From assembly GCF_032444005.1 (NCBI RefSeq), contig NC_091282.1:364126001-364190000 (forward strand): 64,000 nt of DNA. The letters run 5' to 3'. The notes beneath the pieces were generated by a model. It was not told the DNA's origin. It did no database searches and saw only the letters and a list, made by a program, of their open reading frames with translations. The stretch is from Ranitomeya imitator (lineage: Eukaryota). Positions 1-64,000 of this stretch are shown here, in pieces; the first letter of the stretch is position 1, and the number at the start of each line of letters is the position of its first letter. Both the position numbers and the translations under genes were made by a program.

Positions 1-968
1 TAAGATCCCAAGCTATAAGAAATACCAGTTGTAAGCTGTGTTATCTTTGTTCCTGGATAAATATATATACACTATTGATCGACTGGACAGTGCAGAAATC
101 AATCCACTGCCAACATAAATCTTCAGTGCCCACTGTTAGGTGGTTCCATACTTTTGATTAGGCCAGCTATAATTCCTTGCTCTTTTAGAAGGCTCTGCAC
201 CCCTGGACAACTCCACTACCAATGATAGTTATTAGTCTTTTGTCATACTCTTCTAGCATTCAGCTGTAAGCCAGAGCAGTTCTCACTTCACATTCAGCTT
301 GGTACAAATTTGGGTGATGACTGAGGCCTTGGCCTGGCTATGGGATTTTATATTTTCTTGCTGTGACACAGTAGATCACATGTTTCTGTGTACTGTACCT
401 GGCTTCTTGCTCCCTCCTGTATACATAGCTATCTCTCTATGGTTCCTAAGCTGTTTGTGGTTCTCACCTCTTTTGTCTTTGGCCTCTAGTTGGTCTCATC
501 CATTCACACATGTCTCCCAGCACTATACTCTGTTTTCTTTCACCTCCTTACAGTAGCACTCACTCTGCCAAACATTCCTGTGTTCTCAAGGAGATAGACA
601 ACTTTAACTATCAAAAGAATCAGCAGACATTCCCGATCCTTCCCAGCTATTATCTTCCAAGGCCCCACATACACATTAGATTATTTGCAAAACCCATCAA
701 TATTGTCTTGTTCAGCTGACATTAGATTAAAATGTATGAGGAGTTTAAGCTCTTCCCTGCTCTGAGTTAATTCATTTAAGTGCAGAGAGGCATATCTGAA
801 GCCCAACTATACACATTGTTCATCTGAGATACATCATACCATAGGAGGAGGAATTACTCAGACCTCCAGAGAACTTTCTGCATAGAGGAAGCAGGCAGCC
901 ATATATACGAAGAGGGACTGGGGTGCAGAGGAATGACACTGCAAAGAATTAAAAAAGGAGCACATGTC

Positions 969-1931
969 TGTTAGGAGTCGAGTTTCCTCTGCTGCACAGG
1001 GGGAATCTCGATCCGTCTCCGCTGCGGTCTCCCATTCTCCTCCAGCCGCAGTGGAGCCTGCTCAGCAGGGACGTCGATCCCAGCGTCTCGCTCAGTCTGA
1101 CACTGTGAGAAGAGTTACTGCTGCTTCTCCAGCTTCTGCCTGTAAAGCCTATACTGGTCAGCAGCGAGTGGACTTCTCTGGGACTAAGTCCTTGTCTGCG
1201 CACACTGAGCATGCCCAGGGCAAGATCTCCCATTGGAGATCGAGGGTCATGTGCTCAGACTCTGCAGCGCATTCTATTAGTCCTCTTGGCAGGTCTTGGA
1301 AGGGCAAAGTTTCTGTGGCCGCTTCCTGTCCTGCAACTATGTAAACTGCGCATGACCGCACGGCCATGCGCTAGTGTACAATTTAATACGTGTGTTTGTT
1401 GTGAGTGCAAGTCGTTCTTTAAATACCCCTACCCTATTGTATGATTGTTCGCGTATGGAGTATGGCTGCTATCTAGCGCCCGACTTATCACTCAACGTGT
1501 CACACACGTGTCAGCGTCTACTGCTGTGACCGCCAGTGCGGTGCCACGCGCCAGTGTGCGCTTCCTGACCCACGTCTGGGTGCTTAGTGGTGCCTGCTAG
1601 CACGGCACAGTTCGCACTTCGGTGCCTTAATTATATAATTCCTTTCACACCCAGTTGCGGTGTAGTGCCAGCAAGGGTCTAATCGGACTACAATCCCTGT
1701 TGGGGTTTAGTTCGCTGACCACTTGCTCGCGCTCTATGTGCGGTACCGCGGTCCTGTGACGCAACAGGATCGCTTTCTTCACGCTAGGTGAGGTTTAACC
1801 CACGCGTGTATACTTTTTTATACCGCCATATTGTCTGTCATTTCCTAGCAGCAGGTTTCACCTGCACGGTGGACCCCGGACTGCGAACGCATCTATATCA
1901 TCTCTCTTGGTGCGTTCCGCCAGTCCTAACA
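969..1931. mobile_element. Solo LTR (LTR retrotransposon, probably Gypsy or BEL), 963 bp
   Basis: Begins TGTTAGGA (969) and ends TCCTAACA (1931), a perfect 8-bp inverted terminus with TG...CA. Flanked by 5-bp direct repeats ATGTC (964-968) and ACGTC (1932-1936), one CpG-type mismatch. CpG-rich interior with no coding homology. Confidence 0.82.
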
Positions 1932-2959
1932 ACGTCAAGCATTGATTGAGAAATTTTTATTATGAGTTTGAGGTGTGCATTTAACACTTCTCACCATGAC
2001 ATTTCTTTACTGGAAGTGCCCAATATCTGTGCTATTTTTTAATGTGCCATGTACATCAATATTTTGGCCATTAAGTGTTTAAAGTCTCTGTTGAAGGAAA
2101 CAGCCGTCTAAACTGGAAAACTAATGTAACAGAAATGAATTTCCCCGAGGAGCTGTTCTTGAAGTCCCGGAATCATACACAAAGTATATTCCACTGGGAC
2201 ATCTTATTATTGGAGCCATAATATTGTATACACTGAAAGGATGAAAACATTATAATTGGCTTCCCTGGGATTCAGTCCTGTTAGCGTTAGTTTCACTTTA
2301 CAGAATTATTTCCACTGAAATAGATATATGAGGAAAACAACTCAGTCTGTCATTAGATGTGAACAACATAAAAAAGAATTTATCACCTATTTGTTACTCA
2401 TTTAGCATCCATAACATATTGTTCATTCATATGTGCTTTTCTTTTCTGAGTTTAGAATTTTTAAATATACTTTTTACATATGTAGCCGTACAATATTCAG
2501 AGATTTGCACTCACCCCTCAGTGCAGCCCAACTATTGCTGAAGCCCCTGCGTGGCGTCACCACAGCTGCATTACTATGTAGGCCCAGCTTTGCTTTATTA
2601 GATCATTAATTGGGCCTTTATTAAACAGGTCATCTCGAGATGTAGTTCCAAGAGCTCGCATCACTCCTGCCCCTCAGATTCCTGTTTGGGGTGATGCGCA
2701 TGTGAAAAGAGATAGGTCAGACTTGCGGCATGGTCATATATAAAGTCTGAACTGTGCTGCTCTATCCTAGTTTGCTCATAGAGGCAGCATTGCCTCTGCT
2801 GCAATTTAAAAGCCCAGCTAGAATCTGGCTGCATCACATGATTCAGCCAGTTTTAGAGTGATGTGAGCAGGCTGTAAAGGAAAGGAAGGAAGTGAAGGAT
2901 TAGTTGGCCCACATGTTACAGAACAGAGTGATAAGAAAAGCCAGAGCCCCTGTGTTGGT

Positions 2960-3990
2960 CTGGATTGGTCCCATTGTGTTGGCGAGGAAGAAGGACATGA
3001 CAGTGAGGTTCTGTGTGGACTATCAACGATTGAATGCTTGCATGGACGCCCCAGAAACGAATGGGTACAACTAGAACAGTCAGACCCAAAACTATCAAAG
3101 TTACGAAAAGGGATGACCCTAGGCCAGAAGCCCAACATAGAAGAGAGGGCAGTCTTGTATATTCGTGCCTTACATATGCTAGGGCAATGGCAGTGGCTCT
3201 GTATGAAGAATGGCCTGTTATACAGGTGGTTACAGTTACCCCTGAATATGCAGCAAGTAGTGATTCCAAAATGGATGGTGGCAAGTGTGGTGAAGGAGGT
3301 CCATGAGAGGGGCACACTTTAGAATGGAAAAGACGTTCCAATTGTTGCAACAGCTCATGTATTGGTCCCAACTAGGTCGAGTGGTGGAAGAAGTTTGTTG
3401 GAGGTTTCAGCAGTGTAAGTTGGCCAAGCCTCTAGAACGGAGGGCAGCCACTCAAGTGATAAAAACATCTGAGCCACTGGAAGTGTTAATAGTGGATTAC
3501 TTCATGATCGGCTCATCCCATAATGGGTGTGAATATTGCCTGGTGATGCTAGACCACTTATCATAATTCACAGTCATAACCCGACCCTGGATCAGATGGC
3601 TGAGTCAGCAGGTTGTGCCATCTTACGATTGGTGTTTGATTGGTGCCTGTAGAGATGTCACTTGGATCAAGAGGCATGGTTCCAGGGGAGAGTCAAGGAA
3701 AAACTGCACTGACTCTATGGCATCAAGAAGTTCAGGACAATGCCCTATCCCTCTCATGGAAATGGAGCCTGCAAACGCTTCAAAAGAGCATTGTTACAGA
3801 TGTTAAGGACATTGGAAGAGGATCAGAAGATGAAGTACCCTGAATTTGTTCAAGAATTGGTGTGGATATACAACAATCGAGCCCATGCCATAACTGGGTA
3901 CATGCCTTACATGCTATTGTTTGGCCATAATGGCAGTGAAATAACCAAGCTAGAAGATTGCAACAGGTTGGGTACATCCACCTGGGTGAG
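2960..3990 (+). pseudogene. Degenerate Gypsy/Ty3 pol remnant (start of RT joined to integrase)
   Basis: 2970-3037 reads PIVLARKKDMTVRFCVDYQRLNA, the RT N-terminal motif. It is followed directly by the integrase Zn region (HERG.HF...YW...C..C), core LEVLIVDY..LVMLDHLS, HLDQ, and GNGACKRFKRALLQML...YNN..H..TGY.PY.LLFG. Multiple frameshifts and stops. Confidence 0.85.
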
Positions 3991-4217
3991 ATAATAATAT
4001 AATTACTTTTAGATAAGACAAAATTCATAAAGGATTTGTATTAAATAATAGTTTAAGTAAACCAAAATTGAATTTTTTAGTAAAAAATGGGTAATTTCAG
4101 TGTAATTTATGAGAGAAGCAACAACTGTCATAAATGTAATGCAATAGGGACCCAGATACACCCTGTATTAGGCATAAAGGAGGGCCTCATACACTTTCTG
4201 TTCAAATTGTCATGTAC

Positions 4218-4470
4218 TGGTACTCCTAGACTCATAAAGGCTATGCACTAAGTGCAAGGCCTGACAAAAAGCATAGTCATCTATACAACATTGAAGGCAC
4301 CAACTGCAGTACCTCATTCAAATATTGTGAGCAAAGTATACTTGTGGTACTCCTCCACTCATAAAGGTTCTGCACAGTGCAAAGCCTGTCAAAAATTAGA
4401 AGCATGGTCATTCATACATCCTTGAAGGCAACAACTGGATGGCTTCATTAAAATATTAATAAAGTGTACA
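4218..4470. repeat. Degenerate two-copy tandem duplication, about 127 bp unit
   Basis: TGGTACTCCT..ACTCATAAAGG.T.TGCAC..AGTGCAA.GCCTG.CAAAAA...AGCAT.GTCAT...TTGAAGGCA.CAACTG occurs at 4218 and 4345. Confidence 0.5.
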
Positions 4471-4554
4471 CCTGTAGCTGGCCAATTTTTTTTTTTTTTT
4501 TTCAAACCATTGAAATTTCACATAAAGAAGGTTCTACAGTATACATGTCAATAG

Positions 4555-4940
4555 TAGTGTTGAGCCACCTCCCTAGTGTTCGGGTTCGGTTCGGTTCGTC
4601 AAACAGGGAGGTGTTCGCCGAACTGTTCGTCGAACGTTCGACGAACACCGTCGAACCCCATTGAAACCAATGGCAGGCAAACACAAACGCATACAAACAC
4701 ATGGAAAACACATAGAAAACACCTTAAAAGGTGTCCAAAAGCTGGCAAACTGCTCAGAAGACACAACAAATGTGGAAAAGTCACAACTACATATAGTCAT
4801 GCGAAAAAAAAGAGGTGGAGGAGTAAAAGGAGGAGGAGACACAGATATAGGAATGTCATGCCCTTCTAAAATCAAGAAAGGCTGGAGTAAAAATCTAAAC
4901 TCACTATACCAACACTCAGACGTCTTGACAAAAAAAATAA
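4555..4940 (-). mobile_element. hAT transposon terminal segment (family A end)
   Basis: TIR-like TAGTGTTGAGC at 4555, similar to TAGGGTTGAGCG and TAGAGTTGAGCG of the other hATs here. Followed by clustered GTTCG/CGAAC subterminal motifs and the CCATTGAA..CAATGG and GGAAAACAC blocks also seen at the 12247 and 24771 ends. Confidence 0.6.
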
Positions 4941-4949
4941 AATAAATAT

Positions 4950-5440
4950 CTTTAGGTAGAATGGCGGTGGGTCCATTTAGAACATTTTCCTTAGAAGATG
5001 TAGTGGTACCCCCTTTGGGAGTTGTGCCAAAAAATGAACCTTCAGACTAATCCACCATTTGCCATATCCAAGGGGCAGGTCAGTAAATGACAACATCGAC
5101 GCGGAACCAAGTACAGTACTATGTACTGTACCTCCTTTGAGGAGGCAATCAGGTGGGTCAAGAAGTTGGTAAGGGGCACCCTAATGGCCAAAACAGACAT
5201 TGAGGGGGCGTTTCGGTTACTACCTGTGCCTCCGAATAGTGTCCTCCCATTGGGCTGCTTCTGTGAAGGAGCATACTACATAGATCGCTGTTTACCCATG
5301 TGGTGCTCCATATCCTGCTCACTATTTGAGGCGTTTAGTTGCTTCCTCGAATGTGTTGTCATGGACGTTTGTAAGGCGGCACATATTATCAATTACCTCG
5401 GCGACTTCTTATGCCTGGGCCCAAAAGATATGCCACAGTT
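4950..5440 (+). pseudogene. Tyrosine-recombinase retrotransposon (DIRS order, Ngaro-like) reverse transcriptase fragment
   Basis: Translation across frameshifts: GRM.GPF...PLGVVPK.EP..(F)RLIHHL.YP.G.SVND.ID...YTSFEEAI...LMAKTDIEGAFRLLPV...YYIDRCLPM..S.SC..FEAFS.FLE...NYLGDFL. The last motif is YLDD with a D>G change. Confidence 0.8.
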
Positions 5441-5531
5441 TGAAAACACGCGATAGTCCACCTGTGAGAAGGAGAGAGCTGGAGGGAGAGTGGACACCCC
5501 AGAGCCGAGGGGTTAGATTGAGAAAGAAAGA

Positions 5532-6201
5532 AGGCGGTGTAGCTTGCTTCATGGGTGGGGTACTCTGCTGAGTAGCAGAAATTGCTACTAGGCCCAAAAG
5601 GATTTCCTGGGCCAGATGCCATTAAAAAATAGTACTTAGGTAAACAGGCGGTGTAGCTTGCTTCATGGGTGGGGTGCGCTGCTGAGTAGCACTAAATTCT
5701 ATTAGGCCCAAAAGGATTTTCTGTGCTAGATGCCATTACAAAATAGTAGTAAGGTAAACAGGCGGTGTAGCTTGCTTCATGGGTGGGGTACGCTGCTGAG
5801 TAGCACCAAATTCTACAAGGCCCAAAAGGATTTCTTGGGCTAGATGCCGTTAAAAAATAGTACTTAGGTAAACAGGCGGTGTAGCTTGCTTCATGGGTGG
5901 GGTACGCTACTGAGTTGCACCAAATTCTACAAGGCCCAAAAGGATTTCCTGGGCTAGATGCCGTTACAAAATAGTACTTAGGTCAACAGGCGGTGTAGCT
6001 TGCTTCATGGGTGCGGTACGCTGCTGAGTTGCACCAAATTCTACTAGGCCCAAAAGGATTTCCTGGGCTAGATGCCGTTAAAAAATAGTACTTAGGTAAA
6101 CAGGCAGTGTAGCTTGCTTCATGGGTGGGGTGCGCTGCTGAGTAGCACCAAATTCAACAAGGCCCAAAAGGATTTCCTGGGCTAGATGCCGTTACAAAAT
6201 A
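5532..6201. repeat. 114-bp tandem array internal to hAT family A (left part, about 6 units)
   Basis: AGGCGGTGTAGCTTGCTTCATGGG starts at 5532, 5646, 5760, 5874, 5988 and 6102, an exact 114-bp period. Confidence 0.92.
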
Positions 6202-6770
6202 CCATGGTTGTTCGAGCCGGGATTTGACAATAAGAGGCATAGACCAGGTATATATGGGTACGAGAGGGGGCGACCTCAGTCGGGCTCTAGCACAACTCGA
6301 GAGTAGGTGGATCTATCGCCTGGGTGCCATGAGTCCACAGGGCCTTAATGAGAGTTTTGGTTTTGCGGCATTTCTTTAGATATATTATTCGATAGTTTGT
6401 TTCCATGTGGACATTCCTTTTTAGTGAGGTTTTTAATCGTCTAATATTGTATGTTATATTATGTGTTTTTAACTTCTTATTTCTTCTTTTTATTATAGAT
6501 AATTCGGATAGGATATGCAGTGTGATGATCACTTTCTTTTCCCCTACAGCCTGAGGATGGTTGTCCCCCTGATGAAGCACTATGGAGAGGAACTAGTTCC
6601 TTCCCTGTAGACACATATGAAGAGTCGAAGCCCCATACAAGAACAAGAATATGCTATATATATAGGGTTATTTCCGCTGTATGTGTTTTTTTCGTCTGTT
6701 TTGTATCTATATATGGAGGGTTTCTTTAGGTCTCGTCTGTAAGGAAGTGGTATTCTCACTATGGAGACCT

Positions 6771-6890
6771 GGTAGGATTTATCTGTATTCTACATGTTGT
6801 TATTAAGTATATGCATTAGGACATTGATGGTAGGATTTATCTGTATTCCACATGTTGTTATTAAGTATATGCATTAGGACATTGATGGTT
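6771..6890. repeat. 58-bp tandem duplication within the PLE tail
   Basis: GGTAGGATTTATCTGTATTC.ACATGTTGTTATTAAGTATATGCATTAGGACATTGAT at 6771 and 6829. Confidence 0.85.
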
Positions 6891-8006
6891 ACTGTGATCT
6901 TTGGGGTATATCTATTTTTTGGTAACTCTCTACTTGGGATATGAGGGCTTTAGTCTGAATTAGAACCGTACTTTAGGATAATTCTATGACTTTTCTAATG
7001 TATGCACGTTGGCACTTTATACAGGACTGTCATACATCACTCTTTTATATAATAAAATTTATTTTGTACAATTCACTTTTTAGACATCACTTTATTATTA
7101 ATGTACACCTCTTGTTTTAACTGGTTCACTTATAGTTGGTATCTATTTTTGTCATGTCCTCACGGTTTTTTCTATATTAATTGAGATAGTGGCATGAAAA
7201 TGAATTCTCACGTCACTTTATATTAATCTATACATTATGTATTTATCCACTACAGTGAGCTTAAATGGCTCATATGATCTTTTTATCACTTTTATCACGG
7301 TATTATCCTTAGCGATACACCTTGCCTATATGCACTTTATCCTCTATATAGTTCTCTTTTAGAGCTTATTCACAGTGGCAGTATTGCCACCACTTCTTTT
7401 CTATATGGATCTGTTTCTTCTCTGGCAGTTTTTCTCTATTGGCCCTCACCATAATATAGTTGCTGACATATTTATTTATTGATGTCCTACATTGTAAAAT
7501 AGATGGTTATTATTCATTTATGTCCCACATTGTAATAATACATGATTCTTCTTTTTTATATTATATTTCATTGGAATTAATGTCACCTTGAATAGTCGGT
7601 CATTAGGAGCCCATTTTTATTACTCCATTGCTATGACTCCTATATAGTAACAGGTAGGCTGCTGTTTCTTTCATGGCTCCGTTTACTCCATGAAGCCTTA
7701 TAAACGTTATGCTTCTCCGCTAGTAGTTTGCCTCGTTCCCCGGGGCTGTGCGCATGCGCCATATGGTTACCACTCTGTGCATTCCGGGTGCGCTCTACTC
7801 TGGAGACGCTTGCGATTCAGCTTGCGTTCCAGTGAGCGCTGACCCGGAAGTGCCTGTTTCTGTATCCGGAGTGGACCAGGGCCGCATGCGCCGTCGCTTA
7901 AGGGGGACGTCGGCACGTCGAGAGTGATCACTTCCCCTATTTATCCTTCCGTGCTGCCATTGGTGGTGGGCATTTTATAAGGCCAGTTACGTCCTCACAT
8001 TAACCA

Positions 8007-8046
8007 CGCCCCCGGAAGAAGCTTGGGCGAAACGCGCGTCGGGGCG
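8007..8046 (+). ncRNA. Minimal type I hammerhead ribozyme motif (PLE-associated), core variant U4>G
   Basis: Stem I CGCCCC(8007-12)/GGGGCG(8041-46). Core CGGAAGA(A). Stem II GC-TTGG-GC. GAAA. Palindromic stem III ACGCGCGT. Cleavage triplet GTC at 8038-8040. Confidence 0.65.
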
Positions 8047-8518
8047 CTTGGGGGAATTAAGACACACCGCACCATCAGGTAATTTACTCATTCCACTCAT
8101 TCATGGTTTGCTGCTGTCTACATAGATAGGATACTTGGGGATGTTACATAGTGCTAGGTATTTGGACAAGGACATTTCGCTGGTATGTGGGAGAATTTTA
8201 GCTCCTCCTTGGATTTTTCCTTCCTGCACTTTATTCTAGGCATTTGCATTGGTTTGCCCATCCCTTCCTCTTTGTTAAATTTCAGCAGCCTCTAGGGTGG
8301 TCAGAGTTGTATGTACTCATATGTATTGATTACAGTGTGTTATATCCAATGGTGGATGTGGTTGTAGTCTCTCCCCCAGTAGGACACTTTGTTTGGTGTA
8401 TATTGAATCCTGTCTGTTGTATATGTTTTTATACTGTAATTTCAATAATAAAGGTTTTTTTAATATTGTATGGATCTCTTCGTGCGGTGAATTGAATTTA
8501 AATCCGCTCTGTGATGAT

Positions 8519-8770
8519 ATAGTAGTTAGGTATACAGGTGGTGTAGCTTGCTTCATGGGTGGGGTACACTGCTGAGTTGCACCAAATTCTACTAGGCCTA
8601 AAAGGATTTCCTGGGCTAGATGTCGTTACAAAATAGTAGTTAGGTAAACAGGCGGTGTAGCTTGCTTCATGGGTGGGGTACGCTGCTGAGTAGCACTAAA
8701 TTCTACTAGACCCAAAAGGATTTCCTGGGCCAGATGCCATTAAAAATAGTACTTAGGTAAACAGGCGGTG
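8519..8770. repeat. 114-bp tandem array of hAT family A (right part, about 2 units)
   Basis: Same unit as 5532-6201, resuming in register after the PLE. Confidence 0.9.
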
Positions 8771-9029
8771 GGTGGCTGGGCTTTTCTGCTCTCTAGCACA
8801 CACTGAAACTTTGGAGCAGACCTCTGAATCCCACGCCATAGTATGAGTAAACAACTCTGCAGGCAACCCCACCCACTTGGAATTGATGATGGCAACGTCA
8901 TCTAACACTCAGCAAGGGGACTAAATAAAGAGTCTCCATTTTTTCCCAAAAATCGGCTACAGGCACCACTTAAGTGGCATCAATTTCGCCAGAGTTTTTT
9001 AAAACAGTTGGTGAGGTGATTTTCAACAA

Positions 9030-12000
9030 TCATCAAGTTTTTAGTCTCCCTAAGATGACACAGGGGTATAAAAAGTCCTTGCGAATCCAGGATTTGTTCA
9101 TCTTGATGAACGTTAATCTGTTTACATTGTCACTGGACAGCCGCATGCGCTTATCTGTCAGCACACCACCAGCAGCGCTGAACACATGTTCAGAGAGAAC
9201 GCTGGCTGCGGGGCACGACAAGATCTCCAAGGCATGAGTGGCGAGCTCAGGCCATTTTTCAAGATTGGAAGCCCAAAATGAGCAAGGGTCCAGTTCCACA
9301 GTCATGACATCGATGTTTACTTGGAGATACTCTTGTACCATCCTCTCTAGGCGTTGGCTGTGCGTCAGACTTCATGTCTCCTGTAGCCTTGCAAAGGATG
9401 GTTTAAAAAAATCTTGAAACGATTGGAAAAAATTGCTGCTACCACCAGATACGATGTTACTGTTACGGTTTGAGTGATGACTCGATAGTCCCACGGTTGG
9501 CAAGTTAGAACTCAGAGATTTACTTCGAGCACCACTGGTGTTTTGTGGAAAAGCAGATGTTAGATTCTGTAACAGTCTCTGCTGATACTCCTGCATGCGT
9601 GAATCCCTTTCTATGGCAGGAATTATTTTGCCAAATTTGCTTTTGTACCGGGGATCTAAGAGTGTGGCAACCCAGTAGTCGGCATTACTTCGGATTCTGA
9701 CAATCTGAGGGTCATGTTGCAGGTAGTGCAGCAAGAAGGCACTCATGTGTCTTGCGCATCCAGGAGGACCAAGTCCTTGTTGTCTTGGTGGTGGCGAGGT
9801 GAAAATCATGCTTCCTTCGTCTGCCCTCTCCCCCCAACCTCGCACAACAGAAATTTGATCAAGGTCTCCCTCATTTGATGAGTCTTCCATGCCTAGCGCC
9901 AGTTCATCCTCCACTTCTTCCTCACCTCCTGCACCTTCCTCAACAGTTTGGCTGCTACCATGCGCCCTCGGTAATCCCTCTCCCCCAACCTCCAATGCCA
10001 GCCGCCTTGGTGCTGCCAACCTTTTTGACCTTGGAGATATTATCCCTTCCGCTTACGACTCCTCCTGTTCCTCCTCCTCCTCCTCCTCTTGTTCCACCAC
10101 CTGACTCCGAACACTGTGTAAGGTGTGCTCCAGCATGTAAATCACCGGAATGGTCATGCTGATAATGGCATCATCAGCACTAAACATCTTTGTTGCTATT
10201 TCAAAACTGTGCAGAAGGGTGCATAGGTCCCTGATCTGAGACCACTCCTGCAGCGTGATTTGCCCCACCTCTTGATTTCGTTTGCCCAGGCTGTACGTCA
10301 TAACGTATTGCACCAGGGCTCGTTGGTGCTGCCACAGTCGCTGCAACATGTGCAGAGTTGAATTCCATTGTGTGGGCACATCGCATTTCAGCCGGTGAAC
10401 TGGCAGGCCCAACGACTTCTGTAGAGATGTAAGTCGTTGAGCTGCGGGATGCGAATGGTGGAAGTGAGCACACAGTGACCCTGCCCTCTACAAAAGCCCA
10501 TCTAGTCCGGGATAGTGGGATAAAAATTGCTGGACAACCAGGTTCAAAATGTCAGCCATACAAGGCACGTGTGTGACATTGCCCCGGCGGAGGGCCGCAC
10601 CCAGGTTTGCAGCATTGTCGCACACAGCTTTCTCTGGCTGCAGGTTGAGTGGAGACAACCATTGATGGAACTCAGTCTCCAGAGCTGACCAGACATTTCA
10701 ATGTAAACACTGCCTGATGCCGTTGAGCCCTGGTGACAGCATAGTGAGGAGGTGTGCAGGATTCCTTCTGCGTAGTTACAATGTGGGTGACATTACCAGA
10801 CAGGCTTTGGGTGCAGGTGGAGGACCGAGAGGAGGTTGAGGAGGCAGAAGCAGTGGAGGAACTTCTAGATACAGATGATTGATGAGCAACTCGTGGGAAT
10901 GGCAAGACTTTGACAGCAGCCCCTTCTCCTGATGTCGCCATAGTTACCCAGTGCCAAGTCACCGACATGTAACACCCCTGTCCATGTCTACTCGTCCAAG
11001 TGTTTGTGGTGAAATGCAACCTGTCACACACACAGTTTCTCAAGGAAGCGGTGATGTTATGTGCGACATGCTGGTGTAGTGCAGTCACAGCTTTCTGTGA
11101 CAAGTAGTGGCAACTGGGCATCTGGTACTGGGGCACTGCGATGGACATAAGGTCTCGAAAATCCTCTGTGCCCACCAGGTGGAAAGGCAGCATTTATGTA
11201 GCCAACAGCTTGCAGATGGAGAAATTCAACCTCTTAGCTTTGTCATGGCTAGGAGGAAATGGTCTTTTACTTGTCCACATCTGAGGGACTGAGGGCTGGC
11301 TGCCGTGCTTAGACAGAGTTGAGTAGGGTGTCCCTGGCAAACTGCTGGTCTATGAGGAAGATGCAGGCGGAGATGTTATGTTGCATTGATCAAAATGGGG
11401 TGTCGATGTCGAAGAGCGCTCAACAATAGCAGGTGTTTCCACTTGCAAATGTCTTGACGACCTGCCAATCACACTGGCTGTTGCGGGTAAAAAGGTGTAA
11501 GGTCTGCATCCAAAACAATTTGCGACTGCTGTCCCCACAGTCACAGAGGATGAAGAGGACGCGGATGCACTTGATGGGGCAGATGGTGGTTGACCCGGCC
11601 CACTAGGCAGCATTGTAGCACAGTGAGCTTCCCACTGCAACTTATGCCTCATATCCATGTGACGGTTCATGCATGAAGTACTCAAGCTAGTCATTTTTTG
11701 TCCTCTACTGAGATTTTGTTGACAATTCTTGTAGACAACATGAGTTGGGTCATCCTTTGCAATGTCAAAAAATGCCCAGGCTGTGCAAGGCTTAGAGCCT
11801 GTGTGACCTGAAGAGCCACCACGACTTCTGGTCTGAAGCACAGTTGGGGTTGAGGATGCAGTTGTTGATGTGCTTCCAGTACTCCGTCTCTGTCCAGGAA
11901 GGCGCAATGTTACCTCGTTGTCAGACTCGTCACTAGCATCCTCCTCCACCTCCTCTGCTGACCGCATGGACTGGCGGACTGGGGGTTGACAGTAAGTGGG

Positions 12001-12246
12001 GTCTACAGCCTCATCATCATCATCCTGTGTGTTCTCACACCCGTCGTCCTCAGAGCCAAGCTCTTCCTGCCCTGACCGAAAACTCAAGTTTTCGTTCCAA
12101 TCAAGTATCTCTGTCTCATCATCATCTTCCTCATTGTCTCCACCAACAGGAGATACAGTTTGGGAACTAGGGTCTACATTATGCTCAGAACGTTCTACAT
12201 CTGGGCCTGGATCCGACTCACAAAGATTCTGGGAATCAGTGCAGAT
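9030..12246 (-). pseudogene. Degenerate hAT transposase, family A
   Basis: BED finger (AWAFF...C..NLSRG...SCMNRHM..RH). LHFTTNTWTSRHGQG (catalytic D>N). VCDNAANL...PCMADILNLVVQ (CxxH>CxxD). DVPTQWNSTLHMLQRL. YWVATLLDPRYK. Dimerisation domain FW...WPELA..AL..LSCPAASVLSEHVFSAAG. Many frameshifts and an internal deletion near 10690. N-terminus cut by the element at 12247. Confidence 0.9.
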
Positions 12247-13324
12247 TAGGGTTGAGCGACCTTGACCTTTTTAGAGTCGAGTCGTGTTTCGCGAAACCCG
12301 ACTATCTTAGAAGTCGAGTCGAGTGGAATCGGCCGATTATCGTGAAAAGTCGGGTATCGCCCGAAACATGAAACCCAATGCAAGTCAATGGGGGAGCATA
12401 GTCGGCAGTGAGTGGAGGCCAGGAAAACACCTACACTGCCCATTTTAATGGCAAAAACATCCATTCTTTTTACTGAAGCTTGTCAATCGTAATTTAGCTT
12501 ATAATAATTGGAAGGCATTTGAAATTGGGGGTCATTTGGCTAAAGTTGTGGGGGGTAGGGCTGGTTCAAGTAATTAGTGGGCCCAGGAAATCTGGAACGC
12601 GTCACGGCAGTGGAGCAAGGAGAGGAAAGTATTTCAACTTTGCAAGTGCTGTGATCCTGAGAAAGCAGGGGGGGCCCACTCGTTGGCACTGGCACTGGTA
12701 CAGGGCCCCTCAAAGTACAGCGGTGTGTTTGCACGGCGAGGGCGCCTCCCACCGGCAGCAACACTTTTGCGTACTATGAGAGGCCCTGTGCCAGTGACGT
12801 CGCCAACTAGTATTCCTCCCCCCACCTGATGAAGGAACCTGCACTTTCATCTGCACCTTCCTCTTTGTCCCCGTGTAAGGTGGTATGGTATGCGGGAAGA
12901 GGAACCTGACTTTCAGCAGGGTCACAATCTTGCTGTGTAGCGTGCACGGGGAATTTAGCGTTATGGGTCAATGTACCAGCAGACTCATCTATCACTGGCT
13001 GGGCAATGGGCAGGATGAGGAGGAAACACAGATATAGGCCCAAAGAATAAAGTGGGCTAAATGCAGTTCAAAATTGGTAACACAGGACTAACCAGGGGGC
13101 ATTGCAGTGGAGGACAACTGGAATGAGAGGCTGACACAGAGAGTAGGCCCAAATCAGTAAGTAGTCGAAATGCAGTTCAAAATTGGCAACCGTAGTAAAC
13201 AGGCGGCACAGCTTTGTTCAGTGGAGGAGAACAGCAAGGAGTGGCAGACACCGACAGTAGGCCCCAACCCAACTAGTACGCCAAATGCAGTTGTTCCATT
13301 TAACCACAATTTAATGAGAGCCTG

Positions 13325-15545
13325 AAGATAGAAGCTCAGGAAAGGCAACCTGGAGAACACCTTGTAGTGTAACACACCATCTCTCTACACCCCATACCCA
13401 ATTTGTAGGCCTAATGCAGTGTAGTTTCCAACAACTACTAAACGAGAGCAGGAAGATCGAAGCAATGGCGAGGAAACCTGGGGAACACCTTGGAGTGGAA
13501 CACACCATCTCTCTACACCCCATACCCAATTTGTAGGCCTAATGCACTGTAGTTTCCAACAACTACTAAACGAGAGCATTAAGATCGCAGCAATGGCGAG
13601 GAAACCTGGGGAACACCTTGGAGTGGAACACACCATCTCTCTACACCCCATACCCAATTTGTAGGCCTAATGCACTGTAGTTTCCAACAACTACTAAACG
13701 AGAGCATTAAGATCGCAGCAATGGCGAGGAAACCTGGGAAACACCTTGGAGTGGAACACACCATCTCTCTACACCCCATACCCAATTTGTAGGCCTAATG
13801 CACTGTAGTTTCCAACAACTACTAAACAAGAGCATTAAGATCGCAGCAATGGCGAGGAAACCTGGGGAACACCTTGGAGTGGAACACACCATCTCTCTAC
13901 ACCCCATACCCAATTTGTAGGCCTAATGCACTGTAGTTTCCAACAACTACTAAACGAGAGCAGGAAGATCGAAGCAATGGAGAGGAAACCTGGGGAACAC
14001 CTTGGAGTGTAACACACCGTCTCTCTACACCCCATACCCAATTTGTAGGCCTAATGCAGTGTAGTTTCCAACAACTACTAAACGAGAGCAGGAAGATCGA
14101 AGCAATGGCGAGGAAACCTGGGGAACACCTTGGAGTGGAACACACCATCTCTCTACACCCCATACCCAATTTGTAGGCCTAATGCACTGTAGTTTCCAAC
14201 AACTACTAAACGAGAGCAGGAAGATCGAAGCAATGGCGAGGAAACCTGGGGAACACCTTGGAGTGTAACACACCGTCTCTCTACACCCCATACCCAATTT
14301 GTAGGCCTAATGCAGTGTAGTTTCCAACAACTACTAAACGAGAGCAGGAAGATCGAAGCAATGGCGAGGAAACCTGGGGAACACCTTGGAGTGGAACACA
14401 CCATCTCTCTACACCCCATACCCAATTTGTAGGCCTAATGCACTGTAGTTTCCAACAACTACTAAACGAGAGCAGGAAGATCGAAGCAATGGAGAGGAAA
14501 CCTGGGGAACACCTTGGAGTGTAACACACCGTCTCTCTACACCCCATACCCAATTTGTAGGCCTAATGCAGTGTAGTTTCCAACAACTACTAAACGAGAG
14601 CAGGAAGATCGAAGCAATGGCGAGGAAACCTGGGGAACACCTTGGAGTGGAACACACCATCTCTCTACACCCCATACCCAATTTGTAGGCCTAATGCTCT
14701 GTAGTTTCCAACAACTACTAAACGAGAGCATTAAGATCGCAGCAATGGCGAGGAAACCTGGGGAACACCTTGGAGTGGAACACACCATCTCTCTACACCC
14801 CATACCCAATTTGTAGGCCTAATGCACTGTAGTTTCCAACAACTACTAAACGAGAGCATTAAGATCGCAGCAATGGCGAGGAAACCTGGGGAACACCTTG
14901 GAGTGGAACACACCATCTCTCTACACCCGATACCCAATTTGTAGGCCTAATGCACTGTAGTTTCCAACAACTACTAAACGAGAGCATTAAGATCGCAGCA
15001 ATGGCGAGGAAACCTGGGGAACACCTTGGAGTGGAACACACCATCTCTCTACACCCCATACCCAATTTGTAGGCCTAATGCACTGTAGTTTCCAACAACT
15101 ACTAAACGAGAGCATTAAGATCGCAGCAATGGCGAGGAAACCTGGGGAACACCTTGGAGTGGAACACACCATCTCTCTACACCCCATACCCAATTTGTAG
15201 GCCTAATGCACTGTAGTTTCCAACAACTACTAAACGAGAGCATTAAGATCGCAGCAATGGCGAGGAAACCTGGGGAACACCTTGGAGTGGAACACACCAT
15301 CTCTCTACACCCCATACCCAATTTGTAGGCCTAATGCACTGTAGTTTCCAACAACTACTAAACGAGAGCATTAAGATCGCAGCAATGACGAGGAAACCTG
15401 GGGAACACCTTGGAGTGGAACACACCATCTCTACACCCCAGACCCAACTTGTAGGCCGAATGCAGTGTTGTTTTCAACAACTACTTAAGAAGAGCCTGAA
15501 GATCAAAGCTCAGAAAAGGCAACCCGGGGAACACCTTGGAGCGGC
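13325..15545. repeat. 128-bp satellite-like tandem array inside hAT-B, about 17 units
   Basis: Unit TGTAGGCCTAATGCACTGTAGTTTCCAACAACTACTAAACGAGAGC...ACACCCCATACCCAATT. The period is confirmed by ORF ends spaced exactly 128 bp apart (13529, 13657 ... 15321). Confidence 0.95.
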
Positions 15546-15979
15546 AGACACTGGTAGTAGGCTGTCAACCCCAAATTTTGGTCAATGGAGTTTATGAAAT
15601 GTTCCAGGGGTACACAGGCAGCATTGGTGTGGTAAGCGGAGGACAATTTATATTTGGGACTGCAGACAGACTTTGTAGGCTGTCCCCTGTGGACCATGCA
15701 TCCACAACATTAACCCAGTGCGCCGTAATGGACATCTAACCTTCCGTGGACATGACTACTGGTCCATGCATCTGTTGTCAGGTGCACCTTTCTACTATTA
15801 GATAGCCAGAGAGCATGGACAATGCAGATTTTTACATGATGCTGTAGTGCTGGGATGGCTTTTCTCGCAAAAGAAGTGACGACTGGGTAGCTCTTAACGT
15901 GGTACAGCGTAGTCCATCTGGGCTTTATAATTGTAAAATAGAGAAAAAAAATTGGCTGTATGCACTTTAAAATAGGTTA

Positions 15980-16552
15980 CAGGGGTACACGGGCGGCAGT
16001 GGTCTGGTCAGTGTAGTTGTAGTAGAAAGAAGGGACCGCAGACAGGCTTCAAAGGCCTAACATAACAAATTGGACAGGCTGTAGGCACTTTTACATTGGT
16101 TCCAGGGGTACACGGGCAGCAGTACAATGGTCAGTGGAGGCCAAGTGGAAGGAGGGACCGCAGACAGGCTTCGAAGGCCTAACATAAAAAAATAGGGCTG
16201 TTGGCAATTTAAAATTGGTTCCAGGGGTACACGGGCAGCAGTACAATGGTCAGTGGAGGCCTAGTGGAAGGAGGGACCGCAGACAGGCTTCGAAGGCCTA
16301 ACATAACAAAAATAGGGGTGCAGGCAATTTAACATTGGTTCCCGGGGTACACGGGCAGCAGTGGTCTGGTCAGTGTAGTAGTAGTAGAAAGAAGGGACTG
16401 CAGACAGGCTTCAAAGGCCTAACATAGCAAAATTGGGCTGTTGGCAATTTAAAATTGGTTCCAGGGGTACACGGGCAGCAGTACAATGGTCAGTGGAGGC
16501 CTAGTGGAAGGAGGGACCGCAGACAGGCTTCGAAGGCCTAACATAACAAAAA
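15980..16552. repeat. About 120-bp tandem array inside hAT-B, about 5 units
   Basis: GGGTACACGGGC.GCAGT...GGGACCGCAGACAGGCTTC.AAGGCCTAACATA at about 15983, 16106, 16225, 16345 and 16465. Confidence 0.9.
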
Positions 16553-17014
16553 TGTCAATACAATGGTATTGTCAGTGCCAGGCATTGAAGGATGTCAGCG
16601 CATAGACTAAACATTGGTGGAGCTGTGAGAGATAATTTTGCAAGTGGTAGAGCACTGTTTGAGCTGGGGGGGGGGAACTGTCTTGTGGCCGGCGGTACAG
16701 GCCCAGGGCCCCTCATATTACAACGGTGTGTCTGACGTTGGGTGCGCACCACCACCGCCAGAGACACTTTATTGTACTATGAGGGACCCAGTGGCAGTGC
16801 CGTCGACCAAAAGCGGGCACACCCACCTCTTCAGAAAAAAAACAGCACTCTCACGGGTGCTGGCGCCAAGTGGCGATACCACGGCCCCGTGTGGGGAGTT
16901 TGGCCATTTAGGGAGGTGTAAACATGTCGTATGCTGGACAATCAGGTGCAGCAAATTACGATATTGGAAAAGTCATTCATAATAGTCCACAGGCAAGACC
17001 TTTTCATAGGAAAG

Positions 17015-20000
17015 CTAGGTGTCAGCCGGGCAAGGTGGGGCAAAAGATTTCGAAATCCAGTTGTGGTTCATTTTAATAAAGGTTAGATCATCTACATTTT
17101 GGGTAGCCAGACGAGTCCTTTTTTCTGTTAGTATTGAACCTGCAGCACTGAATACTCTTTCTGATAGGACACTAGCTGCCGGGCAAGCAAGCTCCTGCAA
17201 TGCATATTCTGCCAATTCTGGCCAGGTGTCTAATTTGGATGCCCAGTAATCAAATGGGAATGACGGTTGAGGGAGAACGTCGATAAGGGATGAAAAATAG
17301 TTTGTAACCATACTGGACAAATGTTGTCTCCTGTCACTTTGAATTGATGCTGCAGTACCTGTCCTGTCTGCGGTCATAGCAAAATCACTCCACAACCTGG
17401 TCAGAAAACCCCTCTGGCCAACGCCACTTCTGATTTCTGCCCCTCTAACACCTCTGGTCTGCTGGCCCCTGCAGCTCGTGTGAGAACGATCACGGGCGCT
17501 GTGTGCAGGGAATGCCAGAAGCAAACGGTCAATAAGAGTTGATTGTTTGGTTGCTAATATTATTTCCAAGTTCTCATGTGGCATTATATTTTGCAATTTG
17601 CCTTTACAGTGAGGATCAAGGAGGCAGGCCAACCAGTAATCGTCATCGTTCATCATTTTAGTAATGCGTGTGTCCCTTTTGAGGATACGTAAGGCATAAT
17701 CCGCCATGTGGGCCAAAGTTCCAGTTCTCAAATCTGCGGTTGTGCTTGGTTGAGGGGCAGTTTCAGGCAAATCCACGTCACTTGTGTCCCTCCAAAAACC
17801 AGAACCCAGCCTTGCCGCGCCAACAATTTCCAGTGGCCCCGGAAAAGCTTCCTCATTAAAAATATAATCATCCCCATCATCCTCCTCGTCCTCCTCCTCC
17901 TCTTCGCCCGCTACCTCGTCCTGTACACTGCCCTGGCCAGACAATGGCTGACTGTCATCAAGGCTTTCCTCTTCCTCAGCTGCAGACGCCTGATCCTTTA
18001 TGTGCGTCAAACTTTGCATCAGCAGACGCATTAGGGGGATGCTCATGCTTATTATGGCGTTGTTTGCACTAACCAGCCGTATGCATTCCTCAAAACACTG
18101 AAGGACTTGACACATGTCTTGAATCTTCGACCACTGCACACCTGACAACTCCATGTCTGCCATCCTACTGCCTGCCCGTGTATGTGTATCCTCCCACAAA
18201 AACATAACAGCCCGCCTCTGTTCGCACAGTCTCTGAAGCATGTGCAGTGTTGAGTTCCACCTTGTTGCAACGTCTATGATTAGGCAATGCTGGGGAAGGT
18301 TCAAAGAACGCTGATAGGTCTGCATACGGCTGGAGTGTACGGGCGAACGGCGGATATGTGAGCAAAGTCCACGCACTTTGAGGAGCAGGTCGGATAACCC
18401 CGGATAACTTTTCAGGAAGCACTGCACCACCAGGTTTAAGGTGTGAGCCAGGCAAGGAATGTGTTTCAGTTGGGAAAGGGAGATGGCAGCCATGAAATTC
18501 CTTCCGTTATCACTCACTACCTTGCCTGCCTCAAGATGTACAGTGCCCAGCCACGACTGCGTTTCTTTCTGCAAGAACTCGGACAGAACTTCCGCGGTGT
18601 GTCTGTTGTCGCCCAAACACTTCATAGCCAATACAGTACAGCCTGCTGACGTTTGCCAGTAGCTGCCCCATAATGGGAGACCTGGTGTGCAACAGTGGCA
18701 GCTGCGGATGGAGTGGTTGTGCGACTGCGGTCTGTGGACGAGCTCTCGCTTCTGCAGGAGGACGAGGAGGAGGAGGAGGGGGTGCGAACGCCTACAGCCA
18801 ACTGTTTCCTAGACCGTGGGCTAGGCAGAACTGTCCCAAACTTGCTGTCCCCTGTGGACCCTGCATCCACAACATTCACCCAGTGTGCCGTGATGGACAC
18901 GTAACGTCCCTGGCCATGCCTACTGGTCCATGCATCCGTTGTCAGGTGCACCTTTGTGCTCACATATTGCCTGAGTGCATGGACGATGCGCTCTTTAACA
19001 TGCTGGTGGAGGGCTGGGATGGCTTTTCTGGAAAAAAAAGTGTCGACTGGGTAGCTCGTAGCGTGGTACAGCGTAGTCCATCAGGGCTTTGAAAGCTTTG
19101 CTTTCAACTAACCGGTAGGGCATCATCTCTAACGAGATTAGTCTAGCTATGTGGGCGTTCAAACCCTGTGTATGCGGATGCGAGGCTAAGTACTTCCTTT
19201 TTCTAACCATAGTCTCATGTAGGGTGAGCTGGACTGGAGAGCTGGAGATCGTGGAACTAGCGGGGGGGCCGGTGGACATGGCAGACTGAGAGACGGTGGG
19301 AGATGGTATTGTTGCCGCCGGTGCCCTAGATGCAGTGTTTCCTACTACGAAACTGGTGATTCCCTGACCCTGACTGCTTTGGCCTGGCAAAGAAACCTGC
19401 ACAGATACTGCAGGTGGTGCGGAAAATGGTGGCCCTACACTGCTGGAAGGGATGTTGCGTTGATGACTAGCTTCATTGGCCGAGGGTGCTACAACCTTAA
19501 GGGACGTTTGGTAGTTAGTCCAAGCTTGCAAATGCATGGTGGTTAAATGTCTATGCATGCAACTTGTATTGAGACTTTTCAGATTCTGCCCTCTGCTTAA
19601 GGTAGTTGAACATTTTTGACAGATGACTTTGCGCTGATCAATTGGATGTTGTTTAAAAAAATGCCAGACTGCACTCTTTCTAGCATCGGATACCTTTTCA
19701 GGCATTGCAGACTGAGCTTTAACCGGATGGCCACGCTGTCCTCCAACAGGTTTTGGCTTTGCCACGCGTTTTGGGCAAGATACGGGCCCGGCAGATGGAA
19801 CCTGTTGCGATGTTGATGCCTGCTGCGGCCCCTCCTCCTCCGCTTCAGAACTGCTGCCGCCTGCACCCTGTTCCCCCAATGGCTGCCAATCGGGGTCAAG
19901 AACTGGGTCATCTATTACCTCTTCTTGTAGCTCGTGTGCAACTTCGTCTGTGTCACCGTGGCGGTCGGTGGTATAGCGTTCGTGATGGGGCAACATAGTC

Positions 20001-20589
20001 TCATCAGGGTCTGATTCTTGATCATTACCCTGCGAGGGCAATGTTGTGGTCTGAGTCAAAGGACCAGCATAGTAGTCTGGCTGTGGCTGTGCATCAGTGC
20101 ACTCCATGTCAGATTCAACTTGTAATGGGAATGGACTGTTAACTGCTTCACTTTCTAAGCCAGGGACGGTATGTGTAAAGAGCTCCATGGAGTAACCCGT
20201 TGTGTCGCCTGCTGCATTCTTCTCTGTTGTTGTTTTTGCTGAAGAGGACAAGGAAGCGACTTGTCCCTGACCGTGAACATCCACTAACGACGCGCTGCTT
20301 TTACATTTACCAGTTTCACGAGAGGAGGCAAAAGAGCTAGAGGCTGAGTCAGCAAGATAAGCCAAAACTTGCTCTTGCTGCTCCGGCTTTAAAAGCGGTT
20401 TTCCTACTCCCAGAAAAGGGAGCGTTCGAGGCCTTGTGTAGCCAGACGACGAACCTGGCTCCACAGCTCCAGACTTAGGTGCAATATTTTTTTCCCACGA
20501 CCACCTGATGCTCCACCACTACCACTACCCTCATTACCAGCTGACAATGAACGCCCCCGGCCACGACCTCTTCCACCAGACTTCCTCAT
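17015..20589 (-). pseudogene. Nearly intact hAT (Ac-type) transposase of family B, about 1190 aa, three frameshifts
   Basis: ORFs 20589-20404, 20464-18995, 18963-18622 and 18631-17015 join into one protein. It has a BED finger (VWHFF..C.KC...HRHLTTMH), VHLTTDAWT (D), VVSDNG (D), PCLAH (CxxH), DVATRWNS, CPAASVLSERVFS (E) and the C-terminal dimerisation domain. Lesions: T7 run at about 20487-20493, A8 run at 19032-19039, 5-bp duplication at about 18633-18642. Confidence 0.93.
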
Positions 20590-20739
20590 TGTTTTAAAAA
20601 CGTAACCAAACTAACGGTATTTGTTGCTGTCACACAACTTACACGGTGAGCTATAACTTCAGTATGATTTAGCTACCCCTTTACAGGTGGGTGAGACCAC
20701 AACGAAAATCAGGCACAATGTTACACACTTTGTTTTTGG

Positions 20740-23400
20740 TGGCACCAAATGAGAGAGATGCCACACACGCAGGACTGTCACTGAAGCACAAATGTAAATA
20801 TTAATCTCCCACTGTTTTTTTTATTTTTTTTTTCAGGGAGACTTTAGAAACAAAATAAAATAAAATGATTTTTTCAGGAAGAATTTAGAAACCAAATAAC
20901 ATAAAATGATTTTTCCAATGACAATTTAGAAACCAAATAAAAAAAAAAAAAAAAGGCTTTCTATGCCCCACTGAGTGAGAGATGCCACACACAGGAGTCA
21001 GGAGTGGCACACAAGCCCAGAGGCCAATATTTTTCTCCCAGTGATTGATGTAGTGATTTTTTCAGGTAGATTTTGGAACCCAAATCAAGCTAAAAAAATA
21101 ATAGGCTTTCTATGGCCCACAATTGGAGAGAGAGAGAGAGACGGCACACCCAGGAGTCAAGACTGGCACACAAGCAGAAAGGGCAATATTAATCTCCCAC
21201 TGATTTGATTTTTTTTTTTTTTTCAGGGAGACTTCGGAAAAAAAAAAATAATAGAATAAAATGATTTTTTCAGGAAGAATTTAGAAACCAAATAACATAA
21301 AATGATTTTTTCAGGGAGAATTTAGAAAACAAATAAAACAAAAAAAGGCTTTCTATGGCCCACTGAGTGAGAGATGACGCACACAGGAGTCAGGAGTGGC
21401 ACACAAGCCCAGAGGCCAATATTTATCTCCCACTGATTGATGTAGTGATTTTTTCAGGTAGATTTTGGAACCCAAATCAAGCTAAAAAAATAATAGGCTT
21501 TCTATGGCCCACAATTGGAGAGAGAGAGAGAGATGGCACACCCAGGAGTCAAGACTGGCACACAAGCAGAAAGGGCAATATTAATCTCCCACTGATTTTT
21601 TTTTTTTTTTCAGGGAGACTTTAGAAAAAAAAAATAATAGTATAAAATGATTTTTTCAGGAAGAATTTACAAACCAAATAAAATAAAATTATTTTTTCAG
21701 GGAGAATTTTAGAATAAAATGATTTTTTCAGGAAGAATTTAGAAACCAAATAAAATAAAATTATTTTTTCAGGGAGAATTTAGAAAACAAATAAAACCAA
21801 AAATAGGCTTTCTATGACCCACTATTTGTGAGAGAGATGGCACGCTCAGGACTGGCACACAAGCCCAGAGGCCAATATTTATCTCCCACTGATTGATTTA
21901 TTGATTTTTTCAGGTAGAATTTAGAACCCAAATCAACCAAAAAAATAAATAGGCTTTCTATGGCTCACTATCTGAGAGAGAGAGATGGCACGCTTAGGAC
22001 TGGCACACAAGCCCAAAGGCCAATATTAATCTCCCTTTTTATTTTCAGGGAGAATTTCTAAAACAAAAAAAAATAAATAAATAGGCTTTCTATGGCCCAC
22101 TATTTGTGAGAGAGATGGCACGCTCAGGACTGGCACACAAGCCCAGAGGCCAATATTAATCTCCCACTTTTTTTTTTTTTTTTTTTTTCAGGGAAAATTT
22201 ATAAACCCAATAAAAAAAATAATAAATAGGCTTTCTATGGCCCACTATCTGACAGAGAGAGATGGCACGCTTAGGACTGGCACACAAGCCCAAAGGCCAA
22301 TATTAATCTCCCTTTTTTTTTCAGGGAGAATTTATAAAACCAAAAAAAAATAAATAAATAGGCTTTCTATGGCCCACTATTTGTGAGAGAGATGGCACGC
22401 TCAGGACTGGCACACAAGCCCAGAGGCCAATATTAATCTCCCACTTTTTTTTTCCAGGGAAAATTTATAAACCCAATAAAAAAAATAATAAATAGGCTTT
22501 CTATGGCCCACTATCTGAGAGAGAGAGATGGCACGCTTAGGACTGGCACACAAGCCCAAAGGCCAATATTAATCTCCCTTTTTTTTTTCAGGGAGAATTT
22601 ATAAAACCAAAAAAAATAAATAAATAGGCTTTCTATGGCCCACTATTTGTGAGAGAGATGGCACGCTCAGGACTGGCACACAAGCCCAGAGGCCAATATT
22701 AATCTCCCACTTTTTTTTTTTTTTTCAGGGAAAATTTATAAACCCAATAAAAAAAATAATAAATAGGCTTTCTATGGCCCACTATCTGAGAGAGAGAGAT
22801 GGCACGCTTAGGACTGGCACACAAGCCCAAAGGCCAATATTAATCTCCCTTTTTTTTTCAGGAAGAATTTATAAAACCAAAAAAAAATAAATAAATAGGC
22901 TTTCTATGGCCCACAATTTGTCAGAGAGATGGCACGCTTAGGACTGGCACACAAGCCCAAAGGCCAATATTAATCTCCCACTGATTGATTAATTGATTTT
23001 TTCAGGTAGAATTTAGAACCCAAATAAAGCAAAAAAAAAAATAGGCTTTCTATTGCCCACTGCGTGAGTGATGATGCACACAGGAGTCAGGAGTGGCACA
23101 CAAGCCCTGAGGCCAATATTTTTCTCCCACTGATTGATGTAGTGATTTTTTCAGGTAGATTTTGGAACCCAAATCAAGCAAAAAAATAAATAGGCTTTCT
23201 ATGGCCCACTGACTGAGAGATGGCACACACAGGAGTCAGGAGTGGCACACAAGCCCTGAGGCCAATATTTTTCTCCCACTGATTGATGTAGTGATTTTTT
23301 CAGGTAGATTTTAGAACCCAAATCAAGCAAAAAAATAAATAGGCTTTCTATGGCCCACTGAGTGAGAGATGGCACAGACAGGGATGGCACTCTAGCAGAA
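20740..23400. repeat. Modular tandem array in the 5' region of hAT-B (about 130-145 bp units with poly-A/T and (GA)n spacers)
   Basis: Recurrent GGCTTTCTATGGCCCACT..GAGAGAGATGGCAC..GGACTGGCACACAAGCCC..AGGCCAATATT.ATCTCCC. There is a 392-bp duplication (ORFs 20975 and 21367) and an alternating dimer of about 270 bp across 21950-23000. Confidence 0.88.
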
Positions 23401-23854
23401 ATGCCAATCTTAATGTCCCACAAAAAAAAAAAAAAAAAAAAAAGGAACTGTCCTTCAACTACTATCTCCCTGCAGTAATCTCAGCCAGGTATGGCAGGCA
23501 GCAATAAGGAGTGGACTGATGCACAAATTAAATAAAAAGTGTGGACAAACAAACAAGATAGCTGTGCAGAAAGGAAGGAACAAGAGGATTTGTGCTTTGA
23601 AAAAAGCAGTTGGTTTGCAAAGCGGCGTACACACAGCAATGCAGCTATCAGGGAGCCTTCTAAGGCAGCCCAATGAGCTACAGCGCTGAGAAAAAAAAAA
23701 ATGTAGCTTCCACTGTCCCTGCACACCGAAGGTGGTGTTGGACAGTGCAAATCGCTACAGCACAAGCGGTTTGGTGGTTAATGGACCCTGCCTAACGCTA
23801 TCCCTGCTTCTGACGAAGCGGCAGCAACCTCTCCCTAAGTTTAGATCAGCAGCA

Positions 23855-23919
23855 GTAAGATGGCGGTCGGCGGGAACGCCCCTTTATAGCCCCTGTGACG
23901 CCGCAGACAGCAAGCCAAT
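23855..23919 (-). promoter_or_regulatory. Putative transposase core promoter of hAT-B
   Basis: YY1-like AAGATGGCGG, TATAAA on the minus strand (forward CCTTTATAGCCCC) and a CCAAT box, in the same order and spacing as in hAT-C (32239-32301). Confidence 0.5.
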
Positions 23920-23984
23920 GTATCTGTAGTTGTTGGCACAACAACCGATGGATGAAAACCGAGCAGAACTGAGTGGCCAAACTG

Positions 23985-24605
23985 TGGCCCAAAACTATTA
24001 ACTGGATTAGATGCAGTAAAAATTGAGATACACAGGCGGTGTAGTTAGTTTCACAGGCGGGCTACTCTGCTGACGTGCAGACACTGCTCCTAGCTCCAAA
24101 ACTATTAACTGGATTAGATGCAGTAAAAAGTGAGATACACAGGCGGTATAGTTAGTTTCACAGGCGGGCTACTCTGCTGACGTGCAGACACTTCTCCTAG
24201 GCCCAAAACTATTAAGTGGGTTAGATGCAGTAAAAATTGAGATACACAGGCGGTGTAGTTAGTTTCACATGCGGGCTACTCTGCTGACGTGCAGAGACTG
24301 CTCCTAGGCCCAAAAATATTAACTGGATTAGATGCAGTCAAAATTTAGATACACAGGCGATATAGTTAGTTTCACAGGCGGGCTACTTTGCTGACGTGCA
24401 GACCCTGCTCCTAGGCCCAAAAATATTAACTGGATTAGATGCAGTAAAAATTGAGATACACAGGCGGTATAGTTAGTTTCACAGGCGGGCTTCTCTGCTG
24501 ATGTGCAGACACTGCTCCTAGGCCCAAAACTATTAACTGGGTTAGGTGCAGTAAAAATTGAGATACACAGGCGGTGTAGCTAGCTTCACAGGCGGGCTAC
24601 TCAGA
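23985..24605. repeat. 107-bp tandem array, about 6 units (family A-related hAT)
   Basis: GCAGTAAAAATTGAGATACACAGGCGGT.TAGTTAGTTTCACAGGCGGGCTACTCTGCTGACGTGCAG at 24013, 24120, 24227, 24334, 24441 and 24548. Confidence 0.92.
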
Positions 24606-25550
24606 TGACTATCTGACAATGCTACTAACCCAAAAGGATTGGCTGAGCTAGATTACACCAAATGCTGTGACAAACACTTGCACAGTACTGGCACAGACCT
24701 GCCTAGCAAACAGTGCTATGAACTGCTGTAACCTACCCTGAAAAGGGCTGATATTACAACTAGTCCCGACTAGAGTTGAGCGACTTTTACTTTTTTCGGA
24801 TCGAGTCGGGTTTCGCGAAACACGACTTTGTCAAAAGTCGGATTGGGTGAAATCGGCCTATTATTGGGAAACGTCGGGGGCCGACTGAAGCACGAAACCC
24901 AATGCAAGTCAATGGGGAATCAAAGTCGGCAGTGAGTGGAGGACAGGAAAACACCTACAGTGCCCATTTTAATGCCAAAAACATCAATTCTTATTACTTA
25001 AGCTTGTCAATCTTAATTTACTTAATAATAATATTTAGGCATTGAAAACTGGTGGTCATTTGGCTAAAGTTGTGGGGGGTTGGGCTGGCTCAAGATTTTT
25101 GTGGGCCCAGGAAACGCGGAATACATCACGGCAATGGAGCAGGGAGAGGTAAGTATTTCAACTTTACAAGTGCTGTGATCCTGAGCAAGCAGGGGGGGCC
25201 CACTCGGTGGCACTGGCACAGGGCCCTTCATAGTACGGCGGTGTGTTTGACGGCGGGTGGTGCCTCCCACTGGCAGAGACACTTTTGCGTACTATGAGGG
25301 GCCCTGTGCCTGTGACATCTCCAACGAGTATGCCCCCCCCACCTGATGAAGGAATCTGCACTTTCATCTGCACCTTCCTCTTTGTCCCCATGTAAGGTGG
25401 TATAGTATGCGGGAAGGGAACTTGACTTTCAGCAGGGTCAGATTCTGGCTGTGTACAGTGCAAGGGGAATGTAGTGGTCTGGGTCAATGTACCAGCAGAC
25501 TCATCTAGCAGTGGCTGGGCAATGGGCAGGATGAGGCGGAAACACAGATA

Positions 25551-26490
25551 TAGGCCCAAATAATAAAGTAGGCTAAATGCAGTTCAAAATTGGTAACAGG
25601 ACTAAACAGGCGGCATTGCTTTGTTCAGTGGAGGACAACTGTAATGAGTGGCAGACACAGTTAGTAGGCCCAAATAATAAAGTAGGCTAAATGCAGTTCA
25701 AAATTGGTAACAGGACTAAACAGGTGGCATTGCTTTGTTCAGTGGAGGACAACTGTAATGAGTGGCAGATACAGTTAGGAGGCCCAAGTAATAAAGTAGG
25801 CTAAATGCAGTTCAAAATTGGTAACAGGACTAAAGAGGCGGCATTGCTTTGTTCAGTGGAGGACAACTGTAATGAGTGGCAGACACAGTTAGTAGGCCCA
25901 AATAATAAAGTAGGCTAAATACAGTTCAAAATTGGTAACAGGACTAAACAGGCGGCATTGCTTTGTTCAGTGGAGGACAACTGTAATGAGTGGCAGACAC
26001 AGTTAGTAGGCCCAAATAATAAAGTAGGCTAAATGCAGTTCAAAATTGGTAACAGGACTAAACAGGTGGCATTGCTTTGTTCAGTGGAGGACAACTGTAA
26101 TGAGTGGCAGATACAGTTAGGAGGCCCAAGTAATAAAGTAGGCTAAATGCAGTTCAAAATTGGTAACAGGACTAAACAGGCGGCATTGCTTTGTTCAGTG
26201 GAGGACAACTGTAATGAGTGGCAGACACAGTTAGTAGGCCCAAATAATAAAGTAGGCTAAAAGCAGTTCAAAATTGGTAACGGGACTAAACAGGCGGCAT
26301 TGCTTTGTTCAGTAGAGGACAACTGTAATAATTGGCAGACACAGTTAGTAGGCCCAAATAATAAAGTAGGCTAAATGCAGTTCAAAATTGGTAACAGGAT
26401 TAAACAGGCGGCATTGCTTTGTTCAGTGGAGGACAACTGTAATGAGTGGCAGACACAGTTAGTAGGCCCAAATAATAAAGTAGGCTACAT
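25551..26490. repeat. 114-bp tandem array inside hAT-C, about 8 units
   Basis: (T/G)AGGCCCAA.TAATAAAGTAGGCTAAATGCAGTTCAAAATTGG starts at 25551, 25665, 25779, 25893, 26007, 26121, 26235, 26349 and 26463. Confidence 0.95.
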
Positions 26491-27077
26491 GGAGGACTAA
26501 ACAGGTGGCATAGGTAGGTACAGGGGTGGGCTCCTCTGCTGAGTAGCAGACAGTGGTAGTAGGCGCAAAGTATTAACTGGTCTAAATGGAGGCCAGGGCC
26601 CCTGTATATTTTAATTATCATCTATCATTTCAACAAATTTGTATTGGCAGTGCCATTGAAGGATTTAACAGCACAGACTACACAGTGGTGGAGCAGGGAG
26701 AGGTAAGTATTGCAAGTGGTAGAGCACTGTTTGAGCTGGGGGGGAACACTCTCCTGGGCGGTGGTACTGGCACATGGCCCCTCATATTACGACAGTGTGT
26801 CTAACGTTGGTTGTGCACCACCACTGTCAGAGACACTTCATTGTACTATGAGGGACCCTGTGCCAGTACCGTTGCCCAAGAGTGGGCCCACCCACCTGTC
26901 CAGGCAAACGGCACACGCACGGGTGCTTGCTCCAGGTGGTGACCACGGCACTATGGGGGGAGTCAGCCCATTTAGGAAGGTATAAAAATGGCCTATGGTG
27001 GACATTCAGCAGCTGCAAATGGAGGAATTGGAGAAGTCAGTAAGAGGAGGCCAAAAGCAAGACATTTTTCCGGCAAG

Positions 27078-30000
27078 CTACGTGTCAGCAGGGGAAGGTG
27101 GGGCAAAATAATTTGAAATCCATGATTGGGTCATTTTAATGAAGGTTAGATCATCAACATTCTGGGTAGCCAGACGTGTCCTTTTTTCGGTCAGTATTAA
27201 AAGAGCAGCACTGAAGATCCTTTCTGATAGCACACTAGCAGCAGGGCAAGCGAGCTCCTGTAATGCATATTCTGCATATTCTGCCAATTCAGGCCAGGTG
27301 TCTATTTTAGATGCCCAGTAATCAAAGGGGAATGACCTGTGAGGGAGAACATCGATGAGGGAGGAAAAGTAGTTTGTAACCATACTGAACAAATGCTGTC
27401 TCCTGTCACTTTGAACCGAAGCAGCAGTACCTCTTGTGTCAGTGGTCATTGCGAAATCACTCCACAAACTGGTCATAAAACCTTTCTGTCCAACTCACCT
27501 TCGGATTTGTGCACCTCTAACACATCTGTCATGTTGCCCCCTACGGCTTGTGTGAGAACCATCACTGCTGCTGTGTGCTGGGAATGCCTGAACCAAACGG
27601 TCTACAAGAGTTGCTTGTTTGGTAGCCAATATTTGTTCAAGGTTCTCATGTGGCATGATATTTTGTAATTTTCCTTTATATCGTGGATCCAGGAGGCAGG
27701 CCAACCAGTAATCGTCATCGGTCATCATTTTAATAATGCGGGGGTCCCTTTTTAGGATATGCAAGGCATACTCCGCCATGTGGGCCAATGTTCCAGGTGT
27801 CAATTCACTGCTTGTGCTGGGTTCAGGAGCACTTTCTTGCAAATCAACATCACTTGAGTACCGCAACAACCCTGTACCTGACCAGTTTGTATTGCCCCTG
27901 AGAAGCATACTCCTCCCATAAATATTCATCCCCATCATCCTCCTCCTCTTCATCCACCACCTCGCCAAGGAGAGTTCCCTGAGCCGACAATGGCTGACTG
28001 TCATCAAGGCTTCACTCCTCCTCGGCTGCAGACGCCAGCTCCTTAATGTGCGTCAAACGTTGCATCAGCAGACGCATTAGTGGGATGCTCATGCTTATGA
28101 TGGCATTGTCTGCACTTACCAGCCATGTGCATTCCTCAAAACACTGAAGGACTTGACAGAGGTCTTGTAGCTTCGATCACTGCACACCAAACAACTCCAT
28201 GTCTGCCATCCAAGTGCCTTTTTGTGTATTTGCATCCTCTGTAGGGATTGTACTCGCTCAGGTGCGGTGGATGACACGTTTCATTAAAAGTACACAGGTT
28301 TATTGCTCCATAAACCACATAGCAACAGGAACAACAGGTAAACAGTCTTACTTCAGACAGTTGAATCCTCAATGTCCATATTAGAGCTCCGCTCTCTCTC
28401 AGACCTGTAGACATACAGGCTGTGCCATGTCCAGCACGTAGGCTCTCCAGCCTAAATATGGTCTCTGTGTGCTGTTCAGGATGTCTGTCCCCACTTGGAA
28501 CCGTCCAACACACAGGCCACTCTGCAGTGTTGAGCCAGGACACATGGAAGTCTGTCCACTCTTGCAGACTCCCAAACACACTCACCACATGGGCTACACA
28601 CACCTCTTTACATAAGTGTAACCACACCCAGATACCTGTCACATGGCCAGTCAGGTGAGTGTGACATCACCACAGGTCCTTCAACACAAAACCATCTTAG
28701 GTATTCAAACACGCCTCTTAGGGTGGGTTTGTAGGTGACTGAACCCACCCATCTCTCCAATCACTTGGAAGCCTTCCCAATGTAAAAAAATCCCTCAGCA
28801 GTAGATCTGCTTGAGCAAAACATACCCAGGCTTCCATCACAGGGCCACGCACCTCTGCGATACATACCGTCCATTAATCACATGACCTTTAGCCACGCTA
28901 CACCTCCCACAAATTAGTGAAAGCACGCCTCTGTTCGCACAGCCTCTGAACCATGTGCAGGGTGGAGTTCCACCTTGTTGCAATGTCAATTATGAGGCAG
29001 TGCTGGGGAAGATTCAGCAATCGCTGATGGTTCAGCATACGGCTGGAGTGTACAGGCGACCGGCGGACGTGCGAGCAAAGTCTTCGCACCTTCAGGAGCA
29101 GGGCTGGTTACTCCGGATAATTTTTGAGGAAGCACTGCACCACCAGGTTCAAGGTGTGAGCCACGCAAGGTATGTGTTCTGAAAGGGCTATGGCAGCCAT
29201 AATATTCCTTCCGTTATCACTGACTACCTTGCCTGCCTCAAGATGTACACTGCCCAGCCATGACTGAGTTTGTTGCTGTAAGTACTTGGCCAGTACTTCC
29301 GCGGTGTGTCTGTTGTCGCCCAAACACTTCATTTATAACACAGCCTGCTGATGCTTACCACTAGCTTTTCGATAATGGGGGACACCTCGTGTGCAACACT
29401 GGCAGCTGCGGATGGAGTGGTCGTGCAACTGCGCTCTGTGGACGAGCTTTCGCTTCAGGAGGAGGAGGATTGGTGGCGAACGCCTACAGCCAACTGTTTC
29501 CTAGACCGTGGGCTAGGCAGAACTGTCCCACTATGGCTGTCCTCTGTGGACCCTGCATCCACCACAATAACCCAGTGCGCCTTGATAGACACGTAACGTC
29601 CCTGGCCATGCCTACTGTTCCATGCATCTGTTGTGAGTTGCACCTTTCAACTGCCTCAGTGCATGGACAATGCGGTCTTTGACATGCTGGTGGAGGGCTA
29701 GGATGACTTTTCTTGCAAAGAAGTGCCGACTGGGTAGGTCATAGCGTGGTACTGCCTAGACCATCAGGTCTTTGAAAGCTTCGCTTTCAACCAACCGGTA
29801 GGGCATCATCTCTAACGAGATTAGTATAGCAATGTGGGCGTTCAAACCCTGTGTACACGGATGAGAGGATGAGTACTTTCTTTTGATAACGAGAGTCTCT
29901 TGTAGGGTGAGCTGGACTGGAGAGCTGCATATGGTGGAACTAGCGGTGGTGGTGGTGGACATGGCGGATTGAGAGAGGGTTGGTGATGGTATTCTTGGTG

Positions 30001-31249
30001 TTAGCCTACATACAGTGTTTCCTACCAATAACCTTGCGATTCCCTGACTGCTTTGGCCTTGTGACGATACCTCCACATTTGCTGCTGGTGGTGTCCTAAC
30101 AGGTGGGCTTACAGTGAGGGAAGCAATGTAGCATTGCTGACTACCTTAATTCTGAGCAGGTGCACCAACGGTGCGGGACGTTTGGTAGTTAGTCCAGGCT
30201 TGCAAGTGCATGCTGGTTAAATGTCTAAGCATGCACGTTGTATTTAAATTTTGAAGATTCTTCCCTCTGCTAAAGGTCTTTCAGCCTTTCTTACAGATAA
30301 CTTTTGACTGGTCATTCGGATCCTGGTTAAAAAATTGCCACACTGCACTCTTCCTTCTATGGAATACCTTTTCAGGCATTGCATGCTGTGGTACTTTCAC
30401 CGGATGGCCATGCTGTCCTAAAACTGTTTTTGTTTTTGACAAACATTTTTGGCCTGATACGGGCCTGCCAGATGACAGCTGTTGCGATGTAGATGGCTGC
30501 TGCGGATCATCCTCCTCCGCTTCTGAGCTACTGGCAGCGGCACCCTCTTCCCCCAATGGCTGCCAATCTGGGTCAACAACTGGGTCATCTATCACCTCCT
30601 CTTCAATGTCATGTGCACCTTCCTCTGTGTCACCGTGTAAGGTGCTATAGCGTTCGGGACGGGGCACCATAGTCTCAGCAGGGTCAGATTCTGGCTCAGT
30701 TCACTGCGAGGGCAATGTAGTGATCTGAGTCAATGGAACAGCATAATAATCTAGCTGTGGCTGTGCATCAGTGCACTCCATGTCCGATTCATCTTGTAAT
30801 GGGCAGTTAACAATTTCCCTTTCTAACCCAGGCACAGTATGTGTAAAGAGCTCCATAGAGTAACCTGTAGTGTCGCCTGACGCATCCTTCACTTTTGGTT
30901 TGGGTGAAGGACACAAGGAAACGTCTTGTTCCTGACCGGGAGCATCCACTGACGACTCGCTGCTTTTATATTTGGAACTTTCTGAAGAGGAGGCGAAAGA
31001 GCTAGAGGCTGAGTCAGCAAGGAAAGCCAAAACTTTTTCCTGCTGCTCCGGCTTTAAAAGCTGTTTTCCTACTCCAAGATAAGGGAGCCTTCGAGGCCTC
31101 GTGTAGCCAGACGATGACGCTGGCTCAACACCTCCAGCCTTAGGTGCTATTGTGCTTTTGCCACTACCACCAGATGCACCACCACCACCACCACCATCAG
31201 TACCAGCTGGCAACCACTGCCCACTGGCTCTTCCACCAGACTTCCTCAT
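27078..31249 (-). pseudogene. Degenerate hAT transposase, family C
   Basis: Start MRKSGGR at 31249, homologous to family B. Motifs AVWQFF, QLTTDAWNSRHGQG, VVSDNG, PCVAHTLNLVVQ, DIATRWNS, YWLACLLDPRYK and CPAASVLSERIFS. Many frameshifts, stops and deletions, plus an LTR insertion. Confidence 0.92.
28240..28902 (-). mobile_element. Solo LTR (663 bp, Gypsy-type) inserted in the hAT-C transposase
   Basis: TGTAG...CTACA termini and a perfect 4-bp TSD CCTC (28236-28239 and 28903-28906). AATAAA on the minus strand at 28299-28304. Removing the LTR restores colinearity with the hAT-B transposase. Confidence 0.88.
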
Positions 31250-31327
31250 TTTTTTGGAAAATCTAAGCAAAATAACAACCGTTATATGGTACTGTAAAAC
31301 AAGGTAGAAGGTGTATATAAACTTCTT

Positions 31328-31830
31328 GAGAATTTAAATCTCCCTTTTTTGTGGGAGACTGAACCAAAACTCAGGCCCAGTGTATATAACATCGCAATCT
31401 AAGTGGCAGAAAGTGGCTGGCTGACATACGACAAACTAACAGAACTGAAGTATATCCACTTTGTGAGAATTTGAATCTCACTTTTTTGGGGGGAGACTGA
31501 ACCAAAGCTCAGGCCCTGTGCATAAAACAACACAATGTAAGTGGCAGAAAGTGGACTGGCTGATATACGACAAACTAACAGGACTGAAGTATATCCACTT
31601 TGTGAGAATTTGAATCTCCTTTTTTTTGGGGAGACTGAACCAAAACTCAGGCCCAGTGTATATAACAACGCAATCTGAGTGGCAGAAAGTGGCTGGCTGA
31701 CATACGACAAACTAACAGGACTGAAGTATGTCCACTTTGTGAGAATTTGAATCTCACTTTTTTGGGGGGAGCCTGAACCAAAACTCAGGCCCAGTGTATA
31801 AAACAACACAATGTAAGTGGCTGGAAGATA
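31328..31830. repeat. About 137-139 bp tandem array in the 5' region of hAT-C, about 3.6 units
   Basis: GAGAATTT.AATCTC.CTTTTTT..GGGAG.CTGAACCAAA.CTCAGGCCC at 31328, 31465, 31604 and 31741. Confidence 0.88.
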
Positions 31831-32238
31831 TTTGAAAAAATACAAGGACTGTAGTACAATTTCAATCTCCCTACAATGATCTCAGCAAAAGTATGGCAGC
31901 AATAAAAAGGACTGCTGCACACAAAAGTGTGGACAAATAAACAAGATAACTGTGCAGAAAGGAGCAACAGGATTTTTGCTTTTAAAAAAGCAGTTGGCTT
32001 GCACAGCAGTGTGCAAACAGCAATGCAGCTATCAGGGAGCCTTATAAGGCAGTCTAATAAGCTACAGAGATGTTGCACAACAATATAGCCTCCACTGTCC
32101 CTGCAAAAAAATGGTGGTGTTGGACAGTGGAAATCGCTACAGCAGAAGTAGTTTGGGGGTTAGTTTTCCCCCCCTAACTATATCCCTTCTTCTGATGAAG
32201 CTGCAGCAACCTCTCCCTATGCTAAGATTGGCAGAAGT

Positions 32239-32383
32239 AAGATGGCGGCCGGCATGCACGCCCCTTTATAGCCCCTTTGACGACGCAGAAAGCAAGCCAA
32301 TCACTGTCATGCCCTTCTGTAAGATGGTGGGGACCGAGACCTATGTCATCACGCTACCCACACTCTGCGTCCTCCTTCATTGG
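32239..32383 (-). promoter_or_regulatory. Putative transposase core promoter of hAT-C
   Basis: On the minus strand: CCAAT (32379-83), inverted CCAAT (32297-301), TATAAA (32265-70) and YY1 consensus GCCGCCATCTT (32239-49). It points toward the transposase ATG and is conserved with hAT-B. Confidence 0.55.
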
Positions 32384-32557
32384 CTGAAAAATGGTGCTAA
32401 AAGCGTCATATGAAATGCGACTTTTGCGCGCAGATCGCCGACCTCATGGCCGATCCCACACTACTAGAATCGGGTCGGGTTTCATGAAACCCGACTTTGC
32501 CGAAAGTCGGCGATTTTTGAATTTGTCCAATCCTTTCCACTCAACCCCAGTCCCGAC

Positions 32558-32934
32558 TCCTCCCGATGCCCTTGCTTGTGTGCATCACATGCACATTGCT
32601 GTGTGTGTGCACTGCTGATAGGCTGAGAGACTGCACCGCCCCACTGTAAATGCGGGAAAGAAAAAAAAATGGAGATCGGCGTTATTTCAGCACAGATCTA
32701 TCTCCCGCTCCCCTCCCCTGTCCACTATAGACTGAAACAGTCTATTAACAATGATAAACAGTTTTAATGTGCAAATCAAGTTAGGCTATTGGTGAACGAA
32801 CAGTTATCGAACAGAAACTCGAACAGTCGAATTTTAAGCAAATTGTTCGAGTTCGTGGAACGACTCGAACACCGCCCAAAATAGCTCGAATTTGAAATTG
32901 GCGAACAGTTCGATTCGAACAACGCTCATCTCTA
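32558..32934 (-). mobile_element. hAT terminal segment (continuation of the 23920-24770 element that hAT-C split)
   Basis: Dense TCGAAC/GTTCG subterminal motifs ending in CGCTCATCTCTA (reverse complement TAGAGATGAGCG) at 32934, followed by GTCCCAAG. Confidence 0.8.
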
Positions 32935-33093
32935 GTCCCAAGCAGAGACTGGGGTATTTGTCCATATTATTGCAATAAGCCAAACATCTCATAGGGTGGG
33001 CAGATAAAAGCCTTTACTTGCTTAAAAAATTGTAAGACTCATTTTAAGTCTGCCCAAAGACATGTAGGACACTCCACAAATGTATGGAAGAAG

Positions 33094-33880
33094 GTAACAT
33101 AGTAACATAGAAAAATAGTTAGCAAGGCCGAAAAAAGACATTTGTTCATCCAGTTCAGCCTATATTCTGTCAGAATAAATCCCCTGATCTACATCTTTCT
33201 AAAGAACCTAATAACTGTAAGATACAATATTGTTACGCTCCAGGAAGACATCCAGGCCTCTCTTGAACCCCTCAACTGAGTTCGCCATCACCACCTAATC
33301 AGGCACGGAATTCCAGATTCTGACTGCCCTAACAGTAAACAATACTCCAGATGCAGAGAATGCCCCCTTGTGATCATCACCTTCCTTGGTATAAACAGAT
33401 CCTCGGAGAGATATTTGTATTGTCCTCTTATATACTTACATATGGTTATTAGATCGCTTCTTAGTCATCTTTTTTCTAGACTGAATAATTCTAATTTTGC
33501 CAATCTCTCTGGGTATTGTAGTTTCCTCATCCCCTTTATGAATTTTGGTGCCCTCCTTCGTATTGCTCTAGTTCCGTTATAACCTTCCTGAGCACCGGTG
33601 CCCAAAACTGTACACAGTACTCCATGTGTGGTCTAACTAGGGATTTGTACAGAGGCAGTATAATGCTCTCATCATGTGTATCCAGACCTCTTGTAATGCA
33701 CTCCCTGATCCTGTTTGCCTTGGCAGCTGCTGCCTGGCACTGGCTGCTCCAGGTAAGTTTATCATTAACTAGGAACCCCATGTCCTTCTCATTGTCAGAT
33801 TCACCCAGTGGTTTCCCATTCAGTATGTAATGGTGACATTGATTCCTTCTACCCATGTGTATAACCTTACATTGACTGCA
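33094..33880 (-). mobile_element. CR1 LINE 3' fragment (copies at about 40647-41433, 48293-49079, 55939-56725)
   Basis: RT C-terminus HYILNGKPLGESDNEKDMGFLVNDKLTWSSQCQAAAAKANRI..CITRG...ILPLYKSLVRPHMEYCVQFWAP, with a (GTAACATA)n 3' tail. Confidence 0.88.
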
Positions 33881-33954
33881 TTACATTGCTTAGTATCATG
33901 TGCAAAAATAGATATTTTACTGTGCACACCTTCTACCCGATCGTTAATAAGTAT

Positions 33955-34387
33955 GTTGAAGATGCTGTGGTCAGACGTGACAAAAGTTAAATTGTTAGGT
34001 TAATGATATGCCTGGCGCCAAATCAACACAGGTGATCATCCCAAGAACACCATCCCCACAGTGAAACATGGTGGTGGTGGCATAATACCGTGAGGATGTT
34101 TTTGGCAGCATCGACATGGAAAATGGTCGAAGTCAAGGAGAAGATGAATAGTGTGAAATACAGGGATATCCTTTAGCAAAACCTGATTGTCTATCAGTTA
34201 TTTGAGATGGGGATGAAGGTTCACCTTCCAACAAGACAATGACCAAAAGCATACTGCTAAAGCAACACTTGAGTGGTTGAAGGGGAAACTTGTAAATGTT
34301 TTGGAGTGGTCTAGTCAACATAAATACCTTAATCCTATTGAGAATCTGTGGACAGACTTGAAGATTCTTGTTCACCAGAGGAAACCA
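33955..34387 (+). pseudogene. Tc1-like (DD34E) transposase fragment (copies at about 41508, 49154, 56800)
   Basis: Across frameshifts: LWSD.TK..L...PKNTIPTVKHGGG...GCF...MN...Y.DIL...FTFQQDND.KHTAK.T.EWL...NVLEW.SQ...LNPIENLW.DLK. Confidence 0.85.
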
Positions 34388-34682
34388 TCCACTCCATGGT
34401 CAAGCCTTATCTGGAATACTGTGTCTAGTTCTGGGGACAACACTTTAAAAAAGACATTGAAAAACTGGAGCAAGATAAGAGAAGAGTTACCAGTATGGTG
34501 AGCGGATTGTAAAGTATATCCTATGAGGATACAGGATTACAGGATATGGGAATGTTTAGCTTGCAAAAAAGAAGACTTAATAGATGTCTTCAAATATCTG
34601 AAGGGATATCACAGTGTAGAGGAATCATTCTTATTCTCTTTTGCCCATGAAAAACAAGAAGCAATGGAATGAAACTGAAAGT
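34388..34682 (+). mobile_element. Second CR1-clade LINE RT C-terminal fragment (copies at about 41941, 49587, 57233)
   Basis: Reads MVKPYLEYCV.FWGQHFKKDIEKLE...VTSMVSGL...SYE...DMGMFSLQKRRL...FKYLKG...RSNGMKL across frameshifts. Confidence 0.7.
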
Positions 34683-34687
34683 AATAT

Positions 34688-35303
34688 ACAGGGTGGTGTA
34701 CCATATTATGGGTGTCATGTCCGAGCATTCCTACATGAACAGTTGTCTGAAAAGTGGATTGGTCTTTGTGGACCCGTTGAATGGCCATCAAGGTCTCCCG
34801 ATTTGACCCCCTTAGACTTTTATCTTTGGGGTCATCTGAAGGCAATTGTCTATACTGTGAAGATACGAGATGTGCAGCATCTGAAACAACGGATACTGGA
34901 AGCCAGTGCTATCATTTCTACTGCAGTGTTGCTATCAGTGTGTCAAGAGTGGGAGAAGCGGGTTACATTGAAAATGCAACACAATGGTCAGCACTTTGAG
35001 CACATTGTATAAGTGGTAATAAACTTATAAATAACTCACGAAAGAATAAAGTTACATTAAAACCAAGCACACCATTGTTTTTCTTGTAAAATTCTCAATA
35101 AGTTTGATGTGTCACATGACCCTCTTCCCATTGGAAAAAATAAAGATGGATCCAAAATGGCTGACTTCAAAATGGCTGCCATGGTCAAAACCCATCTTGA
35201 AAAGCTTTCCTCCTCCCATATACTAATATACCACAAACAGGAAGTTGATATCACCAACCATTCCCATTTTATTTAGGTGTATCCATATAAATGTCCCACC
35301 CTG
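34688..35303 (+). mobile_element. Tc1/mariner-superfamily element 3' half, DD41D (rosa/Visitor)-like (copies at about 42241, 49887, 57533)
   Basis: Q(D>G)GVPYYG..VRAFL.EQ...KWIG..GPVEWPSRSPDLTPLDFYLWG.LK..VY...GQHFEHIV*, with about 40 residues between the second and third acidic positions. Ends in TIR-like GGTGTATCCATATAAATGTCCCACCCTG. Confidence 0.72.
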
Positions 35304-35837
35304 TGCAATGTTATCAGTAATATAATTTAAAGTAAAAACTTGTAACATAAAAAACAAAATGGTAAAATGCCCTGCCAAAATATTAATTTGTTTTTTATTA
35401 GAATATGTAAAAAAAATCACATTATGCCTACACATTTTGGAACTGTGAATTTGTGTAATTTATTTTGTCTAGTTTTTGGTGATTTTATGGTGTGTTTTTT
35501 ATTTGTACCTTTTTCTTAATTTTAAAATTTATTTTAAATGTTTTTGCCTGTTTTTTATGTTTACCATTGTGAGTGGAGTTGAGAGTTTCCAAATGTTTTA
35601 GATTGATTTATCATTTGCAACCTGAAAAAAAGCTGCAAAGTTTGTTGCAAATGTACATTTTCCCACATAGTGATTTTATGTACATCAGAAACATTTTGCA
35701 AAAATGTGTAACTTTTTGCACTAAAAATAATAAAAATGATTCTTGACTTTGCCCATGATTCATTAATGTACATCATTATGAGGAACTTGGTGCAAAAAAA
35801 GTATACCACAAGGCAAAAAAAGAAAAGTGAGGAAGAA

Positions 35838-36430
35838 GAAGAAGCCAGTGGCAAAACGTGCGTTGGGATGAGAGGACGTTACTCCAGGATCCTGACTACA
35901 AGGTGAATCGGTCTCCTATTATTGCGGACACGATCCTTACTACTTACGGGCACTTTCTTTGATTCTATCTAAAGTTATTTGGTGGGTTACTTCTCACTAG
36001 TAGATATTACTATACAAACTGTTGGGCCAAGCATTGTATACATGTTGCCATTTTTACGTGTGGTATGCATAATACGTTTCAGTATTCTCCTTGCACTCCC
36101 GCGTTATCTGATCGATATTATACCTTTATTCGCTATGGCTGTGATCTAATCATTTAATTCATTACTCATATTGAGGTAGTTACTAAGCAAATGACCGAAA
36201 CGTTTTGATATTGTGATATGTGAAGCACTAGTCACTTTATAGGGGCTACCAGTTTTGCAAGTTTGTGATTCAGTCCTACTTAAGCATTCAAATATTGTAC
36301 CTCTACGGAGTGTTAGTTTCGGGTAGCCTGGACCGTCCTCTATGTGAAGCACACTGCTATGTTATTTTTTATTCTTGCATTTTAAATCTTTATGAATAAA
36401 AGTTAATTTTTAACCTTCCTTTTGTACCTT
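35838..36430 (+). mobile_element. Probable Penelope pLTR remnant (copies at about 43391, 51037, 58683)
   Basis: Starts with a decayed hammerhead 3' half GAAGAAGCCAGTGGCAAAACGTGCGTTGGG (compare 8015-8043). A splice donor AAG|GTGAAT follows at 35902, then an AT-rich tail with AATAAA. Same layout as 8007-8518. Confidence 0.5.
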
Positions 36431-36638
36431 AAATGGGATGCGTTTATAACATCTTTTAATATATTGTATGTGATTTTTCCAAAAATTTTAACTTTTTACT
36501 TTTGCATCCCATATAGCTTAAATAAGTTTTTTATCTTCAATTAGTTCATCTGTAACTGTTTTCATTATTTTTACTTAAGGAAAGTACGGTAAATGGGGTG
36601 AGAGAATTTGAAGATGGGGACAAGCGTTTATCACTTAA

Positions 36639-37255
36639 GGTACCTTCACACATAACGATATCGTTAACGATATCGTTGCTTTTTGTGACGTAGCAACGAT
36701 ATCATTAAGGAAATCGCTATGTGTGACAGCGACCAACGATCAGGCCCCTGCTGTGATGTCGTTGGTCGCTGAACAAAGTCCAGAACTTTATTTCGTTGCT
36801 GGATCTCCCGTGGACATCGCTGGATCGGCGTGTGTGACACCGATCCAGCGATGTCTTCACTGGTAACCAGGGTAAACATCGGGTTACTAAGCGCAGGGCC
36901 GCGCTTAGTAACCCGATGTTTACCCTGGTTACCAGCGTAAAAGTAAAAAAAAAAAAACACTACATACTTACCTACCGCTGTCTGTCCCCGGCGCTGTGCT
37001 CTGCACTCCGCCTGCACTGGCTGTGAGCGTCGGTCAGCCGGAAAGCAGAGCGGTGACGTCACCGCTCTGCTTTCCGACCGCTGTGCTCACAGCCAGTACA
37101 GGAGGAGTGCAGAGAAGCAGAGCGCCGGGGACAGACAGCGGTAGGTAAGTATGTAGAGCTGTCTGTGTGACAGCTCTGCAGCGACCAAACAGCGACGCTG
37201 CAGCGATCCGGATCGTTGTCGGTATCGCTGCAGCGTCGCTTAATGTGAAGGGGCC
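36639..37255. mobile_element. Kolobok/T2-type palindromic MITE, copy 1 (617 bp)
   Basis: TTAA|GGTACCTTCACA ... TGTGAAGGGGCC|TTTA. Internal long palindromes, e.g. GGTAACCAGGGTAAACATCGGGTTACTAAGCGC..GCGCTTAGTAACCCGATGTTTACCCTGGTTACC. Confidence 0.85.
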
Positions 37256-37542
37256 TTTACTATACTGTATATTCAGGTTCTGAAATTATCCCAATAAGGC
37301 CACATAGTCATAAATGTTTCATTTTGTATCTCAAAATACGTTCCATGTCAGTAATTAGTAATTCAGTCTCCATTTTTTATTAGACATATATGGTTATATG
37401 GTATATGGTTACACAATTGTTAAGAAATTATATAGTATGTTTACTTCTATATAGCATGTTTACTTTACTTTGGAATGTGCTTATATGCTTTAAGAAATTT
37501 GTTAAGAGGTCATATCTGCCACAAATAAATTATTTGGTTCTT

Positions 37543-38574
37543 CTACCCCAAAGTTTTTTTTATAGCTGTCTTCATCTCTTTATTTCGCAAGGTATAAATG
37601 ATTGGGTTCAGCATTGGTGATATGACTGTGTAGAACACCATAACCACCTCATCAGCCTGAAAAGTTTTGGAGGGTCTCATATAAATAAAAACACAAGGTC
37701 CAAAGAAAAAAGTTACCACTGTAAGATGAGAAGCACAGGTTGAAAAGGCTTTGCGTCGTCCTTCCACTGTTCGTATTTTAAAGATAGCCTTAGCAATGCC
37801 AATATAGGAAATTAAGACAGTCAGAAAGCAGCCTAGTGATACGATACCACTATTGGCCACTATCATAGCATCAATCATGGCTGTATCAGTGCATGCAAGC
37901 CTGATTAATGGTGGGACATCGCAAAAAAAACTGTTAATTTCATTTGGGCCACAGAATGGCAAACCCATTGTTAGTGTTGTCTGGATGTTAGAATGAACAA
38001 AACCAATAGCCCAAGTTGCTGCCACCATCCATAGACAAAGCTGTTTACTCATTATGGTGGAATATTGCAAGGGTTTGCATATAGCTACATAGCGATCATA
38101 TGCCATAGCTGTGAAAAGAAAACATTCTGCACAGGCGAAGAAGTGGAAGAAGTATAGTTGAGTGATGCAGCCATTGAATGTAATAGTTTTTCTTTTAAAA
38201 AAAAAATCAATCAACATCTTGGGTACAGTTACACTCGAGTAACAGAGATCAATGAAAGAGAGCTTACCAAGGAAGAAATACATTGGATTATGAAGACGAT
38301 AATCTGCTCTGATGGTCAACATGATTAAAATGTTCCCGCTGAGAAGTAATATATAGGCCAACAGAAAGATGGAAAAGACAAAGTACTGAAGTCTTGGATT
38401 AAAAGCAAAAATCACAAAAACAAATTCTGTTACTTCTGTTATGTTACATGTCTCCACAGTAGACTTTAAAGAACTGGATTTCGTAGCATCTACATGATGA
38501 TCCGATACGTTATAAAATGAGTCCAGTCCCCCAAAGTTTATCGACAAAGGTTCTACTGTACAGTTGTGCCACAT
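37543..38574 (-). CDS. Olfactory receptor, class II (family 4-like), copy 1, 343 aa, altered C-terminus
   Basis: Single-exon 7TM ORF with SGN, LHNPMYFFL, MAYDRYVAICKPLQY, FFCD.PPL..LAC, ISY, KAFSTCASHL and PMLNPIIYTLRN. An extra base in a T run gives ...IKKTLG* instead of ...IKKLWGRRTK*. Confidence 0.93.
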   Translation of the reverse strand: MWHNCTVEPLSINFGGLDSFYNVSDHHVDATKSSSLKSTVETCNITEVTEFVFVIFAFNPRLQYFVFSIFLLAYILLLSGNILIMLTIRADYRLHNPMYFFLGKLSFIDLCYSSVTVPKMLIDFFFKRKTITFNGCITQLYFFHFFACAECFLFTAMAYDRYVAICKPLQYSTIMSKQLCLWMVAATWAIGFVHSNIQTTLTMGLPFCGPNEINSFFCDVPPLIRLACTDTAMIDAMIVANSGIVSLGCFLTVLISYIGIAKAIFKIRTVEGRRKAFSTCASHLTVVTFFFGPCVFIYMRPSKTFQADEVVMVFYTVISPMLNPIIYTLRNKEMKTAIKKTLG

Positions 38575-41500
38575 AGTTGAAAAGAAAAAATGTGTAAATC
38601 TAATGGATTAAAATGTAAAACTCCTTTTTTATTTTGTGCTTGTCCATCAAAAAGAACCATGTAGACAGCCTAACATCTTTAGAAAAAGTAAGATAAACAT
38701 TGATAAATCAGTTATTTAGCTAAAAGAATTAACTAGATAATAGATACAAAATCAACAAATGTTAAAACTAGTAAAGAACCTACAATTTACCATGTATATA
38801 GGAAGAATTTATTATTTTGACCTCACAATCTTATACTTTAGTATTGTCACTCGATGTATATTTTCAGTGATCCCACCACGGATATTTCTTAGTTTTTTTA
38901 CTTATAAATGTTTAAAAAAAAGCTGGAAAAATTGTAAAAATATTAAGTGGTAGTGGCACAAAAATTTACATATAAAATATAAAAATGGAAATTCAGCAGT
39001 ATAAACATAGAGACAAGCGAAACACAACAAAATTATGATGTTTCAAAATTGTACCTTTGGAGACAAATACATGAACAGATCCAGCAAGAGTCCCCTTTCA
39101 CACTTACAATGTTCTCATACATGTTCTATCCGTGTTTGTCTATTGGGCTGTTTAGTGAAAAGCAAATTGGTGACATTCTAATTGCAGTCTGACTTTCATA
39201 GGGGAATTTCATAGGATTTTTTTCATATGTGAATACTAATGAAAGATTTAACACACGCATGCACGCACACACACGCACACACACGTAGTTTGTACCCACC
39301 ACGAGTACAGTTTTTTGGGGGGAGCCTGAACCAAAACTCAGGCCCAGTGTATAAAACAACACAATGTAAGTGGCTGGAAGATATTTGAAAAAATACAAGG
39401 ACTGTAGTACAATTTCAATCTCCCTACAATGATCTCAGCAAAAGTATGGCAGCAATAAAAAGGACTGCTGCACACAAAAGTGTGGACAAATAAACAAGAT
39501 AACTGTGCAGAAAGGAGCAACAGGATTTTTGCTTTTAAAAAAGCAGTTGGCTTGCACAGCAGTGTGCAAACAGCAATGCAGCTATCAGGGAGCCTTATAA
39601 GGCAGTCTAATAAGCTACAGAGATGTTGCACAACAATATAGCATCCACTGTCCCTGCAAAAAAATGGTGGTGTTGGACAGTGGAAATCGCTACAGCAGAA
39701 GTAGTTTGGGGGTTAGTTTTCCCCCCCTAACTATATCCCTTCTTCTGATGAAGCTGCAGCAACCTCTCCCTATGCTAAGATTGGCAGAAGTAAGATGGCG
39801 GCCGGCATGCACGCCCCTTTATAGCCCCTTTGACGACGCAGAAAGCAAGCCAATCACTGTCATGCCCTTCTGTAAGATGGTGGGGACCGAGACCTATGTC
39901 ATCACGCTACCCACACTCTGCGTCCTCCTTCATTGGCTGAAAAATGGTGCTAAAAGCGTCATATGAAATGCGACTTTTGCGCGCAGATCGCCGACCTCAT
40001 GGCCGATCCCACACTACTAGAATCGGGTCGGGTTTCATGAAACCCGACTTTGCCGAAAGTCGGCGATTTTTGAATTTGTCCAATCCTTTCCACTCAACCC
40101 CAGTCCCGACTCCTCCCGATGCCCTTGCTTGTGTGCATCACATGCACATTGCTGTGTGTGTGCACTGCTGATAGGCTGAGAGACTGCACCGCCCCACTGT
40201 AAATGCGGGAAAGAAAAAAAAATGGAGATCGGCGTTATTTCAGCACAGATCTATCTCCCGCTCCCCTCCCCTGTCCACTATAGACTGAAACAGTCTATTA
40301 ACAATGATAAACAGTTTTAATGTGCAAATCAAGTTAGGCTATTGGTGAACGAACAGTTATCGAACAGAAACTCGAACAGTCGAATTTTAAGCAAATTGTT
40401 CGAGTTCGTGGAACGACTCGAACACCGCCCAAAATAGCTCGAATTTGAAATTGGCGAACAGTTCGATTCGAACAACGCTCATCTCTAGTCCCAAGCAGAG
40501 ACTGGGGTATTTGTCCATATTATTGCAATAAGCCAAACATCTCATAGGGTGGGCAGATAAAAGCCTTTACTTGCTTAAAAAATTGTAAGACTCATTTTAA
40601 GTCTGCCCAAAGACATGTAGGACACTCCACAAATGTATGGAAGAAGGTAACATAGTAACATAGAAAAATAGTTAGCAAGGCCGAAAAAAGACATTTGTTC
40701 ATCCAGTTCAGCCTATATTCTGTCAGAATAAATCCCCTGATCTACATCTTTCTAAAGAACCTAATAACTGTAAGATACAATATTGTTACGCTCCAGGAAG
40801 ACATCCAGGCCTCTCTTGAACCCCTCAACTGAGTTCGCCATCACCACCTAATCAGGCACGGAATTCCAGATTCTGACTGCCCTAACAGTAAACAATACTC
40901 CAGATGCAGAGAATGCCCCCTTGTGATCATCACCTTCCTTGGTATAAACAGATCCTCGGAGAGATATTTGTATTGTCCTCTTATATACTTACATATGGTT
41001 ATTAGATCGCTTCTCAGTCATCTTTTTTCTAGACTGAATAATTCTAATTTTGCCAATCTCTCTGGGTATTGTAGTTTCCTCATCCCCTTTATGAATTTTG
41101 GTGCCCTCCTTTGTATTGCTCTAGTTCCGTTATAACCTTCCTGAGCACCGGTGCCCAAAACTGTACACAGTACTCCATGTGTGGTCTAACTAGGGATTTG
41201 TACAGAGGCAGTATAATGCTCTCATCATGTGTATTTAGACCTCTTGTAATGCACTCCCTGATCCTGTTTGCCTTGGCAGCTGCTGCCTGGCACTGGCTGC
41301 TCCAGGTAAGTTTATCATTAACTAGGAACCCCATGTCCTTCTCATTGTCAGATTCACCCAGTGGTTTCCCATTCAGTATGTAATGGTGACATTGATTCCT
41401 TCTACCCATGTGTATAACCTTACATTGACTGCATTACATTGCTTAGTATCATGTGCAAAAGTAGATATTTTACTGTGCACACCTTCTACCCGATCGTTAA

Positions 41501-44191
41501 TAAGTATGTTGAAGATGCTGTGGTCAGACGTGACAAAAGTTAAATTGTTAGGTTAATGATATGCCTGGCGCCAAATCAACACAGGTGATCATCCCAAGAA
41601 CACCATCCCCACAGTGAAACATGGTGGTGGTGGCATAATACCGTGAGGATGTTTTCGGCAGCATCGACATGGAAAATGGTCGAAGTCAAGGAGAAGATGA
41701 ATAATGTGAAATACAGGGATATCCTTTAGCAAAACCTGATTGTCTATCAGTTATTTGAGATGGGGATGAAGGTTCACCTTCCAACAAGACAATGACCAAA
41801 AGCATACTGCTAAAGCAACACTTGAGTGGTTGAAGGGGAAACTTGTAAATGTTTTGGAGTGGTCTAGTCAACATAAATACCTTAATCCTATTGAGAATCT
41901 GTGGACAGACTTGAAGATTCTTGTTCACCAGAGGAAACCATCCACTCCATGGTCAAGCCTTATCTGGAATACTGTGTCTAGTTCTGGGGACAACACTTTA
42001 AAAAAGACATTGAAAAACTGGAGCAAGATAAGAGAAGAGTTACCAGTATGGTGAGCGGATTGTAAAGTATATCCTATGAGGATACAGGATTACAGGATAT
42101 GGGAATGTTTAGCTTGCAAAAAAGAAGACTTAATAGATGTCTTCAAATATCTGAAGGGATATCACAGTGTAGAGGAATCATCCTTATTCTCTTTTGCCCA
42201 TGAAAAACAAGAAGCAATGGAATGAAACTGAAAGTAATATACAGGGTGGTGTACCATATTATGGGTGTCAGGTCCGAGCATTCCTACATGAACAGTTGTC
42301 TGAAAAGTGGATTGGTCTTTGTGGACTCATTGAATGGCCATCAAGGTCTCCCGATTTGACCCCCTTAGACTTTTATCTTTGGGGTCATCTGAAGGCAATT
42401 GTCTATACTGTGAAGATACGAGATGTGCAGCATCTGAAACAACGGATACTGGAAGCCAGTGCTATCATTTCTACTGCAGTGTTGCTATCAGTGTGTCAAG
42501 AGTGGGAGAAGCGGGTTACATTGAAAATGCAACACAATGGTCAGCACTTTGAGCACATTGTATAAGTGGTAATAAACTTATAAATAACTCACCAAAGAAT
42601 AAAGTTACATTAAAACCAAGCACACCATTGTTTTTCTTGTAAAATTCTCAATAAGTTTGATGTGTCACATGACCCTCTTCCCATTGGAAAAAATAAAGAT
42701 GGATCCAAAATGGCTGACTTCAAAATGGCTGCCATGGTCAAAACCCATCTTGAAAAGCTTTCCTCCTCCCATATACTAATATACCACAAACAGGAAGTTG
42801 ATATCACCAAACATTCCCATTTTATTTAGGTGTATCCATATAAATGTCCCACCCTGTGCAATGTTATCAGTAATATAATTTAAAGTAAAAACTTGTAACA
42901 TAAAAAACAAAATTGTAAAATGCCCTGCCAAAATATTAATTTGTTTTTTATTAGAATATGTAAAAAAAATCACATTGTGCCTACACATTTTGGAACTGTG
43001 AATTTGTGTAATTTATTTTGTCTAGTTTTTGGTGATTTTATGGTGTGTTTTTTATTTGTACCTTTTTCTTAATTTTAAAATGTATTTTAAATGTTTTTGC
43101 CTGTTTTTTATGTTTACCATTGTGAGTGGAGTTGAGAGTTTCCAAATGTTTTAGATTGATTTATCATTTGCAACCTGAAAAAAAGCTGCAAAGTTTGTTG
43201 CAAATGTACATTTTCCCACATAGTGATTTTATGTACATCAGAAACATTTTGCAAAAATGTGTAACTTTTTGCACTAAAAATAATAAAAATGATTCTTGAC
43301 TTTGCCCATGATTCATTAATGTACATCATTATGAGGAACTTGGTGCAAAAAAAGTATACCACAAGGCAAAAAAAGAAAAGTGAGGAAGAAGAAGAAGCCA
43401 GTGGCAAAACGTGCGTTGGGATGAGAGGACGTTACTCCAGGATCCTGACTACAAGGTGAATCGGTCTCCTATTATTGCGGACACGATCCTTACTACTTAC
43501 GGGCACTTTCTTTGATTCTATCTAAAGTTATTTGGTGGGTTACTTCTCACTAGTAGATATTACTATACAAACTGTTGGGCCAAGCATTGTATACATGTTG
43601 CCATTTTTACGTGTGGTATGCATAATACGTTTCAGTATTCTCCTTGCACTCCCGCGTTATCTGATCGATATTATACCTTTATTCGCTATGGCTGTGATCT
43701 AATCATTTAATTCATTACTCATATTGAGGTAGTTGCTAAGCAAATGACCGAAACGTTTTGATATTGTGATATGTGAAGCACTAGTCACTTTATAGGGGCT
43801 ACCAGTTTTGCAAGTTTGTGATTCAGTCCTACTTAAGCATTCAAATATTGTACCTCTACGGAGTGTTAGTTTCGGGTAGCCTGGACCGTCCTCTATGTGA
43901 AGCACACTGCTATGTTATTTTTTATTCTTGCATTTTAAATCTTTATGAATAAAAGTTAATTTTTAACCTTCCTTTTGTACCTTAAATGGGATGCGTTTAT
44001 AACATCTTTTAATATATTGTATGTGATTTTTCCAAAAATGTTAACTTTTTACTTTTGCATCCCATATAGCTTAAATAAGTTTTTTATCTTCAATTAGTTC
44101 ATCTGTAACTGTTTTCATTATTTTTACTTAAGGAAAGTACGGTAAATGGGGTGAGAGAATTTGAAGATGGGGACAAGCGTTTATCACTTAA

Positions 44192-44902
44192 GGTACCTTC
44201 ACACATAACGATATCGTTAACGATATCGTTGCTTTTTGTGACGTAGCAACGATATCATTAAGGAAATCGCTATGTGTGACAGCGACCAACGATCAGGCCC
44301 CTGCTGTGATGTCGTTGGTCGCTGAACAAAGTCCAGAACTTTATTTCGTTGCTGGATCTCCCGTGGACCGATCCAGCGATGTCTTCACTGGTAACCAGGG
44401 TAAACATCGGGTTACTAAGCGCAGGGCCGCGCTTAGTAACCCGATGTTTACCCTGGTTACCAGCGTAAAAGTAAAAAAAAAAAAACACTACATACTTACC
44501 TACCGCTGTCTGTCCCCGGCGCTGTGCTCTGCACTCCGCCTGCACTGGCTGTGAGCGTCGGTCAGCCGGAAAGCAGAGCGGTGACGTCACCGCTCTGCTT
44601 TCCGGCCGCTGTGCTCACAGCCAGTACAGGAGGAGTGCAGAGAAGCAGAGCGCCGGGGACAGACAGCGGTAGGTAAGTATGTAGTGTTTGTTTTTTTTTT
44701 ACTTTTATGCTGGTAACCAGGGTAAACATTGGGTTACTAAGTGCGGCCCTGGGCTTAGTAACCCGATGTTTACCCTGGTTACCGGCATCGTTGGTCGCTG
44801 TAGAGCTGTCTGTGTGACAGCTCTGCAGCGACCAAACAGCGACGCTGCAGCGATCCGGATCGTTGTCGGTATCGCTGCAGCGTCGCTTAATGTGAAGGGG
44901 CC
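44192..44902. mobile_element. Kolobok/T2-type MITE, copy 2 (711 bp)
   Basis: Same TTAA/GGTACCTTCACA...TGTGAAGGGGCC/TTTA termini. Retains the second internal palindrome. Confidence 0.85.
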
Positions 44903-45176
44903 TTTACTATACTGTATATTCAGGTTCTGAAATTATCCCAATAAGGCCACATAGTCATAAATGTTTCATTTTGTATCTCAAAATACGTTCCATGTCAGTA
45001 ATTAGTAATTCAGTCTCCATTTTTTATTAGACATATATGGTTATATGGTATATGGTTACACAATTGTTAAGAAATTATATAGTATGTTTACTTCTATATA
45101 GCATGTTTACTTTACTTTGGAATGTGCTTATATGCTTAAAGAAATTTGTTAAGAGGTCATATCTGCCACAAATAAA

Positions 45177-46220
45177 TTATTTGGTTCTTCTACCCCAAAG
45201 TTTTTTTATAGCTGTCTTCATCTCTTTATTTCGCAAGGTATAAATGATTGGGTTCAGCATTGGTGATATGACTGTGTAGAACACCATAACCACCTCATCA
45301 GCCTGAAAAGTTTTGGAGGGTCTCATATAAATAAAAACACAAGGTCCAAAGAAAAAAGTTACCACTGTAAGATGAGAAGCACAGGTTGAAAAGGCTTTGC
45401 GTCGTCCTTCCACTGTTCGTATTTTAAAGATAGCCTTAGCAATGCCAATATAGGAAATTAAGACAGTCAGAAAGCAGCCTAGTGATACGATACCACTATT
45501 GGCCACTATCATAGCATCAATCATGGCTGTATCAGTGCATGCAAGCCTGATTAATGGTGGGACATCGCAAAAAAAACTGTTAATTTCATTTGGGCCACAG
45601 AATGGCAAACCCATTGTTAGTGTTGTCTGGATATTAGAATGAACAAAACCAATAGCCCAAGTTGCTGCCACCATCCATAGACAAAGCTGTTTACTCATTA
45701 TGGTGGAATATTGCAAGGGTTTGCATATAGCTACATAGCGATCATATGCCATAGCTGTGAAAAGAAAACATTCTGCACAGGCGAAGAAGTGGAAGAAGTA
45801 TAGTTGAGTGATGCAGCCATTGAATGTAATAGTTTTTCTTTTAAAAAAAAAATCAATCAACATCTTGGGTACAGTTACACTCGAGTAACAGAGATCAATG
45901 AAAGAGAGCTTACCAAGGAAGAAATACATTGGATTATGAAGACGATAATCTGCTCTGATGGTCAACATGATTAAAATGTTCCCGCTGAGAAGTAATATAT
46001 AGGCCAACAGAAAGATGGAAAAGACAAAGTACTGAAGTCTTGGATTAAAAGCAAAAATCACAAAAACAAATTCTGTTACTTCTGTTATGTTACATGTCTC
46101 CACAGTAGACTTTAAAGAACTGGATTTCGTAGCATCTACATGATGATCCGATACGTTATAAAATGAGTCCAGTCCCCCAAAGTTTATCGACAAAGGTTCT
46201 ACTGTACAGTTGTGCCACAT
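45177..46220 (-). CDS. Olfactory receptor, class II (family 4-like), copy 2, 347 aa
   Basis: All OR motifs intact; protein identical to copies 3 and 4. Confidence 0.95.
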   Translation of the reverse strand: MWHNCTVEPLSINFGGLDSFYNVSDHHVDATKSSSLKSTVETCNITEVTEFVFVIFAFNPRLQYFVFSIFLLAYILLLSGNILIMLTIRADYRLHNPMYFFLGKLSFIDLCYSSVTVPKMLIDFFFKRKTITFNGCITQLYFFHFFACAECFLFTAMAYDRYVAICKPLQYSTIMSKQLCLWMVAATWAIGFVHSNIQTTLTMGLPFCGPNEINSFFCDVPPLIRLACTDTAMIDAMIVANSGIVSLGCFLTVLISYIGIAKAIFKIRTVEGRRKAFSTCASHLTVVTFFFGPCVFIYMRPSKTFQADEVVMVFYTVISPMLNPIIYTLRNKEMKTAIKKLWGRRTK

Positions 46221-49200
46221 AGTTGAAAAGAAAAAATGTGTAAATCTAATGGATTAAAATGTAAAACTCCTTTTTTATTTTGTGCTTGTCCATCAAAAAG
46301 AACCATGTAGACAGCCTAACATCTTTAGAAAAAGTAAGATAAACATTGATAAATCAGTTATTTAGCTAAAAGAATTAACTAGATAATAGATACAAAATCA
46401 ACAAATGTTAAAACTAGTAAAGAACCTACAATTTACCATGTATATAGGAAGAATTTATTATTTTGACCTCACAATCTTATACTTTAGTATTGTCACTCGA
46501 TGTATATTTTCAGTGATCCCACCACGGATATTTCTTAGTTTTTTTACTTATAAATGTTTAAAAAAAAGCTGGAAAAATTGTAAAAATATTAAGTGGTAGT
46601 GGCACAAAAATTTACATATAAAATATAAAAATGGAAATTCAGCAGTATAAACATAGAGACAAGCGAAACACAACAAAATTATGATGTTTCAAAATTGTAC
46701 CTTTGGAGACAAATACATGAACAGATCCAGCAAGAGTCCCCTTTCACACTTACAATGTTCTCATACATGTTCTATCCGTGTTTGTCTATTGGGCTGTTTA
46801 GTGAAAAGCAAACTGGTGACATTCTAATTGCAGTCTGACTTTCATAGGGGAATTTCATAGGATTTTTTTCATATGTGAATACTAATGAAAGATTTAACAC
46901 ACGCATGCACGCACACACACGCACACACACGTAGTTTGTACCCACCACGAGTACAGTTTTTTGGGGGGAGCCTGAACCAAAACTCAGGCCCAGTGTATAA
47001 AACAACACAATGTAAGTGGCTGGAAGATATTTGAAAAAATACAAGGACTGTAGTACAATTTCAATCTCCCTACAATGATCTCAGCAAAAGTATGGCAGCA
47101 ATAAAAAGGACTGCTGCACACAAAAGTGTGGACAAATAAACAAGATAACTGTGCAGAAAGGAGCAACAGGATTTTTGCTTTTAAAAAAGCAGTTGGCTTG
47201 CACAGCAGTGTGCAAACAGCAATGCAGCTATCAGGGAGCCTTATAAGGCAGTCTAATAAGCTACAGAGATGTTGCACAACAATATAGCCTCCACTGTCCC
47301 TGCAAAAAAATGGTGGTGTTGGACAGTGGAAATCGCTACAGCAGAAGTAGTTTGGGGGTTAGTTTTCCCCCCCTAACTATATCCCTTCTTCTGATGAAGC
47401 TGCAGCAACCTCTCCCTATGCTAAGATTGGCAGAAGTAAGATGGCGGCCGGCATGCACGCCCCTTTATAGCCCCTTTGACGACGCAGAAAGCAAGCCAAT
47501 CACTGTCATGCCCTTCTGTAAGATGGTGGGGACCGAGACCTATGTCATCACGCTACCCACACTCTGCGTCCTCCTTCATTGGCTGAAAAATGGTGCTAAA
47601 AGCGTCATATGAAATGCGACTTTTGCGCGCAGATCGCCGACCTCATGGCCGATCCCACACTACTAGAATCGGGTCGGGTTTCATGAAACCCGACTTTGCC
47701 GAAAGTCGGCGATTTTTGAATTTGTCCAATCCTTTCCACTCAACCCCAGTCCCGACTCCTCCCGATGCCCTTGCTTGTGTGCATCACATGCACATTGCTG
47801 TGTGTGTGCACTGCTGATAGGCTGAGAGACTGCACCGCCCCACTGTAAATGCGGGAAAGAAAAAAAAATGGAGATCGGCGTTATTTCAGCACAGATCTAT
47901 CTCCCGCTCCCCTCCCCTGTCCACTATAGACTGAAACAGTCTATTAACAATGATAAACAGTTTTAATGTGCAAATCAAGTTAGGCTATTGGTGAACGAAC
48001 AGTTATCGAACAGAAACTCGAACAGTCGAATTTTAAGCAAATTGTTCGAGTTCGTGGAACGACTCGAACACCGCCCAAAATAGCTCGAATTTGAAATTGG
48101 CGAACAGTTCGATTCGAACAACGCTCATCTCTAGTCCCAAGCAGAGACTGGGGTATTTGTCCATATTATTGCAATAAGCCAAACATCTCATAGGGTGGGC
48201 AGATAAAAGCCTTTACTTGCTTAAAAAATTGTAAGACTCATTTTAAGTCTGCCCAAAGACATGTAGGACACTCCACAAATGTATGGAAGAAGGTAACATA
48301 GTAACATAGAAAAATAGTTAGCAAGGCCGAAAAAAGACATTTGTTCATCCAGTTCAGCCTATATTCTGTCAGAATAAATCCCCTGATCTACATCTTTCTA
48401 AAGAACCTAATAACTGTAAGATACAATATTGTTACGCTCCAGGAAGACATCCAGGCCTCTCTTGAACCCCTCAACTGAGTTCGCCATCACCACCTAATCA
48501 GGCACGGAATTCCAGATTCTGACTGCCCTAACAGTAAACAATACTCCAGATGCAGAGAATGCCCCCTTGTGATCATCACCTTCCTTGGTATAAACAGATC
48601 CTCGGAGAGATATTTGTATTGTCCTCTTATATACTTACATATGGTTATTAGATCGCTTCTCAGTCATCTTTTTTCTAGACTGAATAATTCTAATTTTGCC
48701 AATCTCTCTGGGTATTGTAGTTTCCTCATCCCCTTTATGAATTTTGGTGCCCTCCTTTGTATTGCTCTAGTTCCGTTATAACCTTCCTGAGCACCGGTGC
48801 CCAAAACTGTACACAGTACTCCATGTGTGGTCTAACTAGGGATTTGTACAGAGGCAGTATAATGCTCTCATCATGTGTATTTAGACCTCTTGTAATGCAC
48901 TCCCTGATCCTGTTTGCCTTGGCAGCTGCTGCCTGGCACTGGCTGCTCCAGGTAAGTTTATCATTAACTAGGAACCCCATGTCCTTCTCATTGTCAGATT
49001 CACCCAGTGGTTTCCCATTCAGTATGTAATGGTGACATTGATTCCTTCTACCCATGTGTATAACCTTACATTGACTGCATTACATTGCTTAGTATCATGT
49101 GCAAAAGTAGATATTTTACTGTGCACACCTTCTACCCGATCGTTAATAAGTATGTTGAAGATGCTGTGGTCAGACGTGACAAAAGTTAAATTGTTAGGTT

Positions 49201-51837
49201 AATGATATGCCTGGCGCCAAATCAACACAGGTGATCATCCCAAGAACACCATCCCCACAGTGAAACATGGTGGTGGTGGCATAATACCGTGAGGATGTTT
49301 TCGGCAGCATCGACATGGAAAATGGTCGAAGTCAAGGAGAAGATGAATAGTGTGAAATACAGGGATATCCTTTAGCAAAACCTGATTGTCTATCAGTTAT
49401 TTGAGATGGGGATGAAGGTTCACCTTCCAACAAGACAATGACCAAAAGCATACTGCTAAAGCAACACTTGAGTGGTTGAAGGGGAAACTTGTAAATGTTT
49501 TGGAGTGGTCTAGTCAACATAAATACCTTAATCCTATTGAGAATCTGTGGACAGACTTGAAGATTCTTGTTCACCAGAGGAAACCATCCACTCCATGGTC
49601 AAGCCTTATCTGGAATACTGTGTCTAGTTCTGGGGACAACACTTTAAAAAAGACATTGAAAAACTGGAGCAAGATAAGAGAAGAGTTACCAATATGGTGA
49701 GCGGATTGTAAAGTATATCCTATGAGGATACAGGATTACAGGATATGGGAATGTTTAGCTTGCAAAAAAGAAGACTTAATAGATGTCTTCAAATATCTGA
49801 AGGGATATCACAGTGTAGAGGAATCATCCTTATTCTCTTTTGCCCATGAAAAACAAGAAGCAATGGAATGAAACTGAAAGTAATATACAGGGTGGTGTAC
49901 CATATTATGGGTGTCAGGTCCGAGCATTCCTACATGAACAGTTGTCTGAAAAGTGGATTGGTCTTTGTGGACCCGTTGAATGGCCATCAAGGTCTCCCGA
50001 TTTGACCCCCTTAGACTTTTATCTTTGGGGTCATCTGAAGGCAATTGTCTATACTGTGAAGATACGAGATGTGCAGCATCTGAAACAACGGATACTGGAA
50101 GCCAGTGCTATCATTTCTACTGCAGTGTTGCTATCAGTGTGTCAAGAGTGGGAGAAGCGGGTTACATTGAAAATGCAACACAATGGTCAGCACTTTGAGC
50201 ACATTGTATAAGTGGTAATAAACTTATAAATAACTCACCAAAGAATAAAGTTACATTAAAACCAAGCACACCATTGTTTTTCTTGTAAAATTCTCAATAA
50301 GTTTGATGTGTCACATGACCCTCTTCCCATTGGAAAAAATAAAGATGGATCCAAAATGGCTGACTTCAAAATGGCTGCCATGGTCAAAACCCATCTTGAA
50401 AAGCTTTCCTCCTCCCATATACTAATATACCACAAACAGGAAGTTGATATCACCAACCATTCCCATTTTATTTAGGTGTATCCATATAAATGTCCCACCC
50501 TGTGCAATGTTATCAGTAATATAATTTAAAGTAAAAACTTGTAACATAAAAAACAAAATTGTAAAATGCCCTGCCAAAATATTAATTTGTTTTTTATTAG
50601 AATATGTAAAAAAAATCACATTATGCCTACACATTTTGGAACTGTGAATTTGTGTAATTTATTTTGTCTAGTTTTTGGTGATTTTATGGTGTGTTTTTTA
50701 TTTGTACCTTTTTCTTAATTTTAAAATGTATTTTAAATGTTTTTGCCTGTTTTTCATGTTTACCATTGTGAGTGGAGTTGAGAGTTTCCAAATGTTTTAG
50801 ATTGATTTATCATTTGCAACCTGAAAAAAAGCTGCAAAGTTTGTTGCAAATGTACATTTTCCCACATAGTGATTTTATGTACATCAGAAACATTTTGCAA
50901 AAATGTGTAACTTTTTGCACTAAAAATAATAAAAATGATTCTTGACTTTGCCCATGATTCATTAATGTACATCATTATGAGGAACTTGGTGCAAAAAAAG
51001 TATACCACAAGGCAAAAAAAGAAAAGTGAGGAAGAAGAAGAAGCCAGTGGCAAAACGTGCGTTGGGATGAGAGGACGTTACTCCAGGATCCTGACTACAA
51101 GGTGAATCGGTCTCCTATTATTGCGGACACGATCCTTACTACTTACGGGCACTTTCTTTGATTCTATCTAAAGTTATTTGGTGGGTTACTTCTCACTAGT
51201 AGATATTACTATACAAACTGTTGGGCCAAGCATTGTATACATGTTGCCATTTTTACGTGTGGTATGCATAATACGTTTCAGTATTCTCCTTGCACTCCCG
51301 CGTTATCTGATCGATATTATACCTTTATTCGCTATGGCTGTGATCTAATCATTTAATTCATTACTCATATTGAGGTAGTTACTAAGCAAATGACCGAAAC
51401 GTTTTGATATTGTGATATGTGAAGCACTAGTCACTTTATAGGGGCTACCAGTTTTGCAAGTTTGTGATTCAGTCCTACTTAAGCATTCAAATATTGTACC
51501 TCTACGGAGTGTTAGTTTCGGGTAGCCTGGACCGTCCTCTATGTGAAGCACACTGCTATGTTATTTTTTATTCTTGCATTTTAAATCTTTATGAATAAAA
51601 GTTAATTTTTAACCTTCCTTTTGTACCTTAAATGGGATGCGTTTATAACATCTTTTAATATATTGTATGTGATTTTTCCAAAAATGTTAACTTTTTACTT
51701 TTGCATCCCATATAGCTTAAATAAGTTTTTTATCTTCAATTAGTTCATCTGTAACTGTTTTCATTATTTTTACTTAAGGAAAGTACGGTAAATGGGGTGA
51801 GAGAATTTGAAGATGGGGACAAGCGTTTATCACTTAA

Positions 51838-52548
51838 GGTACCTTCACACATAACGATATCGTTAACGATATCGTTGCTTTTTGTGACGTAGCAACGATA
51901 TCATTAAGGAAATCGCTATGTGTGACAGCGACCAACGATCAGGCCCCTGCTGTGATGTCGTTGGTCGCTGAACAAAGTCCAGAACTTTATTTCGTTGCTG
52001 GATCTCCCGTGGACCGATCCAGCGATGTCTTCACTGGTAACCAGGGTAAACATCGGGTTACTAAGCGCAGGGCCGCGCTTAGTAACCCGATGTTTACCCT
52101 GGTTACCAGCGTAAAAGTAAAAAAAAAAAAACACTACATACTTACCTACCGCTGTCTGTCCCCGGCGCTGTGCTCTGCACTCCGCCTGCACTGGCTGTGA
52201 GCGTCGGTCAGCCGGAAAGCAGAGCGGTGACGTCACCGCTCTGCTTTCCGGCCGCTGTGCTCACAGCCAATACAGGAGGAGTGCAGAGAAGCAGAGCGCC
52301 GGGGACAGACAGCGGTAGGTAAGTATGTAGTGTTTGTTTTTTTTTTACTTTTATGCTGGTAACCAGGGTAAACATCGGGTTACTAAGTGCGGCCCTGGGC
52401 TTAGTAACCCGATGTTTACCCTGGTTACCGGCATCGTTGGTCGCTGTAGAGCTGTCTGTGTGACAGCTCTGCAGCGACCAAACAGCGACGCTGCAGCGAT
52501 CCGGATCGTTGTCGGTATCGCTGCAGCGTCGCTTAATGTGAAGGGGCC
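51838..52548. mobile_element. Kolobok/T2-type MITE, copy 3
   Basis: Same termini and TSD as copy 2. Confidence 0.85.
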
Positions 52549-52822
52549 TTTACTATACTGTATATTCAGGTTCTGAAATTATCCCAATAAGGCCACATAG
52601 TCATAAATGTTTCATTTTGTATCTCAAAATACGTTCCATGTCAGTAATTAGTAATTCAGTCTCCATTTTTTATTAGACATATATGGTTATATGGTATATG
52701 GTTACACAATTGTTAAGAAATTATATAGTATGTTTACTTCTATATAGCATGTTTACTTTACTTTGGAATGTGCTTATATGCTTAAAGAAATTTGTTAAGA
52801 GGTCATATCTGCCACAAATAAA

Positions 52823-53866
52823 TTATTTGGTTCTTCTACCCCAAAGTTTTTTTATAGCTGTCTTCATCTCTTTATTTCGCAAGGTATAAATGATTGGGTT
52901 CAGCATTGGTGATATGACTGTGTAGAACACCATAACCACCTCATCAGCCTGAAAAGTTTTGGAGGGTCTCATATAAATAAAAACACAAGGTCCAAAGAAA
53001 AAAGTTACCACTGTAAGATGAGAAGCACAGGTTGAAAAGGCTTTGCGTCGTCCTTCCACTGTTCGTATTTTAAAGATAGCCTTAGCAATGCCAATATAGG
53101 AAATTAAGACAGTCAGAAAGCAGCCTAGTGATACGATACCACTATTGGCCACTATCATAGCATCAATCATGGCTGTATCAGTGCATGCAAGCCTGATTAA
53201 TGGTGGGACATCGCAAAAAAAACTGTTAATTTCATTTGGGCCACAGAATGGCAAACCCATTGTTAGTGTTGTCTGGATATTAGAATGAACAAAACCAATA
53301 GCCCAAGTTGCTGCCACCATCCATAGACAAAGCTGTTTACTCATTATGGTGGAATATTGCAAGGGTTTGCATATAGCTACATAGCGATCATATGCCATAG
53401 CTGTGAAAAGAAAACATTCTGCACAGGCGAAGAAGTGGAAGAAGTATAGTTGAGTGATGCAGCCATTGAATGTAATAGTTTTTCTTTTAAAAAAAAAATC
53501 AATCAACATCTTGGGTACAGTTACACTCGAGTAACAGAGATCAATGAAAGAGAGCTTACCAAGGAAGAAATACATTGGATTATGAAGACGATAATCTGCT
53601 CTGATGGTCAACATGATTAAAATGTTCCCGCTGAGAAGTAATATATAGGCCAACAGAAAGATGGAAAAGACAAAGTACTGAAGTCTTGGATTAAAAGCAA
53701 AAATCACAAAAACAAATTCTGTTACTTCTGTTATGTTACATGTCTCCACAGTAGACTTTAAAGAACTGGATTTCGTAGCATCTACATGATGATCCGATAC
53801 GTTATAAAATGAGTCCAGTCCCCCAAAGTTTATCGACAAAGGTTCTACTGTACAGTTGTGCCACAT
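52823..53866 (-). CDS. Olfactory receptor, class II (family 4-like), copy 3, 347 aa
   Basis: Identical protein to copy 2. Confidence 0.95.
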   Translation of the reverse strand: MWHNCTVEPLSINFGGLDSFYNVSDHHVDATKSSSLKSTVETCNITEVTEFVFVIFAFNPRLQYFVFSIFLLAYILLLSGNILIMLTIRADYRLHNPMYFFLGKLSFIDLCYSSVTVPKMLIDFFFKRKTITFNGCITQLYFFHFFACAECFLFTAMAYDRYVAICKPLQYSTIMSKQLCLWMVAATWAIGFVHSNIQTTLTMGLPFCGPNEINSFFCDVPPLIRLACTDTAMIDAMIVANSGIVSLGCFLTVLISYIGIAKAIFKIRTVEGRRKAFSTCASHLTVVTFFFGPCVFIYMRPSKTFQADEVVMVFYTVISPMLNPIIYTLRNKEMKTAIKKLWGRRTK

Positions 53867-56800
53867 AGTTGAAAAGAAAAAATGTGTAAATCTAATGGAT
53901 TAAAATGTAAAACTCCTTTTTTATTTTGTGCTTGTCCATCAAAAAGAACCATGTAGACAGCCTAACATCTTTAGAAAAAGTAAGATAAACATTGATAAAT
54001 CAGTTATTTAGCTAAAAGAATTAACTAGATAATAGATACAAAATCAACAAATGTTAAAACTAGTAAAGAACCTACAATTTACCATGTATATAGGAAGAAT
54101 TTATTATTTTGACCTCACAATCTTATACTTTAGTATTGTCACTCGATGTATATTTTCAGTGATCCCACCACGGATATTTCTTAGTTTTTTTACTTATAAA
54201 TGTTTAAAAAAAAGCTGGAAAAATTGTAAAAATATTAAGTGGTAGTGGCACAAAAATTTACATATAAAATATAAAAATGGAAATTCAGCAGTATAAACAT
54301 AGAGACAAGCGAAACACAACAAAATTATGATGTTTCAAAATTGTACCTTTGGAGACAAATACATGAACAGATCCAGCAAGAGTCCCCTTTCACACTTACA
54401 ATGTTCTCATACATGTTCTATCCGTGTTTGTCTATTGGGCTGTTTAGTGAAAAGCAAACTGGTGACATTCTAATTGCAGTCTGACTTTCATAGGGGAATT
54501 TCATAGGATTTTTTTCATATGTGAATACTAATGAAAGATTTAACACACGCATGCACGCACACACACGCACACACACGTAGTTTGTACCCACCACGAGTAC
54601 AGTTTTTTGGGGGGAGCCTGAACCAAAACTCAGGCCCAGTGTATAAAACAACACAATGTAAGTGGCTGGAAGATATTTGAAAAAATACAAGGACTGTAGT
54701 ACAATTTCAATCTCCCTACAATGATCTCAGCAAAAGTATGGCAGCAATAAAAAGGACTGCTGCACACAAAAGTGTGGACAAATAAACAAGATAACTGTGC
54801 AGAAAGGAGCAACAGGATTTTTGCTTTTAAAAAAGCAGTTGGCTTGCACAGCAGTGTGCAAACAGCAATGCAGCTATCAGGGAGCCTTATAAGGCAGTCT
54901 AATAAGCTACAGAGATGTTGCACAACAATATAGCCTCCACTGTCCCTGCAAAAAAATGGTGGTGTTGGACAGTGGAAATCGCTACAGCAGAAGTAGTTTG
55001 GGGGTTAGTTTTCCCCCCCTAACTATATCCCTTCTTCTGATGAAGCTGCAGCAACCTCTCCCTATGCTAAGATTGGCAGAAGTAAGATGGCGGCCGGCAT
55101 GCACGCCCCTTTATAGCCCCTTTGACGACGCAGAAAGCAAGCCAATCACTGTCATGCCCTTCTGTAAGATGGTGGGGACCGAGACCTATGTCATCACGCT
55201 ACCCACACTCTGCGTCCTCCTTCATTGGCTGAAAAATGGTGCTAAAAGCGTCATATGAAATGCGACTTTTGCGCGCAGATCGCCGACCTCATGGCCGATC
55301 CCACACTACTAGAATCGGGTCGGGTTTCATGAAACCCGACTTTGCCGAAAGTCGGCGATTTTTGAATTTGTCCAATCCTTTCCACTCAACCCCAGTCCCG
55401 ACTCCTCCCGATGCCCTTGCTTGTGTGCATCACATGCACATTGCTGTGTGTGTGCACTGCTGATAGGCTGAGATACTGCACCGCCCCACTGTAAATGCGG
55501 GAAAGAAAAAAAAATGGAGATCGGCGTTATTTCAGCACAGATCTATCTCCCGCTCCCCTCCCCTGTCCACTATAGACTGAAACAGTCTATTAACAATGAT
55601 AAACAGTTTTAATGTGCAAATCAAGTTAGGCTATTGGTGAACGAACAGTTATCGAACAGAAACTCGAACAGTCGAATTTTAAGCAAATTGTTCGAGTTCG
55701 TGGAACGACTCGAACACCGCCCAAAATAGCTCGAATTTGAAATTGGCGAACAGTTCGATTCGAACAACGCTCATCTCTAGTCCCAAGCAGAGACTGGGGT
55801 ATTTGTCCATATTATTGCAATAAGCCAAACATCTCATAGGGTGGGCAGATAAAAGCCTTTACTTGCTTAAAAAATTGTAAGACTCATTTTAAGTCTGCCC
55901 AAAGACATGTAGGACACTCCACAAATGTATGGAAGAAGGTAACATAGTAACATAGAAAAATAGTTAGCAAGGCCGAAAAAAGACATTTGTTCATCCAGTT
56001 CAGCCTATATTCTGTCAGAATAAATCCCCTGATCTACATCTTTCTAAAGAACCTAATAACTGTAAGATACAATATTGTTACGCTCCAGGAAGACATCCAG
56101 GCCTCTCTTGAACCCCTCAACTGAGTTCGCCATCACCACCTAATCAGGCACGGAATTCCAGATTCTGACTGCCCTAACAGTAAACAATACTCCAGATGCA
56201 GAGAATGCCCCCTTGTGATCATCACCTTCCTTGGTATAAACAGATCCTCGGAGAGATATTTGTATTGTCCTCTTATATACTTACATATGGTTATTAGATC
56301 GCTTCTCAGTCATCTTTTTTCTAGACTGAATAATTCTAATTTTGCCAATCTCTCTGGGTATTGTAGTTTCCTCATCCCCTTTATGAATTTTGGTGCCCTC
56401 CTTTGTATTGCTCTAGTTCCGTTATAACCTTCCTGAGCACCGGTGCCCAAAACTGTACACAGTACTCCATGTGTGGTCTAACTAGGGATTTGTACAGAGG
56501 CAGTATAATGCTCTCATCATGTGTATTTAGACCTCTTGTAATGCACTCCCTGATCCTGTTTGCCTTGGCAGCTGCTGCCTGGCACTGGCTGCTCCAGGTA
56601 AGTTTATCATTAACTAGGAACCCCATGTCCTTCTCATTGTCAGATTCACCCAGTGGTTTCCCATTCAGTATGTAATGGTGACATTGATTCCTTCTACCCA
56701 TGTGTATAACCTTACATTGACTGCATTACATTGCTTAGTATCATGTGCAAAAGTAGATATTTTACTGTGCACACCTTCTACCCGATCGTTAATAAGTATG

Positions 56801-59483
56801 TTGAAGATGCTGTGGTCAGACGTGACAAAAGTTAAATTGTTAGGTTAATGATATGCCTGGCGCCAAATCAACACAGGTGATCATCCCAAGAACACCATCC
56901 CCACAGTGAAACATGGTGGTGGTGGCATAATACCGTGAGGATGTTTTCGGCAGCATCGACATGGAAAATGGTCGAAGTCAAGGAGAAGATGAATAGTGTG
57001 AAATACAGGGATATCCTTTAGCAAAACCTGATTGTCTATCAGTTATTTGAGATGGGGATGAAGGTTCACCTTCCAACAAGACAATGACCAAAAGCATACT
57101 GCTAAAGCAACACTTGAGTGGTTGAAGGGGAAACTTGTAAATGTTTTGGAGTGGTCTAGTCAACATAAATACCTTAATCCTATTGAGAATCTGTGGACAG
57201 ACTTGAAGATTCTTGTTCACCAGAGGAAACCATCCACTCCATGGTCAAGCCTTATCTGGAATACTGTGTCTAGTTCTGGGGACAACACTTTAAAAAAGAC
57301 ATTGAAAAACTGGAGCAAGATAAGAGAAGAGTTACCAATATGGTGAGCGGATTGTAAAGTATATCCTATGAGGATACAGGATTACAGGATATGGGAATGT
57401 TTAGCTTGCAAAAAAGAAGACTTAATAGATGTCTTCAAATATCTGAAGGGATATCACAGTGTAGAGGAATCATCCTTATTCTCTTTTGCCCATGAAAAAC
57501 AAGAAGCAATGGAATGAAACTGAAAGTAATATACAGGGTGGTGTACCATATTATGGGTGTCAGGTCCGAGCATTCCTACATGAACAGTTGTCTGAAAAGT
57601 GGATTGGTCTTTGTGGACCCGTTGAATGGCCATCAAGGTCTCCCGATTTGACCCCCTTAGACTTTTATCTTTGGGGTCATCTGAAGGCAATTGTCTATAC
57701 TGTGAAGATACGAGATGTGCAGCATCTGAAACAACGGATACTGGAAGCCAGTGCTATCATTTCTACTGCAGTGTTGCTATCAGTGTGTCAAGAGTGGGAG
57801 AAGCGGGTTACATTGAAAATGCAACACAATGGTCAGCACTTTGAGCACATTGTATAAGTGGTAATAAACTTATAAATAACTCACCAAAGAATAAAGTTAC
57901 ATTAAAACCAAGCACACCATTGTTTTTCTTGTAAAATTCTCAATAAGTTTGATGTGTCACATGACCCTCTTCCCATTGGAAAAAATAAAGATGGATCCAA
58001 AATGGCTGACTTCAAAATGGCTGCCATGGTCAAAACCCATCTTGAAAAGCTTTCCTCCTCCCATATACTAATATACCACAAACAGGAAGTTGATATCACC
58101 AACCATTCCCATTTTATTTAGGTGTATCCATATAAATGTCCCACCCTGTGCAATGTTATCAGTAATATAATTTAAAGTAAAAACTTGTAACATAAAAAAC
58201 AAAATTGTAAAATGCCCTGCCAAAATATTAATTTGTTTTTTATTAGAATATGTAAAAAAAATCACATTATGCCTACACATTTTGGAACTGTGAATTTGTG
58301 TAATTTATTTTGTCTAGTTTTTGGTGATTTTATGGTGTGTTTTTTATTTGTACCTTTTTCTTAATTTTAAAATGTATTTTAAATGTTTTTGCCTGTTTTT
58401 CATGTTTACCATTGTGAGTGGAGTTGAGAGTTTCCAAATGTTTTAGATTGATTTATCATTTGCAACCTGAAAAAAAGCTGCAAAGTTTGTTGCAAATGTA
58501 CATTTTCCCACATAGTGATTTTATGTACATCAGAAACATTTTGCAAAAATGTGTAACTTTTTGCACTAAAAATAATAAAAATGATTCTTGACTTTGCCCA
58601 TGATTCATTAATGTACATCATTATGAGGAACTTGGTGCAAAAAAAGTATACCACAAGGCAAAAAAAGAAAAGTGAGGAAGAAGAAGAAGCCAGTGGCAAA
58701 ACGTGCGTTGGGATGAGAGGACGTTACTCCAGGATCCTGACTACAAGGTGAATCGGTCTCCTATTATTGCGGACACGATCCTTACTACTTACGGGCACTT
58801 TCTTTGATTCTATCTAAAGTTATTTGGTGGGTTACTTCTCACTAGTAGATATTACTATACAAACTGTTGGGCCAAGCATTGTATACATGTTGCCATTTTT
58901 ACGTGTGGTATGCATAATACGTTTCAGTATTCTCCTTGCACTCCCGCGTTATCTGATCGATATTATACCTTTATTCGCTATGGCTGTGATCTAATCATTT
59001 AATTCATTACTCATATTGAGGTAGTTACTAAGCAAATGACCGAAATGTTTTGATATTGTGATATGTGAAGCACTAGTCACTTTATAGGGGCTACCAGTTT
59101 TGCAAGTTTGTGATTCAGTCCTACTTAAGCATTCAAATATTGTACCTCTACGGAGTGTTAGTTTCGGGTAGCCTGGACCGTCCTCTATGTGAAGCACACT
59201 GCTATGTTATTTTTTATTCTTGCATTTTAAATCTTTATGAATAAAAGTTAATTTTTAACCTTCCTTTTGTACCTTAAATGGGATGCGTTTATAACATCTT
59301 TTAATATATTGTATGTGATTTTTCCAAAAATGTTAACTTTTTACTTTTGCATCCCATATAGCTTAAATAAGTTTTTTATCTTCAATTAGTTCATCTGTAA
59401 CTGTTTTCATTATTTTTACTTAAGGAAAGTACGGTAAATGGGGTGAGAGAATTTGAAGATGGGGACAAGCGTTTATCACTTAA

Positions 59484-60194
59484 GGTACCTTCACACATAA
59501 CGATATCGTTAACGATATCGTTGCTTTTTGTGACGTAGCAACGATATCATTAAGGAAATCGCTATGTGTGACAGCGACCAACGATCAGGCCCCTGCTGTG
59601 ATGTCGTTGGTCGCTGAACAAAGTCCAGAACTTTATTTCGTTGCTGGATCTCCCGTGGACCGATCCAGCGATGTCTTCACTGGTAACCAGGGTAAACATC
59701 GGGTTACTAAGCGCAGGGCCGCGCTTAGTAACCCGATGTTTACCCTGGTTACCAGCGTAAAAGTAAAAAAAAAAAAACACTACATACTTACCTACCGCTG
59801 TCTGTCCCCGGCGCTGTGCTCTGCACTCCGCCTGCACTGGCTGTGAGCGTCGGTCAGCCGGAAAGCAGAGCGGTGACGTCACCGCTCTGCTTTCCGGCCG
59901 CTGTGCTCACAGCCAATACAGGAGGAGTGCAGAGAAGCAGAGCGCCGGGGACAGACAGCGGTAGGTAAGTATGTAGTGTTTGTTTTTTTTTTACTTTTAT
60001 GCTGGTAACCAGGGTAAACATCGGGTTACTAAGTGCGGCCCTGGGCTTAGTAACCCGATGTTTACCCTGGTTACCGGCATCGTTGGTCGCTGTAGAGCTG
60101 TCTGTGTGACAGCTCTGCAGCGACCAAACAGCGACGCTGCAGCGATCCGGATCGTTGTCGGTATCGCTGCAGCGTCGCTTAATGTGAAGGGGCC
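59484..60194. mobile_element. Kolobok/T2-type MITE, copy 4
   Basis: Same termini and TSD as copy 2. Confidence 0.85.
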
Positions 60195-60468
60195 TTTACT
60201 ATACTGTATATTCAGGTTCTGAAATTATCCCAATAAGGCCACATAGTCATAAATGTTTCATTTTGTATCTCAAAATACGTTCCATGTCAGTAATTAGTAA
60301 TTCAGTCTCCATTTTTTATTAGACATATATGGTTATATGGTATATGGTTACACAATTGTTAAGAAATTATATAGTATGTTTACTTCTATATAGCATGTTT
60401 ACTTTACTTTGGAATGTGCTTATATGCTTAAAGAAATTTGTTAAGAGGTCATATCTGCCACAAATAAA

Positions 60469-61512
60469 TTATTTGGTTCTTCTACCCCAAAGTTTTTTTA
60501 TAGCTGTCTTCATCTCTTTATTTCGCAAGGTATAAATGATTGGGTTCAGCATTGGTGATATGACTGTGTAGAACACCATAACCACCTCATCAGCCTGAAA
60601 AGTTTTGGAGGGTCTCATATAAATAAAAACACAAGGTCCAAAGAAAAAAGTTACCACTGTAAGATGAGAAGCACAGGTTGAAAAGGCTTTGCGTCGTCCT
60701 TCCACTGTTCGTATTTTAAAGATAGCCTTAGCAATGCCAATATAGGAAATTAAGACAGTCAGAAAGCAGCCTAGTGATACGATACCACTATTGGCCACTA
60801 TCATAGCATCAATCATGGCTGTATCAGTGCATGCAAGCCTGATTAATGGTGGGACATCGCAAAAAAAACTGTTAATTTCATTTGGGCCACAGAATGGCAA
60901 ACCCATTGTTAGTGTTGTCTGGATATTAGAATGAACAAAACCAATAGCCCAAGTTGCTGCCACCATCCATAGACAAAGCTGTTTACTCATTATGGTGGAA
61001 TATTGCAAGGGTTTGCATATAGCTACATAGCGATCATATGCCATAGCTGTGAAAAGAAAACATTCTGCACAGGCGAAGAAGTGGAAGAAGTATAGTTGAG
61101 TGATGCAGCCATTGAATGTAATAGTTTTTCTTTTAAAAAAAAAATCAATCAACATCTTGGGTACAGTTACACTCGAGTAACAGAGATCAATGAAAGAGAG
61201 CTTACCAAGGAAGAAATACATTGGATTATGAAGACGATAATCTGCTCTGATGGTCAACATGATTAAAATGTTCCCGCTGAGAAGTAATATATAGGCCAAC
61301 AGAAAGATGGAAAAGACAAAGTACTGAAGTCTTGGATTAAAAGCAAAAATCACAAAAACAAATTCTGTTACTTCTGTTATGTTACATGTCTCCACAGTAG
61401 ACTTTAAAGAACTGGATTTCGTAGCATCTACATGATGATCCGATACGTTATAAAATGAGTCCAGTCCCCCAAAGTTTATCGACAAAGGTTCTACTGTACA
61501 GTTGTGCCACAT
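60469..61512 (-). CDS. Olfactory receptor, class II (family 4-like), copy 4, 347 aa (retains native upstream region)
   Basis: Identical protein to copies 2 and 3. Confidence 0.95.
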   Translation of the reverse strand: MWHNCTVEPLSINFGGLDSFYNVSDHHVDATKSSSLKSTVETCNITEVTEFVFVIFAFNPRLQYFVFSIFLLAYILLLSGNILIMLTIRADYRLHNPMYFFLGKLSFIDLCYSSVTVPKMLIDFFFKRKTITFNGCITQLYFFHFFACAECFLFTAMAYDRYVAICKPLQYSTIMSKQLCLWMVAATWAIGFVHSNIQTTLTMGLPFCGPNEINSFFCDVPPLIRLACTDTAMIDAMIVANSGIVSLGCFLTVLISYIGIAKAIFKIRTVEGRRKAFSTCASHLTVVTFFFGPCVFIYMRPSKTFQADEVVMVFYTVISPMLNPIIYTLRNKEMKTAIKKLWGRRTK

Positions 61513-62748
61513 AGTTGAAAAGAAAAAATGTGTAAATCTAATGGATTAAAATGTAAAACTCCTTTTTTATTTTGTGCTTGTCCATCAAAAAGAACCATGT
61601 AGACAGCCTAACATCTTTAGAAAAAGTAAGATAAACATTGATAAATCAGTTATTTAGCTAAAAGAATTAACTAGATAATAGATACAAAATCAACAAATGT
61701 TAAAACTAGTAAAGAACCTACAATTTACCATGTATATAGGAAGAATTTATTATTTTGACCTCACAATCTTATACTTTAGTATTGTCACTCGATGTATATT
61801 TTCAGTGATCCCACCACGGATATTTCTTAGTTTTTTTACTTATAAATGTTTAAAAAAAAGCTGGAAAAATTGTAAAAATATTAAGTGGTAGTGGCACAAA
61901 AATTTACATATAAAATATAAAAATGGAAATTCAGCAGTATAAACATAGAGACAAGCGAAACACAACAAAATTATGATGTTTCAAAATTGTACCTTTGGAG
62001 ACAAATACATGAACAGATCCAGCAAGAGTCCCCTTTCACACTTACAATGTTCTCATACATGTTCTATCCGTGTTTGTCTATTGGGCTGTTTAGTGAAAAG
62101 CAAACTGGTGACATTCTAATTGCAGTCTGACTTTCATAGGGGAATTTCATAGGATTTTTTTCATATGTGAATACTAATGAAAGAGTTAACACACGCATGC
62201 ACGCACACACACGCACGCACACGTAGTTTGTACCCACCACGAGTACAGTTATACAATAAAATTAAGTGCTTGTTTTCACCCTTATCTTTGCTCATATTTC
62301 ATTAAGAGAGGCTATCTACATTTTCTATATTCATGGATGCTTACAAAATAATCATCTTCCATAACCCACGGGATCCATGAGAGTGACAAAAGGTAAGTAT
62401 ACAGTACCTTCAGTGGCTTAGCTGCTTTTGACACCATCCATGGCTACAAAAAAATATTTACATCACTAGACAAATCTTTCAAGGACTCTAATTTCTATCA
62501 AAAGAAATTCAATACAATATCATGTCTTGACAGTCTACAATTTATTCAACCACACGAACACATATAGCATTAACATGTCATGAGTCATGACAGAGTATTG
62601 TGAAATAATTTGTTTCCCGAAGCTGGTCATCACATACTATACAAATTGAACAAAGAGTAAAAGCATGGAAGACAATAATGTACTACTACTTTATTGTTGT
62701 AACTGGTGTTAATATAATCTTTTTCATAGATTTACATATCAGTTCTAA

Positions 62749-63188
62749 AGCACCACTCCAGTGTTTTTGCATTATTATTTTGCCATTGGAGTAGTACCAC
62801 TAATGTCAGTTCCCTGCTGTTAGTAAAATACTTACCAGCGGCTATCTTCTGCTGTTCTCAGTGCCGCTCCTCTTGTCTTCTGCTTGTTGGGACCTGCCGG
62901 CTTGCTCCAGTGTTGGCTGGACAGAGCGGAAGTCACATCTCAGTGCAAGTCAGTGCAAGTCTAAAAAAGCCAAAAGGCCAGAATGACGCTCTCGTAGACT
63001 CACATTGAGAACTTGTGAAATTGAAAGCTTGTAATACAGAGCTGATTTCCAGTCAGTTAGAAGCTGCTGGAACAAGACAGCGGAACAGGATAGGATATAT
63101 TGTTGAGAAGAACAGAAGATAACAACTGGGAACTGACATTAGTGATACTACTCTGGTGGTTAAATAAAAAAAATGCTGGATTGATGCT
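62749..63188. mobile_element. T2/Kolobok-type MITE, about 440 bp
   Basis: CTAA|AGCACCACTCCAG ... CTGGATTGATGCT|TTAA. The internal inverted pair CACTAATGTCAGTTCCC / GGGAACTGACATTAGTG and further imperfect mirror blocks are present. Confidence 0.72.
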
Positions 63189-63759
63189 TTAAATGTATAG
63201 ATGGGGATTTATTTAATGTTAGATATAACTATCTTATTAAATTTAGATAGAATAGTGCAAACAAAACACAGGGTAGAAATTACTTAAATAAATATGCTTA
63301 AATATGATGCTTTCCTTTTATAATGTTTACTATGGGTCAACAGTTTGTCCATCAGATTGTGGCTTCTCTCTATTCTTTACCTGTTCTGATCCATGTAACT
63401 GTGAACAATTCTGCTTGTATCAAAAATCAGCATGGCAGACATTCACCCTCATCTTCCTAAGTGATATCACAATAGGAGCATTTGGTAGCTTTATTAGAAC
63501 GATAAGTCCATTGGGAAAGTATTTTCTGGGAATGAATTCAAATAATTCCTACTGATTATTGTTGATAACAATTCCCTGGATTCTTGTTAGTTGTATTGCT
63601 CTTGGGAAGCTTACAGTTTAGTTCTTAAATCTTAATTAAAAGTTTGGATTAATGTTTAATACTTCTGTTAAGTGTTTTTAGGACAAAAGTTCAATCAACT
63701 TGATTTGCACTTCGTCACATATACTTTGCATAAGAAATATTTCATACAAATTAAAAATT

Positions 63760-64000
63760 AATTGGCAGGAGTGCCCTGCCATTTTCATACGCATCAGGGG
63801 TAAAGCCAACCACTAAGGGCTGATGTTAATATTCTGAGAAGCACACAATAGCCATAAAGGTTCCTAGGCTATTAACAGCTGTTGCTTAGCCTTTACTGGT
63901 TATTATAGGGGAGACCTCCAAAAATAGCATGGGGTCCCCCCTATATTCAATAACCAGCAAAAGCTATGCAGACAACTGCGGGCTGGTATTAATAGATTAG
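63760..64000. repeat. Probable interspersed repeat fragment running off the window end
   Basis: Abrupt GC rise with internally repeated motifs (GGGCTGATGTTAATA / GGGCTGGTATTAATA; CCTTTACTGGTTATT / AATAACCAGCAAAAG). Family not identified. Confidence 0.35.

What the first reader, a model, noticed from the sequence alone, without database searches (positions are those of the whole stretch)
31758..62250. Very recent four-copy tandem amplification of an intact olfactory receptor cassette, with a base-resolved non-homologous junction
Seen: four head-to-tail units (7553, 7646, 7646 and 7646 bp), each with an intact OR. All three junctions read GAGTACAG|TTTTTTGGGGGG. The two parental sites (31758, inside a hAT-C repeat, and 62249-62250, in unique DNA) share only TT. 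Inference: the first duplication was non-homologous (microhomology or template switch), and later copies arose by unequal crossing-over between units. This would capture OR gene birth in progress and is probably a copy-number polymorphism.
Basis: partly seen in the sequence, partly recalled or inferred. Interest (0 to 1): 0.75.

Follow-up and report, generated by a model that had tools for sequence, protein, structure and literature searches.

The report
Four-copy smell-receptor gene array in frog
In this poison-frog assembly one otherwise conserved, mostly single-copy smell-receptor gene sits in four nearly identical head-to-tail copies joined by the same non-homologous junction, an ordinary though cleanly resolved gene-family expansion whose copy number I could not check against reads.

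Summary
There are four head-to-tail units at 31758-62248 (7553, 7646, 7646 and 7646 bp). All three junctions read GAGTACAG|TTTTTTGGGGGG, and the two parental sites share only TT. Each unit carries an open olfactory-receptor ORF on the minus strand.

The variants fit a ladder tree, U1,(U2,(U3,U4)), with no conflicting site. Divergence is 0.29%, 0.16% and 0.05%. That rejects a one-step origin and dates the steps to roughly 0.1-2 million years: recent, but not necessarily still in progress.

The left breakpoint lies in a 138-bp repeat array at the 5' end of a decayed hAT element. The right breakpoint lies 24 bp from a 37-bp alternating purine/pyrimidine tract.

The receptor belongs to a deeply conserved amphibian family-4 group, 80-89% identical from caecilians to frogs. 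In four other dendrobatoid species the matching sequence has a single accession, so the amplification looks specific to Ranitomeya imitator.

Only 736 bp of native upstream DNA is copied, so whether copies 1-3 have a promoter is open.

This is a clean new instance of a known process.

The parts
31758..39310 (.). Unit 1 (7553 bp), the most diverged copy
   Evidence: 16 private substitutions, a 25-bp insertion (36814-36838), a 119-bp gap after 37151, and an extra T at 37554
39311..46956 (.). Unit 2 (7646 bp)
   Evidence: 7 private substitutions; 11 differences to U3
46957..54602 (.). Unit 3 (7646 bp)
   Evidence: no private substitution; 4 differences to U4
54603..62248 (.). Unit 4 (7646 bp). 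The only copy whose receptor gene keeps the native DNA further upstream (right flank).
   Evidence: 4 private substitutions, two of them at 62185 and 62217
39303..39322 (.). Junction 1, GAGTACAG|TTTTTTGGGGGG
46949..46968 (.). Junction 2, identical to junction 1
54595..54614 (.). Junction 3, identical to junction 1
31750..31769 (.). Left parental breakpoint (31757|31758; ambiguous over 2 bp because of TT), inside the 138-bp repeat array
62241..62260 (.). Right parental breakpoint (62248|62249; TT at 62249-62250 is the shared microhomology)
37543..38574 (-). Olfactory receptor ORF copy 1, 343 aa. Its tail reads KKTLG* because of a T8-versus-T7 run at 37554.
   Evidence: Orthologue tails read KKLWGRR.., so this tail is derived, or a homopolymer sequencing error.
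45177..46220 (-). Olfactory receptor ORF copy 2, 347 aa
52823..53866 (-). Olfactory receptor ORF copy 3, 347 aa, protein identical to copy 2
60469..61512 (-). Olfactory receptor ORF copy 4, 347 aa, protein identical to copy 2
31313..31821 (.). 138-bp tandem repeat (3.7 copies) 5' of the hAT transposase remnant. The left breakpoint falls at the T6G6 motif of its last copy.
26627..32301 (-). Decayed hAT element copy with its transposase ORF in pieces. Its 5' 544 bp (31758-32301) are part of every unit (also 39311-39854, 46957-47500, 54603-55146).
   Evidence: collinear at about 80% with the copy at 16552-23919; homology ends at 32301
44390..44783 (.). About 400-bp palindromic element 3' of the receptor gene, present in every unit. 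Both larger U1 indels lie in it or beside it.
62189..62225 (.). 37-bp alternating purine/pyrimidine tract, 24 bp from the right breakpoint. It is present at the end of every unit.

Best explanation
This is a real, lineage-specific tandem amplification of a single olfactory receptor gene in the mimic poison frog.

Step 1 (inferred from the junction). One non-homologous event, either end joining or a replication template switch, joined a site 736 bp upstream of the receptor's start codon (62248) to a site 7.6 kb away (31758). That second site lies in the 138-bp repeats at the 5' end of a dead hAT element. The result was a two-copy direct repeat with the junction GAGTACAG|TTTTTT.

Steps 2 and 3 (inferred from identical junctions and the ladder tree). 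Misaligned homologous exchange between units, or the equivalent homologous template switch, added copies one at a time. The newest pair is at the right end.

State of the gene. All copies encode the same receptor over residues 1-340. It is a member of a deeply conserved amphibian family-4 orthogroup.

Likely effect (inferred, untested). Each olfactory neuron picks one receptor gene. Extra copies would therefore raise the share of neurons that express this receptor, but only for copies that carry a working promoter. Only copy 4 keeps the native DNA beyond -736. Copies 1-3 have the hAT 5' end there instead.
For: - Structure and junctions.
- No homology between the parental sites beyond TT.
- The variants look like real mutations: 20 transitions to 10 transversions, 6 in CpG context, and only one homopolymer-length difference.
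- The patterns are fully tree-compatible (16/7/0/4 private, 3 shared by U3+U4, none conflicting). They do not fit two stacked haplotypes: no site supports U1+U3|U2+U4, and U1-U2 at 23 differences is far larger than U2-U3 at 10.
- Divergences are graded at 0.29%, 0.16% and 0.053%.
- Two of the four U4-private sites fall in the last 117 bp (p = 0.0014).
- Receptor identity: Pfam 7tm_4 at 1e-55.
- Orthologues are 80-89% identical over the C-terminal half from Microcaecilia to Eleutherodactylus, with the next paralogues at 66%.
- 347-aa orthologues with the same N-terminal extension exist in R. variabilis, D. tinctorius, P. terribilis and Anomaloglossus. Each of these sequences has a single RefSeq accession in the 90% clusters (Anomaloglossus also has the GenBank twin of the same gene).
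- The 347-aa and 343-aa proteins of this window are both on record at NCBI on a 1.25-Gb sequence.
- There is no amino-acid substitution among the copies where about 3 would be expected if neutral (P about 0.04).
Against: - No read-level evidence. Copy number, heterozygosity and even the linkage of the units rest on the assembly alone.
- Only one sample holds most of the stretch, and it may be the source of the assembly.
- Under simple unequal crossing-over the interior units should be mosaics of U1-like and U4-like sequence. Apart from the last 117 bp no mosaic is seen, which requires crossovers close to the unit's end.
- Expression of any copy is unknown.
Confidence: 0.7

Rival explanations
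1. Assembly miscount. The junction and a duplication exist, but the true array has fewer (2-3) or more copies, and the assembler mis-threaded near-identical units or mixed the two haplotypes.
For: Units differ by as few as 4 positions in 7646. No reads could be laid. A note on the same genome reports a tandem duplication missing from a second assembly. The earlier R. imitator draft had many spurious duplicates (10.1101/706671).
Against: The window lies on a very long sequence: more than 179 Mb precede it and the encoding record is 1.25 Gb, so it is not that fragmented draft. There are no Ns. The variants have a mutation-like spectrum and a conflict-free tree that does not match stacked allelic pairs. 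U1 is distinguished by three indels and U2 by seven private sites. Reads of 15 kb or more would therefore anchor every unit except the U3/U4 pair, which still differ at four sites.
Confidence: 0.15
2. One-step multi-copy origin, followed by uneven homogenisation through gene conversion. For example, a circular copy of the 7.6-kb segment was closed at the TT microhomology, replicated as a multimer and recombined back into the locus.
For: Identical junctions and equal unit lengths in U2-U4. A circle closed at the same junction would give exactly this structure.
Against: Private changes of 16/7/0/4 reject equal ages (chi-square 20.6, 3 df). Three sites are shared by U3+U4 only. Conversion tracts should leave patchy patterns, but the shared and private sites are interleaved along the unit.
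Confidence: 0.1
3. Transposon-driven duplication: aberrant hAT transposition, or recombination between two hAT copies, made the repeat.
For: The left breakpoint is inside a hAT element. Three hAT copies lie in the same orientation in the 32 kb to the left.
Against: The break is inside the 138-bp repeat array and not at an element end. There is no hAT sequence at the right parental site, no 8-bp target duplication and no terminal inverted repeat at the junction. The local transposase ORF is in pieces.
Confidence: 0.03

Closest known systems
Birth-and-death growth of vertebrate olfactory receptor clusters by tandem duplication, and OR copy-number variants described in mammals
   Same: A single-exon OR gene copied head to tail with a few kb of flank. 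Young copies are nearly identical. Homologous misalignment is expected to change copy number further.
   Different: Here the founding junction is preserved to the base, and the order of the steps can be read from about 30 variants. The amplified gene is not a fast-turnover OR: it belongs to a group kept at 80-89% identity across amphibians and is mostly single-copy elsewhere. Polymorphism is not shown.
Non-recurrent tandem duplications formed by end joining or replicative template switching (NHEJ, MMEJ, FoSTeS/MMBIR) and then expanded by non-allelic homologous recombination
   Same: Head-to-tail orientation, 2-bp microhomology, no inserted bases and no extended homology at the parental sites. 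Both breakpoints lie next to unusual DNA: T6G6 inside a tandem repeat, and a 37-bp alternating purine/pyrimidine tract.
   Different: The mechanism cannot be assigned from a single junction, because 2 bp is within chance. The expected mosaic interior units are not seen, except possibly in the last 117 bp.
Mouse Olfr1509 (MOR244-3, OR4E2), the copper-dependent (methylthio)methanethiol receptor
   Same: It is the best-characterised relative found here. It is 57% identical over 301 residues, and His105, Cys109 and Asn202 (the proposed copper site, PMC7256108) align with H144, C148 and N241 of the frog protein.
   Different: The same triad occurs in 185 of 241 family-4 relatives fetched, so it says little about the ligand. 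Orthology to OR4E2 in particular is not established: the C-terminal half scores better with OR4S2/4Q2-like proteins. The frog protein has a 39-residue N-terminal extension.

Membership tests
Vertebrate olfactory receptor (class A GPCR, Pfam 7tm_4) | Match to the OR family profile above its curated threshold | tested here: met
   PF13853 E = 1.3e-55, 189.6 bits against a cut-off of 27, covering profile positions 1-276 of 280
Vertebrate olfactory receptor (class A GPCR, Pfam 7tm_4) | Hallmark motifs (LHxPMYFFL, MAYDRYVAICxPL, KAFSTCxSH, PMLNPxIY) in one uninterrupted coding exon | tested here: met
   Read directly in the translations. All four copies are open from ATG to stop.
Vertebrate olfactory receptor (class A GPCR, Pfam 7tm_4) | A usable start codon | tested here: met
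   The canonical ATG is GTG (V40) in all copies. The upstream ATG and the 347-aa length are kept in four other dendrobatoid species, which argues that the longer ORF is the real one.
Vertebrate olfactory receptor (class A GPCR, Pfam 7tm_4) | Expression in olfactory neurons from its own promoter | not testable with these tools
The motif scan upstream was at chance level.
Non-homologous (end-joining or template-switch) tandem duplication | Direct orientation, with a junction that joins the two ends of the unit | tested here: met
Non-homologous (end-joining or template-switch) tandem duplication | No extended homology between the two parental sites | tested here: met
   only TT is shared, and BLAST finds no similarity between the unit end or right flank and the left flank
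Array expansion by unequal homologous exchange | All junctions identical, and new units of equal length | tested here: met
Array expansion by unequal homologous exchange | Interior units are mosaics of their neighbours | tested here: inconclusive
   only the last 117 bp (sites 7609 and 7641, U1=U2=U3, U4 different) fits. Elsewhere U2 and U3 carry no U1-type block.
Array expansion by unequal homologous exchange | Copy number varies among individuals | not testable with these tools
   No second individual or assembly could be read.
hAT transposon-mediated rearrangement | Breakpoint at an element terminus with an 8-bp target duplication, or hAT copies at both breakpoints | tested here: not met

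The most novel reading that the evidence does not exclude
The array is a still-segregating copy-number variant, specific to R. imitator, of one of the most conserved amphibian olfactory receptors. In three of the four copies the native distal upstream DNA has been replaced by the CCAAT/TATA-bearing 5' end of a hAT element. If those copies are chosen and transcribed in olfactory neurons, this would be a natural experiment on how promoter context and gene dosage set the number of neurons that express a receptor.
Probability: 0.12. Interest if true: 0.6.

Novelty: new member of a known kind. Interest (0 to 1): 0.3.

Why it matters
Tandem duplication is the textbook route by which smell-receptor families grow, but founding junctions are usually erased by time. 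Here one junction, three steps and about 30 dated variants are all readable.

The amplified gene is unusual for an OR: it is strongly conserved and mostly single-copy across amphibians. If reads confirm the array, it offers a small, well-defined system. It could be used to ask whether young OR copies are expressed when they take only 736 bp of upstream DNA with them, and whether copy number varies among populations of a frog with well-studied behaviour.

It does not change what is known about how such families evolve.

Tried and rejected
I searched the receptor in pieces beside them (45180-45713 and 45753-46220) or through database orthologues.
A second R. imitator assembly's copy (P0243, on a 30,417-bp contig) could therefore not be read.
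- An exact search for the junction in metagenome contigs found nothing, as expected.
- The sigma-70 promoter scan is meaningless for a frog and is disregarded.
- The O/E-site scan upstream of the gene gave 2 near-matches where about 1 is expected, so no inference was drawn.
- The search for hAT terminal inverted repeats gave no convincing pair. The element's exact ends stay undefined.
- The copper-site triad H/C/N is conserved but common in family 4. I rejected it as evidence for a thiol ligand.
- Stacked haplotypes as the source of four units: rejected on the variant patterns.
Full report
**Observation**

The array is exactly as described. The 20-mer GAGTACAGTTTTTTGGGGGG occurs three times (39303, 46949, 54595). 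Its left half occurs once more at 62241, and its right half once more at 31758, with a diverged repeat copy at 31482.

This defines four units:
- U1 31758-39310, 7553 bp
- U2 39311-46956, 7646 bp
- U3 46957-54602, 7646 bp
- U4 54603-62248, 7646 bp

U2, U3 and U4 align without gaps. U1 differs in length by a 25-bp insertion, a 119-bp gap and one extra T. There are no Ns in the window. BLAST of a unit against both flanks shows no further partial copy.

**Junction**

The left parental site reads ..GAATCTCAC|TTTTTTGGGGGG. The right parental site reads ..CACGAGTACAG|TTATACAAT. Only TT is shared, there are no inserted bases, and 60 bp on each side show no similarity. For a random blunt join, two or more shared bases are expected about 16% of the time. 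The microhomology therefore does not distinguish end joining from template switching.

Both sites lie next to unusual DNA.
- The left break is at a T6G6 run in the last copy of a 138-bp tandem repeat (31313-31821).
- The right break is 24 bp from a 37-bp alternating purine/pyrimidine tract (62189-62225).

**The left flank**

The region 26627-32301 is collinear, at about 80% identity, with another copy at 16552-23919. The ORFs of these copies carry zf-BED and the hAT dimerisation domain. The local transposase is broken into pieces.

Homology between the copies ends at 32301, just beyond a CCAAT/TATA-like stretch. The first 544 bp of every unit are therefore the 5' end of a dead hAT element on the minus strand. 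I found no terminal inverted repeats or target duplication. The right parental site has no hAT sequence. The transposon is thus the place of breakage, not the agent.

**History of the copies**

Thirty substitution columns fall into only four patterns: 16 private to U1, 7 to U2, 4 to U4 and 3 shared by U3+U4. None conflict. The spectrum (20 transitions, 10 transversions, 6 in CpG context) is that of real mutation and not of sequencing error.

Pairwise divergence:

| Comparison | Divergence |
|---|---|
| U1 versus the rest | 0.29% |
| U2 versus U3/U4 | 0.16% |
| U3 versus U4 | 0.053% |

Equal ages are rejected (16/7/0/4 private changes, chi-square 20.6, 3 df), so the array grew in steps.

With 1e-9 substitutions per site per year, the rate assumed for another dendrobatid (PMC13522351), the steps date to about 1.4, 0.8 and 0.27 My. 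Rates of 0.8-3e-9 give about 0.1-2 My overall.

These divergences are at or below the nucleotide diversity reported for a related poison frog (0.27-0.31%, same paper). Polymorphism is therefore plausible, but it is not shown.

Two of the four U4-private changes lie in the last 117 bp (p = 0.0014). This is what unequal exchange predicts, because every interior unit inherits its junction-side end from U1. Elsewhere the expected mosaics are not seen.

Both larger U1 indels lie in or beside a roughly 400-bp palindrome 3' of the gene.
- The 119-bp indel is flanked by TGTAG.
- The 25-bp indel is one arm of a small hairpin, so it is probably a deletion in the ancestor of U2-U4.

**The gene**

Each unit has an ORF on the minus strand that matches the olfactory receptor profile at 1e-55. 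Among the copies the CDS shows only two differences:
- one synonymous change (codon 196);
- a T8-versus-T7 run at 37554, which gives U1 the tail KKTLG* instead of KKLWGRRTK*.

Orthologues end in KKLWGRR-like tails. The U1 tail is therefore derived, or it is a homopolymer sequencing error.

The canonical start codon is GTG in all four copies, and the ORF runs 39 codons further upstream to an ATG. The same 347-aa form, with V at position 40, is annotated in Ranitomeya variabilis, Dendrobates tinctorius, Phyllobates terribilis and Anomaloglossus baeobatrachus. The extension is therefore old and presumably translated.

**Relatives**

The C-terminal half is 80-89% identical to one protein each in Eleutherodactylus, Pseudophryne, Hyperolius, Bufo, Bombina, Spea, Ascaphus, Pelodytes and the caecilian Microcaecilia. 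The next relatives drop to 66%. That is unusually strong conservation for an OR.

In the 90% clusters, each of the four other dendrobatoid species is represented by one sequence with a single RefSeq accession. A few non-dendrobatoid frogs (Pelobates, Mixophyes) have two.

The window's own 347-aa and 343-aa proteins are on record at NCBI on a 1.25-Gb sequence. A near-identical R. imitator protein from another assembly lies on a 30,417-bp contig that I could not fetch. That match supports the organism named by earlier notes of this scan.

R. imitator differs from R. variabilis at 12 of 347 residues, 7 of them derived in R. imitator. All of these changes predate the amplification.

The closest characterised receptor is mouse Olfr1509/OR4E2, at 57% identity. 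Its proposed copper ligands His105, Cys109 and Asn202 (PMC7256108) are conserved. However, 185 of 241 family-4 relatives share them, so this says nothing firm about the ligand.

**How it would work**

An olfactory neuron expresses one receptor gene (established knowledge of the system). Additional functional copies should therefore enlarge the neuron population that carries this receptor.

Whether copies 1-3 are functional is open. The unit includes only 736 bp upstream of the ATG. Beyond that point they have the junction and the hAT 5' end in the same orientation. Copy 4 alone keeps the native right flank.

A likely splice acceptor lies about 100 bp before the ATG, which suggests a 5' non-coding exon at an unknown position.

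There is no amino-acid substitution among the copies where about 3 are expected under neutrality. This is only weak evidence of constraint (P about 0.04).

**What could not be done**

- The run search showed that only one sample, possibly the source of the assembly, holds most of the stretch. A second organism holds about a quarter of its words.

Real copy number, heterozygosity, polymorphism and expression therefore remain untested.

**Verdict**

The mechanistic reading is largely supported from the sequence alone. The age claim is softened, and the 'polymorphism' and 'birth in progress' claims remain open.

This is a clean, probably species-specific example of a well-known process, made somewhat more interesting by the identity of the gene. 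I confirmed only its geometry.

Noticed in passing
window 39311-39854 (also 46957-47500, 54603-55146; original at 31758-32301): The hAT 5' end carried by each unit lies in the same orientation as the receptor gene. It holds a CCAAT box and a TATA-like CTATAAA (minus strand, around 39818-39824), about 1.25 kb upstream of the ATG of the preceding unit's receptor. Only the geometry was checked, not promoter activity.
   Followed up: partly
window 9372-12087, 16552-23919, 26627-32301: Three hAT transposase-bearing copies lie in the same (minus) orientation within 32 kb. They are about 80% identical to one another, and each is flanked by long tandem-repeat arrays with periods of 107-277 bp. The copy at 17015-20464 keeps two long ORFs (538 and 489 aa) with hAT dimerisation and zf-BED domains. 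Homology between copies stops at a promoter-like CCAAT/TATA stretch and not at recognisable inverted repeats. They may be an old segmental triplication instead of three separate insertions.
   Followed up: partly
window 46103-46105 (codon 40; same codon in all four copies): The canonical start codon of this receptor is GTG, and the ORF begins 39 codons upstream. The extension carries two extra N-glycosylation motifs and is kept at the same length in five dendrobatoid species. Other frogs and a caecilian start at the canonical position.
   Followed up: yes
window 44390-44783 and equivalents in the other units: A roughly 400-bp near-perfect palindrome (91.5% self-complementary) lies about 400 bp 3' of the receptor's stop codon. 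It is built from repeated GGTAACCAGGGTAAACATCGGGTTACTAAG-like arms. The 119-bp and 25-bp differences between U1 and the other units lie in it or beside it, which suggests palindrome instability.
   Followed up: partly
receptor residues 149, 232, 312, 319, 325 (protein P0235): Five of the seven substitutions derived in R. imitator relative to R. variabilis and the outgroups lie in the otherwise very conserved receptor core. One (V149A) is next to Cys148, the residue aligned with the proposed copper ligand Cys109 of mouse Olfr1509. All of them predate the amplification. No rate test with DNA was possible.
   Followed up: partly

What the first reader, a model, noticed from the sequence alone, without database searches (positions are those of the whole stretch)
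38575..39936. The duplication placed a hAT transposase promoter in sense orientation upstream of OR copies 1-3
Seen: each unit starts with the 5' end of hAT-C. It carries a minus-strand CCAAT / CCAAT / TATAAA / YY1 (GCCGCCATCTT) cluster at 39792-39936, repeated at +7646 and +15292. The cluster is conserved in order and spacing in the diverged hAT-B (23855-23919) and originally points at the transposase ATG. In the array it instead points at the OR of the preceding unit, about 1.25 kb away on the same strand. Copies 1-3 keep only about 740 bp of native upstream DNA; only copy 4 keeps the native flank. Inference: copies 1-3 may be TE-promoter-driven chimeric genes expressed outside olfactory neurons (e.g. 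germline or skin), or may escape normal OR choice.
Basis: partly seen in the sequence, partly recalled or inferred. Interest (0 to 1): 0.8.

Follow-up and report, generated by a model that had tools for sequence, protein, structure and literature searches.

The report
Dead transposon's promoter copied beside smell-receptor genes
In a poison-frog chromosome a recent four-fold tandem duplication of an olfactory receptor gene has placed the promoter end of a dead hAT transposon 1.2 kb upstream of three of the four copies; the layout is real and the promoter looks genuine, but nothing shows that it drives the receptor genes.

Summary
The window comes from Ranitomeya imitator (assembly aRanImi1). 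It carries a four-unit tandem array at 31755-62250, with units of 7553, 7646, 7646 and 7646 bp that are 99.1-99.9% identical. Each unit contains one intact OR4E2-like gene on the minus strand.

The three junctions are identical. Each joins a point 737 bp upstream of the OR ATG to a point inside the 138-bp repeat array in the 5' leader of a degenerate hAT element, hAT-C (24771-32934). As a result, units 2-4 each begin with 1176 bp of the hAT 5' end.

The motif cluster reads on the minus strand as inverted CCAAT at -54, TATAAA at -27, and CCATCTT (a YY1/initiator-like site) at +1. It is identical in all four copies. The proximal 66 nt is conserved without indels in hAT-B: 89% identical, against 76% for the rest of the leader.

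New support for a real promoter comes from ATG counts. The sense strand from this site to the transposase ATG is almost free of ATG (2 in 3272 nt in hAT-B; 0 in the first 416 nt in hAT-C), as a true 5' leader would be.

The functional inference is untested and looks unlikely. Both hAT copies are dead. A read-through leader would be 1222 nt long with 16 upstream ATGs, and the hAT part has no strong splice donor. The 120-170 nt just upstream of the OR, which is alignable with a distant frog, is kept in every copy. I rate this a bystander juxtaposition of modest interest.

The parts
31755..62250 (.). Four-unit head-to-tail tandem array. Units are 31755-39311, 39312-46957, 46958-54603 and 54604-62250.
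   Evidence: Self-BLAST at 99.1-99.9% identity. Offset scan gives periods of 7553 and 7646 bp. Each unit has private substitutions, so the units are distinct copies.
39311..39312 (.). Duplication junction (also at 46957/46958 and 54603/54604). OR upstream DNA is joined to the inside of the hAT-C leader repeat array, with about 2 nt of microhomology.
   Evidence: Five-way alignment of the hAT-C original, the three junctions and the array end.
37543..38574 (-). OR copy 1 (OR4E2-like, 343 aa). A 1-bp insertion at 37554 changes the last residues.
   Evidence: Pfam 7tm_4 at E = 2.9e-55; alignment of the four copies; indel list.
45177..46220 (-). OR copy 2 (347 aa). Copies 3 (52823-53866) and 4 (60469-61512) encode the same protein.
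   Evidence: The closest relatives are dendrobatid OR4E2-like proteins at 94% and 90% identity.
38575..39311 (-). The 737 bp of native OR upstream DNA kept by copies 1-3. The proximal 120-170 nt still aligns with a distant frog. It contains 15 of the 16 upstream ATGs and a GTAAGT at 39107.
39312..40487 (-). Duplicated 5' terminal fragment of hAT-C (also 46958-48133 and 54604-55779). It holds the 5' TIR, the subterminal region, the promoter-like cluster and 485 nt of leader.
   Evidence: TIR TAGAGATGAGCG at 40476-40487. The fragment is 99.7% identical to 31755-32934. Only two substitutions occur among the four copies.
39792..39936 (-). Promoter-like cluster (also at 32239-32383, 47438-47582 and 55084-55228). 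Minus-strand features are CCAAT at 39936-39932, inverted CCAAT at 39854-39850, TATAAA at 39823-39818 and GCCGCCATCTT at 39802-39792. The putative +1 is the A at 39796.
   Evidence: Sequence read directly; motif counts against shuffles; conservation in hAT-B.
24771..32934 (-). hAT-C, the donor element. It has 12-nt TIRs matching at 11 of 12 positions, flanking octamers GTCCCGAC and GTCCCAAG (6 of 8), a transposase ATG near 31250, and a heavily disrupted coding region.
31251..32243 (-). hAT-C 5' leader from the putative +1 to the transposase ATG, including a 138-bp x 3.7 repeat array (31313-31821). It is depleted of sense-strand ATG.
   Evidence: 4 ATG against 16.2 expected, with none in the first 416 nt. 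The 552-nt ATG-free run is bounded by CATG at -10 to -12. Repeat array.
23857..23919 (-). The same inverted-CCAAT, TATAAA and CCATCTT core in the older copy hAT-B (left TIR at 12247, transposase ATG at 20589). Spacing is identical. hAT-B is truncated immediately upstream of the CCAAT box.
20590..23861 (-). hAT-B 5' leader of 3272 nt, mostly tandem repeats. It has only 2 sense-strand ATG, against 56 on the other strand.

Best explanation
This is a young tandem segmental duplication of a 7.6-kb segment, seen here only in Ranitomeya imitator.

How it arose. The first event joined a point 737 bp upstream of an OR4E2-like gene to a point inside the tandem-repeat part of the 5' leader of a neighbouring dead hAT transposon. 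The 2-nt microhomology points to end-joining or template switching rather than homologous recombination. Unequal crossing-over between the units then raised the copy number to four.

What it produced. OR copies 1-3 each have 1176 bp of the hAT 5' end about 1.2 kb upstream on the same strand. This fragment comprises the TIR, the subterminal region, the element's own TATA, YY1-type initiator and CCAAT core promoter, and 485 nt of its ATG-free leader.

What is shown and what is inferred. The geometry is shown. The motif cluster being the hAT family's genuine promoter is inferred with good support. Whether it fires today is unknown. My best reading is that the hAT fragment is a passenger of the duplication. 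If the OR copies are expressed, they probably use the retained proximal region and locus-level control as copy 4 does. Any transcription from the hAT promoter would mostly yield long, poorly translatable upstream transcripts.
For: Geometry and junctions.

Recency and lineage specificity:
- Units are 99.1-99.9% identical.
- The orthologous OR has no second OR gene within 10 kb on either side in Phyllobates terribilis, R. variabilis and Dendrobates tinctorius.

Promoter identity:
- The first T of TATAAA lies 27 nt upstream of the A of CCATCTT, and an inverted CCAAT lies at -54 to -58.
- The exact 11-mer occurs only in hAT copies.
- The 66-nt core is 89.4% identical to hAT-B with no indel, against 76.2% for the remaining leader (Fisher P = 0.009). 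21 of the 22 motif positions are kept (P about 0.02-0.05).
- The four longest minus-strand ATG-free runs in the whole window all cover hAT leader sequence or its upstream continuation: 2972, 697, 552 and 548 nt (the 548-nt run occurs twice). The longest plus-strand run is 328 nt.
- There is no ATG depletion between the putative start site and the TIR (11 observed, 12.3 expected).

Passenger reading:
- hAT-C has at least 9 in-frame stops and 3 frame changes.
- A read-through leader would be 1222 nt with 16 upstream ATGs and AATAAA at 38813 and 38633.
- The hAT-derived leader has no GTRAG donor.
- The proximal 120-170 nt that aligns with frog contigs L001/L002 is kept by all copies.
- In mouse, a few hundred bp upstream of an OR start site suffices as a minimal promoter, and OR promoters are AT-rich without CpG islands (PMC3247239).
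Against: - No transcript, start-site or methylation data could be obtained, so neither activity nor inactivity of the hAT promoter is shown.
- Only two independent hAT copies could be compared. In hAT-B the ATG-free stretch continues upstream of the cluster into another repeat array, so the upstream boundary of the leader is defined only in hAT-C.
- Tandem repeats inflate the ATG statistic. The non-repeat parts give P about 0.001-0.0025 and are homologous to each other.
- The native OR promoter has not been located. It may lie beyond the 737-bp breakpoint, in which case copies 1-3 would depend on something else.
- The GTAAGT at 39107 could let a hAT-initiated transcript splice towards the OR.
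- An older R. imitator assembly shows only one called OR in that neighbourhood. The copy number may therefore be polymorphic, collapsed in that assembly, or over-expanded in this one.
Confidence: 0.6

Rival explanations
1. The hAT promoter is active and produces chimeric transcripts that read or splice into OR copies 1-3. That would give those copies expression outside olfactory neurons, or exempt them from normal OR choice.
For: - The promoter lies in the same orientation about 1.2 kb upstream, intact and identical in all copies.
- The core promoter architecture is strong and its leader is ATG-free.
- hAT elements make up about 1.1 Gbp of this genome, so the family was highly active (PMC12822217).
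- GTAAGT at 39107 and CAG acceptor-like sites offer possible splicing routes.
- Copies 1-3 lack everything beyond 737 bp of native flank.
Against: - The donor element is long dead.
- An unspliced leader would carry 16 upstream ATGs and two poly(A) hexamers.
- The hAT part has no strong donor.
- NCBI models all four ORs as CDS-only single exons.
- No transcript evidence was obtainable.
Confidence: 0.12
2. The breakpoint removed the native OR promoter or a required upstream element. Copies 1-3 are then transcriptionally silent or weak duplicates on their way to becoming pseudogenes, and only copy 4 is a normally regulated gene.
For: - Only 737 bp of native flank is retained.
- Mammalian OR start sites are often kilobases upstream of the coding exon (general knowledge; OR promoter studies as in PMC3247239).
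- No O/E-like site with one mismatch or fewer lies in the 737 bp, while two lie in the copy-4-only flank.
- Copy 1 already has a C-terminal frameshift.
Against: - The O/E counts are at chance level, with about 1 expected in 2.5 kb.
- The upstream block that aligns with distant frogs is proximal, within 170 nt of the ATG, and is retained.
- The ORFs of copies 2-4 are identical and intact, although they are too young for this to show selection.
Confidence: 0.2
3. The motif cluster is a chance co-occurrence of short motifs in hAT subterminal DNA and is not a promoter.
For: - CCAAT and TATAAA are short and common.
- Only two independent copies are available.
- CpG richness upstream of the cluster is a general property of hAT subterminal regions. 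The 3' ends also have observed/expected CpG of 0.93, so it gives no support.
Against: - About 0.03 exact 11-mer matches are expected in 64 kb (my own estimate), and about 0.5 with one mismatch allowed.
- The TATA-to-initiator spacing is canonical and identical in both copies.
- The core is significantly better conserved than the leader.
- The ATG-free sense strand starts 10 nt upstream of the putative +1 in hAT-C.
Confidence: 0.1
4. The four-copy array is partly an assembly artefact or a polymorphic copy-number variant, not a fixed feature of the species.
For: The older R. imitator assembly has one OR on a 30-kb contig. It shows no second OR among the called genes nearby and a V-set Ig gene 3-8 kb upstream. 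Units 2-4 are 99.9% identical.
Against: Every unit carries private substitutions, and units 3 and 4 share derived ones, as expected for real paralogous copies. The older contig may be collapsed or may end near the gene.
Confidence: 0.1

Closest known systems
TE-derived alternative promoters and TE-gene chimeric transcripts (for example LTR- or L1-initiated host transcripts)
   Same: A transposon's own promoter lies upstream of a host coding exon in the same orientation, so it could initiate a chimeric transcript.
   Different: Here the juxtaposition arose by tandem duplication of host DNA through a pre-existing dead DNA transposon, not by a new insertion. No chimeric transcript has been demonstrated. 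Known cases mostly involve retroelements with strong promoters (general knowledge).
Human LINE-1 5' UTR internal promoter with its YY1 site
   Same: This is a transposon promoter that uses a YY1 motif close to the start site. In L1 that site is required for accurate initiation (Athanikar et al. 2004, as cited in PMC3286893). YY1 motifs generally sit at or just downstream of start sites (PMC10979970).
   Different: In L1 the motif reads AAGATGGCC on the sense strand, a few nt downstream of +1, with no TATA box (recalled from memory, not checked here). Here the sense strand reads CCATCTT, which is the initiator-type orientation, 27 nt downstream of a TATA box. The element is a hAT DNA transposon.
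hAT superfamily elements with long untranslated leaders (for example maize Ac)
   Same: A BED plus hAT-dimerisation transposase, short TIRs, CpG-containing subterminal repeats, and a promoter several hundred bp inside the 5' end followed by a long leader (the Ac comparison is from general knowledge).
   Different: The leader here carries variable tandem-repeat arrays. It reaches 1.0 kb in hAT-C and 3.3 kb in hAT-B while remaining almost ATG-free. Both copies in the window are dead.
Birth-and-death evolution of olfactory receptor genes by tandem duplication
   Same: A recent lineage-specific tandem expansion gave near-identical OR paralogues. One of them already carries a frameshift at the C-terminal tail.
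   Different: The unit boundary lies close to the gene (737 bp upstream) and inside a transposon leader, so three copies have a changed upstream context.
Mouse OR promoters (AT-rich, with O/E and homeodomain sites, some with TATA, and no CpG islands; PMC3247239)
   Same: The retained native upstream DNA is AT-rich (31% GC), like OR promoter regions.
   Different: The hAT core is GC-rich (53-56% GC) and has a TATA/YY1/CCAAT architecture, unlike known OR promoters. No O/E site was found in the retained 737 bp.

Membership tests
hAT superfamily DNA transposon | Transposase with the hAT C-terminal dimerisation domain | tested here: met
   PF05699 at E = 9.3e-12 in ORF 17015-18631 (hAT-B). The homologous region in hAT-C was found by tblastn.
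hAT superfamily DNA transposon | BED zinc finger in the N-terminal part | tested here: met
   PF02892 at E = 2.7e-10 in ORF 18995-20464 and at E = 4.6e-06 in ORF 11350-12087.
hAT superfamily DNA transposon | Short terminal inverted repeats | tested here: met
   TAGAGTTGAGCG at 24771 (+) and TAGAGATGAGCG at 32934 (-), matching at 11 of 12 positions. TAGGGTTGAGCG at 12247.
hAT superfamily DNA transposon | 8-bp target site duplication | tested here: inconclusive
   The flanking octamers are GTCCCGAC and GTCCCAAG, matching at 6 of 8 positions. An alternative degenerate 5' end near 32517 cannot be excluded.
hAT superfamily DNA transposon | Intact transposase ORF (autonomous copy) | tested here: not met
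   hAT-B is split over four reading-frame pieces. hAT-C has at least 9 in-frame stops and 3 frame changes.
Vertebrate olfactory receptor (class A GPCR, OR family 4-like) | 7tm_4 domain across the protein, an intact single-exon ORF and the MAYDRYVAIC motif | tested here: met
   7tm_4 at 188-190 bits. Four open ORFs contain MAYDRYVAICKPLQY. The best relatives are named OR4E2-like.
RNA polymerase II TATA plus initiator core promoter | TATA box about 25-31 nt upstream of an initiator A, with the arrangement conserved between copies | tested here: met
   TATAAA at 39823-39818 and the A of CCATCTT at 39796, a distance of 27 nt. The same spacing is seen in hAT-B (23888 and 23861). The initiator matches YYANWYY except at +3 (read directly).
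RNA polymerase II TATA plus initiator core promoter | Transcripts actually start there | not testable with these tools
   No frog transcript or CAGE data can be reached. The only indirect support is the strand-specific ATG-free leader.
TE-promoter-driven chimeric gene | TE promoter upstream of the host gene in the same orientation | tested here: met
TE-promoter-driven chimeric gene | A transcript that initiates in the TE and contains the host coding sequence | not testable with these tools
   DNA for all frog assemblies was unavailable. NCBI gene ranges equal the CDS.
TE-promoter-driven chimeric gene | A plausible mature mRNA (splice donor in the TE exon or a short, open leader) | tested here: not met
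   There is no GTRAG donor in 39796-39312. The unspliced leader would be 1222 nt with 16 upstream ATGs.

The most novel reading that the evidence does not exclude
The duplicated hAT 5' end acts as a working TATA/YY1 promoter. It would give three of four newly born OR paralogues a non-olfactory or choice-independent expression pattern, for example in germline, embryo or skin. That would be promoter capture by tandem duplication through a dead DNA transposon, and a route by which the hAT burst in this frog genome rewires chemoreceptor genes.
Probability: 0.1. Interest if true: 0.55.

Novelty: new member of a known kind. Interest (0 to 1): 0.3.

Why it matters
If the hAT promoter were active, this locus would be a clean natural experiment. 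It holds four near-identical OR genes, three with a transposon promoter upstream and one with the native flank, and they can be told apart by a few SNPs and by the junction sequence. That would allow a direct test of how upstream context affects OR choice and ectopic expression in an amphibian. It would also show that dead DNA transposons can donate promoters through segmental duplication. As things stand, it documents an ordinary recent OR tandem duplication with an unusual breakpoint. It also gives a sequence-level definition of the promoter and ATG-free leader of a hAT lineage found in Ranitomeya; hAT elements as a whole make up about 1.1 Gbp of the R. imitator genome.

Tried and rejected
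1. Fetching orthologous or paralogous frog DNA to compare more hAT 5' ends and OR upstream regions. This covered Phyllobates, R. variabilis, D. tinctorius, the older R. imitator assembly and three hAT-bearing contigs. Every look-up returned gene tables but no DNA because the sample files are too large.

2. CpG content as evidence of a germline-unmethylated promoter. Observed/expected CpG is 1.03 from the cluster to the TIR and 0.06 in the leader. However, the 3' subterminal 400 bp of both hAT copies also score 0.93. High CpG is therefore a property of hAT ends, and I dropped the argument.

3. A leader intron that could donate a splice donor to the OR. No GTRAG donor exists in the hAT-derived part. 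The ATG depletion also extends across the repeat arrays, which argues that they stay in the mature leader.

4. Scans for O/E and homeodomain sites to locate the native OR promoter gave chance-level counts.

5. Substitutions among the four copies as a readout of CpG mutation. Only two substitutions fall in the hAT fragment, which is too few.

6. An Rfam scan of the whole window found no family at gathering score.

7. Plus-strand orientation of the promoter, because AAGATGGCGGC reads that way as in L1. I rejected this because TATA would then lie downstream and the ATG-free strand is the minus strand.

8. Two Logan contigs from another frog (L001, L002) align only to the OR and about 120-170 nt upstream. 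They say nothing about start sites.
Full report
**Source of the window.** The OR proteins encoded here are found exactly in NCBI assembly GCA_032444005.1, on a 1.25-Gb chromosome. A preprint names that assembly aRanImi1.pri, Ranitomeya imitator. The closest named proteins are OR4E2-like receptors of Phyllobates terribilis (94%) and Anomaloglossus baeobatrachus (90%). The hAT pieces match Ranitomeya proteins at up to 98%.

**Check of the observation: the array.** An offset scan and a self-BLAST show a head-to-tail array from 31755 to 62250. Its four units are 7553, 7646, 7646 and 7646 bp long and 99.1-99.9% identical. A five-way alignment of the three junctions, the hAT-C original and the array end shows one identical junction (...GAGTACAGTT|TTTTGGGGGG) at 39311/39312, 46957/46958 and 54603/54604. 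The parental sequences share about two bases there. Each unit holds one minus-strand ORF with a full 7tm_4 domain. The four proteins are identical except that a 1-bp insertion at 37554 alters the last residues of copy 1. Copies 1-3 keep 737 bp of native DNA upstream of the ATG (38575-39311 and its paralogues). Copy 4 alone runs on into unduplicated flank.

**Check of the observation: the hAT fragment.** The DNA after each junction is the 5' end of a hAT element:
- The neighbouring copy hAT-B encodes zf-BED and Dimer_Tnp_hAT domains on the minus strand.
- 12-nt TIRs lie at 24771 (+) and at 32934, 40487, 48133 and 55779 (-).
- hAT-C therefore spans 24771-32934, flanked by octamers that match at 6 of 8 positions.
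- Units 2-4 each begin with 1176 bp of its 5' end.

**Check of the observation: the motifs.** Three corrections apply:
- The original cluster at 32239-32383 is a fourth instance.
- Homology with hAT-B stops at 23919/32301, immediately upstream of the CCAAT box, so the distal CCAAT is not conserved.
- The CCAAT at 39850-39854 is inverted relative to the transposase.

**Is the cluster a promoter?** Four lines of evidence bear on this.
1. Architecture. On the minus strand, TATAAA starts 27 nt upstream of the A of CCATCTT (39796), and the inverted CCAAT lies at -54 to -58. This is a canonical TATA-plus-initiator layout with a YY1-type initiator.
2. Chance. The 11-mer with up to one mismatch is expected 0.5 times in the window. 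It occurs five times, always in hAT copies, which represent two independent copies.
3. Conservation. hAT-B and hAT-C are about 78% identical over the shared leader. The 66-nt core is 89.4% identical with no indel, against 76.2% for the rest (Fisher P = 0.009). 21 of the 22 motif positions are kept (P about 0.02-0.05).
4. ATG depletion, which is new here. The sense strand between this site and the transposase ATG is nearly devoid of ATG.
   - hAT-B has 2 ATG in 3272 nt, against 56 on the opposite strand and 57.5 +/- 7.1 in shuffles.
   - hAT-C has 4 in 993 nt against 16.2 expected, and none in the first 416 nt.
   - Upstream of the putative start site, towards the TIR, there is no depletion (11 observed, 12.3 expected).
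   - The four longest minus-strand ATG-free runs in the whole window all cover hAT leader sequence or its upstream continuation: 2972, 697, 552 and 548 nt (the 548-nt run occurs twice). The longest plus-strand run is 328 nt.
   - In hAT-C the run is bounded by a CATG at -10 to -12.

This pattern is what selection against upstream start codons leaves in a real 5' leader. It also fixes the direction of transcription as the minus strand.

**Caveats on the promoter evidence.** The repeats inflate the ATG counts. The non-repeat parts alone give P about 0.001-0.0025, and they are homologous to each other. In hAT-B the ATG-free stretch continues upstream of the cluster into a 107-bp repeat array. CpG richness upstream of the cluster looked like a further argument. 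It is not one, because the 3' ends of both elements are equally CpG-rich.

**What the duplication did.** The breakpoint on the hAT side lies inside the 138-bp x 3.7 repeat array of the leader. The transposase ATG and coding region were therefore left behind. What was copied is the TIR, the subterminal region, the core promoter and 485 nt of leader. In units 2-4 this block points at the OR of the preceding unit. The putative +1 at 39796 is 1222 nt from the OR ATG at 38574.

**Age of the array.** The array is young.
- The orthologous OR has no second OR within 10 kb on either side in Phyllobates, R. variabilis and D. tinctorius.
- An older R. imitator assembly shows a single OR among the genes called nearby on a 30-kb contig, with a V-set Ig gene 3-8 kb upstream. 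This is either a collapse or a copy-number polymorphism.
- Unit 1 differs from units 2-4 by 0.8% over its first 5.4 kb but by only 0.1-0.3% over the last 2.1 kb. Units 2-4 differ by about 0.1%. This pattern suggests a first duplication followed by later unequal crossing-over or gene conversion.

**Does the hAT promoter drive the ORs?** This could not be tested. No frog DNA or transcripts could be retrieved, and NCBI's models for the four genes are CDS-only. The sequence gives mild evidence against:
- hAT-C is long dead, with at least 9 in-frame stops and 3 frame changes. hAT-B is also broken.
- An unspliced hAT-to-OR leader would carry 16 upstream ATGs, 15 of them in the native 737 bp, and AATAAA at 38813 and 38633.
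- The hAT-derived leader has no GTRAG donor. The only strong donor-like site (GTAAGT at 39107) lies in native DNA.
- The only upstream block that still aligns with a distant frog (Logan contigs L001/L002, 84-85% identical over the OR region) is the 120-170 nt next to the ATG. All copies retain it.
- In mouse, a few hundred bp at the start site suffice as a minimal OR promoter, and OR promoters are AT-rich without CpG islands (PMC3247239). The GC-rich TATA/YY1 core is a different kind of promoter.

Two points weigh the other way. The native OR start site is unknown and could lie beyond the breakpoint. hAT elements were enormously successful in this genome, at about 1.1 Gbp (PMC12822217).

**Comparison with known systems.** The locus is a member of two ordinary classes: a recent tandem OR duplication and a nest of decayed hAT elements. 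It resembles TE-derived alternative promoters, but the defining feature, a TE-initiated transcript containing the host CDS, is untested. One supporting feature, a plausible mature mRNA, is not met. The use of a YY1 motif at the start site recalls the L1 5' UTR (PMC3286893; PMC10979970), but with the opposite motif orientation and with a TATA box.

**Verdict.** The functional part is open and, on balance, unlikely (about 10%). Interest is modest. The locus would be a convenient natural experiment if transcript data showed the hAT start site in use.

Noticed in passing
20590-23861 (hAT-B) and 31251-32243 (hAT-C), minus strand: The hAT 5' leaders contain tandem-repeat arrays of different unit length and copy number (41-277 bp units in hAT-B, 138 bp in hAT-C). 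They stay almost free of sense-strand ATG over up to 3.3 kb. This implies that the repeats are part of the mature leader and that their expansion is tolerated.
   Followed up: partly
38449-38574, minus strand (and paralogues): The OR lacks the usual start Met just before the N-glycosylation motif; the corresponding codon reads GTG. The ORF instead starts about 42 codons upstream. The same 347-aa form is annotated in Phyllobates, Anomaloglossus, Dendrobates and R. variabilis. Other frogs have forms of 305-334 aa.
   Followed up: partly
37554: Copy 1 has a 1-bp insertion that replaces the last 7 residues with 3, giving 343 aa instead of 347. It is the only coding difference among the four copies.
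   Followed up: yes
31755-37156 versus 37152-39311: Unit 1 is 0.8% diverged from units 2-4 over its first 5.4 kb but only 0.1-0.3% over the OR-containing last 2.1 kb. This suggests two rounds of duplication, or gene conversion or unequal crossing-over within the OR part.
   Followed up: partly
44390-44783 (and 52036-52429, 59682-60075); unit 1 around 37151: A roughly 390-bp near-palindromic stretch (arms 92% complementary) lies about 400 bp downstream of each OR stop. It may be a foldback or MITE-like element. Unit 1 lacks 119 bp of it (missing after 37151, against 44680-44798 in unit 2) and has a separate 25-bp insertion at 36814-36838.
   Followed up: no
1-24770: This region is a nest of same-orientation hAT copies. 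The left TIR of hAT-B at 12247 interrupts the coding region of a third copy (BED ORF at 11350-12087). hAT-B lacks its 5' terminus beyond 23919. The 107-bp repeats at 23986-24609 resemble the 114-bp repeats at 5532-6201 and 8519-8770 (67-72% identity). The order of insertions and rearrangements was not resolved.
   Followed up: partly
Proteins P0125-P0149 (older R. imitator annotation): Many gene models in the older R. imitator annotation fuse pieces of this hAT transposase to unrelated host domains such as tetraspanin, peptidase M14, pyruvate kinase and kinases. This is either annotation artefact or widespread exonisation of hAT fragments.
   Followed up: no
38575-38745, minus strand; L002 positions 220-391: About 120-170 nt immediately upstream of the OR ATG still aligns with Logan contigs from another frog. 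That contig has a TAATTAATTG homeodomain-like site and a TATTTAAAG about 150-180 nt upstream of its ATG. The R. imitator counterpart is degenerate.
   Followed up: partly
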